The notes below the pieces were generated by a model. The model saw only the letters and a program-made list of their open reading frames with translations. It had not been told where the DNA came from and searched no databases. The translations under genes and the position numbers were made by a program. Below, piece by piece: positions 1-55,002 of a stretch of 55,002 nt of DNA. Origin of the DNA: a virus (Duplodnaviria; Caudoviricetes); the IMG/VR virus record IMGVR_UViG_3300011339_001338, positions 1 to 55,002 of that record, one strand, 5' to 3'. Numbering within the stretch: position 1 is the first letter of the stretch; every line of letters starts with the position of its first letter.

Positions 1-1
1 T

Positions 2-454
2 TTTGTCGAGGATTCCTTCGTTCTTGTAGTTGTGCTTAAAACGCAAGAACTTTACTCCGTCCTCAGGTGCGTCTTTGTCAATAACTTTAACGATGTAAAA
101 TTTACGAGCCTTATATTGTTTTGCAAGTTCCTTATCAGAAGCTTTGCCAGTCATCATAAGTTCATCGTGAATTTCGTTAAGGGGTGAACGCTCGTTGTCG
201 TTTTTACCTGGGTCGTAGATTTTATTCCATTTGCCAGCAACTTGAACTTCGTGGAACCATACTTCTTTAAACGGTGATGAACCGTCAGTTGTAGGTAGGA
301 CTCGAAGTCGCTTTTGTCCTGTTGATTTTCCTTGTGGTAGAATTGCCGCGAAGTATTTCTTCATACGGTCTTCTTGTGAAATTTTACTACCACCTGTGTT
401 TGATTTCGCTTTTTCATACTGAGCGAGAACAGCATCTAAAGAATTTGTCGCCAT
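2..454 (-). CDS. Single-stranded DNA-binding protein, T4 gp32-like (N-terminal part; runs off the window start)
   Basis: Not in the ORF track. Manual translation from ATG at 454 gives MATNSLDAVLAQYEKAK...KRLRVLPTTDGSSPFKEVWFHEVQVAGKWNKIYDPGKNDNERSPLNE...ARKFYIVKVIDKDAPEDGVKFLRF, open to the edge. The R-x-LP...PF...H and V-I-D...E-x-G-V-K pattern resembles gp32-family SSBs. Confidence 0.75.
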   Translation of the reverse strand, partial: MATNSLDAVLAQYEKAKSNTGGSKISQEDRMKKYFAAILPQGKSTGQKRLRVLPTTDGSSPFKEVWFHEVQVAGKWNKIYDPGKNDNERSPLNEIHDELMMTGKASDKELAKQYKARKFYIVKVIDKDAPEDGVKFLRFKHNYKNEGILDK

Positions 455-481
455 AAAATATATAATTTAAAAGTTAATATA

Positions 482-513
482 CAAAAGTAAGTGTGTCAGC
501 CGTAAAAGTCAAA
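482..513 (-). promoter_or_regulatory. Host-type promoter upstream of SSB, matching the Bacteroidota -33/-7 consensus
   Basis: Minus strand reads TTTG-ACTTTTACGGCTGACACACT(20 nt)-TACTTTTG, which fits TTTG-N19-21-TAnnTTTG. Confidence 0.6.
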
Positions 514-527
514 TAAGTAGAAAAATA

Positions 528-1181
528 TTAATACTTAACTTGTCTAAAGTCACCAGGTTCCGAGTAATCATTAAAAGTGGTCTTAATCTCAGATGGGGTA
601 TAATCTTCAACTTCATCAGTTGTTAAAACATATTCATTTTTTCCTGATTTTTGCATATCTTCTTGTTTGTCAGTAAAAAAATCTGTCAGTTTTTGATTAA
701 AGGGTCCTGAATCTAAACTTCTAAGTTCGAGTTTTTCTTGTTGTGTCTTGGGACGATATTGTTCTATTTTAGCTTCCAAATCATTCAATTTGGACATTAC
801 ATTATCCATATCAGATAATTTCTGTTCGAGATTTGATAATTGTGAAAATAGATTATTAAAATATTCTTCTTGTTTTGATTCAATGTTTTTTTGTGATTTT
901 ACAAGGTCGGTAATCTCAAGCTCTTCTGTACTATTTTCTTCCCCCTCTTCTCCAATTTTTTCAACATCAGGGTCAGCGGCAACATCAACAGGAGTTGTCT
1001 CAGCAGCTGGAGCCTCAGGTGTAGGCGTTACACCTGGCTCAGCAGGTGGAGCCCCTTCAGGTGCTGGTGGAACATCTTCACCAGGTGGTGGGATATCAGC
1101 CGGGGCCTCTTGTTCAGTTATATAGCTATTAATACTATTATATCTTTTAAGTTCCTCTAAAATTGTTTCAGATATTCCCAT
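528..1181 (-). CDS. Hypothetical protein with Pro/Glu-rich linker and coiled coil
   Basis: 217 aa ORF with an acidic Pro-rich segment and a heptad-like stretch LSNLEQKLSDMDNVMSKLNDLEAKIE. Confidence 0.7.
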   Translation of the reverse strand: MGISETILEELKRYNSINSYITEQEAPADIPPPGEDVPPAPEGAPPAEPGVTPTPEAPAAETTPVDVAADPDVEKIGEEGEENSTEELEITDLVKSQKNIESKQEEYFNNLFSQLSNLEQKLSDMDNVMSKLNDLEAKIEQYRPKTQQEKLELRSLDSGPFNQKLTDFFTDKQEDMQKSGKNEYVLTTDEVEDYTPSEIKTTFNDYSEPGDFRQVKY

Positions 1182-1187
1182 TTTTTT

Positions 1188-1412
1188 TTATCCGTTTAAA
1201 AGTTGTTTAATACCACTCTTGGTCTCTACATTAATTTTTTTGTTTGACATATAAGTATTGTCAACTCTTTCAATAAGACCATCTTTCATTCTTATTGTAT
1301 AACAATCTCCAGTGTCCAAATCACACACTTCCTTAAATCCGTTTCCAGCATCTTTTTCTGTGATTCTTGTTTGTCTACCTAAGTAGTTATCTAAAAGTTG
1401 TTTAACATCCAT
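1188..1412 (-). CDS. Small hypothetical protein
   Basis: 74 aa ORF, operon-like spacing, preceded by TATTTATA. Confidence 0.7.
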   Translation of the reverse strand: MDVKQLLDNYLGRQTRITEKDAGNGFKEVCDLDTGDCYTIRMKDGLIERVDNTYMSNKKINVETKSGIKQLLNG

Positions 1413-1426
1413 AATCTTAATTTATA

Positions 1427-1434
1427 TATAAATA
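1427..1434 (-). promoter_or_regulatory. TATTTATA putative late promoter motif
   Basis: Recurrent sense-strand motif upstream of the ATG at 1412. Confidence 0.55.
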
Positions 1435-1440
1435 TATCAA

Positions 1441-4400
1441 TTATCCATAAGTGTTTAAATATGATTTAATTTGCTTGTAAGAATTTCTAACTCTTTCTTC
1501 TAAGTCATTTAATTCAGATGGATTAGTAGATTTAAATGATTCATATAAATTTTGAGTCCTTCCTGTTTTATCATATGGGAATTTTTCTATCCAATTCTTA
1601 GTAAATCCTGAAACAAAAACATTTTCATTGTTTACATTATCTAAATCAGTTGCAAATGTAGTCGAATACTTCTTGTATACAAATTCTATAGCATTATCTA
1701 AATTAGGGAATGAGGCAAACGCTTCTGTTTGTCCATTTGACCCAGTCAAACAAGCATAATTTCCATCAAAAAGATTTGAAATGTCACTCCACTTAGGAGT
1801 TCCTGGTGAAATAGGAATAAGTGCCGGATTATTCTGATAATATTGGAACGAACTCCCTTTGTAGGACTTAATATAGAATAAAGTGTACACCACATAAGCC
1901 TTGGTGTCTCCGCTATTACTACCATTATTCAATTGTCTAATCTTATCCAAAATAGAATTTTGCACATCTCTAACAGAAGTCGATTGTTGTTGTGGTGTTG
2001 TTACCGCAGTAAATGAAGCGTATGTTACATTTGGATTACAAATCGGGTTTTGTGAAGGAGTAACATTATTATTAATATTATTAGATACTGAATTTCTTTC
2101 TTGGATTGTGTTCTCTTCTAGTTTCTTTTCAGATTCTCTCTTTGTTTGTAAATCATTTATAAGTTTACTGACAAAATTACTTTTAATTGTTTCAATTAAT
2201 TTATTCTCAATAGGCGGAGTATATGTTTTTTGTCTAGTTCCAACCATTTTAGTTGTAAAATCAGATGAAGTTATAATATGTTCAACTTCGGTAATCATAT
2301 AAGGTCCGGCAAATAATGGCATATTCCTCAACACAAAATACATCATTGGTTGAATCATTGCATTTCCCATACAAGTTATAGTTGCCTGATAGGACCTTGT
2401 TTTATAAATTTTATATAAACTAACATTTTGAACTAAAGTATTAGTTCCTTTAGATACTTGTCCTAGTTCATATTCAGCAGTTAATGATTCTGATGTTGCC
2501 TTTCCTAAATCTTGAGAAACCTGAATTGTTTTAAAAATATTTTGATTCTGAATCCCAAAATCAACCGCTAATCCGACAGCTTTATTTGATAATGACCAAT
2601 CCTTTTTTGATTCTTTTAAAGATAAATCTTCCACAATTGGGTTAGTGGTTGATAAGTCAAAATTCCAACTATCATCTTTAAAACCATTTGTTTGACTTTT
2701 GTTGTTAAGTTGCTCAGAGCCTGTTTCAGTATAAAAACAAACCATTTTAGATTTCGAGTCTGTGTAATCAACTTCACTGTGAGTTCCGAACATTTTATTC
2801 GCAAATGATTCTTCGCTTTCATCTTGTCTATCATCACCAGCATTTGTAGCATTATAAAAATTTAAATAAGCGGGTAAATTATATGGAACAAAATTATGAT
2901 GTTTGACCAAACTTTCTATAACTGTATAGATTGTCATTTTATTATTTTCTTTCAGATAACTTATAACTTCAAAAATATCTACAATGACTTGACCTCCTAA
3001 ATTCCTACTACCTCTATCTAAAAATAATATGTCTTGAAATAATGTTTCTTTATTATAGTTGTTTGCAGCAACCCATTTATCATTTATTGATTTGAATAAA
3101 TAATAATATTCTAACTTTGTTTGGTCCCCAACTGTTTTAGAATTTTCTTCATTTTCTTTTGTAGTTGTTACAGTTGGTAAACTATTTTGAGTTTTAGTAT
3201 AAGTTCCGTCAAATATTAAATCTCTAAAACTATTTAAACTATCAATAAATTGAGCCATTTGGACTTGGAATCTTTCTGAGTTACTAACATTACCCAAATA
3301 TTTTTGCGTAGAGTATATTTTAATAATACTCGCAAAACGAATAATGTTATCAGAATTAAAAGCAATATTAAAATCAGGGAAAAAATCAGTTATTGTAGAG
3401 GCACTTCCAGCATATGCAACTCCGCTCAAAGATGAAAACCCAACATAAGTTTCAAGAGCTATCCAAGCCTCAGGGTGGTCTAGTCTTGATTGTAAAAACG
3501 ATTGAGTATTAGCCGATGTTGGCACCGCATTTGGGGTATTATCATTGTAATTTAATACATCTCCTTTAACACCTTTTAATGGATTTGCCGTAAAATAACT
3601 AAAGGTAGGGTAATTGAAATTGGTCGGATTACCTTTTTGTAATAAAATATTTTGATTTATGAAAGAATTAATATTTGAGTTAAAATTAATCTGTTGAGTT
3701 TTTTGAAACTTCTCAATCATTAAATTAGAATCCGCATCAAAAAAATCATTTCTATTAACTTGTAAACTTTTCTTTAGTATTGTTTGTATATTAAATGTAG
3801 AGGTGGTTTGTTTTTCACCTTTACTAAACTCTAAAAATTGTTGTTCAAACAAATCCAATTCTTCTTTTGTAAAAGTTCCAAATAAATCTTCAACATAATC
3901 TAATCTTGAGCTCTCACCATTAGAGTCGAGATATATGTTCCATGACCATTCATTTGCCCTTGTACTTGAAATATATTGGTTAGGCGGACTTAATCTATTT
4001 ATTGTTGGTAGATACCCAAAATGGGTTCCTCCCCAAAAAAACCTAACTGACCCATTGAACACTGAAGGGTTACCAAATACTTCACGGGTTGGGGAGGCGC
4101 CTGAAAAACATTCTGTTTTAACTTGTGTGTATCTCGAGCCAAAAGATGGTGCGGAAAAATAAAATTCTCCAGGATTATTATTGTCAACATTCTGTGAATT
4201 ATTCTTAAATAAGACACTTACAGTTGAGTATATTAAACTATTAGTTGGGGCATTGGTGTCATACCCGGCGGCCCCATAAATAAATGAATCACTGTTGTTT
4301 AATAAAACAACGCTACCATTATCAATTAAACTTTGTATTTCATCTTGTAGTGAAACTACGCTTTGATATAAATCTTCACCATTTAAAAAATAATAAAAAT

Positions 4401-7400
4401 CATTTAATGCCTGTGGATAGAATCCAACGGTAACAATATTATTGTTAATTAAATTTTGGTCGGTAACTGTCGCATTTAATCTAATTGTAAAATTCTGTTC
4501 CGTAGGGGTTGCCGCTGTTACTACTACGGACTGATTGGAAATGGGTACTGCCGAAAAATTATATGTTGTTTCGGGATTAACTGTTGCTGGGTCATAATAA
4601 AATGACGCATCTAAAGGTCCATTACTACCATCTAAAATATCAACATCAGTTTCAATCCAAGTTTTGTATCTATGCCAAATACTTCCAATTTTTGCGGCCC
4701 ATAATTTTGGTACGCTATGAATTGCTCCGTATTTTCTAAATGTAGGTCCAATATAATTGTTTTTAGTACCATCAGAATTTCTATATTGCCATTTTAAATT
4801 AGTAAGTGGTAAACTATTAAGAAATAACCAAGATGCTTGAATATATGGATTAGGACTTCCACTCTTTTCATTTTCCACCCCATTATGAATCGCAGCAATA
4901 AAATTAGGAGTATTAAGTATTGAACTAGTTGAGGAATTTATTGTTATTCCTGTTATTGAATTATCTATTCGACCTTCAGTAAATGACGACTTTGATGGAT
5001 TACTAACTTTATCATTATAAAATGATTTAATATCAGCACTGACCAAACTATAATCTATAACTGAACTTGTGCTAATAAAGAAATTAAATGGTCTATTTTT
5101 ACTGTTTTCGCCAGTGTCATTTAAAGCAGTATTTCCTAAATAATTTACTATCTTTTTATTTTTTGAATTATAAAAAAGTGATTCAGAGGTTTTATAAACT
5201 TTGCTAATATCAAAATTATTATTACCATCTCTTAAATTATCTTTATTCCATTCTGAAGATGCAAAAGGTAAAGTGTCGGTAAAATATAAACTATTCTTAT
5301 CTGTAGATTTTAGGTAAGTGTTCATAGTTTCTTCTACTTGGGAAGCATCTTTTTCAGTTGAGATTGAAACCGCACATGCCGGTATTTCTTCAGTTAAAAA
5401 CTTAGTATTATTCAATAATTCATCTCTAAGATACGGAGTAGTGTACTCACCTCTTAATAAAAATTCATATGTTTGAGGGGCATTTTGTGATAAGAATTGG
5501 AGATATAAGTCAGGGGTGAATTTGTATTCTTTTAATAAAGTAAGTAATTCATTACTGTTAGTTCCAATTCCAAGTTTTATATTTGACGCTTCAAATGCCT
5601 CCAAAAAATTAAGTATTGTTTCATATCTATCTAACCTTCCAAAACCTTGGTAGTGACAAATTGCCTGTATTCTTTCCCATATCTCATATAAAAATGGTGT
5701 TACTTGAAGATTAGAATAAGGTATATTGGATGGTGTGTCGAATGCCGAAATTAATAACCTTTGAATGGTTGATTGATTATCAATTGAGGGAGTAGTGTTT
5801 AATTGTTTTGGTAATCTTTCAAGATACGCCTTTTGGAATTCTTCAACAAATTGCACCTCAGGCCATACCTCGTAATTATCGGCGCCTGTTTCCCCTATAT
5901 AATTTGGGTCGCCAGGATATTTTAAATCATATTTTGGTTCACCATCTACCAATATTTGTTTATCAAATTCAGGCCATGGAAACACAGGAGAGTTAGGTTC
6001 ATTTTTAACATCATTTATAACTGATTGTTTTTTTCTTTCATCATCTCTAACATCAAAAGCTCTTGTATGAACTTTATCCATCATTCTCAAAAAACCATCT
6101 GTTGATGCCATAATAACCGCAAAAACATTCCTAATTGTTGGTTCGAACCCAATTCCGTTATCCGACTTTAATAAATTATTTATCCTCGCAGTTAATTCCA
6201 ATTCAATATCTTGAACCATCAAATTCAATGTTTTTTTCGCCTTATTTATCTCGTCAAGGAAAAAATTATCACCATCAAATCTAAACAAAAAAGGAATTTC
6301 AACAGGTTGTTTAGGAGGTTCTGATTCGGCTCTCTGTCTTTCTATCTGAATTCTTCTATCATCTAAAGTTTTTAATTCAAGATTAATTATATTCAATTGT
6401 GAATTAGTAGGTGTTTGAACTCCGAATCTTTCTCTAGCAGTTTCAGCAACATCAATTGTCCCAGGATTTGCTAAATAATATGGTTCAGGAACAATAGAAC
6501 GCTGTTTTATATTAACAGTAATTCTTCTTTCTCCTTTACCTCCCTTCACACCAAAAGTTGGTGCATCTTCTAATTTTTTAGTATATTCATTAATAATTGA
6601 ATTTAGTTTAGATAATGAATCATCAAATTTTAAATTATTAAAAACATCTTTATTGTATGTGTATACTTTAATTCTTTTATTATTTTCTAAAATAACATAG
6701 TATTTTGTAGTATCTAAAAACTCATACCTCCAAGATGGTGGAGTGGTTGCAATCATTATAGTTTGAGCAAAATCCGTAAGTATTGAATCAAAATTTTTAG
6801 CATCGGTCAACGCATCAGTTTCAACTTGACCTAACAATTCTTGGTATTTTTTTTCAAAACTTTCTAATCTTGAGATTAATTCCAAGATTGTTATTTGTGG
6901 GAAATTTTCATCAATTAATCCGAGTCTTTTATATGTGGCATAAACTTCATTCATCATATCCCTACCTTCTGAGCCTTGGTAGGAATTCATTGTAACACTA
7001 TTTGAATTTATCTGGTCGATTGACGCTTGCTCAGGTCCTGAAGGTTCGGTTTCAATTCTTTGATTTATCTGCCTTTGATACATTAAAGGTAATGATTTAG
7101 CGTAACCTAAAGCAATGTCAGTTAGCACATTAAATTTATATCCAATAAAATTCAGATTAATTATGAAATTACCACTAGTTTGGTCTAGTGAAGCATTAAA
7201 CTTTTGTAATATAAGAGGCATTCTCAAAGCCTTACCATAATACCCCTTTAGTGTAAGATAGAAAGTTGGGTATGGTAGGTTAAAAAAAACAGAATAAACA
7301 GAATTATCTTCAGATTCAAACAAAGCCCTTCCTCTAATATCTTCCAATGTGATATTAACCATAGGTATAAATTCTTGGTTCGCTCTGTAACTTATATTAG

Positions 7401-7734
7401 TAATACCTAAAAGTTCACTATTGATTGTATTTGGATTTGAGAAATTACTTTGTAGTTCAGTCCAATTTGTTGTTAAATAATCTTGGTTATTTGGTTTTAA
7501 AAAATTTACTTTAGATAGTCCAACCGTTACAAGTGTTTGACTATCTTCCCCAACTAACAATCTACTCCTTGGCGACACATTACACTCCAAATTTGCATAC
7601 ATTATTAAATCTTCTTGTCGCACATTTCTATCTTCACCAAACCCTCCGCTATTTAAAATTTTATTAGGGTCAATTAAAGTAATGTTATCAAAAGACTTAC
7701 TGTATATTATTTCAGAATCTAAGTTATTTGCCAT
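1441..7734 (-). CDS. Large baseplate hub-like protein (GpD/gp44/gp27-type) with large insertions
   Basis: 2097 aa. The motif GNAMIQPMMYFVLRNMPLFAGPYMITEVEHIITSSDFTTKMVG resembles the hub C-terminal barrel. It lies downstream of the tape measure, tube-initiator and LysM-like genes. Confidence 0.6.
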   Translation of the reverse strand: MANNLDSEIIYSKSFDNITLIDPNKILNSGGFGEDRNVRQEDLIMYANLECNVSPRSRLLVGEDSQTLVTVGLSKVNFLKPNNQDYLTTNWTELQSNFSNPNTINSELLGITNISYRANQEFIPMVNITLEDIRGRALFESEDNSVYSVFFNLPYPTFYLTLKGYYGKALRMPLILQKFNASLDQTSGNFIINLNFIGYKFNVLTDIALGYAKSLPLMYQRQINQRIETEPSGPEQASIDQINSNSVTMNSYQGSEGRDMMNEVYATYKRLGLIDENFPQITILELISRLESFEKKYQELLGQVETDALTDAKNFDSILTDFAQTIMIATTPPSWRYEFLDTTKYYVILENNKRIKVYTYNKDVFNNLKFDDSLSKLNSIINEYTKKLEDAPTFGVKGGKGERRITVNIKQRSIVPEPYYLANPGTIDVAETARERFGVQTPTNSQLNIINLELKTLDDRRIQIERQRAESEPPKQPVEIPFLFRFDGDNFFLDEINKAKKTLNLMVQDIELELTARINNLLKSDNGIGFEPTIRNVFAVIMASTDGFLRMMDKVHTRAFDVRDDERKKQSVINDVKNEPNSPVFPWPEFDKQILVDGEPKYDLKYPGDPNYIGETGADNYEVWPEVQFVEEFQKAYLERLPKQLNTTPSIDNQSTIQRLLISAFDTPSNIPYSNLQVTPFLYEIWERIQAICHYQGFGRLDRYETILNFLEAFEASNIKLGIGTNSNELLTLLKEYKFTPDLYLQFLSQNAPQTYEFLLRGEYTTPYLRDELLNNTKFLTEEIPACAVSISTEKDASQVEETMNTYLKSTDKNSLYFTDTLPFASSEWNKDNLRDGNNNFDISKVYKTSESLFYNSKNKKIVNYLGNTALNDTGENSKNRPFNFFISTSSVIDYSLVSADIKSFYNDKVSNPSKSSFTEGRIDNSITGITINSSTSSILNTPNFIAAIHNGVENEKSGSPNPYIQASWLFLNSLPLTNLKWQYRNSDGTKNNYIGPTFRKYGAIHSVPKLWAAKIGSIWHRYKTWIETDVDILDGSNGPLDASFYYDPATVNPETTYNFSAVPISNQSVVVTAATPTEQNFTIRLNATVTDQNLINNNIVTVGFYPQALNDFYYFLNGEDLYQSVVSLQDEIQSLIDNGSVVLLNNSDSFIYGAAGYDTNAPTNSLIYSTVSVLFKNNSQNVDNNNPGEFYFSAPSFGSRYTQVKTECFSGASPTREVFGNPSVFNGSVRFFWGGTHFGYLPTINRLSPPNQYISSTRANEWSWNIYLDSNGESSRLDYVEDLFGTFTKEELDLFEQQFLEFSKGEKQTTSTFNIQTILKKSLQVNRNDFFDADSNLMIEKFQKTQQINFNSNINSFINQNILLQKGNPTNFNYPTFSYFTANPLKGVKGDVLNYNDNTPNAVPTSANTQSFLQSRLDHPEAWIALETYVGFSSLSGVAYAGSASTITDFFPDFNIAFNSDNIIRFASIIKIYSTQKYLGNVSNSERFQVQMAQFIDSLNSFRDLIFDGTYTKTQNSLPTVTTTKENEENSKTVGDQTKLEYYYLFKSINDKWVAANNYNKETLFQDILFLDRGSRNLGGQVIVDIFEVISYLKENNKMTIYTVIESLVKHHNFVPYNLPAYLNFYNATNAGDDRQDESEESFANKMFGTHSEVDYTDSKSKMVCFYTETGSEQLNNKSQTNGFKDDSWNFDLSTTNPIVEDLSLKESKKDWSLSNKAVGLAVDFGIQNQNIFKTIQVSQDLGKATSESLTAEYELGQVSKGTNTLVQNVSLYKIYKTRSYQATITCMGNAMIQPMMYFVLRNMPLFAGPYMITEVEHIITSSDFTTKMVGTRQKTYTPPIENKLIETIKSNFVSKLINDLQTKRESEKKLEENTIQERNSVSNNINNNVTPSQNPICNPNVTYASFTAVTTPQQQSTSVRDVQNSILDKIRQLNNGSNSGDTKAYVVYTLFYIKSYKGSSFQYYQNNPALIPISPGTPKWSDISNLFDGNYACLTGSNGQTEAFASFPNLDNAIEFVYKKYSTTFATDLDNVNNENVFVSGFTKNWIEKFPYDKTGRTQNLYESFKSTNPSELNDLEERVRNSYKQIKSYLNTYG

Positions 7735-8047
7735 AGTAATAAAAATGGGTTTCTAGTGCCGACTTATAATCTAAAAGAGATGAAGTTAAAGGAAATGGTA
7801 TTTTTAGTGCAGTATTATCGGGAATATCAATTTCTGAACCTCCGTACTCGGGATTTGCCTGTAAAATTAACCACCCAAAATAAGGAGAACCATAATAAGT
7901 TTGCGATACTTTATCTAATCTAGAAATTCCAACTCTGTAAATATACATTTTATCGGTGCTTTTTGCCGGCAACTTAACATATGGAATTACAGTTTGTACT
8001 CCATTAACTATTAAATTTGTATATCTATTATAGTATTGTGATGCCAT
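7724..8047 (-). CDS. Baseplate wedge LysM-like protein (T4 gp53 / P2 gpX-like)
   Basis: RLDKVSQTYYGSPYFGWLILQANP...ALKIP is the typical LysM/gpX pattern; canonical position. Confidence 0.75.
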   Translation of the reverse strand: MASQYYNRYTNLIVNGVQTVIPYVKLPAKSTDKMYIYRVGISRLDKVSQTYYGSPYFGWLILQANPEYGGSEIDIPDNTALKIPFPLTSSLLDYKSALETHFYYYGK

Positions 8048-8049
8048 GG

Positions 8050-11000
8050 TTAATTATTAAATTGTTTTTTTCCGTTAAAGATTGTAGGGTCAACAATTGT
8101 ATTTACCGTTTTATATATATCTTTTATAGCCTCGGTTCTCCAATAGTTAACTGAAGTTAGAGGAGCATCTTGAGCTATTGTTGTAAAGCCCATTACTCTT
8201 TGTCTTGTACTTAAGCTTCTTCCTACACTATCTGTTGGGTTATATTTCGAATAAAACTTATATTGTGGTGTTGATTTAAAGTCGGTTAAGGATTCTGATT
8301 CCGCATTTTTCTCAGTTGTAAATTCAAATAACCAATTATTTGTTATAAAATTAGTAATAAACAACTTAGCATTATTATAGTACTCGGGTTGGACATTTTT
8401 AACAAGTGCATCTATTAATTCTGGTCTAGTATTATTATTTAAAACAATATTAGATAATAAAGTATAAACATAAAAATCTTTTGAATTACTAAAAGAAGTT
8501 ATTCCCGAATAATTTGTTATTGTTCCGCTAGTTGCACTACTATCATAAAATATACGATTTAACCCCAAACTATAAAAATTATTACTATCAGTCATAATTT
8601 GGACATAGTCCGTAGAAAACTGACCCAAAGTATTTTGGTTGTCTTCAGTTTCTCCGCTTAAAACATATAATTTAGCCGCCCCGTTTGCCAAAATTTTACC
8701 ATCACCCCCAACTCCAACTAAATCCATCTTTTGCATGTAAGTGGCAAATGCAAGTTGTACTTGAGTCATCTCTTGGATATAGGTTGCAACTTTTGTAAAG
8801 TTGTTTGATAGTACAGTATCAATATATGATTTGTAATTTTCTTTTATTTTGGATTTAACTGTTTCATTTATTGTTGGTGAGCCGCTAATTGCGAATATCA
8901 AGCTATCAGTTTCATTATTTATATTAGACTTAACAATATCACCAATTCTTGATAGACTAGTTTCCCAATTACCTTGTTTACCTAAAATATTTAAAATTAA
9001 ATTATTCGGGAAATAAGTGTTTAGATAATACCCAAATGTAAATGCTCTACTATAATTAACTTGAGCCCACACGCTCATATTATATTCATTAACAAAAGTT
9101 TCATAATTATTCAATATTCCAACAAAATAATTACTTGTGGTATCAATAAAACCATTAAAGAAATCATTGTACCTATTTGTTCCAGTTTGGATTCCGTCGT
9201 CCGCAATCTGTAAAGTAAGTGAAACCCCTAATAAAGTTCCTCCCTCGTTTTGTACAGTATCATTAACATTATTTACGGTAACTAAAGGTTCTTCATTTCT
9301 AATGGAATCAATTAAAGCCTTGTCAACAGCCTCATTAGATACTGTTTCATCAGCCCTTTCATCATCCATTTCAGTATTCGCATAGTAATTAAATGATAAA
9401 GCATTTTGTAATTTCTCAACAGGTCCTTTAAGTCCGTGCCCACCAATCATATCAAAACTTAAAGTAACTTTCGCAATCATTGGTTGAACCCCGATTCCTT
9501 CAGGATTAATGTCTAATAAATTTTCATATGTTATTGATAAAGAGTTAGGGATTATCTTTGTATTATAAAAATCACCAAATCTTAAAATTAAAACTGGCGG
9601 TGAACCAAAGTTTGTATTAAACGAATCTGTTATAACAGTTTCATTATCGCTTATTTTTGTCGGTATGGTTCTACCAGGTCTTACACATTGTTGTAAGAAA
9701 ACTAATCTTGAATTTAATCCTTCAGGTGTTATAGCGTGAAAAGCCGGATTGAAAAATTTAAATCTTTGAGTTATTGACTCGTATATAATTTTATCAGTAT
9801 TTTTTATAACTTCAAAATAACTACACTCAGTTAATAATTCTCTAATAATTTTTTTACTAACTCCTCTGACTTTGTTTTCTATCTGAGGTTGTTGTTCTGG
9901 TTTTTTACCAAAATTCGCATCGGGATTTGGGATGTTTTCATCGCTTTGTGTTTCAGCACCTGATGAATCAGTTGGTTTATTTGGAGTTACAATAATGTTA
10001 GATATTCTAACTGCTCTGCAAGCCGCCGCCTCAAATGAATTTATCGGTGGAGTAATACTGGAATTATTACAATTAATAGAATCCCCAACACCACTCGATG
10101 TTGTTAGTCCTGATACCGAATCAACTGTACCTAAATTCTTTTTCTTGAAAACTATCTTACCATTTGACACATAGTCGGATATTCTTTTGTTATTCGATAA
10201 AACGGATTCTGTAAAGAATAGTACTGCCGAATCAAACCAAGCCGTAGATATAATATCATTATTTGCTCTTCCTAATACTCTTGTACCATCAAAAGTAATT
10301 TCAATTATACCTTCATCATTTTCTAATATATTTTTTATTTGTTCCTTTAAATCATTCATCTTTGAATAATTTGTTGTAATAAAATCATTAAAAAATAGGG
10401 TCATTTGTACCTGTTGAGCTCCTCCGATATAGGAGTTCCTACTCGCAACATAGTTGTCGTAAATTGTGTTATAATTAGTGGTACCTTCAGTTCCAGAAAA
10501 AACATAAGGGAAATAAAACCCGTAGTTAATATAGTCCCCAAAAACATCAGTTTGTGATTCAGTAATGTTTTGAGCACCAGTATCTCCCGCAGAATTTAAA
10601 GCCTCTTTTTTATCTTCATTAGTCGTTTGATTACTTTGTAAAACTTGTTGGTAAGCCTCTTCAATAGTTGTGCGACTCAAAGTACTATATCTTTGAGCCA
10701 ATTCATATATGTCATATTTTTGACAACCAGCAAAGAAAGAGGCCATGACTTGAGTTGCAGTATTATCATCTTCTCTTTCTAAAACTTTTTTAGTTATCAA
10801 ATTTGAAATCGATGGGTGGTCGACAATAATTGACCAACTAATACTTGAACTTCTGCTTGTATTTTCATAAGTGTAAACAGGCTCAGGTCTTCCTAAGAAG
10901 TTAGTTTGGTTAAACTTAGGACTAGAACTTTCTTGACCCAAAGTAATATCATACGGAGGGAACCACATAATTCTTCCACCATTTGGTCCTTTTTCACAGT

Positions 11001-12942
11001 CAGGTAACGCATCATATTCGGGAGTTCCTCTCCAAGCCAAATTCTCAATTGAGAACATATATTTTTTTACTTTACCATCTTTTATATTTGTTGAGGACTC
11101 TCCAAAAGTTGGGGAAATGTTTAAGTTATATGTGGTATCTAAAACCGAATAACTAAATCTTCTAATGTTACCACTAGTTTCAGCCCCTGATGTGTTCGCA
11201 ACTGTTGATTGCAAATTACTATATGTTAAATAAGGAATATCTTTTGCAAATACTCTACAATACTCGGTTCCAACTTGTCTTCCATTTTGGTTGACATATT
11301 TCATAACCCTTGAACCTTTCGTCATTTCTTTATATCCGTCGCTAAACACTTTAGATACTTGATTGATTGCGTTACCGACATGCACTAATCTTTTAGCTCC
11401 CGATATTGGGGCAGATTCAATTAATCTTTGGGTTTCGTCTAAAATTGAGCCCTTTGTAAATCCTCCAGGTATTCTGGTAGATAACGCTGCTTCAACTTTG
11501 TTACCAATCCCTTGATTGTAGATTGGTGATGTTGCTCCTTCCCCTCCTCCCTTGGTTGGGAATTTCCCCGCCGCAGGGCTAGTTCTTGTATCAGTCCAAA
11601 AGAATCCACCTGTTTGGTCTTGTAATGCAATATCAACAAATACTCCAGTTGGATTTTGGACCATGGTTTTAAGTCCAAAATTATAAGTTTGGTCAAGAGC
11701 ATCTCCCTCATATAACTTACCAACAACATCAGGTCCAAAAACAATAGTACTTGTTTTGTTGCCATAAGCATCGGTAGGAGTCATGTCTTGAGGCGATGTA
11801 ACCTGTGAAACATCAGCGGTTTCACTTCCCACATAGAAATTTGTTAAACTATTACTCCTATCAAATAGATTATCTAACACAAGTGCAGTTTGAGATGTAT
11901 TTACTTGATATTCAGGTTTAAATCTGTTATAACCTAAACTTGTAAACAGGACATTTTTTTGTCCGCTACCCGTATTATTTAAAAATTTAATTGACGGATT
12001 TGTATTGGGGTTTGCCGGCTTTGTAAATCTATTTGTTGGGCTATCAACAAATTGTTCAGGTTTACCTTTTTGTCTTTGTGGTTCAGTAAAATAATCACCT
12101 TCAATAGGTGAGGTTGGAACATATGTTCCCGAAAACTTCTGTATCAAAAAAGACGCTTGGTCAAAAACACCATCAGGAACTGTAATTGTATAATTTTTAT
12201 AAATTAAAGGTTGTTGTCCTGAAGCCAATAATGACGCCTGGAAAGGGTCGGAGAATGCGGCTAAATTTACTTTACCTATAGTGTTCCTATAAACTTCTCT
12301 AGATATTCTTTCTTCTAAAGCCTGTTGGAGGTATTGAGTCGATATTTGTTGTAGGTATGAATCATTACTAAAAAGTCCTCCTCCTACTGTGGCATTAAAA
12401 ATATTTTGTAAGGGAGGTAAAGAACCTAAAGCATCATCAGATATAAAATCAAAATTTGGGTATTCACCTGTTAGTGATTTTGCAAGTATTTTTTCGGTAG
12501 AATAATATGTGTAAACATATCCATCTCTTGGTACATACTTATTGATTACGGCCGCGGAGTCAATATAAAATTCACTTAATAACTCAAGTTCAGCATATGA
12601 TTGACTATATTCGACTTGTTGTTCTGAACTTAAAACTTGCACATTACCTGTACCGGCTTGTTGCATAGATACCGCACCAGCACTTCCAAGTAATTCTGAG
12701 CCATCTATCTTGAACCCTGAACCATAGGTGTTCATTCTTGTCGCAACTTTTGGTTCGTCAAAAATTCCACTAGAAATATCTTGATTTACGGGTGCCGTTT
12801 TATCGGCAAAGGCAACTTCGTAATTTTGGTTTTTTGCATCATAGGTGTAAGAACCAGGTATTGTATACGGTTTTAAATTTTTTGCAACAAGTTTGTTTCT
12901 AAATTGTTCTGACCCATTAAATGAAAGCAAATTTTCCGCCAT
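8050..12942 (-). CDS. Large baseplate / tail tube-initiator-like protein
   Basis: 1630 aa with FPPY...FLGRPEPVYTYENTSRSSSISW and PPVLILRFGD...SLSITYE...PMIAKVTLSF, both resembling tube-initiator (gpU/CIS tube-like) domains. It follows the tape measure gene. Confidence 0.55.
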   Translation of the reverse strand: MAENLLSFNGSEQFRNKLVAKNLKPYTIPGSYTYDAKNQNYEVAFADKTAPVNQDISSGIFDEPKVATRMNTYGSGFKIDGSELLGSAGAVSMQQAGTGNVQVLSSEQQVEYSQSYAELELLSEFYIDSAAVINKYVPRDGYVYTYYSTEKILAKSLTGEYPNFDFISDDALGSLPPLQNIFNATVGGGLFSNDSYLQQISTQYLQQALEERISREVYRNTIGKVNLAAFSDPFQASLLASGQQPLIYKNYTITVPDGVFDQASFLIQKFSGTYVPTSPIEGDYFTEPQRQKGKPEQFVDSPTNRFTKPANPNTNPSIKFLNNTGSGQKNVLFTSLGYNRFKPEYQVNTSQTALVLDNLFDRSNSLTNFYVGSETADVSQVTSPQDMTPTDAYGNKTSTIVFGPDVVGKLYEGDALDQTYNFGLKTMVQNPTGVFVDIALQDQTGGFFWTDTRTSPAAGKFPTKGGGEGATSPIYNQGIGNKVEAALSTRIPGGFTKGSILDETQRLIESAPISGAKRLVHVGNAINQVSKVFSDGYKEMTKGSRVMKYVNQNGRQVGTEYCRVFAKDIPYLTYSNLQSTVANTSGAETSGNIRRFSYSVLDTTYNLNISPTFGESSTNIKDGKVKKYMFSIENLAWRGTPEYDALPDCEKGPNGGRIMWFPPYDITLGQESSSPKFNQTNFLGRPEPVYTYENTSRSSSISWSIIVDHPSISNLITKKVLEREDDNTATQVMASFFAGCQKYDIYELAQRYSTLSRTTIEEAYQQVLQSNQTTNEDKKEALNSAGDTGAQNITESQTDVFGDYINYGFYFPYVFSGTEGTTNYNTIYDNYVASRNSYIGGAQQVQMTLFFNDFITTNYSKMNDLKEQIKNILENDEGIIEITFDGTRVLGRANNDIISTAWFDSAVLFFTESVLSNNKRISDYVSNGKIVFKKKNLGTVDSVSGLTTSSGVGDSINCNNSSITPPINSFEAAACRAVRISNIIVTPNKPTDSSGAETQSDENIPNPDANFGKKPEQQPQIENKVRGVSKKIIRELLTECSYFEVIKNTDKIIYESITQRFKFFNPAFHAITPEGLNSRLVFLQQCVRPGRTIPTKISDNETVITDSFNTNFGSPPVLILRFGDFYNTKIIPNSLSITYENLLDINPEGIGVQPMIAKVTLSFDMIGGHGLKGPVEKLQNALSFNYYANTEMDDERADETVSNEAVDKALIDSIRNEEPLVTVNNVNDTVQNEGGTLLGVSLTLQIADDGIQTGTNRYNDFFNGFIDTTSNYFVGILNNYETFVNEYNMSVWAQVNYSRAFTFGYYLNTYFPNNLILNILGKQGNWETSLSRIGDIVKSNINNETDSLIFAISGSPTINETVKSKIKENYKSYIDTVLSNNFTKVATYIQEMTQVQLAFATYMQKMDLVGVGGDGKILANGAAKLYVLSGETEDNQNTLGQFSTDYVQIMTDSNNFYSLGLNRIFYDSSATSGTITNYSGITSFSNSKDFYVYTLLSNIVLNNNTRPELIDALVKNVQPEYYNNAKLFITNFITNNWLFEFTTEKNAESESLTDFKSTPQYKFYSKYNPTDSVGRSLSTRQRVMGFTTIAQDAPLTSVNYWRTEAIKDIYKTVNTIVDPTIFNGKKQFNN

Positions 12943-12956
12943 CGAGTAGTTTTATA

Positions 12957-12963
12957 ATAAATA
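12957..12963 (-). promoter_or_regulatory. TATTTAT putative late promoter motif
   Basis: Sense-strand motif upstream of the ATG at 12942. Confidence 0.55.
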
Positions 12964-12993
12964 GATTGTTGTATATTTTTAAATGAAGAATTA

Positions 12994-15900
12994 CTATTTA
13001 TCGACCATTCCCATATTTGCCCTTTGGGTTCCTGTACTTATCTTTTGAGCAAATTGTGGATTACCTATACTTTTTGTCATTACCCCTTCAATTGTTTCTT
13101 GGAATTTCCGTGGGTCGAGTAATTTTGCAAATTCACTATTTCCAACAATTTCAATGGTGGCCTTGATGTTTATATTTTGGGTACTCTCTCCTTGTTGAGC
13201 CTGTGGTTCTCCAAAACTTCTTTGTCCTGATAAATCTTCTATTTGCCCAAAAGAAGGTTGTGTAGGTTCGGGAATTGCCGTTGCCGTTTCTCCAATGGCT
13301 TCTATTGGCATAATCTCTTGAAATTCTGTAGGTTCTTCTGTAGTGACATATTCACCTGTCGGAATTTCTTCAATAGCCTCTAACAGTGTTGGCGCTATTT
13401 CTGTTGGTTGTGGTCCAAATAGTTTTTCTCCTATTCCTCCTATCTTAGATGCGAATTTTTCAATACCTCGAGATGGGGTTTCAGGTACTTGTTCTTTTAA
13501 TCTAAGTTCTTCTAAATATGATAATTGTTTTTCTCTATTTTCTCTTAGAGTCTTTTGTATTTCGGTTTCTTCGGGTTCAACAGGTTTAATTCCTGTCGGC
13601 TCAACTGGTTCAATTATACCTTCATCCTCATCTGCGGTTAAACTAATTTTTTCTAAAACCGACCTTGTATCTTTTTCTTTTGGTACGGATTCTTCAATAG
13701 CCTTAACATCTATTTTATCGGCCTCAGTTTTATCTAAATTTACTGGTTTACCACTTTTACTTGTCAAAAATGGAATTGCTTTTTCATCATTTTCTTCCAA
13801 CATTTTTAGATACCCTGACTCAACTTTAGGCTCGGTTTCTACCCCCTTAGTTTCTTTAGGTTCTTCAATTGTTATTTTTCCTTCAGTACCAGTTTTTTCT
13901 TGTAATAATTTTTTTAATCCCTCTTTTCCTTTTTCAGCTAAATTACCAATACCTTCTTTTAATCTTTCTTTAAATGGAGTTTTTTCTTCGGCAACAGCCG
14001 CCGCTTTTTCAACACCTACAACAGGTATTTCAGGAGCTGATGGTGTAATAGCTCTTGTTTCTTTAGATACAGTAATACCTTCACTAGTACCCGCCTTTTT
14101 CTCAGCGGTTTCTCTATCGATACTTCTTGCAAGTTCTTTTCCTTCTTTATCTCTAATAATATATTCTTCTTGGGTTTCAGGAACAGCTGCGATAGGCATT
14201 TCTTCTTCTTTTTTACCCTTTAACTTTTCTTTAATTTCACCAATTCCTTCTTTTAATCTTTTTCCAAGTGGTTGTTTTTCTTCTTTTTCTGGAATAGGTA
14301 ATGAAGCAAGGGTTGGTTTAATTGGTGCCAATCCTTTATCTTCAATAAGTCCTTTTGATTCAATTTTAGCAAGTGGGTCAATTTCATCATAGTATAATGT
14401 ATCACTATACTCAGAATATTTTTTGGCTCTAGATTCAATAGATTTTAAAATATCTTCATCTTCTTTACCCAAAGGTCCTTTACTTTGTAATTCTTTTGCT
14501 TCTTTTTTAAATTCCTTTGATTTATTATAATAATATTCTTCTTTATCTTCTATAGACATTTCAGGTTGGATTCCTTCAATTTCTTTTTTCAGATTAGGTT
14601 TTTCCGTTGTGGGTATTGAGGTAATTCTAGGTTCTTGTTTTTCAGGTCCTATAAATTCACTATCTTTTTTAGCCTGAGCTATCATCTCAGTAGTTAAGAA
14701 AAACGCCTCTTCACCTTGTCCAACTACTTCAGCGTTATTAATTTCCTCTAATAATTTCTTATAATTTTCATATGCTGATGGTTCCTTTTCAGGTTCAATT
14801 TTTTGTTCTTTAGTTAATATTTTTTCTAAGAACCCACCTTTTGTTTTTCCTTTTGGTAATTCTGCCAATTCCGGTAATTCTTCCGTAACCTCAGGTAATT
14901 CAACAATCGCCTTTGTTGGTTCTATATTTTGAGTTTCGGGTTGAGCTGTTACCTGTTCTACATTTTTTTGTTGTTCTATTATTTCATCAACTAATACATT
15001 TACTTGTTCTTGTTTTTCAGGAATAGAATTTAATGCTGCTACAACATCATTTAACGCAGTTCCAATATTTAAATTTTCAACATTAAGAGTTTGAATTTCT
15101 GAACTACCGACTTTAAGTTGTTCTATCGAACTTAACTCACCTTCAATCTTTTCTACTTGTGTATTTTCAGCAGTAGGAATTGGTGTTGGTGTTGGTGTTG
15201 GAATTATTTGTTCTAATGGAACAAATTCATTCAAATCTAACCCTAACGAACTTCCCAAGTCAGCAAGTGCCGGTCCAACCTGTGGTACAAATCCAGTTGG
15301 TTTACCTTCATTAATATTAAATTCACCTTCTGTTTCAACTGGTTGTGTTGCCGGAACAATAATTTCAGGTTGGGTTACTGTTGGTTCAGTTATAACTTTG
15401 ATTTCTTGGGTCTCTACAGGTTCAGATTGTTCTTTTATATCTGTAGATAATTTTCCTTGAGCTTCAATTAGTTGTTTATTGGTTTCGGTTACACCATCTC
15501 CAATTTTTTTAATTTCCTCAACTTGACCACTTACTATAGATTCTGCCCCTTCACCTAATACTACATTTTTAGCATCTATTTGGTTAATATCTAAAGTTTT
15601 ACCTATGTTAAATTCTCCATCAATATTAAGTTTTCCAACATTTTGTTCGTTAATATTGAAAACTTTGTCAGGTATATTAAATTCTAATTCGTCCTCTTTT
15701 GTTTTAATTTGTTCTTTGATTTCATCAATTCCCTTTTGTAGTTTTTCTTCGAGTCCGGCATCTTTTAATATTTGTTCTGCACCCGTGACATCACCTAGTT
15801 CTCCGAGAGCCTTTGCTCCGCCCTTGGCAACAACATTTCCTAAATTTTTACTAAAATCAACTCCAGCGCCTAATAAATCTTTGGAAATTGATTTTAGGTC

Positions 15901-17367
15901 GGCACCTGGTTCTTTCGATTCCTTCAAAGCTTTTTCTAACTTTGCACCAAATTCATCTAAACTTTTCTTATACTCAGTATCTTCCCCTTCTTTTGTTTTT
16001 GTCGCAAATTGTTCCCCAAATGATTCGTTGATTGCCTTTGCGAGAACCTCATTAGCTTTTAATAAATCCTCTCCTAGTTTAGAAGCCCCTGCGGTTAACC
16101 CTGGAGATTTTTCTAACGCCTCAATTCCTTTATCTATTCTAGTCAGTTTTGACAGTTGACCGTCAGCCAATCTAGCCATCTCGGCGTTGATTTCTTCGGG
16201 AGTTTTCCCTTCAACCCCCGCTGTTTTTTCAGCCCCTAATAATTCCTTAATTTTATCTTTATCACCTTTCGCATCTCTAAGTAACTGCTGAATACTTGTT
16301 TCTACTAATTGTTCTTTACCGTCCTTGATTTGTTTTGTTTTAACAGCATATTCACCACCTTCACCCATGACCGCCATATTGGCAACCATCTGTTGGGTTT
16401 CCTCATCAACATTAAATCCGGCAAAAGAAATTTTTGATAATTTTCTATCTAAATCGGCACCAGCAAGAGCCATTTTTTCCACTTGCTCTCTTGAGATTCC
16501 AAGTTCTTGTGAAAGTTGTTTAATCTTTAATCTTTCAGATTTAGCAATCTCAAATTGACCTGTTTTTTCATTAAATTTGGCAAAAGATTTAAAATAATCT
16601 CCAAGTTCTTCCTGTAATTTTGCGGTGTCATTCATTGACAAATCCATCAGTTTCAACGGATTTGTTAGAGCCGCTGAGCTAGCTCCCATTCTTTGGAACA
16701 TAGCCGCGACCTCCATAGACCTTTCTGGTGACATTAAGTCATCGGCAAGGTCCAAGGTCTCGTTCATATCGATTCCCAATGCTTGGGAGCTTGCCGCCAT
16801 TTTAGCAAGTCCTTCAACACCATTTTGGAATCCGTACCTATTTAACTTATCAAGATTTTGAACAACCAAAGCGGATACCGCTTTAGCATTAACACCCATA
16901 TTGTTGGCAACTTCTCTAACTTGTAACATTTCCTTAGAAATGTCCTTGATAGATTTACCAGCATTTATAAAAGCCTTTTCTAAGACATCTATTTGAACTC
17001 CTGAGACTTGTTGAGCCGCGAACAAACTTTTGGTTTGTTCAGCGCTTAAAACAACATTTCTTCCTAGTACATCAAGAGTTTTTGTTTGAATTTCTAAAGC
17101 CTTCTCTTGAGTTCCTCCAAGTTTTATAACTTCTATTGCAGCTTGGGAATATTCTTCTTTAATCCCTTGAGCAATTCCTTGCCCCTGACCCATCTGATTA
17201 ATGACGGATTGCATGGAATTATCAACCTGAGCAATTCCAGCCTCAATGTCGGGTACAAAATCCTTTATTGTTTCTGTAATACCCTCAGTAGTTTTTTTTA
17301 AATTAAAAAGTTCTACCGATTTGGATTTCGATGTTTGTTCAACATTATCAGTTTCTCCAGCTTGCAT
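12994..17367 (-). CDS. Tape measure protein with long acidic low-complexity C-terminal part
   Basis: 1457 aa directly after the tail chaperones. The N-terminal third is helical and Ala/Gln/Met-rich (GVEGLAKMAASSQALGIDM...). Confidence 0.7.
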   Translation of the reverse strand: MQAGETDNVEQTSKSKSVELFNLKKTTEGITETIKDFVPDIEAGIAQVDNSMQSVINQMGQGQGIAQGIKEEYSQAAIEVIKLGGTQEKALEIQTKTLDVLGRNVVLSAEQTKSLFAAQQVSGVQIDVLEKAFINAGKSIKDISKEMLQVREVANNMGVNAKAVSALVVQNLDKLNRYGFQNGVEGLAKMAASSQALGIDMNETLDLADDLMSPERSMEVAAMFQRMGASSAALTNPLKLMDLSMNDTAKLQEELGDYFKSFAKFNEKTGQFEIAKSERLKIKQLSQELGISREQVEKMALAGADLDRKLSKISFAGFNVDEETQQMVANMAVMGEGGEYAVKTKQIKDGKEQLVETSIQQLLRDAKGDKDKIKELLGAEKTAGVEGKTPEEINAEMARLADGQLSKLTRIDKGIEALEKSPGLTAGASKLGEDLLKANEVLAKAINESFGEQFATKTKEGEDTEYKKSLDEFGAKLEKALKESKEPGADLKSISKDLLGAGVDFSKNLGNVVAKGGAKALGELGDVTGAEQILKDAGLEEKLQKGIDEIKEQIKTKEDELEFNIPDKVFNINEQNVGKLNIDGEFNIGKTLDINQIDAKNVVLGEGAESIVSGQVEEIKKIGDGVTETNKQLIEAQGKLSTDIKEQSEPVETQEIKVITEPTVTQPEIIVPATQPVETEGEFNINEGKPTGFVPQVGPALADLGSSLGLDLNEFVPLEQIIPTPTPTPIPTAENTQVEKIEGELSSIEQLKVGSSEIQTLNVENLNIGTALNDVVAALNSIPEKQEQVNVLVDEIIEQQKNVEQVTAQPETQNIEPTKAIVELPEVTEELPELAELPKGKTKGGFLEKILTKEQKIEPEKEPSAYENYKKLLEEINNAEVVGQGEEAFFLTTEMIAQAKKDSEFIGPEKQEPRITSIPTTEKPNLKKEIEGIQPEMSIEDKEEYYYNKSKEFKKEAKELQSKGPLGKEDEDILKSIESRAKKYSEYSDTLYYDEIDPLAKIESKGLIEDKGLAPIKPTLASLPIPEKEEKQPLGKRLKEGIGEIKEKLKGKKEEEMPIAAVPETQEEYIIRDKEGKELARSIDRETAEKKAGTSEGITVSKETRAITPSAPEIPVVGVEKAAAVAEEKTPFKERLKEGIGNLAEKGKEGLKKLLQEKTGTEGKITIEEPKETKGVETEPKVESGYLKMLEENDEKAIPFLTSKSGKPVNLDKTEADKIDVKAIEESVPKEKDTRSVLEKISLTADEDEGIIEPVEPTGIKPVEPEETEIQKTLRENREKQLSYLEELRLKEQVPETPSRGIEKFASKIGGIGEKLFGPQPTEIAPTLLEAIEEIPTGEYVTTEEPTEFQEIMPIEAIGETATAIPEPTQPSFGQIEDLSGQRSFGEPQAQQGESTQNINIKATIEIVGNSEFAKLLDPRKFQETIEGVMTKSIGNPQFAQKISTGTQRANMGMVDK

Positions 17368-17371
17368 ACTT

Positions 17372-17379
17372 TATAAATA
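17372..17379 (-). promoter_or_regulatory. TATTTATA putative late promoter motif
   Basis: Motif ends 4 nt before the ATG at 17367. Confidence 0.55.
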
Positions 17380-17384
17380 ATCGA

Positions 17385-17546
17385 TTACTTATTTTTTGGA
17401 GTATTATACTCGATTATTTTATCAACCAAATATCTGCGTTGATATATAGGGATTAGTTGAAAATCTGACCACGATGTACCCAAAAACTTACCCATAAGGT
17501 AGTATTGGTCCAATAAACCTTTTTGATAATTAGAAGAAAGGGCGAA
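17385..17546 (-). CDS. Tail assembly chaperone C-terminal extension (T4 gp51-like), probably expressed by +1 frameshift
   Basis: ALSSNYQKGLLDQYYLMGKFLGTSWSDFQLIPIYQRRYLVDKIIE resembles the gp51/GT-type pattern. It overlaps the upstream gene in the +1 frame and has no ATG at its 5' end. Confidence 0.6.
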   Translation of the reverse strand, partial: FALSSNYQKGLLDQYYLMGKFLGTSWSDFQLIPIYQRRYLVDKIIEYNTPKNK

Positions 17547-18285
17547 AGAACTCAGCCCCAAAGGCAATTCTCACATTGACCTTTTTTCCTGACGGGGCTG
17601 TTACTTCACGGTTTAAGTCAATTCTTGGCTCATTGCTTTTGATAAAATTGGAAATGTATTTTGAGTCCATGATTGGCATTTGTTCAATAAACTTAGCTAT
17701 TTCACCTTTATCAGTTGAACCATTTAACTCCACAATTTGTTTAGCGAGTCTCCAAGTCGCCTTTGGAGCAATCATACCTGATGGATATTCCTCAGCCATT
17801 CTGTCCAAATCCAAAGTTTCACCATAAAGAAGTGGCTTTAATTTAACTTCAGCTCCACACTTTGGTAATTTTGTTAGGTAATACCCATTTTCATCAGGTT
17901 CAACCTCAGGTTTTTTGAATGTTAGTTCATCTAGTAATACAGATTTTTCAAATTTGTTCCCTGTTTCAGGGTCAGTCAAATTAAAATTATACTCGGACCC
18001 AAAAGAAGTATTTCTCAAAAAAATCAAAATAGCCTCAACATCACCCTCCAACATTTCAGAAGGATTCAATTCAGGTTCATAAAGTTTACTACGAACTAAT
18101 CTGAGGATTAATTGTTCACCATTAATTCGGTTACCGACGCTACCTAAAAGATTTTCATCAGCAGCTGTCAAATATCCAACTTTAACACTTTTCTTTTTAT
18201 TTTTGTAAAATCTACCTTGACTCGGAAGAATCACCATATCATGGGGTAAACTAAAATTATCTTGTCCTGCAATTATTTCGTTCAT
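17530..18285 (-). CDS. Tail/baseplate assembly chaperone (T4 gp26-like)
   Basis: LPSQGRFY...VKVGYLTAADENLL...DVEAILIFLR and a C-terminal FFRP; lies between the tube and tape measure genes. Confidence 0.7.
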   Translation of the reverse strand: MNEIIAGQDNFSLPHDMVILPSQGRFYKNKKKSVKVGYLTAADENLLGSVGNRINGEQLILRLVRSKLYEPELNPSEMLEGDVEAILIFLRNTSFGSEYNFNLTDPETGNKFEKSVLLDELTFKKPEVEPDENGYYLTKLPKCGAEVKLKPLLYGETLDLDRMAEEYPSGMIAPKATWRLAKQIVELNGSTDKGEIAKFIEQMPIMDSKYISNFIKSNEPRIDLNREVTAPSGKKVNVRIAFGAEFFRPFF

Positions 18286-18302
18286 AACTTAATTTTTTTT
18301 AT

Positions 18303-18331
18303 AAAAAAAAATCCGCACAAAGTACGGATTT
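18303..18331 (-). terminator. Rho-independent terminator after tail tube gene
   Basis: Minus strand AAATCCGTAC-TTT-GTGCGGATTT followed by a T-run. Confidence 0.75.
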
Positions 18332-18354
18332 GTAAATAGTATTTGAAAAATATA

Positions 18355-18843
18355 TTAGTAAACAAGAACACAATAGTCAGGACGAAGAGTTGCAACAATC
18401 TTAGCAAGACCATCTTGACCGTAATCCAACCCTTGGAAGTCAACATCAGTTAAGAATGTACCAACCAAAATCCATTTTTCAACAACAACACCTGTTGGGT
18501 CTAAAAGTTGTAAAGTAACATCCTTCTTATAACCAGCAGCATAACCCATACGACCTGTTACTGATTCTGCGTGTAAACGCACCCATTCCATGAGTGCTTG
18601 AGCGGCTGAAGGTCCGATAGGGTCACGGAAAGTACAGTTGATAGTGTTCCAAGTATAACGACCAGCAACATATCTTTCTGTGTTTAAGAATGGAATTGGT
18701 GTTGAACCAATTGTAATTTTTGGACGAGAAGTAGATTCTACATACCACTCGTTGATACCTAGTTCGCTTGGGAAACTAAGTATGAACCTGTTCATTCTTT
18801 TGGGTTCATACGGTATCGGCATTTTCATCAGTAAATCAGCCAT
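18355..18843 (-). CDS. Tail tube protein (T4 gp19-like)
   Basis: EPKRMNRF...YVAGRYTWNTINCTFRD...LMEW...GYKKDVTLQLLDPTGVVVEKWILVG; size and position fit. Confidence 0.9.
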   Translation of the reverse strand: MADLLMKMPIPYEPKRMNRFILSFPSELGINEWYVESTSRPKITIGSTPIPFLNTERYVAGRYTWNTINCTFRDPIGPSAAQALMEWVRLHAESVTGRMGYAAGYKKDVTLQLLDPTGVVVEKWILVGTFLTDVDFQGLDYGQDGLAKIVATLRPDYCVLVY

Positions 18844-18882
18844 ATTCTTGTTTTTTTTTAAATTTTATTTATTTCGTTTTAT

Positions 18883-18890
18883 TATAAATA
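18883..18890 (-). promoter_or_regulatory. TATTTATA putative late promoter motif (second TATTTAT copy at 18955-18961)
   Basis: Two sense-strand copies upstream of the tube gene. Confidence 0.55.
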
Positions 18891-18963
18891 TGCAGGTTTT
18901 ATTTTTTTCTATTTACTTTAATTTTTTTTTTACAAAACTTACATATATCTAGTCATAAATATA

Positions 18964-19779
18964 TTAATATTTCTTTTTAACTCCTCCGTGTGTTGAATAC
19001 ATCTGAATAATATTTTCTGGGTCATCCTCAAAACTCTGTTTTATTTTCTCCAGGTTTCTTAAATCATCATCAGAAAATCCAATTGTAGGTATAAAGTTAT
19101 TAGATATATCATTCTTTAGATATGGTTGTCTCTTAATTTTTGAAGCCATGTTTTTAACATATTGGGTAAATTCTCTTAAAGCGTTAACTTTTCCTTGTTC
19201 AGGATTTTGTGCTGAACCCGCCCCATAAGTTACAGGATAATATTTGTTCATATTTAAATATTGTTCCACTAATTCAGAATCACTAAGTTCATCTTCTCCT
19301 GAAATCTCTCTATACTTCTTTAAATTTCGGACTAATTCTTTTTTTGATAGTCCTTTATACCCAAGCTCTATTAGATTCTCTATTGATTGTTTGAGTGTCT
19401 CTGGACTATGTCCTCTTGCTGTTACAATTGAAAAAATTGAACCTCCATTAATACATTCTACAAAGTCGTCCCAAGCCGGTCCAGTTCTAGCCAAAAGAGA
19501 ATCTATTATAAATTTTTTATCCCCTTGGACTGAGAAATTTCTAAATGGGTTTTCAGCGAACCCGACAATTGTTTTGCCCTTATACTCAAAAGGATTTTTT
19601 CCAACATCTACACGGTGCTCGGCGAAATCTTCGGTACCCATACCAACTTCTTTACCATCATCAGTCATTAACATAATTTGTGTTGGCATGTACATAAGAT
19701 TATCATCCCAGTCAAATGCGTAATATTTCATATCAGGAGTTACTTCATCTTTGAACCCCTCTACTAAGAATAATTTCAT
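18964..19779 (-). CDS. HAD-superfamily phosphatase-like protein (start revised to ATG 19779)
   Basis: Motifs YAFDWDDN (I), IVTARG (II), K (III) and FSDDD (IV). The track's longer start runs through a terminator, and TATTTATA lies 3 nt before ATG 19779. Confidence 0.65.
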   Translation of the reverse strand: MKLFLVEGFKDEVTPDMKYYAFDWDDNLMYMPTQIMLMTDDGKEVGMGTEDFAEHRVDVGKNPFEYKGKTIVGFAENPFRNFSVQGDKKFIIDSLLARTGPAWDDFVECINGGSIFSIVTARGHSPETLKQSIENLIELGYKGLSKKELVRNLKKYREISGEDELSDSELVEQYLNMNKYYPVTYGAGSAQNPEQGKVNALREFTQYVKNMASKIKRQPYLKNDISNNFIPTIGFSDDDLRNLEKIKQSFEDDPENIIQMYSTHGGVKKKY

Positions 19780-19782
19780 ATC

Positions 19783-19790
19783 TATAAATA
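19783..19790 (-). promoter_or_regulatory. TATTTATA putative late promoter motif
   Basis: Lies between the sheath terminator and ATG 19779. Confidence 0.55.
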
Positions 19791-19800
19791 TATTAAAAAT

Positions 19801-19827
19801 AAAAAACCCCCGTTTCCGAGGGTTTTT
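19801..19827 (-). terminator. Rho-independent terminator after tail sheath gene
   Basis: Minus strand AAAAACCCTCG-GAAA-CGGGGGTTTTTT: GC stem, GAAA tetraloop and U-tract. Confidence 0.85.
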
Positions 19828-19846
19828 AAATTTATTTTTGTTTCTA

Positions 19847-22800
19847 TTATAAGTTTTCGAAACTTGCCCCTTGTGGAGTGATAATAAACTCGATGTCGAT
19901 AAATTCAAGAGCCTTAGTTGGTTTCAAGAAGATACGTCCTGACATTTGGTTAGAATCAAAATCCTCAGGATTGTTAGATACAGTTACACGGAAGTCAGTA
20001 ATACCTCTGTCCCTACGGATAGCATCCAAGATTGGGTTTACAGAATCCAAGAACTGTTGTCTTACAACTGCGTCGTTTTGTTCGAATAGCAATCTGATTG
20101 CCACTGCTGAAATAAGCTTACGAGCTTGTAACAACAATCTTCTAACGTTAATTCTGTCAAGAGGACTTTCTCTCACCTGAAGTGTCTTGTTACCCCAAAT
20201 TACAGTACCAACATCGTTGAAAGTTGCGATTGGGTTAATTCTACCCTCATAAAGAGTATCTCTATCAAGTTGAGTGAGTCTGCGTCTTGCTCTCACTGAG
20301 TTAACAATACCTCTTGTGTAACCTGCAGTTGCAAACCAAGGGAATGCAATATTGTCGGTCAACGCCAAGTTTCTACAAACTTCAGCGGTTGCTGGAATGT
20401 AGATTTGTGTATTGTATACACTATCACGGGTTAATACCCATGGGTAGTAAGTTACAGTGTAGTTAGAATCTAATGAAGCGTCTTCAAGAGCAACAACCGC
20501 ATCTTGTGGATATACAAAGTTATCCATAGAAGAAGAAGGTTGTAACAAATCAAAGTCAGGAGTAGTTGCCACATAGATAGAGTCAGCTCTATCAATTTCA
20601 ACCATGTCAATTGCCGCTCTAACAAGTTTGTAGTTATTTACGTAATCAATACCAGGTGTAGTAAACACATTAATGTTAATAATACCAGGGTTATTGAATG
20701 ACTCAATACCTAACAAGTATGCGTAGTAGTCAGTATTAGCGTAGTTAGATGTATCATCTTCTACAGTAATTTGTCTGAACGCTCCCCATCCTGTTGCGTT
20801 TGCGTATGGTTGGCAACCTGCTCTTGCTCCGTATAAGTAACCTGTCTTACCAAGTACGAATTCATCACTATTTGTTCTTTTTTCACGGTAGATATCCCAT
20901 CCATCAAAACCACCATAAGGAAGTACTGTAAACTTACGTGAGTAAGTTCTGTAGTAAACTTCATTAGAGTCTAGTGGTTCATGGTTAAATTGTCCTGCTC
21001 CGCAATCAAATGCTGGTGTGCCTGAAGTACCGTACTGAGATGAAATTAATACTGTAGTCGCACCACTATCCATGTGGAAACCTTTAGTCAAATATGACCA
21101 GTTAGAGTAAACTTGTTCAGTACAAGTCCAACCTGATGGAGTTTGCTTACCCTTATAATCGAATAAATTAACGTCCCATCCTACTGCCGTACTAAAACCA
21201 AGATATGCTCTTCTAACATTGTCACCTGAGCTAATTGTTTCATTGCCAACACCTAAAATTGTACCGAATGGTGGGTTATATAGCACGTCACCAGGCGAGT
21301 CATATTTAGTTTTGTAGATTGGGAATGTTTCAGCCTTATCTGATGTCCCATCATAAGTTCTAACTAAGTAACCCTCAAAACCTGCTGGAAGTGAATCAGA
21401 CGGAGCCTGTTCATTCATTTCTAACATAACGTATTTTGAGTTGATTGCGTATTCACCGTCAGCGGTACCAATCTTCTTAGCCACATAGTTATTTAAAGAT
21501 GGGTCCATCGAACAACTTGTGTATTTTTCTAAAACCACAGGATTTGCGTCAGTATCATAATAGCTACGTACTAATACATCAAATGTCATCTTATCAAAAG
21601 ACATGTTAGCGACAGATACTTTAACTTCTCTGTTTGCTGAGTTACCATCAGAAATTGTTATATATCTAAACAATTGGTAAACAGTGTTACCACGAAGTTC
21701 GGACACAATCCAAGGAGAATAAGCTGTTTGATATCTCTCTAAGTAGTTACCTAAAGATGTAGTATCATTACCACTTGCACCTGAGTGAGTAATCAAAGCT
21801 GAATTGATACCTCTGATGTATCCATTGTTATATCCATGATACAACATAGTTGGGAATCTTTCCTCAACAAATATTGGGAAATCAACTCTATCCTTTTGGA
21901 AATTCTCAGTGCCAAACACCTTACTAATAAAATTAGCATTTGTATCATCCAATGAGATTTCAAAATTAGTAACAGCGCTGTCCTTATCTGTGATTGTAAC
22001 ACCAAAAGTAGCATATGGGTCTTCACTAGCGCCTGAATAAGCTCCAGAGAAATCTAATACAACACCACTAGTAACGTCATTTACTTGATATAAAGGTCCG
22101 TGTTGTGTGGTACTATAATCAGTGATACCTCTTGAACGAAGTGTTGCTAGTATAAGTCCATCGTATGCGGTATAGGCTGTTCCTATAAAAGGAAACCTAT
22201 CATAGGTAATTGTACCACTAGGGGTTGCTCCACCAGCATAAGTCGTAACTTGAGCATACCAAGAATATCCAGTATATTCACCACCAACTGTAGGGGCAAA
22301 ATTTGCATAATACCAAGGGTCATTCAATGGGTCAGTCATTGTGTTTGCCGAAAAAGTCGGACCATCAACACCAAAATTATTCACAACATTTCTACTTCCG
22401 ATAGTGGTTGCACCTGAAGAAGGAAGTGAACCCCAAATAGAAATAGTGGTACCTGTCAAAGAACCATCAGCAACTATAGATAAAATATAAGAATCTAAAT
22501 CTTCTCTGAAAGTAGAAGTACTACCATCGTACTTAACATATGGAGTATCAAATACTTGGCCCATAGTTGTCGCCGAAAATGAAGTTAAAACATAAGAAAC
22601 TACAGAGGTACCAGTATTAACAGTGAAGTTAAAAGTTGCGGTACCGTCTCCAGCAGCTCCTTCTAAAATTGTTGAAGCGTCTACGTTTGCAATAGTTGTT
22701 AATGACCAAGATGGTCCCGCATCATAACCTGAAAGTCCAAGTACTCTTGATACGAAAAGTTGATTTGATTGTTGTAAGTAAGCCTTAGCAATATACGCCA

Positions 22801-23023
22801 ATTCATACTTAGGAATTTGTGTGTTCACAAATTTTTCAGGTGACGTAGTACCGAAATAAGCTTCGAACTCTTCATAGTTAGTCACAAAAATCGGTTCAAA
22901 GGCTGGTCCCTTGAGTGTTTCACCCGCAATACCTAGGGTAGTAACACCGACACTCTGTGCAACGAATGAAAGTTCAGTTTCGGTAGTATACACACCGGGA
23001 GAAACGAAAACTTTTGTTGCCAT
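19847..23023 (-). CDS. Contractile tail sheath protein
   Basis: N-terminal SPGVY...GETLKGPAFEP and C-terminal WFATAGYTRG...RDTLYEGRINPI...IWGNKTL...RINVRRLL...LFEQND...PTKALEFIDIEF. Confidence 0.95.
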   Translation of the reverse strand: MATKVFVSPGVYTTETELSFVAQSVGVTTLGIAGETLKGPAFEPIFVTNYEEFEAYFGTTSPEKFVNTQIPKYELAYIAKAYLQQSNQLFVSRVLGLSGYDAGPSWSLTTIANVDASTILEGAAGDGTATFNFTVNTGTSVVSYVLTSFSATTMGQVFDTPYVKYDGSTSTFREDLDSYILSIVADGSLTGTTISIWGSLPSSGATTIGSRNVVNNFGVDGPTFSANTMTDPLNDPWYYANFAPTVGGEYTGYSWYAQVTTYAGGATPSGTITYDRFPFIGTAYTAYDGLILATLRSRGITDYSTTQHGPLYQVNDVTSGVVLDFSGAYSGASEDPYATFGVTITDKDSAVTNFEISLDDTNANFISKVFGTENFQKDRVDFPIFVEERFPTMLYHGYNNGYIRGINSALITHSGASGNDTTSLGNYLERYQTAYSPWIVSELRGNTVYQLFRYITISDGNSANREVKVSVANMSFDKMTFDVLVRSYYDTDANPVVLEKYTSCSMDPSLNNYVAKKIGTADGEYAINSKYVMLEMNEQAPSDSLPAGFEGYLVRTYDGTSDKAETFPIYKTKYDSPGDVLYNPPFGTILGVGNETISSGDNVRRAYLGFSTAVGWDVNLFDYKGKQTPSGWTCTEQVYSNWSYLTKGFHMDSGATTVLISSQYGTSGTPAFDCGAGQFNHEPLDSNEVYYRTYSRKFTVLPYGGFDGWDIYREKRTNSDEFVLGKTGYLYGARAGCQPYANATGWGAFRQITVEDDTSNYANTDYYAYLLGIESFNNPGIININVFTTPGIDYVNNYKLVRAAIDMVEIDRADSIYVATTPDFDLLQPSSSMDNFVYPQDAVVALEDASLDSNYTVTYYPWVLTRDSVYNTQIYIPATAEVCRNLALTDNIAFPWFATAGYTRGIVNSVRARRRLTQLDRDTLYEGRINPIATFNDVGTVIWGNKTLQVRESPLDRINVRRLLLQARKLISAVAIRLLFEQNDAVVRQQFLDSVNPILDAIRRDRGITDFRVTVSNNPEDFDSNQMSGRIFLKPTKALEFIDIEFIITPQGASFENL

Positions 23024-23055
23024 TTAACTTTTTGTTTTTAAAGATTTATTTTTCA

Positions 23056-23062
23056 ATAAATA
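23056..23062 (-). promoter_or_regulatory. TATTTAT putative late promoter motif for sheath gene
   Basis: Sense-strand motif upstream of ATG 23023. Confidence 0.55.
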
Positions 23063-23098
23063 CCATACAAAAAACCAAAAGTTTTCAATTTCTGAATC

Positions 23099-23105
23099 TA
23101 TTTAT
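23099..23105 (+). promoter_or_regulatory. TATTTAT motif for the divergent RHH gene
   Basis: Plus-strand copy upstream of TTG 23141. Confidence 0.5.
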
Positions 23106-23107
23106 TT

Positions 23108-23133
23108 AAAAGTAAGACTAAATTCTTACTTTT
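23108..23133. repeat. Perfect 10-bp inverted repeat, candidate operator
   Basis: AAAAGTAAGA-CTAAAT-TCTTACTTTT between the plus-strand motif and the RHH start. Confidence 0.65.
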
Positions 23134-23140
23134 TTCTGCT

Positions 23141-23290
23141 TTGCCAATTAAGAACCTCAAGATATCAGAAGAGTCGCATACTATACTTAAAAAGTATTGT
23201 ATGAAGCGAGGATTAAAGATACATAAATTCTTAGAAAATTTAATAATTGAATCCTGTTCAGAAAAGAAAGATTTATACGGAGAAGATTAG
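23141..23290 (+). CDS. Small ribbon-helix-helix (CopG/Arc-like) DNA-binding protein
   Basis: Not in the ORF track. TTG start, 49 aa: MPIKNLKISEESHTILKKYCMKRGLKIHKFLENLIIESCSEKKDLYGED. Beta strand KNLKI, helix, Gly turn, helix. It fills the intergenic gap exactly. Confidence 0.7.
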   Translation: MPIKNLKISEESHTILKKYCMKRGLKIHKFLENLIIESCSEKKDLYGED

Positions 23291-24348
23291 ACCAACTCAA
23301 CAGAAACTTCCAGTTTAGCTGGAATTGTATTATCTACCTTAGTTAAATTAGAGATTGTCAATTCATCGTTAACATTTAGTTGAATAACTGATTCAGGATT
23401 ATTAAAAATGTTGCTCCCGAAGAAAAGTCCATTTATTAAAACATCATATGTATCAATATTATCAAGTCCTATTGACCTAAGATTTGCAGAATAACTAAAA
23501 ACCTGAGTGAAAGAATTCACGGCCAATGGAAATTCAAAAAACAAATTAAAATTGGTTACATTATCTAAAGGGTTACGGTTCTTTTTTATCTTTGCAGATT
23601 TTTGATTTGTTTCTAATAATGTAAAAGTTCTACTTACACCTGGACTTACTTGGAACTCATTTTCATCCATCAAAAATCCCATCATTGTAAAGTTATAACT
23701 TTGAATATAGTATTTTCTTTTTTCTATTTCAGTAACCGATTCATCTTGAAGGTCATCCATTATGATTGGAATATAATGTCCTTTAATTTGAGTGTATGCC
23801 TGTCTAGATGAAAACTTTTCGATTATAACTTTATTTAGAGCATTTAGTTCACGCATTCTGTTACAAATAATTTTAATTGAGAACTTAATATCAACAGGAA
23901 CTGGTTGGGGTATTGTGTATACATCCATACCTTTAACTCCGTTATCCCAATTCGGAACCATTGCGTAAAAAAATTGTTTTCTATTTGGAATCGTGTATTG
24001 GAGTGATGGGAGTGTTCCATATTTTACTTCAGGACTTCTAACAGTTGTGATTACAGGGACGCTAACATTTTTATCTAAATCATTAATATTCCAAGTTTGA
24101 GTAAACTGAGCCCAATTCTGAGTTGTAATTAAAATATCAACAACAGGAACCACTTTACCATCAGTAACAACCCTAAGTTCATTTTTTACAAAATCCAAAA
24201 ATCCTCTATCCAAATCCTCATGTAAAATAGATTTTGGTAAAAAAGTTCCGTATTGATTTATTTGGTCAAGCATTTCTTGCCTTCTTGACGGACCATATAA
24301 TTGGGGTGTCAATCTGATATTCTTTTTTATTTTTTTACCAATACCCAT
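23287..24348 (-). CDS. Tail terminator / sheath stabilizer (T4 gp15-like)
   Basis: PQPVPVDIKFSIKIIC pattern; lies between the head-closure and sheath genes. Confidence 0.55.
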   Translation of the reverse strand: MGIGKKIKKNIRLTPQLYGPSRRQEMLDQINQYGTFLPKSILHEDLDRGFLDFVKNELRVVTDGKVVPVVDILITTQNWAQFTQTWNINDLDKNVSVPVITTVRSPEVKYGTLPSLQYTIPNRKQFFYAMVPNWDNGVKGMDVYTIPQPVPVDIKFSIKIICNRMRELNALNKVIIEKFSSRQAYTQIKGHYIPIIMDDLQDESVTEIEKRKYYIQSYNFTMMGFLMDENEFQVSPGVSRTFTLLETNQKSAKIKKNRNPLDNVTNFNLFFEFPLAVNSFTQVFSYSANLRSIGLDNIDTYDVLINGLFFGSNIFNNPESVIQLNVNDELTISNLTKVDNTIPAKLEVSVELV

Positions 24349-24863
24349 TATAAACCTCTAAATTCATTATCATTTACAGGAACTGCAACAATAGTTCTGT
24401 AAAATGCTTTATACCCTCCATAGGTATGTTTATTGTCAGAAACTACACGACCATCATTGGCAACAGAGTAATATCTAACTCTTTTTTCATTCTCATAATA
24501 ACCAACATAATCACCAAATTCAATTTCAATTCCAAGCTCATCAAGATGTGATTGGTAAACTGAAATCCTAATATTTCCTGGTTCCATTTGGTCGAGTTTA
24601 GAGCTACCAAGAAATTTATTTTCAGGTGCAGATACTTGCACAAAGGCTTTAAATTCTATCGGTGGGTGGAATTTAATAGAGTCTTTTGTGGTTTCACCGT
24701 AAACATCATCGGTATTTGTTTTTGTTTTATCAACTCTATATAATACAAGAGTAAAATTCATATCACCGTGAAGCCACTCTTTGCCCATGCCGACATCCAA
24801 GTTGAAGTCCTCTGCTCCAAAAAATTTATTTAATCTTGTTATTGGTACAATTCTCTGAGTCAT
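24348..24863 (-). CDS. Head closure / neck protein (T4 gp14-like)
   Basis: VLYRVD...DDVYGE...F and GDYV pattern; size and synteny fit. Confidence 0.55.
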   Translation of the reverse strand: MTQRIVPITRLNKFFGAEDFNLDVGMGKEWLHGDMNFTLVLYRVDKTKTNTDDVYGETTKDSIKFHPPIEFKAFVQVSAPENKFLGSSKLDQMEPGNIRISVYQSHLDELGIEIEFGDYVGYYENEKRVRYYSVANDGRVVSDNKHTYGGYKAFYRTIVAVPVNDNEFRGL

Positions 24864-24867
24864 ATTG

Positions 24868-24874
24868 ATAAATA
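24868..24874 (-). promoter_or_regulatory. TATTTAT putative late promoter motif
   Basis: Ends 4 nt before ATG 24863. Confidence 0.55.
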
Positions 24875-24900
24875 TCTAATTTTGAATTATAATTGAGGTA

Positions 24901-26658
24901 GTGGAAGATTCAGTCGATATTAAAAGTATTGAACAGAAGACCCTATTAGTTTTAGAGACTTATCAGGGTTCAAATAACTATATCCTAAAGTTAAAACAAC
25001 AGCATGCTGTAAACCCTAAATTTATTCCCACAAGAGCTCAATGTGATTATGTTATTGGGTTTAGTCAAACTGAACCAAAAGTTGCAAAAAAGTGGGTTGA
25101 CATTGATTCGTATTTTGCAAAAAAACTTGTCGACGATAATCCATTCATTAAAGAACCTGAACAAATTTATGTTGAAAAACTTCTTGTAGAGAAAGATAAA
25201 TCATATCATATTTGGGGAAAAATATTTAGTGGGGACACCCTTCACGATTTTTGGATTCCTAAAACAGCAATTCATAAAGCTAAAACAAGAACTGCAGAAG
25301 TTGATTGGGAAAAATACTCTCATCGTCCCCCTCTTAACCATCAAAAGGAATGTATCATTAAACTTTTAGAAAATGATAAATACATTGTTGCCGATGATAT
25401 GGGTCTTGGAAAGACAACATCAACTGTAATTTCATCTATTGAGAGTGGAGCTAAAAAGATTTTAATTATTTGTCCTGCAACTTTAAAGATAAATTGGAGA
25501 AGAGAAATTGCTCTTTATACAGATGAGTCAGTTTATATTGTTGAGGTTAAAAAATGGGAAGAGGGTTACAAATATTATATTATAAATTATGATATAATGA
25601 AAAACTTCCACGAACCAAAATCAAAAGATTCGGTTTTACTTAAAGAAAATTTTGATTTGGTTGTTATTGACGAGGCCCATTATATTTCAAATCCCCAAGC
25701 TCAAAGGACAAAAATTATAAATGATTTAGTCAGTAAATCTGAAAGACTTTGGCTACTAACGGGAACCCCGATGACATCTCGTCCAATGAATTATTATAAC
25801 CTTTTGAATCTTATTGAAAGCCCTGTGGCAGCAAATTGGATGGCATATGCGATTCGATACTGTGCGGGATATCAATTCTCGGTGGGAAAAAGAAAAGTTT
25901 GGAATGTTACAGGGGCAAGTAATTTAGAAGAGCTACGAGATAGAACATCAAGACATGTAATTCGCAGATTAAAAACTGAAGTATTAGATTTACCTGATAA
26001 AATTATTACCCCAATTTATCAAAGATTGAGTTCAAGGTTATATGAAGAACTTATGGGTGAATATTATGATTGGTATGTGAATAAAAAAGAAGAGTCAAAA
26101 TCTTTAACAATACAATTTTCAAAACTCACAAAAGTTCGTCAAGTTATTGCTGAAGAAAAAATCGCAACTACAATTGAAGTTGCCGAAAATATTATCGAAC
26201 AAGGTAAGAAAGTAATTATATTTTCCAACTTTACTGAACCCCTTCAAAAAATCCACGAACATTTTAAAAAACAATCTGTTTACTTGGACGGGTCAACATC
26301 AAAACCCGCAAGACAAAAAGCGGTGGATGACTTCCAAGAAAATGATAAGATTAAAGTTTTTTGTGGAAACATTAAAGCTGCGGGTGTTGGTATTACATTA
26401 ACCGCGGCTGAAGCCGTGATTATGAATGACCTCTCATTCTTACCTTCAGACCACTCCCAAGCTGAAGATAGGTCTTACAGATACGGTCAAAAAAATAATG
26501 TTCTTGTGTATTATCCGATTTTTGAGAACAGCATTGAGGGAGCAATCTACGACATCTTGTCAAGAAAGAAACAGATTATTGGAACGGTTATGGGAGATAT
26601 TACTGAAACTGAATCCGACATTGTTGAACAAATCTTAAAAGAAATCAGTAATAGATGA
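24901..26658 (+). CDS. SNF2-family helicase/ATPase (SMARCAL1/HARP-like)
   Basis: DDMGLGKT (Walker A), ICPATL, DEAH, LLTGTP, IRRLK, AGVGITLTAA and QAEDRSYRYGQ. Confidence 0.92.
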   Translation: MEDSVDIKSIEQKTLLVLETYQGSNNYILKLKQQHAVNPKFIPTRAQCDYVIGFSQTEPKVAKKWVDIDSYFAKKLVDDNPFIKEPEQIYVEKLLVEKDKSYHIWGKIFSGDTLHDFWIPKTAIHKAKTRTAEVDWEKYSHRPPLNHQKECIIKLLENDKYIVADDMGLGKTTSTVISSIESGAKKILIICPATLKINWRREIALYTDESVYIVEVKKWEEGYKYYIINYDIMKNFHEPKSKDSVLLKENFDLVVIDEAHYISNPQAQRTKIINDLVSKSERLWLLTGTPMTSRPMNYYNLLNLIESPVAANWMAYAIRYCAGYQFSVGKRKVWNVTGASNLEELRDRTSRHVIRRLKTEVLDLPDKIITPIYQRLSSRLYEELMGEYYDWYVNKKEESKSLTIQFSKLTKVRQVIAEEKIATTIEVAENIIEQGKKVIIFSNFTEPLQKIHEHFKKQSVYLDGSTSKPARQKAVDDFQENDKIKVFCGNIKAAGVGITLTAAEAVIMNDLSFLPSDHSQAEDRSYRYGQKNNVLVYYPIFENSIEGAIYDILSRKKQIIGTVMGDITETESDIVEQILKEISNR

Positions 26659-26659
26659 G

Positions 26660-26666
26660 TATTTAT
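26660..26666 (+). promoter_or_regulatory. TATTTAT putative late promoter motif for SOD
   Basis: Plus-strand copy 5 nt before ATG 26672. Confidence 0.55.
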
Positions 26667-26671
26667 TATTG

Positions 26672-27379
26672 ATGCGTAATTTAGAATTAATTTCAGAAAG
26701 TTTAGTAAATCAAATTTTAGGTAAAGAACCTAATCAGGTTGAATTTTTTATCAATGAGGCAAAAACTATCGGTATTGATAAACTTCAATATTCATATGCC
26801 GCAATTCGAAGATTTATTGACCCTGAAACAATGAAGATACATTACCAAAGACATTACAAAACTTACGTTAAAAAATTAAATTCAGCACTTCGTAAAAAAG
26901 ATTATGGTGATGTTGAGCTAGAAAATATTGTAAGACAAATATCAAAGTATAACACCACAATTAGGAATAATGCTGGTGGAGCCTTCAACCATGCATTATT
27001 TTGGAAGATGTTGACCCCTAAACCACAGGTTCCTCACGGGGATATTTTGGAAAAAATAAAATCACAATTTGGAACCTATAGAAATTTTAGAACAAAATTT
27101 GAAAAAGAATCAAAGTCGAGATTTGGCTCGGGTTGGGTTTGGTTGGTGGTAAAAGATAATGGAAGTCTTAAAATTATGACAACACCAAATCAGGATAATC
27201 CACTTATGAATATTTTCGAGCAAGGTGGGTTTCCAATTCTTGGACTTGATTTATGGGAACACGCTTACTACCTAAAATATCAAAACAAAAGAGATGAATA
27301 CATTCAAAATTTTTGGGAAGTTGTTAACTGGAAGTTTGTAAATGAATTGTATAGTCAAAAAACAAAAGAAAAAAAATAA
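26672..27379 (+). CDS. sod: Fe/Mn superoxide dismutase (Mn-type signature) with N-terminal extension
   Basis: TMKIHYQRHY, NNAGGAFNHALFW, FGSGWVWL, NQDNP and DLWEHAYY; all four metal ligands are present. Confidence 0.93.
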   Translation: MRNLELISESLVNQILGKEPNQVEFFINEAKTIGIDKLQYSYAAIRRFIDPETMKIHYQRHYKTYVKKLNSALRKKDYGDVELENIVRQISKYNTTIRNNAGGAFNHALFWKMLTPKPQVPHGDILEKIKSQFGTYRNFRTKFEKESKSRFGSGWVWLVVKDNGSLKIMTTPNQDNPLMNIFEQGGFPILGLDLWEHAYYLKYQNKRDEYIQNFWEVVNWKFVNELYSQKTKEKK

Positions 27380-27394
27380 TTAAATCCATTTTGA

Positions 27395-27402
27395 TATTTA
27401 TA
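27395..27402 (+). promoter_or_regulatory. TATTTATA putative late promoter motif
   Basis: Plus-strand copy upstream of ATG 27417. Confidence 0.55.
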
Positions 27403-27416
27403 TATAAACTATTAAA

Positions 27417-28538
27417 ATGGCAGTCATTCCCGAACCTCAAAGAAGTGAACTTTATGCCAAGGTACGTCACGTACTTGGAGCTCCTCTTCGTTCTATCGAA
27501 TTAGAGGACGAGCAACTTGACACCCTATTAGAATTTTCAATTGGGGATTATTCCCAATATATCCAAGATTGGTTAATTGAATCCCAATGGACCTCTCTAT
27601 ATAATTTGAATATGGACAATCAGTCGTTGGCTCAGGCCTTTATTACGAGAAGTTTTGATTATGAATCACGATATCAGTATTCGTATTCGAAAATTGTTGG
27701 TTTACAAAGCAATGGACCATGGGTATTAAAAAAAGACTATATAACTTTAGAACCTAATAGGCAAGTTTATGAAATTCCAGCACATAGAGAGGTTAATGAA
27801 TTAATGTGGTACACACCTTCAGAATTAACTAATATTTTGTTTGACCCTTGGAGTTTTGGAGCCCTTGGGGGTTATGGTATGGGAGGACCGGCCGGATACT
27901 CTCAAATGGGATACACTGGCTCATATTTTATGATGCCAGCATTTGACATGATGCTAAGAATGCAAGAAATTAATATCCAAAGAAGAATTATTGCCGGTGA
28001 TAAAACATATAGAATTACAGCGCTTCCTGATGGAAAAAAAGCAATACATTTGATGCAAACACCTGGTGGGAAATTTGACTTTGGTAATTCATCATTAATG
28101 AATGGTAAAGTTTGGTATTGGTATTATGATACTGAAGGTCAAGATAGAGACGCTTGTTTAAGAGCGAATCCCGATATTATCAAACTCCCGTCTGATGTAC
28201 CAATCGATTCTATGTCTTGGTCTGATTTAAATAATCCATCACAACAATGGGTTAGAAGATATTTTATTGCTAGCTGCAAAGAAACTTTATCAAAAGTTAG
28301 AGGAAAATACTCGGGAAACTTGAAAACTCCTGACTCTGAACTTACTATGGATTATCAGTCTTTGGCGACCGAAGGGAAAGATGAAAAGACAAAACTCATA
28401 GAAGAACTTATAGGAGCTGAAGGTAAATTAACAAGATTAAAACCTGAGAAGGTAATGGAAAGAGAGGCTTTAATTGCTGAAAATTTAAATAAGCAATTAA
28501 AATACAGGGCTTTCCCAAGAAATTTATATGTAATATGA
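27417..28538 (+). CDS. Neck / head-tail adaptor protein (T4 gp13-like)
   Basis: LGAPLRSIELEDEQLD and WVRRYFIASCKETLSKVRGKYSG resemble conserved gp13 segments. Confidence 0.75.
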   Translation: MAVIPEPQRSELYAKVRHVLGAPLRSIELEDEQLDTLLEFSIGDYSQYIQDWLIESQWTSLYNLNMDNQSLAQAFITRSFDYESRYQYSYSKIVGLQSNGPWVLKKDYITLEPNRQVYEIPAHREVNELMWYTPSELTNILFDPWSFGALGGYGMGGPAGYSQMGYTGSYFMMPAFDMMLRMQEINIQRRIIAGDKTYRITALPDGKKAIHLMQTPGGKFDFGNSSLMNGKVWYWYYDTEGQDRDACLRANPDIIKLPSDVPIDSMSWSDLNNPSQQWVRRYFIASCKETLSKVRGKYSGNLKTPDSELTMDYQSLATEGKDEKTKLIEELIGAEGKLTRLKPEKVMEREALIAENLNKQLKYRAFPRNLYVI

Positions 28539-28882
28539 TGGCCATACAGCGTTCGATACCTATGCAAAGAATTGTCAGTGGAAGACCCGTCGACACTTCA
28601 GAAATATGTTTTGTAACAGATGAAAGTTATACCTCAAAAGGAGAAGCTCTAATAATTACAAAAACTTTAGATATGATTATAATCAGATTGGACTCTAGAA
28701 CAACTGACCATATAATAATTAAATCTTTAACTAACACCAAAATACTTCCGATAAATGCATTAATTGATGAAGAATTTTCAGAAATTAATATCGGGAAAGG
28801 GGCCTCTGTTGAATTATATTTTTCATTTGGTAGTTGGTATGTTGTATCATCGGACGGAATAAAGATGGAAGAGTTACACTAA
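28535..28882 (+). CDS. Hypothetical beta-rich protein
   Basis: 115 aa ORF coupled to the neck gene. Confidence 0.65.
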   Translation: MMAIQRSIPMQRIVSGRPVDTSEICFVTDESYTSKGEALIITKTLDMIIIRLDSRTTDHIIIKSLTNTKILPINALIDEEFSEINIGKGASVELYFSFGSWYVVSSDGIKMEELH

Positions 28883-31654
28883 CTCTTCCCATCCTTGTTC
28901 TGCAAGTTCATAGATATACTCAGGGTCAATACCTCTTTTTTCCCAATAAACTCTTTCTTGTTCCGTAATAGTTAAAAGGTCATTAATACTATCTTGGTCT
29001 CCTTCTTCGAATGGAACTCCGTTGATTAACTTACATTGTTCTTTAGTAAAAATTCCTCTATCTTCAGGATTTACTACAAGTAAATTATTCCTAACCTCTT
29101 CACCAAATACAATCAAAAGTGGTTCGATTCTTTTGTTAAATGTGACAATTGCTCTTGCAACATTATATTCACCAGTCATATCGGGGTTTGATTCTAACTC
29201 AGAGGGATTTAATCTATAACAATTAAGTTGGATGTGTGAACCAAGTACGGGGTCTTTTCCGTGTAACAATTTGTATTGGTCTTTTTCTTTCTTGGTCATC
29301 TTCTCATTAACCTTCTGAACATCTCCGTGAGAAGCCTTTAATCCATTGTTAACATAGAAAATTACATCACCCAAATTTACAGCAATTCCATCACGAATCG
29401 CAAGTTCCATATGAGCCATTCTTGAATTCTCATTACCGGCCTTTGTTTTTTGTTTAGACCTTTTAATGTAATCGTCAATAGATAATTTAACCTTAGCTCT
29501 TTGAGCCACCTTCATAAGAGGGATTTGTTTATTATAAATCTTTTCCAAATATTCATAATACCACTCAACAAAACCTTGTCCGTTACCCTCGAGTAACTGT
29601 TTAATTCCTTTATCCAAAAAGTCCTCAATATAAAGTGGAAGTTTCTTACTCTTAATAGAATTACCCGTAAGTTTAATCTTACCATTATGTTCCATTGTTG
29701 CATAGTTCTTACGAGCAATATTCATACAGGATTTCCAAGTTCCATCACAATCGAGACCCATCGCACCTTTCATAAACATATCGTTAAACTCAGCAACATC
29801 GGCGTCATATCCTGTGTATTCCTTACCTTCTTTTACGAGCCAGTTATTACCCTTACCAATATATTTTCTATCATCAACTCCTCCTTCAGGAAGTGAGAAG
29901 TTCATACCGTCAGTGTCACATACAAGTGGAGTATAACCCCTTTTCATAAAGAATCTTAACATCTGACGGAGATACTGTCGACCAGTACAAGTAATCTGTT
30001 CGCCCATATACATATCACCCCAGTGGTATACCTGAGGAGCAGATAGGGCTCCGAACATCGAATTGATGAATATCTTAATTGGAAGTTGCTTTCTATCGAA
30101 TGACAATGATTGTTTCTTATCGATGGATGCATATTCCTTTGCAAGGTTCTTATACTTGATACGAGTATTACGGAAATAGTTTAACATTCCCTTCATCGCT
30201 CCTGTAATATCACAAGTTGGAAATACATCGTGAACAAGTTGTATGGATGGATAAAGTGAAGAGAAGTCAAGTTTCAATACATCCGTAGAATATCCTACTT
30301 TCAGTAATCGTGACAACCCTCCCACAAATTCTGTCTTTTCATTTTTGGCAGGAATTGCAAGTTTGTGTTTATAAGACCACGCTCTCATTTGGATTTCCCA
30401 TAGAGTTGCGGTTCCCATTGTTGAAACACGCTCGTAAGTTGTTGGGACAAGTGATGCAAGAAGGAATGAACCCTGATTAAACTCCTCATCCACTTTTAGT
30501 GTTTCTTCCAAGTCATCATCCAAGTATCTCTCAACCAAATTATCCCCTGTTGTTTTAATATAGATGCCAGAATGTTTTGAACACGCTTCATCTACTTTAG
30601 GGTCAACTCCAACTTTTTTATATTTTCCGTTTTCAATATTTAGCCAGTATTCTTCTTTTTTAGCATAAAACGGACCAATATCTGTGTGGTCAATATAAAC
30701 TCGGTCAGCGGCTTCTGCAGAAATGTATTGAGTTATATATTTCAAACCTGCGGATTTAATGTTTGAGTTAATTGCCTGAGCTCTTCTTACCGCATGTAAA
30801 GTATCCACCACATTATATCCCCACATCGAAGTTTGATTAAATCTCTCCACTTCATTTGCGAGTTTAAGCATCGACTCAGACTGTTTAATTGGGTTTGAGG
30901 AGTTTAAAGTCTTTGCGACTTTTTTAATATCTAACTTTAACGCTTTTGCTCTTTCAAATATCCAGTGCCAGTCGAAGTTGAACCCGTTATAAGATGCAAT
31001 AATACTTGGTTTAATTTCATCTATTGTGTTGAAGAATTTTACAATACCTTCTCTTTCTTGTTCGGGTGTTGAACATTCTATAACCTCACTAAAACCTTTA
31101 TTGGTTTTCATTCCTATCATAAAGATACGACCGTCTTTTGGTTCGAGTGCGGTCGTTTCTAAGTCAAATACAAATCTTGTGATACTGTCGTATTCGTCAA
31201 AACCTTTAAACATTCGTTTCTCTTTAACAACAAGAAACTGCTCAACAGGTGGAAGTATTAATACCAACCCTCTTGTTGTTTCACCCCACGGTTCAATTCC
31301 TCCCTCTCTGAAAAACTGAATAAGAGAACGATACCCATTAAGGGATTTAACCATATAGGTTAGACCTTTTTCGAGCCTTTCGTTTCCGTCAGTTCGGAGT
31401 TTTTCAATAATAATTTTGTGTTTTGTCATTGCCTCTTTTTGGAGGGCCTTTGACGACTGATAGAAGTTTAATCCACGCAAATCACCTACCCATGCAAATG
31501 GAATGAAGGTGTCTTTTTTAATTTGTTTTCCGTGAATTGGATGTTCTATGATTTTCCAAATACAATCTTTAACATAATCGTATTCTACTCCGATGATATA
31601 TTTTTCATCGTCGTTCCCCTGAAGGAACTGTTCAATCTCTTCGTTTGATATCAT
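28874..31654 (-). CDS. DNA polymerase family B with 3'-5' exonuclease
   Basis: FDLETT (ExoI), YNGFNFDW (ExoII), DFSSLYPSI (A), KIFINSMFG (B) and CDTDG (C). Confidence 0.96.
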   Translation of the reverse strand: MISNEEIEQFLQGNDDEKYIIGVEYDYVKDCIWKIIEHPIHGKQIKKDTFIPFAWVGDLRGLNFYQSSKALQKEAMTKHKIIIEKLRTDGNERLEKGLTYMVKSLNGYRSLIQFFREGGIEPWGETTRGLVLILPPVEQFLVVKEKRMFKGFDEYDSITRFVFDLETTALEPKDGRIFMIGMKTNKGFSEVIECSTPEQEREGIVKFFNTIDEIKPSIIASYNGFNFDWHWIFERAKALKLDIKKVAKTLNSSNPIKQSESMLKLANEVERFNQTSMWGYNVVDTLHAVRRAQAINSNIKSAGLKYITQYISAEAADRVYIDHTDIGPFYAKKEEYWLNIENGKYKKVGVDPKVDEACSKHSGIYIKTTGDNLVERYLDDDLEETLKVDEEFNQGSFLLASLVPTTYERVSTMGTATLWEIQMRAWSYKHKLAIPAKNEKTEFVGGLSRLLKVGYSTDVLKLDFSSLYPSIQLVHDVFPTCDITGAMKGMLNYFRNTRIKYKNLAKEYASIDKKQSLSFDRKQLPIKIFINSMFGALSAPQVYHWGDMYMGEQITCTGRQYLRQMLRFFMKRGYTPLVCDTDGMNFSLPEGGVDDRKYIGKGNNWLVKEGKEYTGYDADVAEFNDMFMKGAMGLDCDGTWKSCMNIARKNYATMEHNGKIKLTGNSIKSKKLPLYIEDFLDKGIKQLLEGNGQGFVEWYYEYLEKIYNKQIPLMKVAQRAKVKLSIDDYIKRSKQKTKAGNENSRMAHMELAIRDGIAVNLGDVIFYVNNGLKASHGDVQKVNEKMTKKEKDQYKLLHGKDPVLGSHIQLNCYRLNPSELESNPDMTGEYNVARAIVTFNKRIEPLLIVFGEEVRNNLLVVNPEDRGIFTKEQCKLINGVPFEEGDQDSINDLLTITEQERVYWEKRGIDPEYIYELAEQGWEELV

Positions 31655-31714
31655 TATACTTAAATTTTTGGTGTATTAGCTGCCGAATAAAATCGACATT
31701 GACCTTTTTTGATA

Positions 31715-31744
31715 AGTATAATTATTTAAGATGGAAAAATCAAA
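31715..31744 (-). promoter_or_regulatory. Host-type promoter upstream of DNA polymerase
   Basis: Minus strand (T)TTGATT-17 nt-TATACT; same spacing as the SSB promoter. Confidence 0.55.
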
Positions 31745-31750
31745 CTCAGA

Positions 31751-33829
31751 TTAAGTACAAATTCTATAAATTCTTTCCGTGTATGGCTCAAAATTCAACA
31801 ATATCTCAGCATTGTTTGGCTCGTATATAATATTACCGTTAGTAAATCCTGGGTAAGTGTTAATTGTTGATAATCCTTCATCTGTTAATGTCCCTATATC
31901 AATTTTTATTAAACCAAAAACATTACCATTAACATTAAGTATATAAAGTTTATTATTAGCTTCATCTATTACCATACTTGTATTTGTTCCACTATAAGGT
32001 GTTAGGTCGACATATGAAATTGCCGAGCCCGGATTATTGTAAACAAACAACCTTCCACCGTCAACCAACAAATACATATATAAGTTAGTTATATCATATA
32101 ATAATTTTTTTCCAAATCCGTTATATCCGCCCGAAGGAACAGTATCTGTACCAACTATATTCTTAGTAGATGGGTCAACATAGAATATAGTATCTCCTGT
32201 GGAAACAACCCAAAATGCGTTATTGAGTCTCGACCATGCAATATCGCCATTTGTAGTGGCGGTTACATCTATTGTGGCGTCTATTAATTGAGTTGAAATA
32301 TTAATTTGTAAATAATCACTAATGTCGGTCAATATACCAAGATATGTATACAATCTATCTACCGCAATTTCAGTAATTGAAATTCCTGCATTGATTGTTG
32401 ACGCTGTCAAATCTGTTAAATTATACAAGTCAACTGATTTACTTGACGAATCACTACCCACATATAAGAGTTCACTAACACCATCATTTGCAAATGTTAA
32501 ACTAGCATAAGTTGCGGGTCCTCCGGACAATGAATTAGGTAAAGTTTCAATATACGAATATGAAGTGTCATAAACTTCAGTATCTCCAGTAGTTACGACA
32601 TATAATAAACCTGTGTTGGCATTGTAATCAAATCTATATACCTTATCTGTAGTATTAAAATACCCGACTTGATAAGGACAAGAAGGTGTTGCACCTGATG
32701 TTGGAGTAGGAGTAGGAGTTGCGGTATTTGTTGGAGTAGGGGTCGGAGTTTCTGATTCAGTTGGTGTTGGGGTATTAGTTGGTGTTTCTGTTGGGGTTGA
32801 TGTAATAGTTTCTGTTGGGGTGTTTGTGGGTGTTTCAGTTAAAGAAGGAGTTAGTGTTACCGTTCCTGATGGAGTATTAGTCGGGGTTTCGCTCGGTGTG
32901 TTGGTAGGGGTCTCAGTATTTGTTGGAGTTACTGTAGGTGTTGGAGTTTCGGTTGTTGTTGGGGTAACACTAGGTGTTACACTACTTGTAGGGGTTTGAG
33001 TGTTGGTTGTCGTAATTGATGGTGTTGGTGTTGTGGTAACAGTAGATGTAGGAGTGTTAGTTGGAGTTAATGAAGGAGGCGGAGTACTAAAAATTATATC
33101 ACTCTCAAAATTTAATATTATGTTTGGAATAGTATTAATTAATTCAACATTACTTAATAAACTTGACTGAGTTAAATTGTCATAATTATAGTCGGAAAAT
33201 ACTATTTGTGTTGTTCCCCTAGTCTCACCTGAGTTTATTGTTACACCTGTCACAATTTCTATGGTAGTTCCCGTAATTACTTCTAAAACATTTGTAAAAT
33301 CGACTCTAATATCTTTGTTGTAACTTTGAGAGCTTGTTAATATATAATCAATGATTAATGAACCTGAGTAATAATACGCCTCTAAAGTTAAACCTCCGAT
33401 ATTGAATGTTTGTTGGAACCCGCAACAAGGCAAATTCAATGAATATACATCCAAGAATGAACTATTATCCGTACTAAATGAATCTAAAATATTGACATAA
33501 AATTTTTCTTGGAGGGGTAGTATAACAACACCGTTTTCAGAAGGTACTGAAATCTGAACTTCATATCTACCAGACTTTATTGTATCTTTATTTGTGAATT
33601 GATAATTTAAATAGTATAAAGTTTTATCATCAAATGGAGATGTTTCAGTTGTAATATAACATTCCTTTGACGCAAATAAAATCTTATCAATTGTTTTATC
33701 GTATAATGAAATATAGAATGAGTAATTTGAATCTAAAAACGAATTCAAATTAAAATCACTTCTCCCATCTTTACATATCTCAACCTTTAGAATAGGAAGA
33801 GTGGCATTTTTTTTAATATAAAATTCCAT
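31751..33829 (-). CDS. Modular virion-type protein: BppU-like N-domain, Ig-like domain, Thr/Pro mucin-like stalk, beta-propeller-like head
   Basis: 692 aa with [21 protein letters not shown], an approximately 135 aa TPT tract, and repeated LY/VYD blades. Confidence 0.6.
32677..33088 (-). repeat. Mucin-like Thr/Pro/Ser coding repeat tract
   Basis: [17 protein letters not shown]...ETPTNTP repeats with degenerate third codon positions. Confidence 0.9.
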
Positions 33830-34197
33830 TATCCTCTTATAAAGTTTTCAATAATGTTTATATAAAGTTTTTCTTTAATTGGAAGAATTAAAGTTCCGTC
33901 ATCATTTATAAATAAAAACTCCCCTTCATACCTACCAACTCTATTAGTGTCTAAAGTGCCGAATTTATAATAAATATAATATTCGGTCTTACTATTTGGT
34001 TCAATAAAAACTTTATTAGTAAAACCTGCTTTTTTATTTAAAATTTTGTAATTACCGTCTATTACATTTTTCATAGAAAAAAAAATGGAAGAATTCTCAA
34101 TTATTGAGTTAAAGTCTTCCATTGAAGATTTTCCATTAAAATCTAATTCCATTTTAAGAATAGGTAGTGTTGAATTTTGTCCGATAAAAAATTCCAT
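33829..34197 (-). CDS. Stand-alone BppU-like domain protein, paralog of the downstream gene's N-terminus
   Basis: [18 protein letters not shown]...[19 protein letters not shown]...[13 protein letters not shown] aligns by eye with [18 protein letters not shown]...[13 protein letters not shown]. Confidence 0.65.
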
Positions 34198-34200
34198 ACC

Positions 34201-34208
34201 TATAAATA
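34201..34208 (-). promoter_or_regulatory. TATTTATA putative late promoter motif
   Basis: Ends 3 nt before ATG 34197. Confidence 0.55.
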
Positions 34209-34213
34209 TGGAA

Positions 34214-35890
34214 TCAACACTCTTTTCTTAAAGAAGCATCATAATGTTCAAACCTATCGTGTTCTGTTGGGGTCATTAGAAGGATTCCTGGTTTTAAATT
34301 TCCTTTAATTGTCTCTTGAAAATTATGTGACATTATAGTCTGCTCAAATGGAGATGCGTATTTGGTTTCTAAATAACATTTATAGTTACCTGATTTAGAA
34401 AATAATACAGGCCAATTACACAAGTATATTTCACCGGTTGCATATGGAACACCTTTATATGATTTAATATTTTTAAAATTTGTTCTCGGAGCTTCAGGGT
34501 CCAATCCTTGGGACGGTAGATTTGGTTTTTCGGGCCAATGAGATTCCCTAAAAACCTGAGGTACATTATACCAACTCCATTGTGTAGAGTTATCTCCATA
34601 GAATTCTGTAAAATTCATTTTTAAAAACCCAAAATCTTCTTTTTTCGAAATGTCTAATACCTTATTATACAGATTATCAATTTTTCTATTAAACCCATTC
34701 TTACAAGTTTTTTCAGGTCCATTATAAAAAAACATATCATCCTCAAAAAAGAAATAATAATCTAATCCTGTGGTATCAAAATGTTCGGCAATAAACTGTC
34801 TACCACCAGTTATACCCAAGTTTTTTTCAGGCCAAATAATTTCAAAATTATTATCCTCTGCAATTTTTTTATAATCATCATCAGTTGTTCTATCAGTCGA
34901 GTTATTCAAAATAAACTTTTTTGGTTTATCCAAAAAATTAACATCATATTCCTGTATAGATTTAACAAGAGTCCTCAATTGATTCGGACTATTAAATGTT
35001 ATCACATAAAGAGCTGTCTTATCAACATCTAAGGAATTTTCTGATTTAGTATTTCTTACTGTTTTAGAAACCAAATTATCATTTTTACAATCCTCAAAAA
35101 ATTTACCAATTAATCCGTTATTTTCAATTTCAAAATATTGAATTAAATCGGAATGCTTATAAGTCATAATTGTGAACACGGATTCTTCCGTACCCATGTA
35201 TCCGTTGTTTAATGTGTCTAATAATAATCCATAATATATTGAATTAGCTTCACTTATTGTATCTTTAGGTCCACCAAAAAAACCACCCCTACAAACCATG
35301 TTAACTTCAGAATTCGAGTATTCACACATTTTTTTATATTCAAATCCATGTATTTCGACTTTACCATCATAAGGAAATGAAATAAAAGAAAATTTATTAA
35401 ATTTATCTTTTATTTTAGATAAAACCATATCATGAGTAAAGTAGCCAATATGTACTGTGTTTGAAATACCCCCATCAATCCATATCAAATGTGTTGAGTT
35501 AAATTTGTCCAAAATTTTTGCATCGTGTAATAAAAACATTTTTGACATTACCAGTGGATTGTACATTTCTAATTTAGATTGTGTTGAATCAACTAACCAT
35601 CCCGATTGATTATACCATTCGGGTTTATTTCTAATAGTTTGAATCAAATCAAAGTAATTATTTTGTTTAAACCAGCTTAAATCTCTTCTTATAAACTGAG
35701 TATTTTTTTCATTTCTATATTTTTTTACATATTCCTCAAGTTCAGAATCTCCAAAAATTATTAAGTCATTGTCCACCCCTAAAAGTTCCGAAAATTTATC
35801 CAAATAATGTTGAAAACTTCTTGACCAACCTTCTTGTAGGGAATCCCTCCCAATGTTCCATAAACCAGTTACTAAAGTTATTGAATTCAT
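34214..35890 (-). CDS. Two-domain glycosyltransferase-like protein: HtrL/YibB-like plus GT2-like (GT-A)
   Basis: N-domain TLVTGLWNIGR...RSFQHYL...SKMFLL...WIDGG...GGFFGG...TEE. C-domain LYVITFNS...ILNNST...NLGITGGR...YFFFEDD. Confidence 0.65.
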   Translation of the reverse strand: MNSITLVTGLWNIGRDSLQEGWSRSFQHYLDKFSELLGVDNDLIIFGDSELEEYVKKYRNEKNTQFIRRDLSWFKQNNYFDLIQTIRNKPEWYNQSGWLVDSTQSKLEMYNPLVMSKMFLLHDAKILDKFNSTHLIWIDGGISNTVHIGYFTHDMVLSKIKDKFNKFSFISFPYDGKVEIHGFEYKKMCEYSNSEVNMVCRGGFFGGPKDTISEANSIYYGLLLDTLNNGYMGTEESVFTIMTYKHSDLIQYFEIENNGLIGKFFEDCKNDNLVSKTVRNTKSENSLDVDKTALYVITFNSPNQLRTLVKSIQEYDVNFLDKPKKFILNNSTDRTTDDDYKKIAEDNNFEIIWPEKNLGITGGRQFIAEHFDTTGLDYYFFFEDDMFFYNGPEKTCKNGFNRKIDNLYNKVLDISKKEDFGFLKMNFTEFYGDNSTQWSWYNVPQVFRESHWPEKPNLPSQGLDPEAPRTNFKNIKSYKGVPYATGEIYLCNWPVLFSKSGNYKCYLETKYASPFEQTIMSHNFQETIKGNLKPGILLMTPTEHDRFEHYDASLRKEC

Positions 35891-35906
35891 TTTGTAGTAA
35901 TTTTAT

Positions 35907-36839
35907 TTAATTTAATATTTCGAGATTATCTAAAAAAGAATACAAGATATCAAATTGACTATTTGGTGTGCAGTTTTTAACAAACCACTCATAAGATTTT
36001 TCAGTCATTTCATTATATTCTTTTGTTTTGTAAAAATCATTAATAAATTTAATTTTTTCGTGAATGATTTCATCAATAGGTTGATTATTCCAAATTTTTG
36101 ACACAATTTCATCATCTATAAATTTAAAATAATGTTCATTCTCAATCAAAGGGTTGTAAAAGTTACAAATCAAATTTTCCCTCAAGTTGACGACCCCAAG
36201 TCCAAACAATTCCAAATCTCTATAGCAAATATTGGCAGCACCATTTAAACTTAAACCAAATTTGCAGTCCGAGAGTTCCTCATAATATTTTTGTTTTTCT
36301 TTAAATTCCTGTCTTTTGGAGTAAATTTCAAACTCATTGTAAGTCTTCAATTTATTCATAATGTTTTCTCTGATTCCGTGGCTCAAACCCGCAAAGTATA
36401 TTTTTTCATTATTTTTTTCAACTTTTTTAAGTTGTGAAATTACGTCATGGTCTGACCAATTTTCTAAATAATATATTGAAGGTTGTGTAAATTCATATTT
36501 CGCAACGTAATCATTTGATAAATTTGATACTGCAGAAAATTTTACAACGTTTAAATTATTTTTTACACAGTACTCAATTGTTGCATTTGCATAGTCGTAC
36601 CAACAATGAATAAACATTTTTTCATTTTTTTTATTCATTATTATAAGATTAAACCAATTAAATGGTGAATCTGAATGATTATTATAGGGGTGACCCAATT
36701 TTTCTGATAAATCAGAAATTGACATGTATTCAAATTTAATTTTTGTTTTTTCCTCTATTTTATAGTGAAAAAATTTATAAAATTCGCTTACATACCAGTT
36801 TTGGTATCCAAAATCATAAGAAATTATATATTCAGACAT
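35907..36839 (-). CDS. Putative GT-B-fold glycosyltransferase
   Basis: IYFAG...R...YYEELSDCKFGLSLNGAANICYRDLELFGLG...PLIENEHY resembles the exostosin/GT1-type C-terminal domain. Confidence 0.55.
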   Translation of the reverse strand: MSEYIISYDFGYQNWYVSEFYKFFHYKIEEKTKIKFEYMSISDLSEKLGHPYNNHSDSPFNWFNLIIMNKKNEKMFIHCWYDYANATIEYCVKNNLNVVKFSAVSNLSNDYVAKYEFTQPSIYYLENWSDHDVISQLKKVEKNNEKIYFAGLSHGIRENIMNKLKTYNEFEIYSKRQEFKEKQKYYEELSDCKFGLSLNGAANICYRDLELFGLGVVNLRENLICNFYNPLIENEHYFKFIDDEIVSKIWNNQPIDEIIHEKIKFINDFYKTKEYNEMTEKSYEWFVKNCTPNSQFDILYSFLDNLEILN

Positions 36840-36859
36840 TCAAAAACACGCTTGAACCT

Positions 36860-37555
36860 TTATTTTTTTATTTTGCAAACCCAAACGACATTTCTAAATT
36901 CCTCCTCAAATAAAGGAATTAAATTATATTTTTTACATGATTCATCAATATCATTATCCTGTATTTCAAGCCAATTCCATATTTTGTTTTCAACTTGATT
37001 TTGAAAATATTGACTGTTTGGGGCATAATCGTGAGCCATGATTACATCACCAATTTTTAGTAAAGGGGAAATGAGATTAAATTCATTTTTTTTATTTCCT
37101 CCATCACATAAGACTAATGTAACACCTTCCCCATTTATAATATTATATAATTCCATTTTTGAGTTTTCATCGGCAAAGTCACCATAGTCGTATGAAAATA
37201 AATTTATTACTCTAGCATCTATATTTATATTAGAAATACGCTGCAAAAGATAGTGAGGAGTTTGTACGTCATAAGTTATAACCTCACTTTCTCCAAGATT
37301 ATTTATATCTAATAAATCTCTCATAATTAAAGTTAAACCTCCGGCAAAGGTACCAATTTCTAAAATTCTTGAGGGTCTAATTTCTTTTATCAGTTTATTA
37401 AATTCATCAATTATATTTGGATTTTGCTCAATTGAAATTCCTTTATAACTAGCATGTGTGACATTACCTTTTGATAAATTTTTGTTGAAGAAGTCATTTT
37501 TATAACAGTCTTCACCTGAACAGCTTAAATTATTTTTTACAATATCAATATTCAT
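36860..37555 (-). CDS. SAM-dependent methyltransferase (CmcI/sugar O-methyltransferase-like)
   Basis: PSRILEIGTFAGG, ITYD, LCDGG and GDVIMAHDY. Confidence 0.75.
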   Translation of the reverse strand: MNIDIVKNNLSCSGEDCYKNDFFNKNLSKGNVTHASYKGISIEQNPNIIDEFNKLIKEIRPSRILEIGTFAGGLTLIMRDLLDINNLGESEVITYDVQTPHYLLQRISNINIDARVINLFSYDYGDFADENSKMELYNIINGEGVTLVLCDGGNKKNEFNLISPLLKIGDVIMAHDYAPNSQYFQNQVENKIWNWLEIQDNDIDESCKKYNLIPLFEEEFRNVVWVCKIKK

Positions 37556-38553
37556 TATTTTATTTTTTCTAAATTTATTTTTTTAAAAGTATGTTCTAAA
37601 CTATTACTTAAAATCGAATTTCTCATAAACCACTCTCGAGCATTTTTACTTACAAATTTCAAATATTCTTTATTGTATTTTACCTTATCCCAAGTTCTAA
37701 TTAAATTTTTCTTAAAATCTTCATATGATATGTAATTAGGATATCCACCATCAGAATAGTCACAATAATGGTAACAATTAATATAATGGTAATTAGGAAT
37801 TAATGGTTCAGGATAAGAAGTTTGGATGAGGGGTCTAATCACAGGTACACCAATACCAAAACATTCAATATCTCTATTACAAATCTCGGTCCCTCCGGGT
37901 AAACTCAAAGCACAAGAATAATTTGATAACTCCTCTAAATACTCGTTGTAGAGTAAATTTTGGTTATTATAATTTTTATCTATGATGACAATATCTTCCC
38001 TATTGATGTTTTCTACCATTTCTTTTCTAAAATCCCACAAATACCCTCTAAAAAATAATGAATTTATTTTTTCATTATTTTCTCTGTTATCATATATTTC
38101 TGTCATTTTATCATAACAACAATCAAAATAAGGACCGTAAAAAAATTGTTGGTAAACATCCTCAATGTTGTCGGGAAACTCTAAGTCTAAATTTGCTTTA
38201 CCTGTATTAACATATGAAAAGTAGTCAAAAAAATTGAACCCTCCGCAATAAAAAAACTGAGCCATTTTTTTTGGTCGCCACCCCAAATGAGTCATAAAAT
38301 GGTATTTATAATTATCAAAAAAAGATAATAAAATATATTTGTTGTTTTCAGGATTTAGTATGGACAGGCTCATGCAACTATGAATTCCCCCCTGACCAAA
38401 TTTTTCATAAGATTTGTCTACTTCAATATCAAAAGTATGTTCAGGATAGGACTCAATTAATTTTTGTCTAAGATTATTAAAAAAACTTGTCACATAAAAT
38501 TTATAACCATCAAGCACAATATCTCTGAATTCGTGTCTTAATATGAATCTCAT
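37555..38553 (-). CDS. Putative GT-B-fold glycosyltransferase (paralog of 35907-36839)
   Basis: LFFRG...R...YLEELSNYSCALSLPGGTEICNRDIECFGIGVPVI...PLIPNYHY...AREWF. Confidence 0.55.
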   Translation of the reverse strand: MRFILRHEFRDIVLDGYKFYVTSFFNNLRQKLIESYPEHTFDIEVDKSYEKFGQGGIHSCMSLSILNPENNKYILLSFFDNYKYHFMTHLGWRPKKMAQFFYCGGFNFFDYFSYVNTGKANLDLEFPDNIEDVYQQFFYGPYFDCCYDKMTEIYDNRENNEKINSLFFRGYLWDFRKEMVENINREDIVIIDKNYNNQNLLYNEYLEELSNYSCALSLPGGTEICNRDIECFGIGVPVIRPLIQTSYPEPLIPNYHYINCYHYCDYSDGGYPNYISYEDFKKNLIRTWDKVKYNKEYLKFVSKNAREWFMRNSILSNSLEHTFKKINLEKIK

Positions 38554-39794
38554 AAATTTCCTGTTATTCTTTCACCCCAACCCTTTGATTTGGAGTATGG
38601 CCATACAACCCAATATTTTGGTTTTGAGGTTGTTTGGAATTCCCTCCAAACTTTACAGTATCCATCAGGGTCATTTTTCATACCTCTAATTTCATTTGGG
38701 TCGGCATCCTTTCTATAAATTGTATTATCATTCTCATCATGGAATGCAACCGCCCAAAAGTCATAATCTTCTTCAGGAACTTGAGTATATCCAATATCAA
38801 TACAATGTTTAAATATGGATGCAAATGATTCCATCCATTCTTCTTCACTTGAGTAATTGTAAGTGTTTGGTGGATATTTTTTATCTAATGTTTCTTGTTG
38901 GACCGCTCTTTTAGAAAAAAGTAACCCTGAGTAGATTTCGTAATCTCTTAGAGTTCTTTCGGGACCAAATCCAAATATACCGTGGTCCATCGGTTCTTCA
39001 TTATCCATACCAAAAAGAGCTCTATTTTTTTTGTGACAATAGTTATTTCTTTCAACCCATTTCTTATCATCATCCCACTGTTTTGTTCTTCCTTTACGAG
39101 TATACTCATGCCAAATAAGAGTTTTGTGAGGATGGAATAAATCATATCCCCAAGTATAAGCTCTTGCCCCAATAGAGATTTCTTCTCCGTGGAAATAATA
39201 ATCAGGGTCATGCTGAACTTCTTTGGCAAATTGACCTAAAGTAAAGCAATAGTGTGCCGAGTAAAATCTTGCAGTTACTGGTTCAGTTAGATTTTGCCAC
39301 CCTGGTATTGTTTCGGGTAAAAAGAATACCGCTCCTTCAGGAATGAATCTATCAAAAGCCATTCGCCATGGCTCTTGAACTCTCGCGCCTGGGTCATTAT
39401 CAGGGTCAAATGATGAAACATAACCCGTCAGAAGTGGTTTTTTATAACCTTTCTTTTGAAGTTGTTTAATCATTTTAATCATCTCCTCATCCCAATTTGG
39501 GGCAAACCTCATATGAGAATCAATTTGAAGGGTATACTCTTCATTGTCATATAGTTGTTGTACCAAATGTCTAGCCCAGCACGCCCCTTTCGATTCCGAA
39601 TAAGGTATATTCAATATTTTAAATCTCTTATCATTATCATACTTAGATAAATCATCAAATTTATCATCAGGGTGAAATTGTCTAGCAATTGCAAATACTA
39701 AATTTTTTGGTTTTTTTGCATTTTCTATTGCTGATTCTATCGTCTTTACCAGCTCTGGGTCTCTATAAGATGCAATTTGAATAAAAATTTTCAT
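38550..39794 (-). CDS. GT60-like UDP-GlcNAc:polypeptide/hydroxyproline GlcNAc-transferase
   Basis: IFIQIASYRDPEL, SKGACWAR, LQIDSHMRF..WD (DxH), FHGEEI...RAYTWGYD and WHEY.R are hallmark motifs of the Gnt1/Gnt2/OGNT family. No signal peptide or TM segment is visible. Confidence 0.8.
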   Translation of the reverse strand: MKIFIQIASYRDPELVKTIESAIENAKKPKNLVFAIARQFHPDDKFDDLSKYDNDKRFKILNIPYSESKGACWARHLVQQLYDNEEYTLQIDSHMRFAPNWDEEMIKMIKQLQKKGYKKPLLTGYVSSFDPDNDPGARVQEPWRMAFDRFIPEGAVFFLPETIPGWQNLTEPVTARFYSAHYCFTLGQFAKEVQHDPDYYFHGEEISIGARAYTWGYDLFHPHKTLIWHEYTRKGRTKQWDDDKKWVERNNYCHKKNRALFGMDNEEPMDHGIFGFGPERTLRDYEIYSGLLFSKRAVQQETLDKKYPPNTYNYSSEEEWMESFASIFKHCIDIGYTQVPEEDYDFWAVAFHDENDNTIYRKDADPNEIRGMKNDPDGYCKVWREFQTTSKPKYWVVWPYSKSKGWGERITGNL

Positions 39795-39860
39795 GAAATT
39801 ATACTAATTTCAAAAATAATAATTTCAAAACTGATTAATCTGAATAGTTTTTACAATAAA

Positions 39861-42800
39861 TTATTCACAATCCATAGATGATGTATTACAAGAAATTAAA
39901 GAGGATGCCCCAATTATAACACTAAATTGATTATCAATAATAGGTATATTCCCAGCAAACTGAGCATGTACAAACTCATCCGCAATATACGGTTGAGTAT
40001 TTGGTATAGAAAAATAACTTTGGTCAGAAGATACCCAATATATTATATTATTTCCTATTTGGAAAAACCCTCCATCGCCAACAGCAATTCCGCCATCTAC
40101 CCCTTGAGTTGATTTTTGATAACAAAGAATTGCTGGCGTCGGATTATTAAAGAAATTCCACGAAATAATTTGAGTGCTTGGCCTATGAATCATTTGTCCT
40201 GCGGTTGTTACCATGATATCTCTTGTTTCATAAGAAGCGGTTTGAGGAAAAAATCCACCTGTTAATTCAGTAATTGTTGATGAAACAGGACTTGAGGTAA
40301 TATTCACCAAAATAAGTCTTTGATTTGTATGATTTTTACTTGTTGATATTAAATTGTTTGTAGAGGCGTAAGCAAGTCCTTGACCCAAGAGATACGGAAC
40401 TGAAATTATTCTGTTAAATATTAAATTATAACTATTATTATTACCGGCTATTTTCCATTCCCAAATTTCACTAGAATTTGTACTAGCACTTAAACTTACC
40501 CACAATAATCCGTCAACAAGGTTTTGGGTGTTTGTAATTAAATTATGGGCAATATCTCTAGTTCTATAATTTGAACTATAAGTTGGTACATTCGGAACAC
40601 TAAGTTCAATCAATTCATTAGTATCAAAATTCCACCTTGCAATTCTAAAAATTGGTAATTCTGGCACTTCGGCATTTGATGGTAAAACATATAAAAATAA
40701 TGGACAACAAAGTGGAGGTGGAGGTAAGATATTTGGAATTAAATCAACTGTGGTACATGGATTCGTTGTTATTGATGGTATTAACCTTGGACTCGAAGCG
40801 CTGTGTGGACCCCTTCTTCCTGTTGGGATTACCCCGTTGAAAATTTCAACTGGACTTCCGTCACCAGTCGTTAAATCCAATTGTTGTACGGTGAATCCAC
40901 CTGAGTCAATTTGACTCGTTTGTTTAACCATCCATAATCTTTCATTATATATAGTTATAGAATTTTTTATATTACTATAACTAGTAATAGTCCCATACCA
41001 ATGAACAAAATTTGGTTGGTTTGCGGTATCTTGAATGTAATTATATTGTAATAATAACTGATTATTATTTGGTTGGTTTGGATTGGCATTCCATTTTGCC
41101 TTTATAATTAATTGATTGCTGTCAGTTAAAACCATGTCGGCCCAAACAATCACTTTATTAAAAATTGTATTAGTATTTTGAGGTATGTTTACAATACCAT
41201 TGGTCGTGTTGAAGGAGGCTCCGGCCAAAGGTAATGGAAACATGTTAGTAATGTTAGTTGAGGATAAAGTAAAAGAGCCAGTTTGCGAAATATCAATTTG
41301 AACAATTTGTGCTGGATTGTTGGCATTTGATAAATTGTTAGATGCGGGTATTGTACTCGCAATTAAAGTATTGTTATCTCTGACACATAATCCAAAACCT
41401 AAAATAATACTAGATGGGATAGTGATTCTTCTATTGTAAGTCGTTGTAAATCCGATTCCGAGAGTGAATAGTAAATCCCATTCGTCTATTACTTGTGAGT
41501 TCGAAGTTTGTCTATGTAACACCCACATTTTTCCAGTGTTGGTTGTGTAGTTCAATGTGTGAGCAATGTTGGCGTCAGACCCCGGAAAATTAACCGCAGT
41601 TGTACCGGCAGGTAGGTTTAAAGCTAAAACAGGGTCTGCAACATTTGTGTCAAACTGATAAGTAGTTACCGTAACATTTGGCTGATTTACTTGTTGTATT
41701 GGGTATGGCCCAAATATAAGTAATGGGCGACATCTTGGGTCGACAAAATCAAATCCTAAGAATGAATCATTACATGAACCATAGGTTGACGCTCCTCTTA
41801 AATTTCCAAGGTTAGTATTATTAATTACAACAGCCAAATCTCCTTGTGTGTCAATATTATAAACTTTAGAACCGGTTGATGAATTTTGGACAACATAGAA
41901 AACTCCATTTTCGATAAAAATTTCAGTAGTGAATGATGAATTTGATTGACTAAGATTCCATAAAAATAATTCTCCGTCCAATGTAGTTCCGTCAAGAGTA
42001 TCGTCACAAGTAAACTGTTGTAAAAATATTTGGTTACCTGAACTAATAGATTTTGCAACTATAACCCAAAGTTTATTTGTTGACCTTAATATATCTCCTT
42101 GTACCGTTTGACCACTAGGATATTCAATTAAAGGAATTGAGATTCCTGTGTTTACATCATACATTACCACCGCACATAACCACGGAGATGTGTTAAACCA
42201 CCTGCCTTGTGAATAATATATTTTACTACCATCAACGGATGACCCCAACCCCTCAAAAAGTGCCGAACTGGTGTATTCACCAAAAGGTGGAGTTGGTAAA
42301 GTTATAAATGATGGTTCACTAATACAAGAAGGCTGCGAAAAATCTACATCCCAATACTTTAAATTATCAATTATTGCGTTATATGATTGTGTGGAATTTC
42401 TAAGTACATATATTCTACCAGAACCATCTGGATTTAGGGTTACAGTAATATCTCGATATGATTCATTATTATTAGGTAAATCAAGTAATACGGATGAATT
42501 ACTAACTAAATTGTAAATCCATATATTTGGTAAATTTCTTGACATTAAAAAGGTTTGGCAACCTGGAAATCCTTGTGTTGGATTAATACATGCCGGCCTA
42601 ACACAAACATTTTGAATAAATATTGAGGGGTCTAAAATACCTGGCACCTGATATCCAAATCCATCGTCTGACGGGGCTATCGGGATTATAATAAAGTCAT
42701 TACCACCTGAGCAAGTCATAGTGAAATCTATTATCATGTACCCCCCAAATATATTGGCATAAAAAGGTTCAGAAATATTAGTACCTAAACCTATTCTTAC

Positions 42801-44591
42801 ACCTCTTAGTAAATTATCAAGTCCTTCGGGAGGCTCTTGCCCCGACGCAATAAAATATGAATAGGGGGGGAACCATACTTCCATAGTAATTTGATACTCA
42901 ATCTCAGTCTGCAAAACATCTGCATACATTATTGATGCTGCACCATCTTGGCCTCCGTAAACAAGGGCTCCTCCATACTCCTCAGTCCAACTCCACTGAG
43001 TGTTTGCTGCTCCTCCAAATTGAGTCCATCCATCAATATTATATCTAAAAAAACCATTAGAAATTACATTAAAATATATATTTGGAGAATAAGCACATTT
43101 AAAATCCTCTCTAGCGCAACTATAATAATTAAAATCTATTAGTTGGCAAGGTCCGTTATCGGTTACAAATAAAAATTGGTCAAAATTGTCATTTGTTACC
43201 GATATACTTCCTGCAACAGCGCAAAAAGTTTCTTGTAATGGATAATATTCATATTGATTCAGACTGGTGTCATTAAAGAAGTAACCAATTTGTAATTCTC
43301 GTGATATTTGTTGGGGAGTCTCAGTACATGTTACATATGAAATTCCAATAACTTGGGGTAAACCATCTGGTGGTTGGTTATATTCGACAATACTTCCTTG
43401 TAAATTTGTATTCATGTTGACGACTGTATAACATCTACATGGTAAGTCTTCCCCCACGGCCAATAAAAGTTTAAGACACACATTTGTAATACTTATTGGT
43501 TTTAATTCATCTGAACATGAAGAATACGCCAATATTTTCAGTTTTGTCCCACCTTGGCAGGTAATTGTGGTTGAAAATCTTTGTCTACCGGGTTGGACAA
43601 TGTTAACAGAGTAATTATTTCCAGCATATATCTTAATGTAAGCATTACCTCCGCATTTTGGTAATTGTAACATCTGAAGGTCAAATGAAATGTAATATTC
43701 ATTACCCTCAACTAAACAATCTTGAACCAAACATCCTGAGTTAATTCCCCCAACATAATTTGCGCCGCCTCCGTATATTACTTCTGAGTATTTCCAAGAT
43801 TGCTCAGGAGTTAAAGGATTACCGTTCAAATCCTCTAATGACCACCCATTTAAATTGTTAGCAAATGATGGATTTGTTATAATGTTATCTTCACATGGAC
43901 CTCCACACTCAATTTGCGGAACCGTAATATTATTAACCACTGTGGTTCCTGTATTTGGAGTTATCGCAAATGGTTTACTTGAAATATTTTTAGTCCCAAC
44001 CGAGCCCCTAATTGCTTGGAAATACCATGTATCTCCAGGATAAACAAAATCTTGGGTAATAGGTTGTTTTGTGTTACAATCTAAATAGGTAAATGAACCA
44101 TATGGTTCATATTGGTTTCCAGTTATTTTATAGCAAACACATTCTTGAGATTGAACTTTAGGTGGACAAGCCGAGCCCGCAGTACAAGTAGATAACGATT
44201 CAATGTTTACAAATGTATCTGCAGTATATTGACCTGACTTTACACATTTGAATATTGAACTACCTCCATTTATTTTTAATCTTTCTGTAATTCCTTGGCA
44301 ATTTATTATTGATAAAGACGCTCTTTTTTTTGTTAAAGAATTATTTTGAAATTTATAACAATAGCATCTCTCATCTTCTTTTGATAATTCTGTTTGAGGG
44401 TATGTAAATTTATATGTTAAGTTATAATCAGGAAAATAGACCTCATAATCACCCTCAAATAGTCCGTCGTATAGATTGTATGGAAGAGTTACTTGTTCGT
44501 AAGAATATGGTACCCCATCCTTAGGAAATACCCTAATATCAACAGTTTCCCCACTATAATTGGTTGTTAGTATTTGAAGTATTTCAGCCAT
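39861..44591 (-). CDS. Large modular Cys-rich virion-type protein
   Basis: 1576 aa: shared N-terminal module, three CxCY modules, two carbohydrate-binding-like N..F...GW domains, and three propeller-like repeats. Confidence 0.6.
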   Translation of the reverse strand: MAEILQILTTNYSGETVDIRVFPKDGVPYSYEQVTLPYNLYDGLFEGDYEVYFPDYNLTYKFTYPQTELSKEDERCYCYKFQNNSLTKKRASLSIINCQGITERLKINGGSSIFKCVKSGQYTADTFVNIESLSTCTAGSACPPKVQSQECVCYKITGNQYEPYGSFTYLDCNTKQPITQDFVYPGDTWYFQAIRGSVGTKNISSKPFAITPNTGTTVVNNITVPQIECGGPCEDNIITNPSFANNLNGWSLEDLNGNPLTPEQSWKYSEVIYGGGANYVGGINSGCLVQDCLVEGNEYYISFDLQMLQLPKCGGNAYIKIYAGNNYSVNIVQPGRQRFSTTITCQGGTKLKILAYSSCSDELKPISITNVCLKLLLAVGEDLPCRCYTVVNMNTNLQGSIVEYNQPPDGLPQVIGISYVTCTETPQQISRELQIGYFFNDTSLNQYEYYPLQETFCAVAGSISVTNDNFDQFLFVTDNGPCQLIDFNYYSCAREDFKCAYSPNIYFNVISNGFFRYNIDGWTQFGGAANTQWSWTEEYGGALVYGGQDGAASIMYADVLQTEIEYQITMEVWFPPYSYFIASGQEPPEGLDNLLRGVRIGLGTNISEPFYANIFGGYMIIDFTMTCSGGNDFIIIPIAPSDDGFGYQVPGILDPSIFIQNVCVRPACINPTQGFPGCQTFLMSRNLPNIWIYNLVSNSSVLLDLPNNNESYRDITVTLNPDGSGRIYVLRNSTQSYNAIIDNLKYWDVDFSQPSCISEPSFITLPTPPFGEYTSSALFEGLGSSVDGSKIYYSQGRWFNTSPWLCAVVMYDVNTGISIPLIEYPSGQTVQGDILRSTNKLWVIVAKSISSGNQIFLQQFTCDDTLDGTTLDGELFLWNLSQSNSSFTTEIFIENGVFYVVQNSSTGSKVYNIDTQGDLAVVINNTNLGNLRGASTYGSCNDSFLGFDFVDPRCRPLLIFGPYPIQQVNQPNVTVTTYQFDTNVADPVLALNLPAGTTAVNFPGSDANIAHTLNYTTNTGKMWVLHRQTSNSQVIDEWDLLFTLGIGFTTTYNRRITIPSSIILGFGLCVRDNNTLIASTIPASNNLSNANNPAQIVQIDISQTGSFTLSSTNITNMFPLPLAGASFNTTNGIVNIPQNTNTIFNKVIVWADMVLTDSNQLIIKAKWNANPNQPNNNQLLLQYNYIQDTANQPNFVHWYGTITSYSNIKNSITIYNERLWMVKQTSQIDSGGFTVQQLDLTTGDGSPVEIFNGVIPTGRRGPHSASSPRLIPSITTNPCTTVDLIPNILPPPPLCCPLFLYVLPSNAEVPELPIFRIARWNFDTNELIELSVPNVPTYSSNYRTRDIAHNLITNTQNLVDGLLWVSLSASTNSSEIWEWKIAGNNNSYNLIFNRIISVPYLLGQGLAYASTNNLISTSKNHTNQRLILVNITSSPVSSTITELTGGFFPQTASYETRDIMVTTAGQMIHRPSTQIISWNFFNNPTPAILCYQKSTQGVDGGIAVGDGGFFQIGNNIIYWVSSDQSYFSIPNTQPYIADEFVHAQFAGNIPIIDNQFSVIIGASSLISCNTSSMDCE

Positions 44592-44597
44592 ATAATA

Positions 44598-46766
44598 TTA
44601 TATACAATAATTCGGATTTGAGTAAGTTATTGTCCCACTTGAATAAATTAATGCAAGTTCAAGTTGAGCGGGGCCTGGACTTCCTGAGTACCTAAAATTT
44701 GTTATAGGTGAGGCCTCCATTTTGAAATAATTCAAATTATTTTGGTCAAGTAAAGTTACTTTAATATAAGAATGTCTAAATTGTATATAAGGTATAGGGT
44801 ACACATTTGAATCTTGACCTAAATTAGTGTAGTCACATGTTTGGGCTGAAAGTGATGGAATAAATGTATTATTAATACCCGAATATGGATATGTCAAATT
44901 TGAGTATATAGGAATTGTACTATAATTTTCAGAATCGGTTCTGGCACTTGCCGAATTATTATATATGTTATTAAAAGTAGACTTAAAAGGGTCAACATAT
45001 TTAGAACCTGTAGTTGTTGTAAAATTTAAATTATAATAAGGATTTAATGATGAGTCATTTATAGTGTTAACTGACCCATCAATTCTATCATTACACCCTA
45101 ATGAACAATCATAATTTAAATTTTTAATTATTGTTGGCATTGTAAGTGTCATAAAATAAGGTCCCGTTCCTCCAGTTGTGACCACAGTTGAAGTGTGAAA
45201 ATGATATTCACGATATGGAGTAGAATCACCACAAGTTTCATTTTCCAAATTACCTATTGGAACTTTTAAGTCATAGTGTCTATAATAATTTATATTTGTA
45301 TTATCTGTTGGAGTTCCCGAATAGGACAAATTACTTAAATAAGAATTGTAGAAATACCCTAGGTCAGATATTGTTGAGCAGCTTATAGTAAACAATCCTT
45401 GATTATTAATAATTTGTTTAGTGTAAGTTATTGTGTTACTTGGAGAAGAACAAAGTCTTAAAATTGAACCGGTAGTTTGTGTGTTACAAATAAAATTTTC
45501 AAAATACATATCATAAGTTCTATTTCTTGGACATAAGCTAAGCTCGCTGTTTGGTCCTCCAATAATGTACCTGAAAACATCTGTATTTTGTACATCGGGT
45601 AGGGTGCATCCGCTTAACTGATAACCCACATTAATTACATTACATCCTATTTCATATGCGGTTACAGATGATAATACAATTTTGTAAGGAGTGTCCTCAA
45701 AATTATTTAAACAAGTATAACAATCAAAAGTTTCTAAGCACTTAAAATAAAAATCCCATTTTGTGTTTTGGTTCGTTTCATTTGGTATTACCTCTATTTT
45801 TATATAATCATCATTATTTATAGTCAAACCTGTTAGGCAAGTGACTTTTTTAAATGGACTAGATGAAGGAATTTTTTTTGGTTGAGCATTGACACTTGTA
45901 CCTGTCGAACTATATGGTAATGCGTTTTCTCCAATCTGTAAATTTTCTATTAATATAGGTTCATTTCCATATGATGACCCATAAAATGTCATTTTTAATG
46001 TATCCGAAACATCAAGTCCTTGAAACTTCCAAGCCAAATAATTCGTATTACTTGAAATTGTAAATGTTGCGGATAATGATTGAGGTGGAACACCCACAGA
46101 ATAATTGTCAAATAAATAGTGGTGAGAATAATCACCTATTGTATTACCATTTGAACAAGTAAAAGAACTAACCGTCACTTGTTGACTTTGGAAACAGTCT
46201 AAATTTGCGGGGAAGGTTTCTGACCCACCTGAGGAGGTGAATGTTGCTCCATTAATTATTACTCTATCAATTACAGGAGTATAGGTCCCAGCTTCTATTA
46301 TTGGTGACGAATTCCCTGTTAATGGATGAGTTAAGTTCCAACCTACACCTGAGAATGCGGTCCCGTAACCTGTCGTTAAATACACTTCTGAGTTACCAGA
46401 TTGATACCAATTAATTATATAATCTGATATATTGGTGTCACAAGTCCCAACTAAATTACCAACTATTAGTTGTCCAACTGTTGAGGTAGAATAATTAGTA
46501 AAACTTAAATTACAAGTATTACACAGGTCATTATCTTGTATTGAAATTGTTGCACAGCATGTGCTTTCTGGGTCACGAAACTGTAAAATAGATGAACCCT
46601 CGGGTATACCTGTAATTATGTACGGACAATTTTCTCCGGTTATATCCTCTGTGGAAACAGTTGTAAAAGGAACTGTAAACCCATCTGAATCTGAATAAAT
46701 ATATAGAGTATCACCTAATGGCTCGTACCCTGTGAATGTTATACATGTTGAAGCTGTTAATGACAT
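44598..46766 (-). CDS. Cys/Thr/Ser-rich putative virion surface protein
   Basis: 722 aa, beta-rich composition with many cysteines, within the appendage cluster. Confidence 0.55.
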   Translation of the reverse strand: MSLTASTCITFTGYEPLGDTLYIYSDSDGFTVPFTTVSTEDITGENCPYIITGIPEGSSILQFRDPESTCCATISIQDNDLCNTCNLSFTNYSTSTVGQLIVGNLVGTCDTNISDYIINWYQSGNSEVYLTTGYGTAFSGVGWNLTHPLTGNSSPIIEAGTYTPVIDRVIINGATFTSSGGSETFPANLDCFQSQQVTVSSFTCSNGNTIGDYSHHYLFDNYSVGVPPQSLSATFTISSNTNYLAWKFQGLDVSDTLKMTFYGSSYGNEPILIENLQIGENALPYSSTGTSVNAQPKKIPSSSPFKKVTCLTGLTINNDDYIKIEVIPNETNQNTKWDFYFKCLETFDCYTCLNNFEDTPYKIVLSSVTAYEIGCNVINVGYQLSGCTLPDVQNTDVFRYIIGGPNSELSLCPRNRTYDMYFENFICNTQTTGSILRLCSSPSNTITYTKQIINNQGLFTISCSTISDLGYFYNSYLSNLSYSGTPTDNTNINYYRHYDLKVPIGNLENETCGDSTPYREYHFHTSTVVTTGGTGPYFMTLTMPTIIKNLNYDCSLGCNDRIDGSVNTINDSSLNPYYNLNFTTTTGSKYVDPFKSTFNNIYNNSASARTDSENYSTIPIYSNLTYPYSGINNTFIPSLSAQTCDYTNLGQDSNVYPIPYIQFRHSYIKVTLLDQNNLNYFKMEASPITNFRYSGSPGPAQLELALIYSSGTITYSNPNYCI

Positions 46767-46786
46767 CTATTTTTTATTAATTAAGT

Positions 46787-48715
46787 TTAGCTAGTTGGTG
46801 TTGGAGTTGGTGATGGGGTAACACAATTACAACCTTGTGTTGATATATATGCGGTTGCGCCTACATTTGTAGAAACAACAATAACATTTTTTGCACATAT
46901 ATTTTCAGTTGTAAATTGTGGTACCACTAAGGTTGATACACTATTATTACACCCTGTAAAGGTAAATGTTCCACCTGTCGATGCCCCCCATCCTCCGTAT
47001 AAATTCCAAAAACGACAACAATCCGTGGTTGTTGAGGTTGGAGTATTAGTTGGAGTTAGTGTCAATGTTGAAGTAACTGTTGGTGTTGGACTTGGAGGGA
47101 TATTATTTGTAAAATCTGAAAAACTAAAACCTGATATCCCGCACTCAACACAAGGTATCTGAACTTGTCTTGAAGGTGTTACAGTATGAGTTCTAGTAAT
47201 TGATGGGGTTGGAGTTTTAGTCGGGGTTGTAGTTGTGGTTGGAGTTATGGTCGGGGTTGTAGGTGGTGTTAATGACGGCACAAACCCTAGTGTTACAGAA
47301 GGTGTTGGAGTTGCGGTTTTGGTTGGAGTCATTGTTGGACTAACTGCGGGAACTGGCCTGAAATTAGTATTGATACATTTAATTATTTGTGATGAACCAT
47401 TTACCACTTCATTCAGTGATGAAAATAAAGATGAGTTATATGGATAAGAATTATTAAATGAGTAGATATTACCATCATTACTAAAATCTATTACACAAAT
47501 ATTATTATTATATTGAAAGATACCGTCAGGGTAATTAAATGTGTTTGAAACATCTATATCTACTTGAATTCCTCCATTGTTTAAATAATCATATTGAACT
47601 ATGAATGAGTTCCCATCATTGTCAAATTCGGTAACAATTAAATTATTATTATCTGTTAAAGTCATGTCGCCGGCAACATATCTTCCTTCTTGTATAAAGA
47701 ACATAGTTGTTGGCTGAGCGATATTATTTACTATATTTATTTGGACAATTTCATTAGGTATTCCTGGTACTGAAGTGTAAATTGAGGTTATTAAATTTGT
47801 TCCATTATATACAGCAAGTCCCGTACCATTATTAAATCCAAGAGATATTGTTCTAGAATAGGTTGCACTAAATGGAGAAAACTCAATTAACCATTCTTGT
47901 ATGTAACCATTACCTAATAACCAAAGAGTGTCTAAATCATGTGCAATATCAAGTACAAAGTCAGAAAAATCCCCACCTATAAAATACTCAGTCAACTCAG
48001 TACTTATGTCGGTGATTGGGTTATATGCAAATATTTTACCACCCTTGGTAACATATAAAACATCACAATAATTAACTGTTGGACCAAACTGGGGGGTAAT
48101 AGATACGGTTGGGGTTGGTGTTGGAGTTGATGTGGTTGTTTTTGTAGGAGTATTCGTTAGTGTTTTTGTAGGAGTATTTGTTAGTGTTTTTGTAGGAGTT
48201 GGGGTTGGAGTTCCACAAGAATTATTTACACAAGGTATCCCTTGGGTTGCAATTATTGTTGGTGAACCAGAATATGAACTATATAGTGAGCAGGTTGATA
48301 TTGTACCTAATGGAGGTATTACAGTTGAGAAAAATTTATTATCACAATCGTAATATTGTAAAAACGCAGTTTTAGTTGAATTAGAATTATAAAAACTATA
48401 ACAAAAACAATTACTTGTAGGTGTAGGGGTTGGGGCGTTATAATTTATAGTTTTAGTTGGTGTAGATGTTGGGGTTTTGGTTTGGGTATTTGTTACACTA
48501 GGTGTTGGGGTTAGACAAGGTATTAAGACTTCACAGGTTTCGTTATATTCGGCAAAAAATAAAGTATATGTACCATAATAATAATCTGAACTATAATTGT
48601 AAGGAACTATCACATTTCCAATAACAATAGGTGTTCCACCGCTACAAGGATAGAATGTCAAATATGCAGTTTGCCCGCTATAATTATTTGTGGTGATTTG
48701 GACTACTTGTGGCAT
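46787..48715 (-). CDS. Mucin-like modular protein (start revised to ATG 48715)
   Basis: MPQVVQITTNNYSGQT aligns with paralog N-termini. It has five TPT tracts, two Cys modules and one propeller-like domain. Confidence 0.65.
   Translation of the reverse strand: MPQVVQITTNNYSGQTAYLTFYPCSGGTPIVIGNVIVPYNYSSDYYYGTYTLFFAEYNETCEVLIPCLTPTPSVTNTQTKTPTSTPTKTINYNAPTPTPTSNCFCYSFYNSNSTKTAFLQYYDCDNKFFSTVIPPLGTISTCSLYSSYSGSPTIIATQGIPCVNNSCGTPTPTPTKTLTNTPTKTLTNTPTKTTTSTPTPTPTVSITPQFGPTVNYCDVLYVTKGGKIFAYNPITDISTELTEYFIGGDFSDFVLDIAHDLDTLWLLGNGYIQEWLIEFSPFSATYSRTISLGFNNGTGLAVYNGTNLITSIYTSVPGIPNEIVQINIVNNIAQPTTMFFIQEGRYVAGDMTLTDNNNLIVTEFDNDGNSFIVQYDYLNNGGIQVDIDVSNTFNYPDGIFQYNNNICVIDFSNDGNIYSFNNSYPYNSSLFSSLNEVVNGSSQIIKCINTNFRPVPAVSPTMTPTKTATPTPSVTLGFVPSLTPPTTPTITPTTTTTPTKTPTPSITRTHTVTPSRQVQIPCVECGISGFSFSDFTNNIPPSPTPTVTSTLTLTPTNTPTSTTTDCCRFWNLYGGWGASTGGTFTFTGCNNSVSTLVVPQFTTENICAKNVIVVSTNVGATAYISTQGCNCVTPSPTPTPTS
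48138..48199. repeat. 24-bp tandem repeat, about 2.6 copies
   Basis: GTTTTTGTAGGAGTATT(C/T)GTTAGT units encoding TKTLTNTP. Confidence 0.85.
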
Positions 48716-48725
48716 CTTTTTAAAA

Positions 48726-48732
48726 ATAAATA
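48726..48732 (-). promoter_or_regulatory. TATTTAT putative late promoter motif
   Basis: Upstream of ATG 48715; supports the revised start. Confidence 0.55.
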
Positions 48733-48744
48733 TCAATAAATTTT

Positions 48745-49305
48745 TTATTTGACTATAACACCCTTCAAAAGTTGTCCACCTCCGTCAGTTAAGATATATA
48801 TAATACTAAGTGGTGATAATGGAGTGGTTGTTAGAGTCACACTTGGGGTTGGGGTCGGTGTGGTAGTTGAGGTTAAAGTAACGCTTAGGGTCGGAGTATT
48901 TGTAGATACTGGAGTAACGCTTGGAGTCGGAGTATTTGTAGGCACTGGGGTCACACTTGGAGTCGGGCTGACTATTTCATATTCCACATCACAAACAGGT
49001 ACCTCGATAAAAATGTAGTTAATGTCACACGAAGAAACTGTTGTTGTTAATGCTGACATGTCACAATCAGGGACATTAATTAGATTAGGTACTATGTCTA
49101 TAGGCGGTATATCTATTGTTTTGGTAAAAGTTGTGTCTAACTTAGGTATATAAAAATAGTAAGTTCCTCCTTTTTGGTCTGTGGTATATTCAAATGGGAA
49201 TGTACCAGAACCCAAATCTATTCTTGTAGTTGAGCTATATTTTGAATATTGAACTTTAATAGGTTCACCCAAAAAAGTTTGACTGACAAACCTATAAGTA
49301 ATCAT
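48745..49305 (-). CDS. Small mucin-like protein with shared N-terminal module
   Basis: 186 aa with three CD-x units and 12-aa repeats PTPSVTPV(P/S)TNT. Confidence 0.6.
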   Translation of the reverse strand: MITYRFVSQTFLGEPIKVQYSKYSSTTRIDLGSGTFPFEYTTDQKGGTYYFYIPKLDTTFTKTIDIPPIDIVPNLINVPDCDMSALTTTVSSCDINYIFIEVPVCDVEYEIVSPTPSVTPVPTNTPTPSVTPVSTNTPTLSVTLTSTTTPTPTPSVTLTTTPLSPLSIIYILTDGGGQLLKGVIVK

Positions 49306-49838
49306 GGTATTTCTTGAACAATAATATCATTTATGGTTCCACCAGTATTACAGTTAGGACATCTTGGGTCAAACATTTGGAATTTGGTTTTTAGTATTTC
49401 GAAATTGTGCCAAATTTCAGCAGCGTTTAATGGTTCAACATACATTCTAAATTGAGAAATACCTCCATCGAAAGTACCAGCAAAGTTTGGTTCGATTAAT
49501 ATATTTGTGGTAAGAGCCGATAAACTTGTTCCTGACAATGTTTGGTTTGGCATGACCTCAGGGTCTTGCTGATATGGTGCATCGAATGTGTAAGTAATTG
49601 GACCTGGTGTTGGTGGAGTAAATACAGGTAAAGTTTGTCCTGAAATAATTGAGAAGGAACAGGTATAATTAAATCCTGTAAAATCTAATTCATATGTACC
49701 ATAAAAATAGTTTGTGGAGTAATCGTACGGTATTACTTGAGAGCCAACATTTACAGTCCCACCTGTATCAGGTAAAAATGTAATTACTGCTGTCTGTCCA
49801 CTATAATTATTACTTCCAATCTTTACTGTTGCCGGCAT
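49302..49838 (-). CDS. Shared N-terminal module fused to a LamG-like C-terminal fragment
   Basis: 178 aa; FAGTFDGGISQFRMYVEPLNAAEIWHNF matches the end of a LamG/ConA-like domain. Confidence 0.6.
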   Translation of the reverse strand: MPATVKIGSNNYSGQTAVITFLPDTGGTVNVGSQVIPYDYSTNYFYGTYELDFTGFNYTCSFSIISGQTLPVFTPPTPGPITYTFDAPYQQDPEVMPNQTLSGTSLSALTTNILIEPNFAGTFDGGISQFRMYVEPLNAAEIWHNFEILKTKFQMFDPRCPNCNTGGTINDIIVQEIP

Positions 49839-49853
49839 CCAAAAACTTTATTT

Positions 49854-49861
49854 TATAAATA
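49854..49861 (-). promoter_or_regulatory. TATTTATA putative late promoter motif
   Basis: Upstream of ATG 49838. Confidence 0.55.
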
Positions 49862-50491
49862 TTAAAGTTGTTGGAAATACTTTTGTATTCTTTGACTTAA
49901 TCTGACTCTTGGGTCATTTTCATTTCTACCCATAATACTATATGGAATTAAAAACCCAAAACTAAGAAAAACTCTTCTACTATTAAACTCATTAGTCCAA
50001 TGTCTATAGAGAGAGGCTTCAAAACAATAAAGGTCTTTTTGACTTACTGAAACGTGAGTTTTATCTAAAAAAAGATTGTAGTCCTCTGATAAAACACTAA
50101 CATTACATTTGTAATTAATTAACCCATCTAAAGATGCGTCATAGTGGGGGTCAATTTTTCCACCCTTATTCATATCCACCGCCTGTAAAAACAAATGATT
50201 TTTTGGAAGACCGATTGTTGTTGAAATTCTATCGATTATCTCCATAATAAAATCAGGAAGGGGTTCCTTCCTGACTTCACCAATTGATTGGAAATTTGCA
50301 ATATATTCCGTTTCTTTGGTTTGTGATATATCAAAAATATATGAGTTGCCGTTAAGAGTTTTGGATAATTCAGTTAGGTGGTGATTTGCTTTAAACCCAT
50401 CGTTTTTTAAAGTATCAACCCAAGTTAAAATATCTTTTACCTCTTTGTAACTTATAAAATTTCTTACTATCTTATAATCTTCAGACCCCAT
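49862..50491 (-). CDS. 2OG-Fe(II) dioxygenase
   Basis: N-terminal IVRNFISYKE, HxD motif IDPHYD, distal H in YRHWT, and 2OG-binding R in RRVFLSFGF. Confidence 0.75.
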   Translation of the reverse strand: MGSEDYKIVRNFISYKEVKDILTWVDTLKNDGFKANHHLTELSKTLNGNSYIFDISQTKETEYIANFQSIGEVRKEPLPDFIMEIIDRISTTIGLPKNHLFLQAVDMNKGGKIDPHYDASLDGLINYKCNVSVLSEDYNLFLDKTHVSVSQKDLYCFEASLYRHWTNEFNSRRVFLSFGFLIPYSIMGRNENDPRVRLSQRIQKYFQQL

Positions 50492-50712
50492 TTACTTAAA
50501 AATTCTTTAGGTCCTCCAACCTCCATAATTGAGAGGTTTTGTTTATTCAAAATTTTATCAATCTTATCTTGTTCGCCCGGTATGGTGCAAAAATAATGTG
50601 TTGCAGGTTCTTCACCCGTTGGGGAAACTTTTATAAGAAAAATGTTTTTATTAGTTTCGTTTTCTCTGACTGTTTCTAAGTCTTCTTTTTTTACTAAAAT
50701 GTTTACTCTCAT
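50467..50712 (-). CDS. Small hypothetical protein
   Basis: 81 aa ORF, tightly coupled to its neighbours. Confidence 0.6.
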   Translation of the reverse strand: MRVNILVKKEDLETVRENETNKNIFLIKVSPTGEEPATHYFCTIPGEQDKIDKILNKQNLSIMEVGGPKEFLSKWGLKIIR

Positions 50713-50713
50713 A

Positions 50714-53242
50714 TTATGGGTTAAAAGGTCCGTTTATTGTGTCTGATATATACAAACTTAAAGTATCATAGTCTAAAGTTGTTATTAACGCAAAATTATC
50801 TATAGAATTTGATATTGTAGAATTTGCTGTGGTGTATACTATTGGAGTTTCGGTTAAAGAATCTACTGTTATTACTAAATTTGCCGCTCCCCCAATGGAA
50901 GCTCCGTCGATTGTTAGTTGTTCACCTACTTGATAAAATTTACCTGGAGTGTTAATTACAATCAATGTTACTAAACCTCCAAAAGTCGTAATGTCGAATG
51001 ATGCTCCAGTTCCACTAAGGGTTGTCGATGAAGGAGTTACTCCGACCCAAGTACCATCACTTCCTCCCTTTCCACCAGCACTACTTGTATTTACGACTCC
51101 ATTGTAATATGTGGTAAAATCAATTGCATTTACAACATTATATGTAATGTCATTATTTTGAAAATAATCACCAATAGTATTGTTTGTAAAATTATCTGTT
51201 ATTCTATTAGTATAGAAGTATTCCCCAATATTATTGCTGGTAAAGCTATTACCAATGACATTTCCTCTGTAGGAACCTCCACCAAAACCAAATCCATCTT
51301 GAATATTGTTATTATAAAAATTGTCACCAATTGTATTATAGGTAAATGAACCATATGTTTCATTTGAATCAAACCCCACACCAATATTATTACTTTGGAA
51401 TAGTCCGTCAATAATGTTTAAGAAGAAATTATACTTAATGTTGTTTTCTAAAAAATCACCATAGACGTTGTTTGCAAGAAATTGAGGTCCAATTACGTTT
51501 CTTGAGAAAGTTCCTCCTGTTATCTGGTTCGATTTAAATGTATCGCCAATTCTATTATTAGCAAATTCGTAACCACCAATATCTTCAGATACTCCAAGTA
51601 AATTAGATTCGAAATCTGTTTTTATATCGTTTCCAAGGAATGAATTATAGATTAAGTTAGTATTAAACCCTGAACGTATTACATTTTCTATGAATGCAGA
51701 ATATATGTTATTGTTGTTAAAACCATATCCTATTTCATTGTCACTAAATGTTAAGTTATAAATGTTATTAGCATTAAAGTTTGATGCAATATTATTATTA
51801 ACAAATGATGTTCCACTAAAATTGTTATTGTAAAAAGAAGGTGCAATAATGTTAGAAGTAAATGAAGAATTTATAAAGTTGTTAAAAAATCCTTCTTGTA
51901 TTGTGTTGGTAGTAAAATTACTGTTTATTATAATATTTTCAGTAAAATCACCTTGAATATTATTACCTTCAAAACCACTATCAATAATATTACTAGAAAA
52001 ATTTCTACCAATATCATTATTCATGAAAGTATCATTTGCCAAGGTTAAAAAGTTATAGGAAAATTGAGCCCCAATTCTATTATAATCAAAATCTTGACCG
52101 TCATTATCCCCAATCATATTAGATTGAAACGACTCCCCAATAATATTACCATCCATATCACAATCAATTATATTTCTTGAGAAGTGAGCCCCAACAACAT
52201 TATCGTCAAAATCGTTTGTAATAATATTATATTCAAAATATGGTCCACATTGATTTGAATCCATATCATCGTTAAAGGTGTTACCTACAACATCTCCGGC
52301 AAAATAATTATTTTCATATTGACCACTTAAAAATACATTATTGGAAAGTAAGAAGATGTAATAGTTAATATTATTTCCCAAATAAGTATTAAAATTATCG
52401 TCATTATTGAATGTATAATATTCAGAAAAACCTGTAAAATTGGAACTGGTCACATTACACTGAAATGGGTTCATATGTTGTGGTAGAGAAACTCCTTGGG
52501 AATAAAAGGTGTTTGACACTTCAGATATTGAAGCTCCAGTAACATTCATTTCCGTAGGACTTGTGATTGTCAAAATTTCATAGTATCTAAAAGAAGACAT
52601 TGGGGAAGCTCCGAATGGATAATAAACCCCCAAAATATCCCCCTCAATAAAGTTCGAATCAAATGAGGTATTCACTCCTGTTACTAATCCGGCCAAATCA
52701 ATAGATAATCTTCCACTATAATATTGTTCAGAGAAAAACCCTTCATATCTAATAAACTGAACCGCTCTAAAATCATAATCGGCTCTGTTATTTTTATTGT
52801 CAATTCTTTCAATTATTCTACCTTTTGCAGGACTCGAAGTTACTTCGGTTACATTAAATGATATATCATAACTAATTTTATCTAACGGATATTGTGGTGA
52901 ATACGCTTGTGTTGCCAAGGTATTAGCACTAGTTGCAAAAACCATCAAAGGTTCAGTTGTCCCTGTTTTATAGTTACCTACAGTAATTGGATTACTCTCA
53001 CTGTCATAGTTTGGCTGGTCATAACAAGTTTGGAAATCAGTTATGAGGTAGAACTTACCAGGATTTAAAGTTGACCCTGTATACGCAGAATACAACTCAT
53101 CATAAGTTATTTCCGTGTATGAAGTAATTCCTGAAAACGCAATATGATACGTTTCACCATTCAATTCAACTGGAATTAATGTATCCTCAGTTGGTGTTTC
53201 TAAAAAGGTTAATTGACCTATGGTTTTTCCTGTTAGTGACAT
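50714..53242 (-). CDS. Tail fiber/spike-like beta-solenoid protein
   Basis: 842 aa with an N-terminal KTIGQL, dozens of F-x-x-N-x-I-(G) repeats, and a Gly-rich C-terminal domain GTGASFDIT..GG.VT.I.I..PG..Y..G. Confidence 0.65.
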   Translation of the reverse strand: MSLTGKTIGQLTFLETPTEDTLIPVELNGETYHIAFSGITSYTEITYDELYSAYTGSTLNPGKFYLITDFQTCYDQPNYDSESNPITVGNYKTGTTEPLMVFATSANTLATQAYSPQYPLDKISYDISFNVTEVTSSPAKGRIIERIDNKNNRADYDFRAVQFIRYEGFFSEQYYSGRLSIDLAGLVTGVNTSFDSNFIEGDILGVYYPFGASPMSSFRYYEILTITSPTEMNVTGASISEVSNTFYSQGVSLPQHMNPFQCNVTSSNFTGFSEYYTFNNDDNFNTYLGNNINYYIFLLSNNVFLSGQYENNYFAGDVVGNTFNDDMDSNQCGPYFEYNIITNDFDDNVVGAHFSRNIIDCDMDGNIIGESFQSNMIGDNDGQDFDYNRIGAQFSYNFLTLANDTFMNNDIGRNFSSNIIDSGFEGNNIQGDFTENIIINSNFTTNTIQEGFFNNFINSSFTSNIIAPSFYNNNFSGTSFVNNNIASNFNANNIYNLTFSDNEIGYGFNNNNIYSAFIENVIRSGFNTNLIYNSFLGNDIKTDFESNLLGVSEDIGGYEFANNRIGDTFKSNQITGGTFSRNVIGPQFLANNVYGDFLENNIKYNFFLNIIDGLFQSNNIGVGFDSNETYGSFTYNTIGDNFYNNNIQDGFGFGGGSYRGNVIGNSFTSNNIGEYFYTNRITDNFTNNTIGDYFQNNDITYNVVNAIDFTTYYNGVVNTSSAGGKGGSDGTWVGVTPSSTTLSGTGASFDITTFGGLVTLIVINTPGKFYQVGEQLTIDGASIGGAANLVITVDSLTETPIVYTTANSTISNSIDNFALITTLDYDTLSLYISDTINGPFNP

Positions 53243-53254
53243 GTTTTTTTATTT

Positions 53255-53262
53255 TATAAATA
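53255..53262 (-). promoter_or_regulatory. TATTTATA putative late promoter motif
   Basis: Upstream of ATG 53242. Confidence 0.55.
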
Positions 53263-53283
53263 TCATTAGTTTATTATGTTGTA

Positions 53284-55002
53284 TTAGCAAGCTCCTGAAA
53301 ATGTTAATGGGAACAGGCAATCAAATGCTAGTCCACCACCAGGGCCGGTAAACACGTATGTGTAAGTTCCGTCTGATGAAACAATCCCAACAAAACTAGT
53401 TCTTCCAATATTATCGGTTATTATATCATTGACTTGTATTTGTAAAGTTTCTGAAGTTTCAGTTAATTTCAATTGATTACTATTGACTGCGGTTGAGCCA
53501 TCCCATAATGTTGGGACCACAATTTGTCGAACACAATTTGGTGTTTTAGTTGGGGTGGGTGTTAAACTCGAGGTTGGAGTGTTAGTCGGTGTTTCTGTAT
53601 TAGTTGGAGTAATTGAAGGAGTTTGAGTTGGTGTTTCTGTAACCGAAGGGGTTGGGGTACTCGTTTCGGTTTGAGATGGTGTCATAGTTGGCGTTTCTGT
53701 AATTGTTGGAGTCACCGTAGGTGTTGGTGTTGGTGATTGAGAGGGGACAGGTGAAGGGTTAATGTATTTTAAATATAAGTCATTACCTACTATTATGAAA
53801 TTTAGGTCATCGGTTAAAATTGGGTCCTCGAGCACTAATGGTTCTACAAATTTTAAATAGAAGTTGTTACCCACATCAATGTACCCTATGCTTGGCACAA
53901 TCAATATTGCGTCATCAATAACTTGTTCAGGTGGGGTACTTGAAGGCGTTGGTGTAATTGTCGTAGTGGATGTTAAAGTAGGGGTTACCGTAACCGATGG
54001 GGTTGGGGTAAGTGTTTGTGATGGAGTCGGTGTTGGACCAATAAATTCTGACTCAAAAGTAAAATCTATATTTCCACTCAAAAATTCAGGTTGAGTTGTA
54101 ACATTTTCAAATGAACTTGTTTGATTTAGTATTGAAAAATCTTCATCTAATACTACAAAAGTATTACCACTAACTCCACTTGGGGGTATACTAACAGATG
54201 AATTAATTAATATATCATTACCTGTATTAGTCCCAAGTACGTGAGTAAAATTTACAATAATTTCTTCATCGATAGGAAATTCAGTGGTTAAAATGTAGTC
54301 AATTTGTATCGAACCTGGAGTAACAATTGCAAGTAAACCCAAGCCAATTTCAACTCCATAAGCAATATCACAGGCTGGTTTTCTTTCAAAGGTTAAACTT
54401 TCTCTTAAACCTTGTGTTCCACCACCCCAAGATATATTAAAAGGGACTCCTAATTGTTTTTCTTTTTCAGTATTGAGTCCTCTTGGAATGACCTCCTCAA
54501 ATCCATTTATAACATAAAATAATTTTCCGTTAACATAAATTTTAAGGGCTCCGAGTCTATCTGATTTTTCTATTAACCATCTCTCATTTAAATTAACAAT
54601 TTCTACTTGGTCAGGAGCAGGACTACCTGTATGAGTTACAGGAGGTTCAATTAGATTTACAGTATTATTTGATAAACTATCAACATACTTAAAATCAGTA
54701 ATTAACCCAAGTCCACCCTTATAATACAAATCACAAGTATCAAAATAAGAATTTCTTTCCCAAACTACATCAACTAAAAACCAATGTTCCTCAAGTAAAA
54801 AATCAGGATTTTCAGATGCACAGTAGTCAAATATGTTTGATTCGGAACAATATTCGGTTACAGTATAACCAGTTTGATATGTTATTCCTGTTGTTGGTGT
54901 AACTCCCGTTACAACACAGTCACCTGTTAATTTTAAAACTTTTACACAAATTCCAGGATTTGATGGGTCACCATTTAATCTGACCGAAAAGGCGTTTGAC
55001 AT
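53284..55002 (-). CDS. Modular virion-type protein (probably 5'-truncated by the window): partial LamG-like domain, Ig-like domain, two mucin-like tracts
   Basis: HWFLVDVVW...LKIYVNGKL...NISWGGG, TPT tracts, and an ATG exactly at the window edge. Confidence 0.6.
   Translation of the reverse strand: MSNAFSVRLNGDPSNPGICVKVLKLTGDCVVTGVTPTTGITYQTGYTVTEYCSESNIFDYCASENPDFLLEEHWFLVDVVWERNSYFDTCDLYYKGGLGLITDFKYVDSLSNNTVNLIEPPVTHTGSPAPDQVEIVNLNERWLIEKSDRLGALKIYVNGKLFYVINGFEEVIPRGLNTEKEKQLGVPFNISWGGGTQGLRESLTFERKPACDIAYGVEIGLGLLAIVTPGSIQIDYILTTEFPIDEEIIVNFTHVLGTNTGNDILINSSVSIPPSGVSGNTFVVLDEDFSILNQTSSFENVTTQPEFLSGNIDFTFESEFIGPTPTPSQTLTPTPSVTVTPTLTSTTTITPTPSSTPPEQVIDDAILIVPSIGYIDVGNNFYLKFVEPLVLEDPILTDDLNFIIVGNDLYLKYINPSPVPSQSPTPTPTVTPTITETPTMTPSQTETSTPTPSVTETPTQTPSITPTNTETPTNTPTSSLTPTPTKTPNCVRQIVVPTLWDGSTAVNSNQLKLTETSETLQIQVNDIITDNIGRTSFVGIVSSDGTYTYVFTGPGGGLAFDCLFPLTFSGAC

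Follow-up and report, generated by a model that had tools for sequence, protein, structure and literature searches.

What does a phage do with a row of glycosyltransferase genes lying among genes for proteins with long threonine/proline (Thr/Pro) tracts? The question is raised by the window analyzed here, a stretch of 55,002 nucleotides that makes up about 18% of the genome of an uncultured jumbo myovirus. It seems fairly probable that this phage glycosylates its own virion proteins, through cytoplasmic mucin-type O-glycosylation of their Thr/Pro tracts. A GT60-led row of soluble sugar enzymes stands amid fiber-like Thr/Pro proteins, and so the particle proteins are probably coated with sugars. 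The system would add to the virion glycosylation already known in phages. Our literature search found no paper linking GT60 to phages, and no characterized prokaryotic or viral GT60.

The five-gene cassette and its relatives

An earlier note on this DNA had described an operon of five genes. This was borne out: all five lie on the minus strand between 34214 and 39794, and each could be matched to the expected family or fold. The co-directional genes overlap by 4 and 1 bases or are separated by gaps of 16-20 bases.

38550..39794, minus strand: GT60-family glycosyltransferase, 414 aa, soluble (PF11397, E 1.4e-64)
37555..38553, minus strand: 332-aa GT-B-fold glycosyltransferase, variable cassette gene (AlphaFold model, pLDDT 91.2)
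36860..37555, minus strand: 231-aa CmcI/rhamnosyl-O-methyltransferase-like methyltransferase, variable cassette gene (PF04989, E 6.9e-6)
35907..36839, minus strand: 310-aa paralog of the 332-aa GT-B protein, variable cassette gene (BLASTP, E 5e-10)
34214..35890, minus strand: 558-aa protein with an HtrL_YibB domain (aa 3-252; PF09612, E 2.9e-15) and a GT2-like domain (aa 296-388; PF00535, E 1.2e-3)

The GT60 protein scored 219 bits against a PF11397 cut-off of 21, and it also matched phrog_24687 (E 2.7e-166). Its DxH motif, D92-S93-H94, was invariant among 18 aligned sequences, and no hydrophobic segment was found in the protein. We found 145 relatives in viral contigs. GT60 and GT27 are GT-A families in which DxH replaces DxD, and polypeptide Ser/Thr O-glycosylation is common to both (PMC7185993). 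From its family, the GT60 protein is proposed to be the initiating polypeptide HexNAc (GlcNAc) transferase.

Pfam gave no match for the 332-aa or the 310-aa protein. The PDB matches listed for the 332-aa model, ranked to 50, were all GT-B glycosyltransferases (best 7qsg, E 4e-5), among them POGLUT1/2, T4 alpha-glucosyltransferase and the PBCV-1 A075L xylosyltransferase; its atlas neighbors bear PF13524/PF05686. Because these matches span DNA glucosyltransferases and protein O-glucosyltransferases, the fold leaves the acceptor unnamed. We propose from the model that the protein is an elongating enzyme. It shares the stretch LSLxGxxxICxRDxExFGxGV with the 310-aa protein. The 231-aa methyltransferase, with a second Pfam match to PF13578 (Methyltransf_24, E 2.1e-4), is a proposed capping enzyme for sugar O-methylation. 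These families fit the earlier claim of enzymes for initiation, elongation and capping. The HtrL/GT2 protein, in which the GT2 domain match (PF00535) is weak, closes the cassette.

Among 80 related viral loci, the HtrL/GT2 gene occurred in 59, and of 58 bacterial loci at least 17 had it next to GT60; it is a conserved partner of GT60. The 332-aa, 231-aa and 310-aa genes occurred in 14, 22 and three of the 80 loci, respectively. The frame from GT60 to HtrL encloses 0-13 genes in relatives, and its content is swappable: 410 cassette ORFs from the 80 loci fell into 111 clusters. Pfam matches were obtained for 55 of the 111 cluster representatives, mostly to sugar enzymes. They included glycosyltransferases (GT2, GT10, GT11, GT25, PLOD-GT, GT34, GT61, GT7), CmcI, FkbM and TylF methyltransferases, sulfotransferases, a carbamoyltransferase, UDP-Galp mutase, DegT and dehydratases.

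Thr/Pro proteins and their association with GT60

The other genes of the region are as follows.

31751..33829, minus strand: 692-aa modular protein, candidate acceptor, with a 144-aa Thr/Pro tract at aa 243-386 (about 32672-33103)
33829..34197, minus strand: 122-aa protein, encoded after HtrL in relatives; it duplicates, as a free-standing unit, the N-terminal domain found in the 692-aa Thr/Pro protein
39861..46766, minus strand: two large proteins of 1576 and 722 aa that separate GT60 from the upstream Thr/Pro proteins
46787..48736, minus strand: 649-aa protein, candidate acceptor, with four Thr/Pro tracts linking small Cys-containing domains
48745..49305, minus strand: 186-aa protein, candidate acceptor, with a 60-aa Thr/Pro tract
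49302..49838, minus strand: 178-aa protein (p178) with a shared N-terminal module and a C-terminus similar to a virion structural protein (phrog_8510, E 2.1e-4)
49862..50491, minus strand: 209-aa 2OG-Fe(II) oxygenase-fold protein (Foldseek) with invariant HxD...H...R
50714..53242, minus strand: 842-aa repeat protein (p842) with tail-fiber-like ends (tblastn)
53284..55002, minus strand: 572-aa protein, candidate acceptor, with Thr/Pro tracts at aa 321-363 and 413-491; its start lies at the window's end

The cassette had been said to be flanked by at least four Thr/Pro proteins. There are exactly four, comprising 4 of the 16 ORFs of the cassette region against 0 of the 17 in 1-31654, and their tracts are 27 to 144 residues long and about one-third proline. 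The flanking is close downstream, where one small gene (122 aa) separates the cassette from the nearest Thr/Pro protein, but distant upstream, where the nearest Thr/Pro gene begins about 9 kb from GT60, beyond two large tract-free proteins. Counting polB, the region has 17 proteins, and no membrane-type segment was found in any of them. Secreted and structural proteins often contain Thr/Pro linkers.

Several neighbors share modules. The 122-aa protein is 40% identical to aa 1-118 of the 692-aa protein; its gene is present in 34 of the 80 loci and has a Thr/Pro tail of its own in some relatives. In relatives, the GT60 module is followed by homologs of the 692-aa protein, whose tracts reach about 813 aa. 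Residues 134-246 of this protein resemble aa 209-321 of the 572-aa protein, whose homologs immediately precede GT60 in many of the relatives (28 of 80 loci). An N-terminal module of about 65 aa is common to the 649-aa and 178-aa proteins (52% identity), and the 1576-aa protein also has an N-terminal module in common with the latter. Neither the 1576-aa nor the 722-aa protein matched Pfam or PHROG; they are probably fiber-like, and the homolog of the former in locus L007 carries a 96-aa Thr/Pro tract. By tblastn, aa 46-167 of p842 matched a 'tail fiber protein' of Clostridium phage phiCT453A (E 1e-12) and aa 730-819 matched an S-PM2 'tail fiber protein' (E 4e-7). The virion setting claimed earlier therefore has homology behind it for p842 and p178, but not for the four Thr/Pro proteins.

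The association of GT60 with Thr/Pro proteins, proposed earlier as a check, was found in jumbo phages, crAss-like phage DNA, bacterial chromosomes and T6SS clusters. In the phage loci, Thr/Pro ORFs made up 28 of 77 at position -1 from GT60 and 26 of 72 at -2 (36%), against a background of 0-6% from -4 out to -12; over all positions the count was 119 of 1367. When GT60 proteins were collapsed at 90% identity, a tract of 40 aa or longer lay no more than 10 kb away in 29 of the 43 resulting clusters. Where the module was relocated from its usual polB side, GT60, cassette, HtrL, 122-aa gene and 692-aa homolog had shifted together, and Thr/Pro proteins still flanked it in three of four such loci. 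We also scored 40 loci anchored on polB, each with 9 kb or more of upstream sequence, for presence in that interval: 18 had Thr/Pro proteins without GT60, 17 had both, one had GT60 only and four had neither. The Thr/Pro clusters of two near-complete relatives lie at least 70 kb from GT60, and 17 of the 80 loci had no Thr/Pro ORF within 10 kb. Adjacency is frequent, not obligatory, and much of the phage signal is due to shared synteny. The pattern TPTPTP had 26-102 matches, against 1-8 for reversed-pattern controls, in all seven GT60-positive records, and none in three of three GT60-negative large phages, a trio picked by convenience.

Similar neighborhoods were seen outside jumbo phages. In crAss-like phage DNA, tail 'muzzle' proteins with Thr/Pro tracts surround GT60 (L113, also L114 and L144). 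In Bacteroidota and Verrucomicrobiota chromosomes, GT60, with or without HtrL, adjoins small Thr/Pro proteins, and all seven of these have RR (twin-arginine-like) leaders. In Burkholderiales T6SS clusters with GT60, 10 of 10 VgrG spikes end in Pro-rich repeat tails with Thr or Ser, and spikes beside GT60 carry (Thr-Pro)n tails. Tracts of at least 40 aa occurred in 7 of 77 ORFs in GT60 loci and 0 of 354 in 20 control stretches of the same five genomes, selected once the adjacency was known.

Alternative targets of the enzymes

The enzymes could instead glycosylate other phage proteins, such as capsid and tail-tube subunits, with the Thr/Pro tracts being unmodified flexible linkers. Precedents exist in chloroviruses and in mycobacteriophages, whose glycans are reported to lie on capsid and tail-tube C-termini (PMC12619734), and GT60-Thr/Pro adjacency fails in many relatives. 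Because the cassette sits inside a long co-directional block of structural-type genes, its neighborhood could mirror module order. We nevertheless consider this unlikely, as the pairing recurs without phage capsid genes (the RR-leader Thr/Pro loci and the T6SS VgrG-(TP)n proteins), the GT60 module moves along with its Thr/Pro neighbors, and characterized GT60 enzymes target Thr in mucin-like repeats (PMC9472816). Remodeling of host envelope glycans (O-antigen, capsule) during infection, which would block adsorption of other phages, was proposed for the polymorphic glycosyltransferase clusters of jumbo cyanophages (PMC7824862). The cassette is similarly polymorphic in content, like an O-antigen locus, and GT25 is an LPS biosynthesis family by its Pfam description. 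The name HtrL/YibB comes from a gene in the LPS-core cluster of E. coli. This reading seems slightly less likely again: all five enzymes are without membrane segments, the GT60 acceptors known so far are polypeptides, and the bacterial GT60 homologs examined adjoin Thr/Pro proteins, with a Pfam scan of the wider surroundings in five loci. Moreover, undecaprenyl-phosphate priming transferase, flippase and polymerase had no match among the 111 cassette representatives, one of which gave a weak P-loop match to ABC_tran inside a PRK-family kinase.

If the 2OG oxygenase hydroxylated tract prolines, GT60 could add GlcNAc to hydroxyproline, an order that would parallel the Skp1 pathway (PhyA, then Gnt1). 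The proline content of the tracts would suit this, and PF11397, by its Pfam description, was built around the Skp1 Hyp-GlcNAc transferase. The 209-aa protein has no Pfam match; its invariant residues are H116, D118, H164, R172/173 and S177, and its Foldseek matches are exclusively 2OG oxygenases, including PHD2 and an algal prolyl 4-hydroxylase bound to (Ser-Pro)5. However, AlkB-type nucleic-acid demethylases ranked best, with prolyl hydroxylases after them, and confidence in the model is modest (pLDDT 62.7). Only 4 of 80 loci have the gene at a distance of 10 kb or less from GT60. Searches also failed to find it in five near-complete relatives that have GT60 and are rich in Thr/Pro, in Xoo-sp13, and in three bacterial genomes carrying GT60 and Thr/Pro loci. 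The dioxygenase that the earlier note placed among the Thr/Pro genes thus keeps its position and fold, but it is not a conserved member of the GT60 system, and hydroxyproline is an improbable acceptor. Glycosylation of hydroxymethylated phage DNA bases, evading restriction, appears very improbable. Soluble phage glycosyltransferases often act in this way, the 332-aa fold matches include T4 alpha-glucosyltransferase, and the GT2 domain of the HtrL protein weakly matched a beta-glucosyl-HMC glucosyltransferase in PHROG (E 3e-4). On the other side, cassettes hold methyl-, sulfo-, carbamoyl- and fucosyltransferases, and we know of no DNA glycans with such modifications. Bacterial GT60 homologs lie in T6SS and surface-protein loci. 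Known DNA-glycosylating enzymes adjoin a C5-methyltransferase plus 5mYOX, or thymidylate-synthase-like hydroxymethylases (bioRxiv 10.1101/2023.12.21.572611), and no such gene is present in the window. Two relatives, 98% and 100% complete, lacked PF00303, and the three records having it all place it far from GT60. The hallmarks of DNA-glycosylation or O-antigen systems, which would have spoken for enzymes acting on DNA or host LPS, were absent.

Proposed pathway and known systems

On balance, we favor reading the five genes as a kit for cytoplasmic mucin-type protein O-glycosylation. The soluble GT60 enzyme, judged by its family, would use host UDP-GlcNAc to attach an initial HexNAc to hydroxyls of Thr (or Ser) within the disordered Thr/Pro tracts of freshly synthesized structural proteins. 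The two-domain HtrL/GT2 protein may attach the next sugar or sugars, as its constant pairing with GT60 suggests. The lineage-specific cassette, here two GT-B paralogs and a CmcI-type O-methyltransferase, would then extend and cap the chain, as suggested by folds and families. Modular fiber or decoration proteins encoded by the phage itself would supply the acceptors, in their Thr/Pro tracts, and the outcome would be bottle-brush linkers on the fibers of the virion. The role as stiff stalks or in shielding suggested earlier is hypothetical. For the claim that the phage modifies its own mucin substrates, the genomic association, the soluble enzymes and the glycoproteins of phage XacN1 speak in favor; the non-obligatory adjacency does not.

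Protist GT60 transferases include TcOGNT1/2, acting on mucin Thr, Dictyostelium Gnt2/ModB, and Gnt1, acting on Skp1 hydroxyproline. The phage enzyme resembles them in scoring far over the PF11397 cut-off, in having DxH for DxD, and in the Thr/Pro repeats encoded next door. Unlike them, it is soluble without a membrane anchor, would work in the bacterial cytoplasm with a predicted activity, and has an HtrL/GT2 protein as its partner, a combination that we know from no protist pathway. The T. cruzi enzyme makes GlcNAc-alpha-1-O-Thr on mucin-like proteins, and this O-GlcNAc is lengthened by Gal and Galf (PMC9472816); similarly, one related phage cassette carries UDP-galactopyranose mutase.

XacN1 has at least two Schiff-stained virion glycoproteins, and its authors suggested that phage glycosyltransferases make them (PMC5852040, including the Suppl. 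Fig. S4 legend). In the text of that source that bears on them, the stained bands are given no identity, and GT60 and Thr/Pro acceptors are unassigned. XacN1, Xoo-sp13 and Stenotrophomonas phages CM1/RAS14 have GT60 homologs with 45-47% identity (XacN1 ORF334, 47%). An HtrL homolog (41% identity, full length) closes the three-gene cassette of XacN1, which differs in consisting of a carbamoyltransferase and two unknowns, and the XacN1 genome has 102 Thr/Pro pattern matches against eight in the control. Chlorovirus PBCV-1 also encodes cytoplasmic soluble glycosyltransferases, A075L being among the 332-aa fold matches. It is a eukaryotic virus, however, with atypical N-linked glycans on its major capsid protein and no known GT60 or mucin-like tracts. 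For mycobacteriophages, Freeman et al. are said to have found in 2023 that glycosyltransferase and methyltransferase genes lie near structural genes, an arrangement like that seen here, and that glycans decorate the virion; to our knowledge, no GT60 is involved. The glycans there are reported on the C-termini of capsid and tail-tube subunits (PMC12619734, citing Freeman et al. 2023), whereas long internal mucin-like tracts are proposed here. If the proposal is true, each phage would have a glycan type of its own, owing to the fast swapping of cassette genes among close relatives.

The glycosyltransferase operon and its neighbours

The window is an entire IMG/VR virus record (55,002 bases, estimated completeness 18%, G+C about 33%). 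It carries genes for a tail sheath, a tail tube, a baseplate hub, an SNF2 helicase, an Fe/Mn superoxide dismutase and a family-B DNA polymerase (polB). From this gene content, we therefore regard it as a fragment of a jumbo-sized contractile-tailed phage. A tRNA scan of the window found none, and megablast against cultured phages gave no near-identical match to the whole region. The superoxide dismutase gene (26669-27379; PF02777, E = 1.4e-40; PF00081, E = 1.6e-21) is flanked by the SNF2 helicase gene and a head-tail adaptor-like gene. Between 55002 and 28874, all long ORFs are on the minus strand.

The five-gene operon proposed in the earlier note was borne out at 34214-39794, on the minus strand. 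Its genes are tightly packed (overlaps of 4 and 1 bases, gaps of 16-20 bases) and encode a GT60 protein (414 aa), two paralogous GT-B-like proteins (332 and 310 aa), a CmcI/rhamnosyl-O-methyltransferase-like methyltransferase (231 aa) and a protein with an HtrL_YibB domain and a weak GT2 domain (558 aa). The operon lies between polB and fibre-like genes, and the sheath, tube and baseplate genes are in the same window. The glycosyltransferase (GT) genes are accordingly found within or beside a structural block, an arrangement of the mycobacteriophage type.

The 414-aa protein matched PF11397 with 219.3 bits (cut-off 21; E = 1.4e-64) over profile positions 98-348 and an N-terminal stretch, and phrog_24687 with E = 2.7e-166. 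DxH replaces the DxD of GT-A enzymes, and D92, S93 and H94 were invariant across 18 aligned phage sequences of 44-90% identity. Judged by its profile match and DxH motif, the protein is a member of CAZy GT60 (Pfam PF11397). As such it would be expected to have a GT-A fold and to move GlcNAc, with retention, from UDP-GlcNAc onto Thr/Ser or Hyp of a polypeptide. In the part of PMC7185993 that was available, this family is described from prokaryotes and protists only, with DxH in place of DxD and with polypeptide Ser/Thr O-glycosylation in common with GT27. The product of the Trypanosoma cruzi enzyme is given as GlcNAc-alpha-1-O-Thr on mucin-like proteins (PMC9472816, in part).

No PDB chain was matched by sequence, either by the GT60 protein or by the family profile of the 332-aa protein. 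Pfam searches at E up to 10 returned noise alone for the 310-, 332-, 209-, 122-, 178- and 81-aa proteins. An alignment-based model of the 332-aa protein had a pLDDT of 91.2, and its listed PDB matches, ranked to 50, were all GT-B glycosyltransferases, including POGLUT1/2, chlorovirus A075L and T4 alpha-glucosyltransferase. Therefore, the label "GT-B-like" that had been given from sequence is correct at the fold level. A membrane-type segment was absent from all 17 region proteins, polB included.

Threonine/proline (T/P) tracts of 27-144 residues were found in four of the 16 region ORFs (692, 649, 186 and 572 aa), compared with none of the 17 ORFs in the rest of the window. This agrees with the long tracts previously described in at least four proteins around the operon. 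That these are virion proteins is partly supported. Both ends of the neighbouring 842-aa protein resemble annotated tail fibre proteins, and the C-terminus of the 178-aa protein is similar to a virion structural protein. The N-terminal module of the 178-aa protein is common to the 649-aa and 1576-aa proteins, the N-terminus of the 692-aa protein is copied in the 122-aa protein, and the domain directly preceding the tracts is common to the 572-aa and 692-aa proteins. From these modules shared among region proteins, the group looks like a fibre set with common attachment modules. Further T/P proteins of a 98%-complete relative lie beside a collagen-like tail fibre gene, match a Hoc-like head decoration family weakly, or lie beside the major head protein gene. 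With tblastn, cultured phages gave no match to the 1576-aa protein or to the first 240 aa of the 692-aa protein, so the virion role of both is putative.

T/P proteins and cassette genes at viral GT60 loci

GT60 relatives were found in 145 cases in viral contigs, and 80 loci with 60-90% identity were kept. Their usual gene order was T/P protein(s), GT60, 0-13 variable genes, HtrL, the 122-aa gene, the 692-aa homologue and polB. Of the other operon genes, HtrL recurred in 59 loci, the methyltransferase in 22, and the two GT-B-like genes in 14 (332 aa) and three (310 aa). The 122-aa gene was seen in 34 loci and the gene of a 209-aa oxygenase in four.

T/P ORFs were concentrated just before GT60, with 28/77 at position -1, 26/72 at -2 and 8/63 at -3, and made up 0-6% at -4 to -12 (119/1367 overall). 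Downstream there was none at +1 (0/66), and a second peak of 14-21% appeared at +8 to +10, past the cassette. Because a loose detector (at least 70% T+P+S and four or more P per 20 residues) picked up PPPSEE-type VgrG tails as well, the counts were redone with a strict rule (five or more T, four or more P). By the strict detector, a tract of at least 40 aa was present in 58 of the 80 viral loci. When GT60 was collapsed to 44 clusters at 90% identity, such a tract lay within 10 kb in 29 of the 43 evaluated, and in the two genes upstream of GT60 in 20 of 42. Extreme mucin-like proteins were also seen: the loose detector flagged about 2023 aa of a 2574-aa ORF downstream of HtrL in one locus (L033) and 865 aa of a 2764-aa ORF upstream of GT60 in another (L012).

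The co-occurrence across related phages that the earlier note had suggested testing held as an enrichment at -1 and -2, but it failed as a strict linkage. In 17 of the 80 loci no T/P ORF was detected within 10 kb of GT60 by the loose detector, and in two near-complete relatives the T/P clusters were at least 70 kb from GT60. Among 40 loci anchored on polB and extending 9 kb or more upstream, 17 had both GT60 and T/P proteins, one had GT60 only, 18 had T/P proteins only and four had neither. The expectation that T/P proteins vanish without GT60 therefore fails for the interval, given the 18 loci with T/P proteins alone. Of the five such records followed up, four had GT60 elsewhere on the record and the fifth was 52% complete. 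In the relocated loci, GT60, the cassette and HtrL had moved as one block. The 122-aa gene and the 692-aa homologue were alongside it in all three loci uncut by a contig end, and T/P proteins were on its flank in three of four. Over whole records, a TPTPTP DNA pattern gave 26-102 matches versus 1-8 for the reversed control in 7/7 GT60-positive records, and 0 matches in three GT60-negative large phages (PAU, S-PM2 and a 636-kb uncultured phage) that were convenience picks and too few for statistics.

The 410 cassette ORFs fell into 111 clusters, and 55 of the 111 representatives had a Pfam match. The majority of these matches were GTs (GT2, GT10, GT11, GT25, PLOD-GT, GT34, GT61 and GT7), enzymes of nucleotide-sugar metabolism, or transferases that put methyl, sulfo, carbamoyl or acetyl groups on sugars. 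Pfam families of lipid-carrier (Und-P) priming enzymes, flippases, polymerases and ABC exporters were absent from all 111 representatives. As there were neither membrane segments nor membrane-step families and the GT60/HtrL frame was conserved, the system is soluble, with two fixed ends and a fast-changing middle. Under the tentative wider reading given below, swapping of such cassettes would create virion glycan "serotypes" that evolve at O-antigen speed.

Two peculiarities were seen among the loci. Downstream of GT60 in L051-L053 and L069-L071, genes for RuBisCO-large-chain-like, phosphoribulokinase/uridine-kinase-family, class II aldolase and split transketolase proteins lie beside GTs. Together, these genes could represent a pathway to an unusual sugar. 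One phage sublineage (L045-L053, L057, L064 and L076) carries tandem copies of GT60, about 61% and about 42% identical to the window enzyme, and tandem duplication also occurs in some bacteria (L108 and L120). No strict T/P ORF lay within 10 kb of the duplicated phage loci except at L064 (46 aa); the sole tract of L057 measured 26 aa by the loose rule.

GT60 in bacteria and crAss-like DNA

Scanning a single genome of each prokaryote species with a profile gave 58 GT60 loci. GT60 and HtrL were neighbours in at least 17 of them, and 14 had a T/P tract of 40 aa or more by the strict rule. In Bacteroidota and Verrucomicrobiota, including the isolate genome L108, seven small T/P proteins adjoin GT60, and HtrL is present at six of these loci. 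Their parts are a leader of the RR-x-x-L/I type that includes a hydrophobic stretch, then an extended T/P tract and a short C-terminal domain.

Small RR-leader T/P proteins adjoining GT60 (locus: coordinates)
L108: 8941-9729
L131: 8645-9625
L101: 7997-9751
L121: 11411-12115
L094: 8504-9649
L098: 8675-9556
L093: 19-330

Examples of the twin-arginine-like leaders are LNRRLALRELFLGSS and TRRDFIRKG, and some of the proteins have C-terminal ends like T9SS sorting domains. A GT60 acting in the cytoplasm would be compatible with twin-arginine export of proteins that have been glycosylated beforehand. The gene make-up of L108 (GT60, carbamoyltransferase, HtrL) is that of XacN1, a cultured Xanthomonas jumbo phage. 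In five of these genomes, control stretches (20 stretches, 400 kb) contained no ORF with a tract of 40 aa or longer (0/354), versus 7/77 ORFs in their GT60 loci. Because the five had been selected with the adjacency already known, this control says only that such tracts are uncommon there.

In Burkholderiales (Achromobacter, Paraburkholderia, Trinickia, Dyella and others), GT60 lies within type VI secretion system (T6SS) clusters (TssF, TssG, TagF, TssM, RHS).

T6SS-embedded GT60 loci
L136: 15049-17520
Also L120, L128, L130, L134, L138 and L140-L143

The VgrG homologues at these loci all (10/10) have C-terminal Pro-rich repeats containing Thr or Ser, which are of the (TP)n type in five and PPPSEE, PPTE, EEPPxT or SDEEPAA in the others. 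This pattern suggests that the VgrG spike tails may be glycosylated.

Three loci (L113, L114 and L144) are crAss-like: the C-terminal domain of a muzzle protein was matched with 60.5 bits, and T/P tracts occur in proteins on both sides of GT60. In L113 (2307-15867), crAss-like DNA inside or binned with bacterial assemblies, muzzle-type proteins with T/P tracts of 45-315 aa surround GT60, and a 1087-aa protein with Gly_transf_sug/Caps_synth domains follows. The nearest cellular GT60 genes (64-68% identity; L091, L093, L094, L098 and L099) are on contigs assigned to Saprospiraceae with a G+C of about 34%, as in the window. They are a lead on the host or on gene exchange, and these short contigs may be mis-binned phage DNA.

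The probable glycan acceptor and alternative explanations

As a whole, the observation in the earlier note was confirmed. Mucin-like candidate acceptors are encoded together with the enzyme, as seen from the four T/P proteins of the window, the positional enrichment in relatives and the recurrence in bacteria and crAss-like DNA. The best-supported explanation, which we consider fairly probable on this genomic evidence, is that the cassette carries out mucin-type glycosylation of the phage's own T/P proteins. XacN1 ORF334 is a GT60 homologue (47% identical), and the Stenotrophomonas phages CM1 and RAS14 also have homologues, at 45% identity. At least two Schiff-stained bands, whose identity is not given, are reported for XacN1 virions in the legend of Supplementary Figure S4, and phage GTs were suggested to be responsible (PMC5852040, in part).

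A route through hydroxyproline, as in Skp1, would have a prolyl 4-hydroxylase co-occurring with GT60, and a 2OG-oxygenase-like gene does lie in the region (49862-50491). Its 209-aa product has no Pfam match. It falls into a family that numbers 1925 proteins at E up to 1e-3, mostly 64-79% identical, and in which H116, D118, H164, R172/173 and S177 are invariant. PDB sequences gave a single chance match (E = 0.065). The model (pLDDT 62.7, pTM 0.65) matched exclusively 2OG-Fe(II) oxygenases, AlkB-type enzymes first and prolyl hydroxylases next. The protein may be AlkB-like or prolyl-hydroxylase-like, an ambiguous assignment, and the fold does not single out prolyl hydroxylases. Moreover, the oxygenase does not travel with GT60: its gene was near GT60 in just four of the 80 loci and was not found anywhere in five near-complete relatives. 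No co-occurring prolyl 4-hydroxylase was established, and hydroxyproline as the general mechanism is not supported.

Glycosylation of phage DNA is unlikely. DNA-glycosylating GTs adjoin C5-MT and 5mYOX, or ThyS (bioRxiv 10.1101/2023.12.21.572611, in part), but the window has no base-hydroxymethylating enzyme (ThyA-like hydroxymethylase, C5-MT with 5mYOX), and PF00303, the one family searched for in the relatives, was absent from two with a completeness of 98% and 100%. Polymorphic GT clusters of cyanophages were proposed by Iyer et al. to serve O-antigen diversification (PMC7824862, in part). Remodelling of host envelope glycans (O-antigen or capsule) is nevertheless improbable here, because no membrane step is encoded: the five enzymes have no hydrophobic segment and the cassette representatives include no such families. 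Only slightly less improbable is an acceptor in another virion protein, with the T/P tracts as mere linkers.

We know of few cases of protein glycosylation on phage particles. Virion glycosylation by a protist-type initiating enzyme with mucin-like acceptors would be a new form of it. In a literature search with most subscription journals outside its scope, we found no link of GT60/PF11397 to phages, no phage-encoded mucin-type glycosylation and no characterisation of the GT60 family outside protists. The available part of a moraphage paper describes four core GT groups and draws no connection to T/P tracts (PMC12619734).

We also propose, as a tentative and rather doubtful extension of mucin-type glycosylation by the cassette, that GT60 and its usual partner HtrL are the core of a widespread, undescribed cytoplasmic mucin-type O-glycosylation of prokaryotes and viruses, acting on structures put together in the cytoplasm before they are exposed outside. 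Its acceptors would be the T/P tracts of fibres and decoration proteins in jumbo and crAss-like phages, the C-terminal tails of VgrG spikes in T6SS, and small surface proteins exported pre-modified by the twin-arginine pathway.

A large group of jumbo phages that are abundant in the environment has GT60 as the constant first gene of a hypervariable glycan cassette, with its likely acceptors beside it. If the proposed glycosylation is true, many aquatic phages would bear mucin-like glycan brushes on their fibres. This would have a bearing on adsorption, on protease resistance, on recognition by grazers and host defences, and on the reading of virion proteomes and cryo-EM maps. The VgrG tails and RR-leader T/P proteins would then carry cytoplasmic O-glycosylation over to secretion machines.
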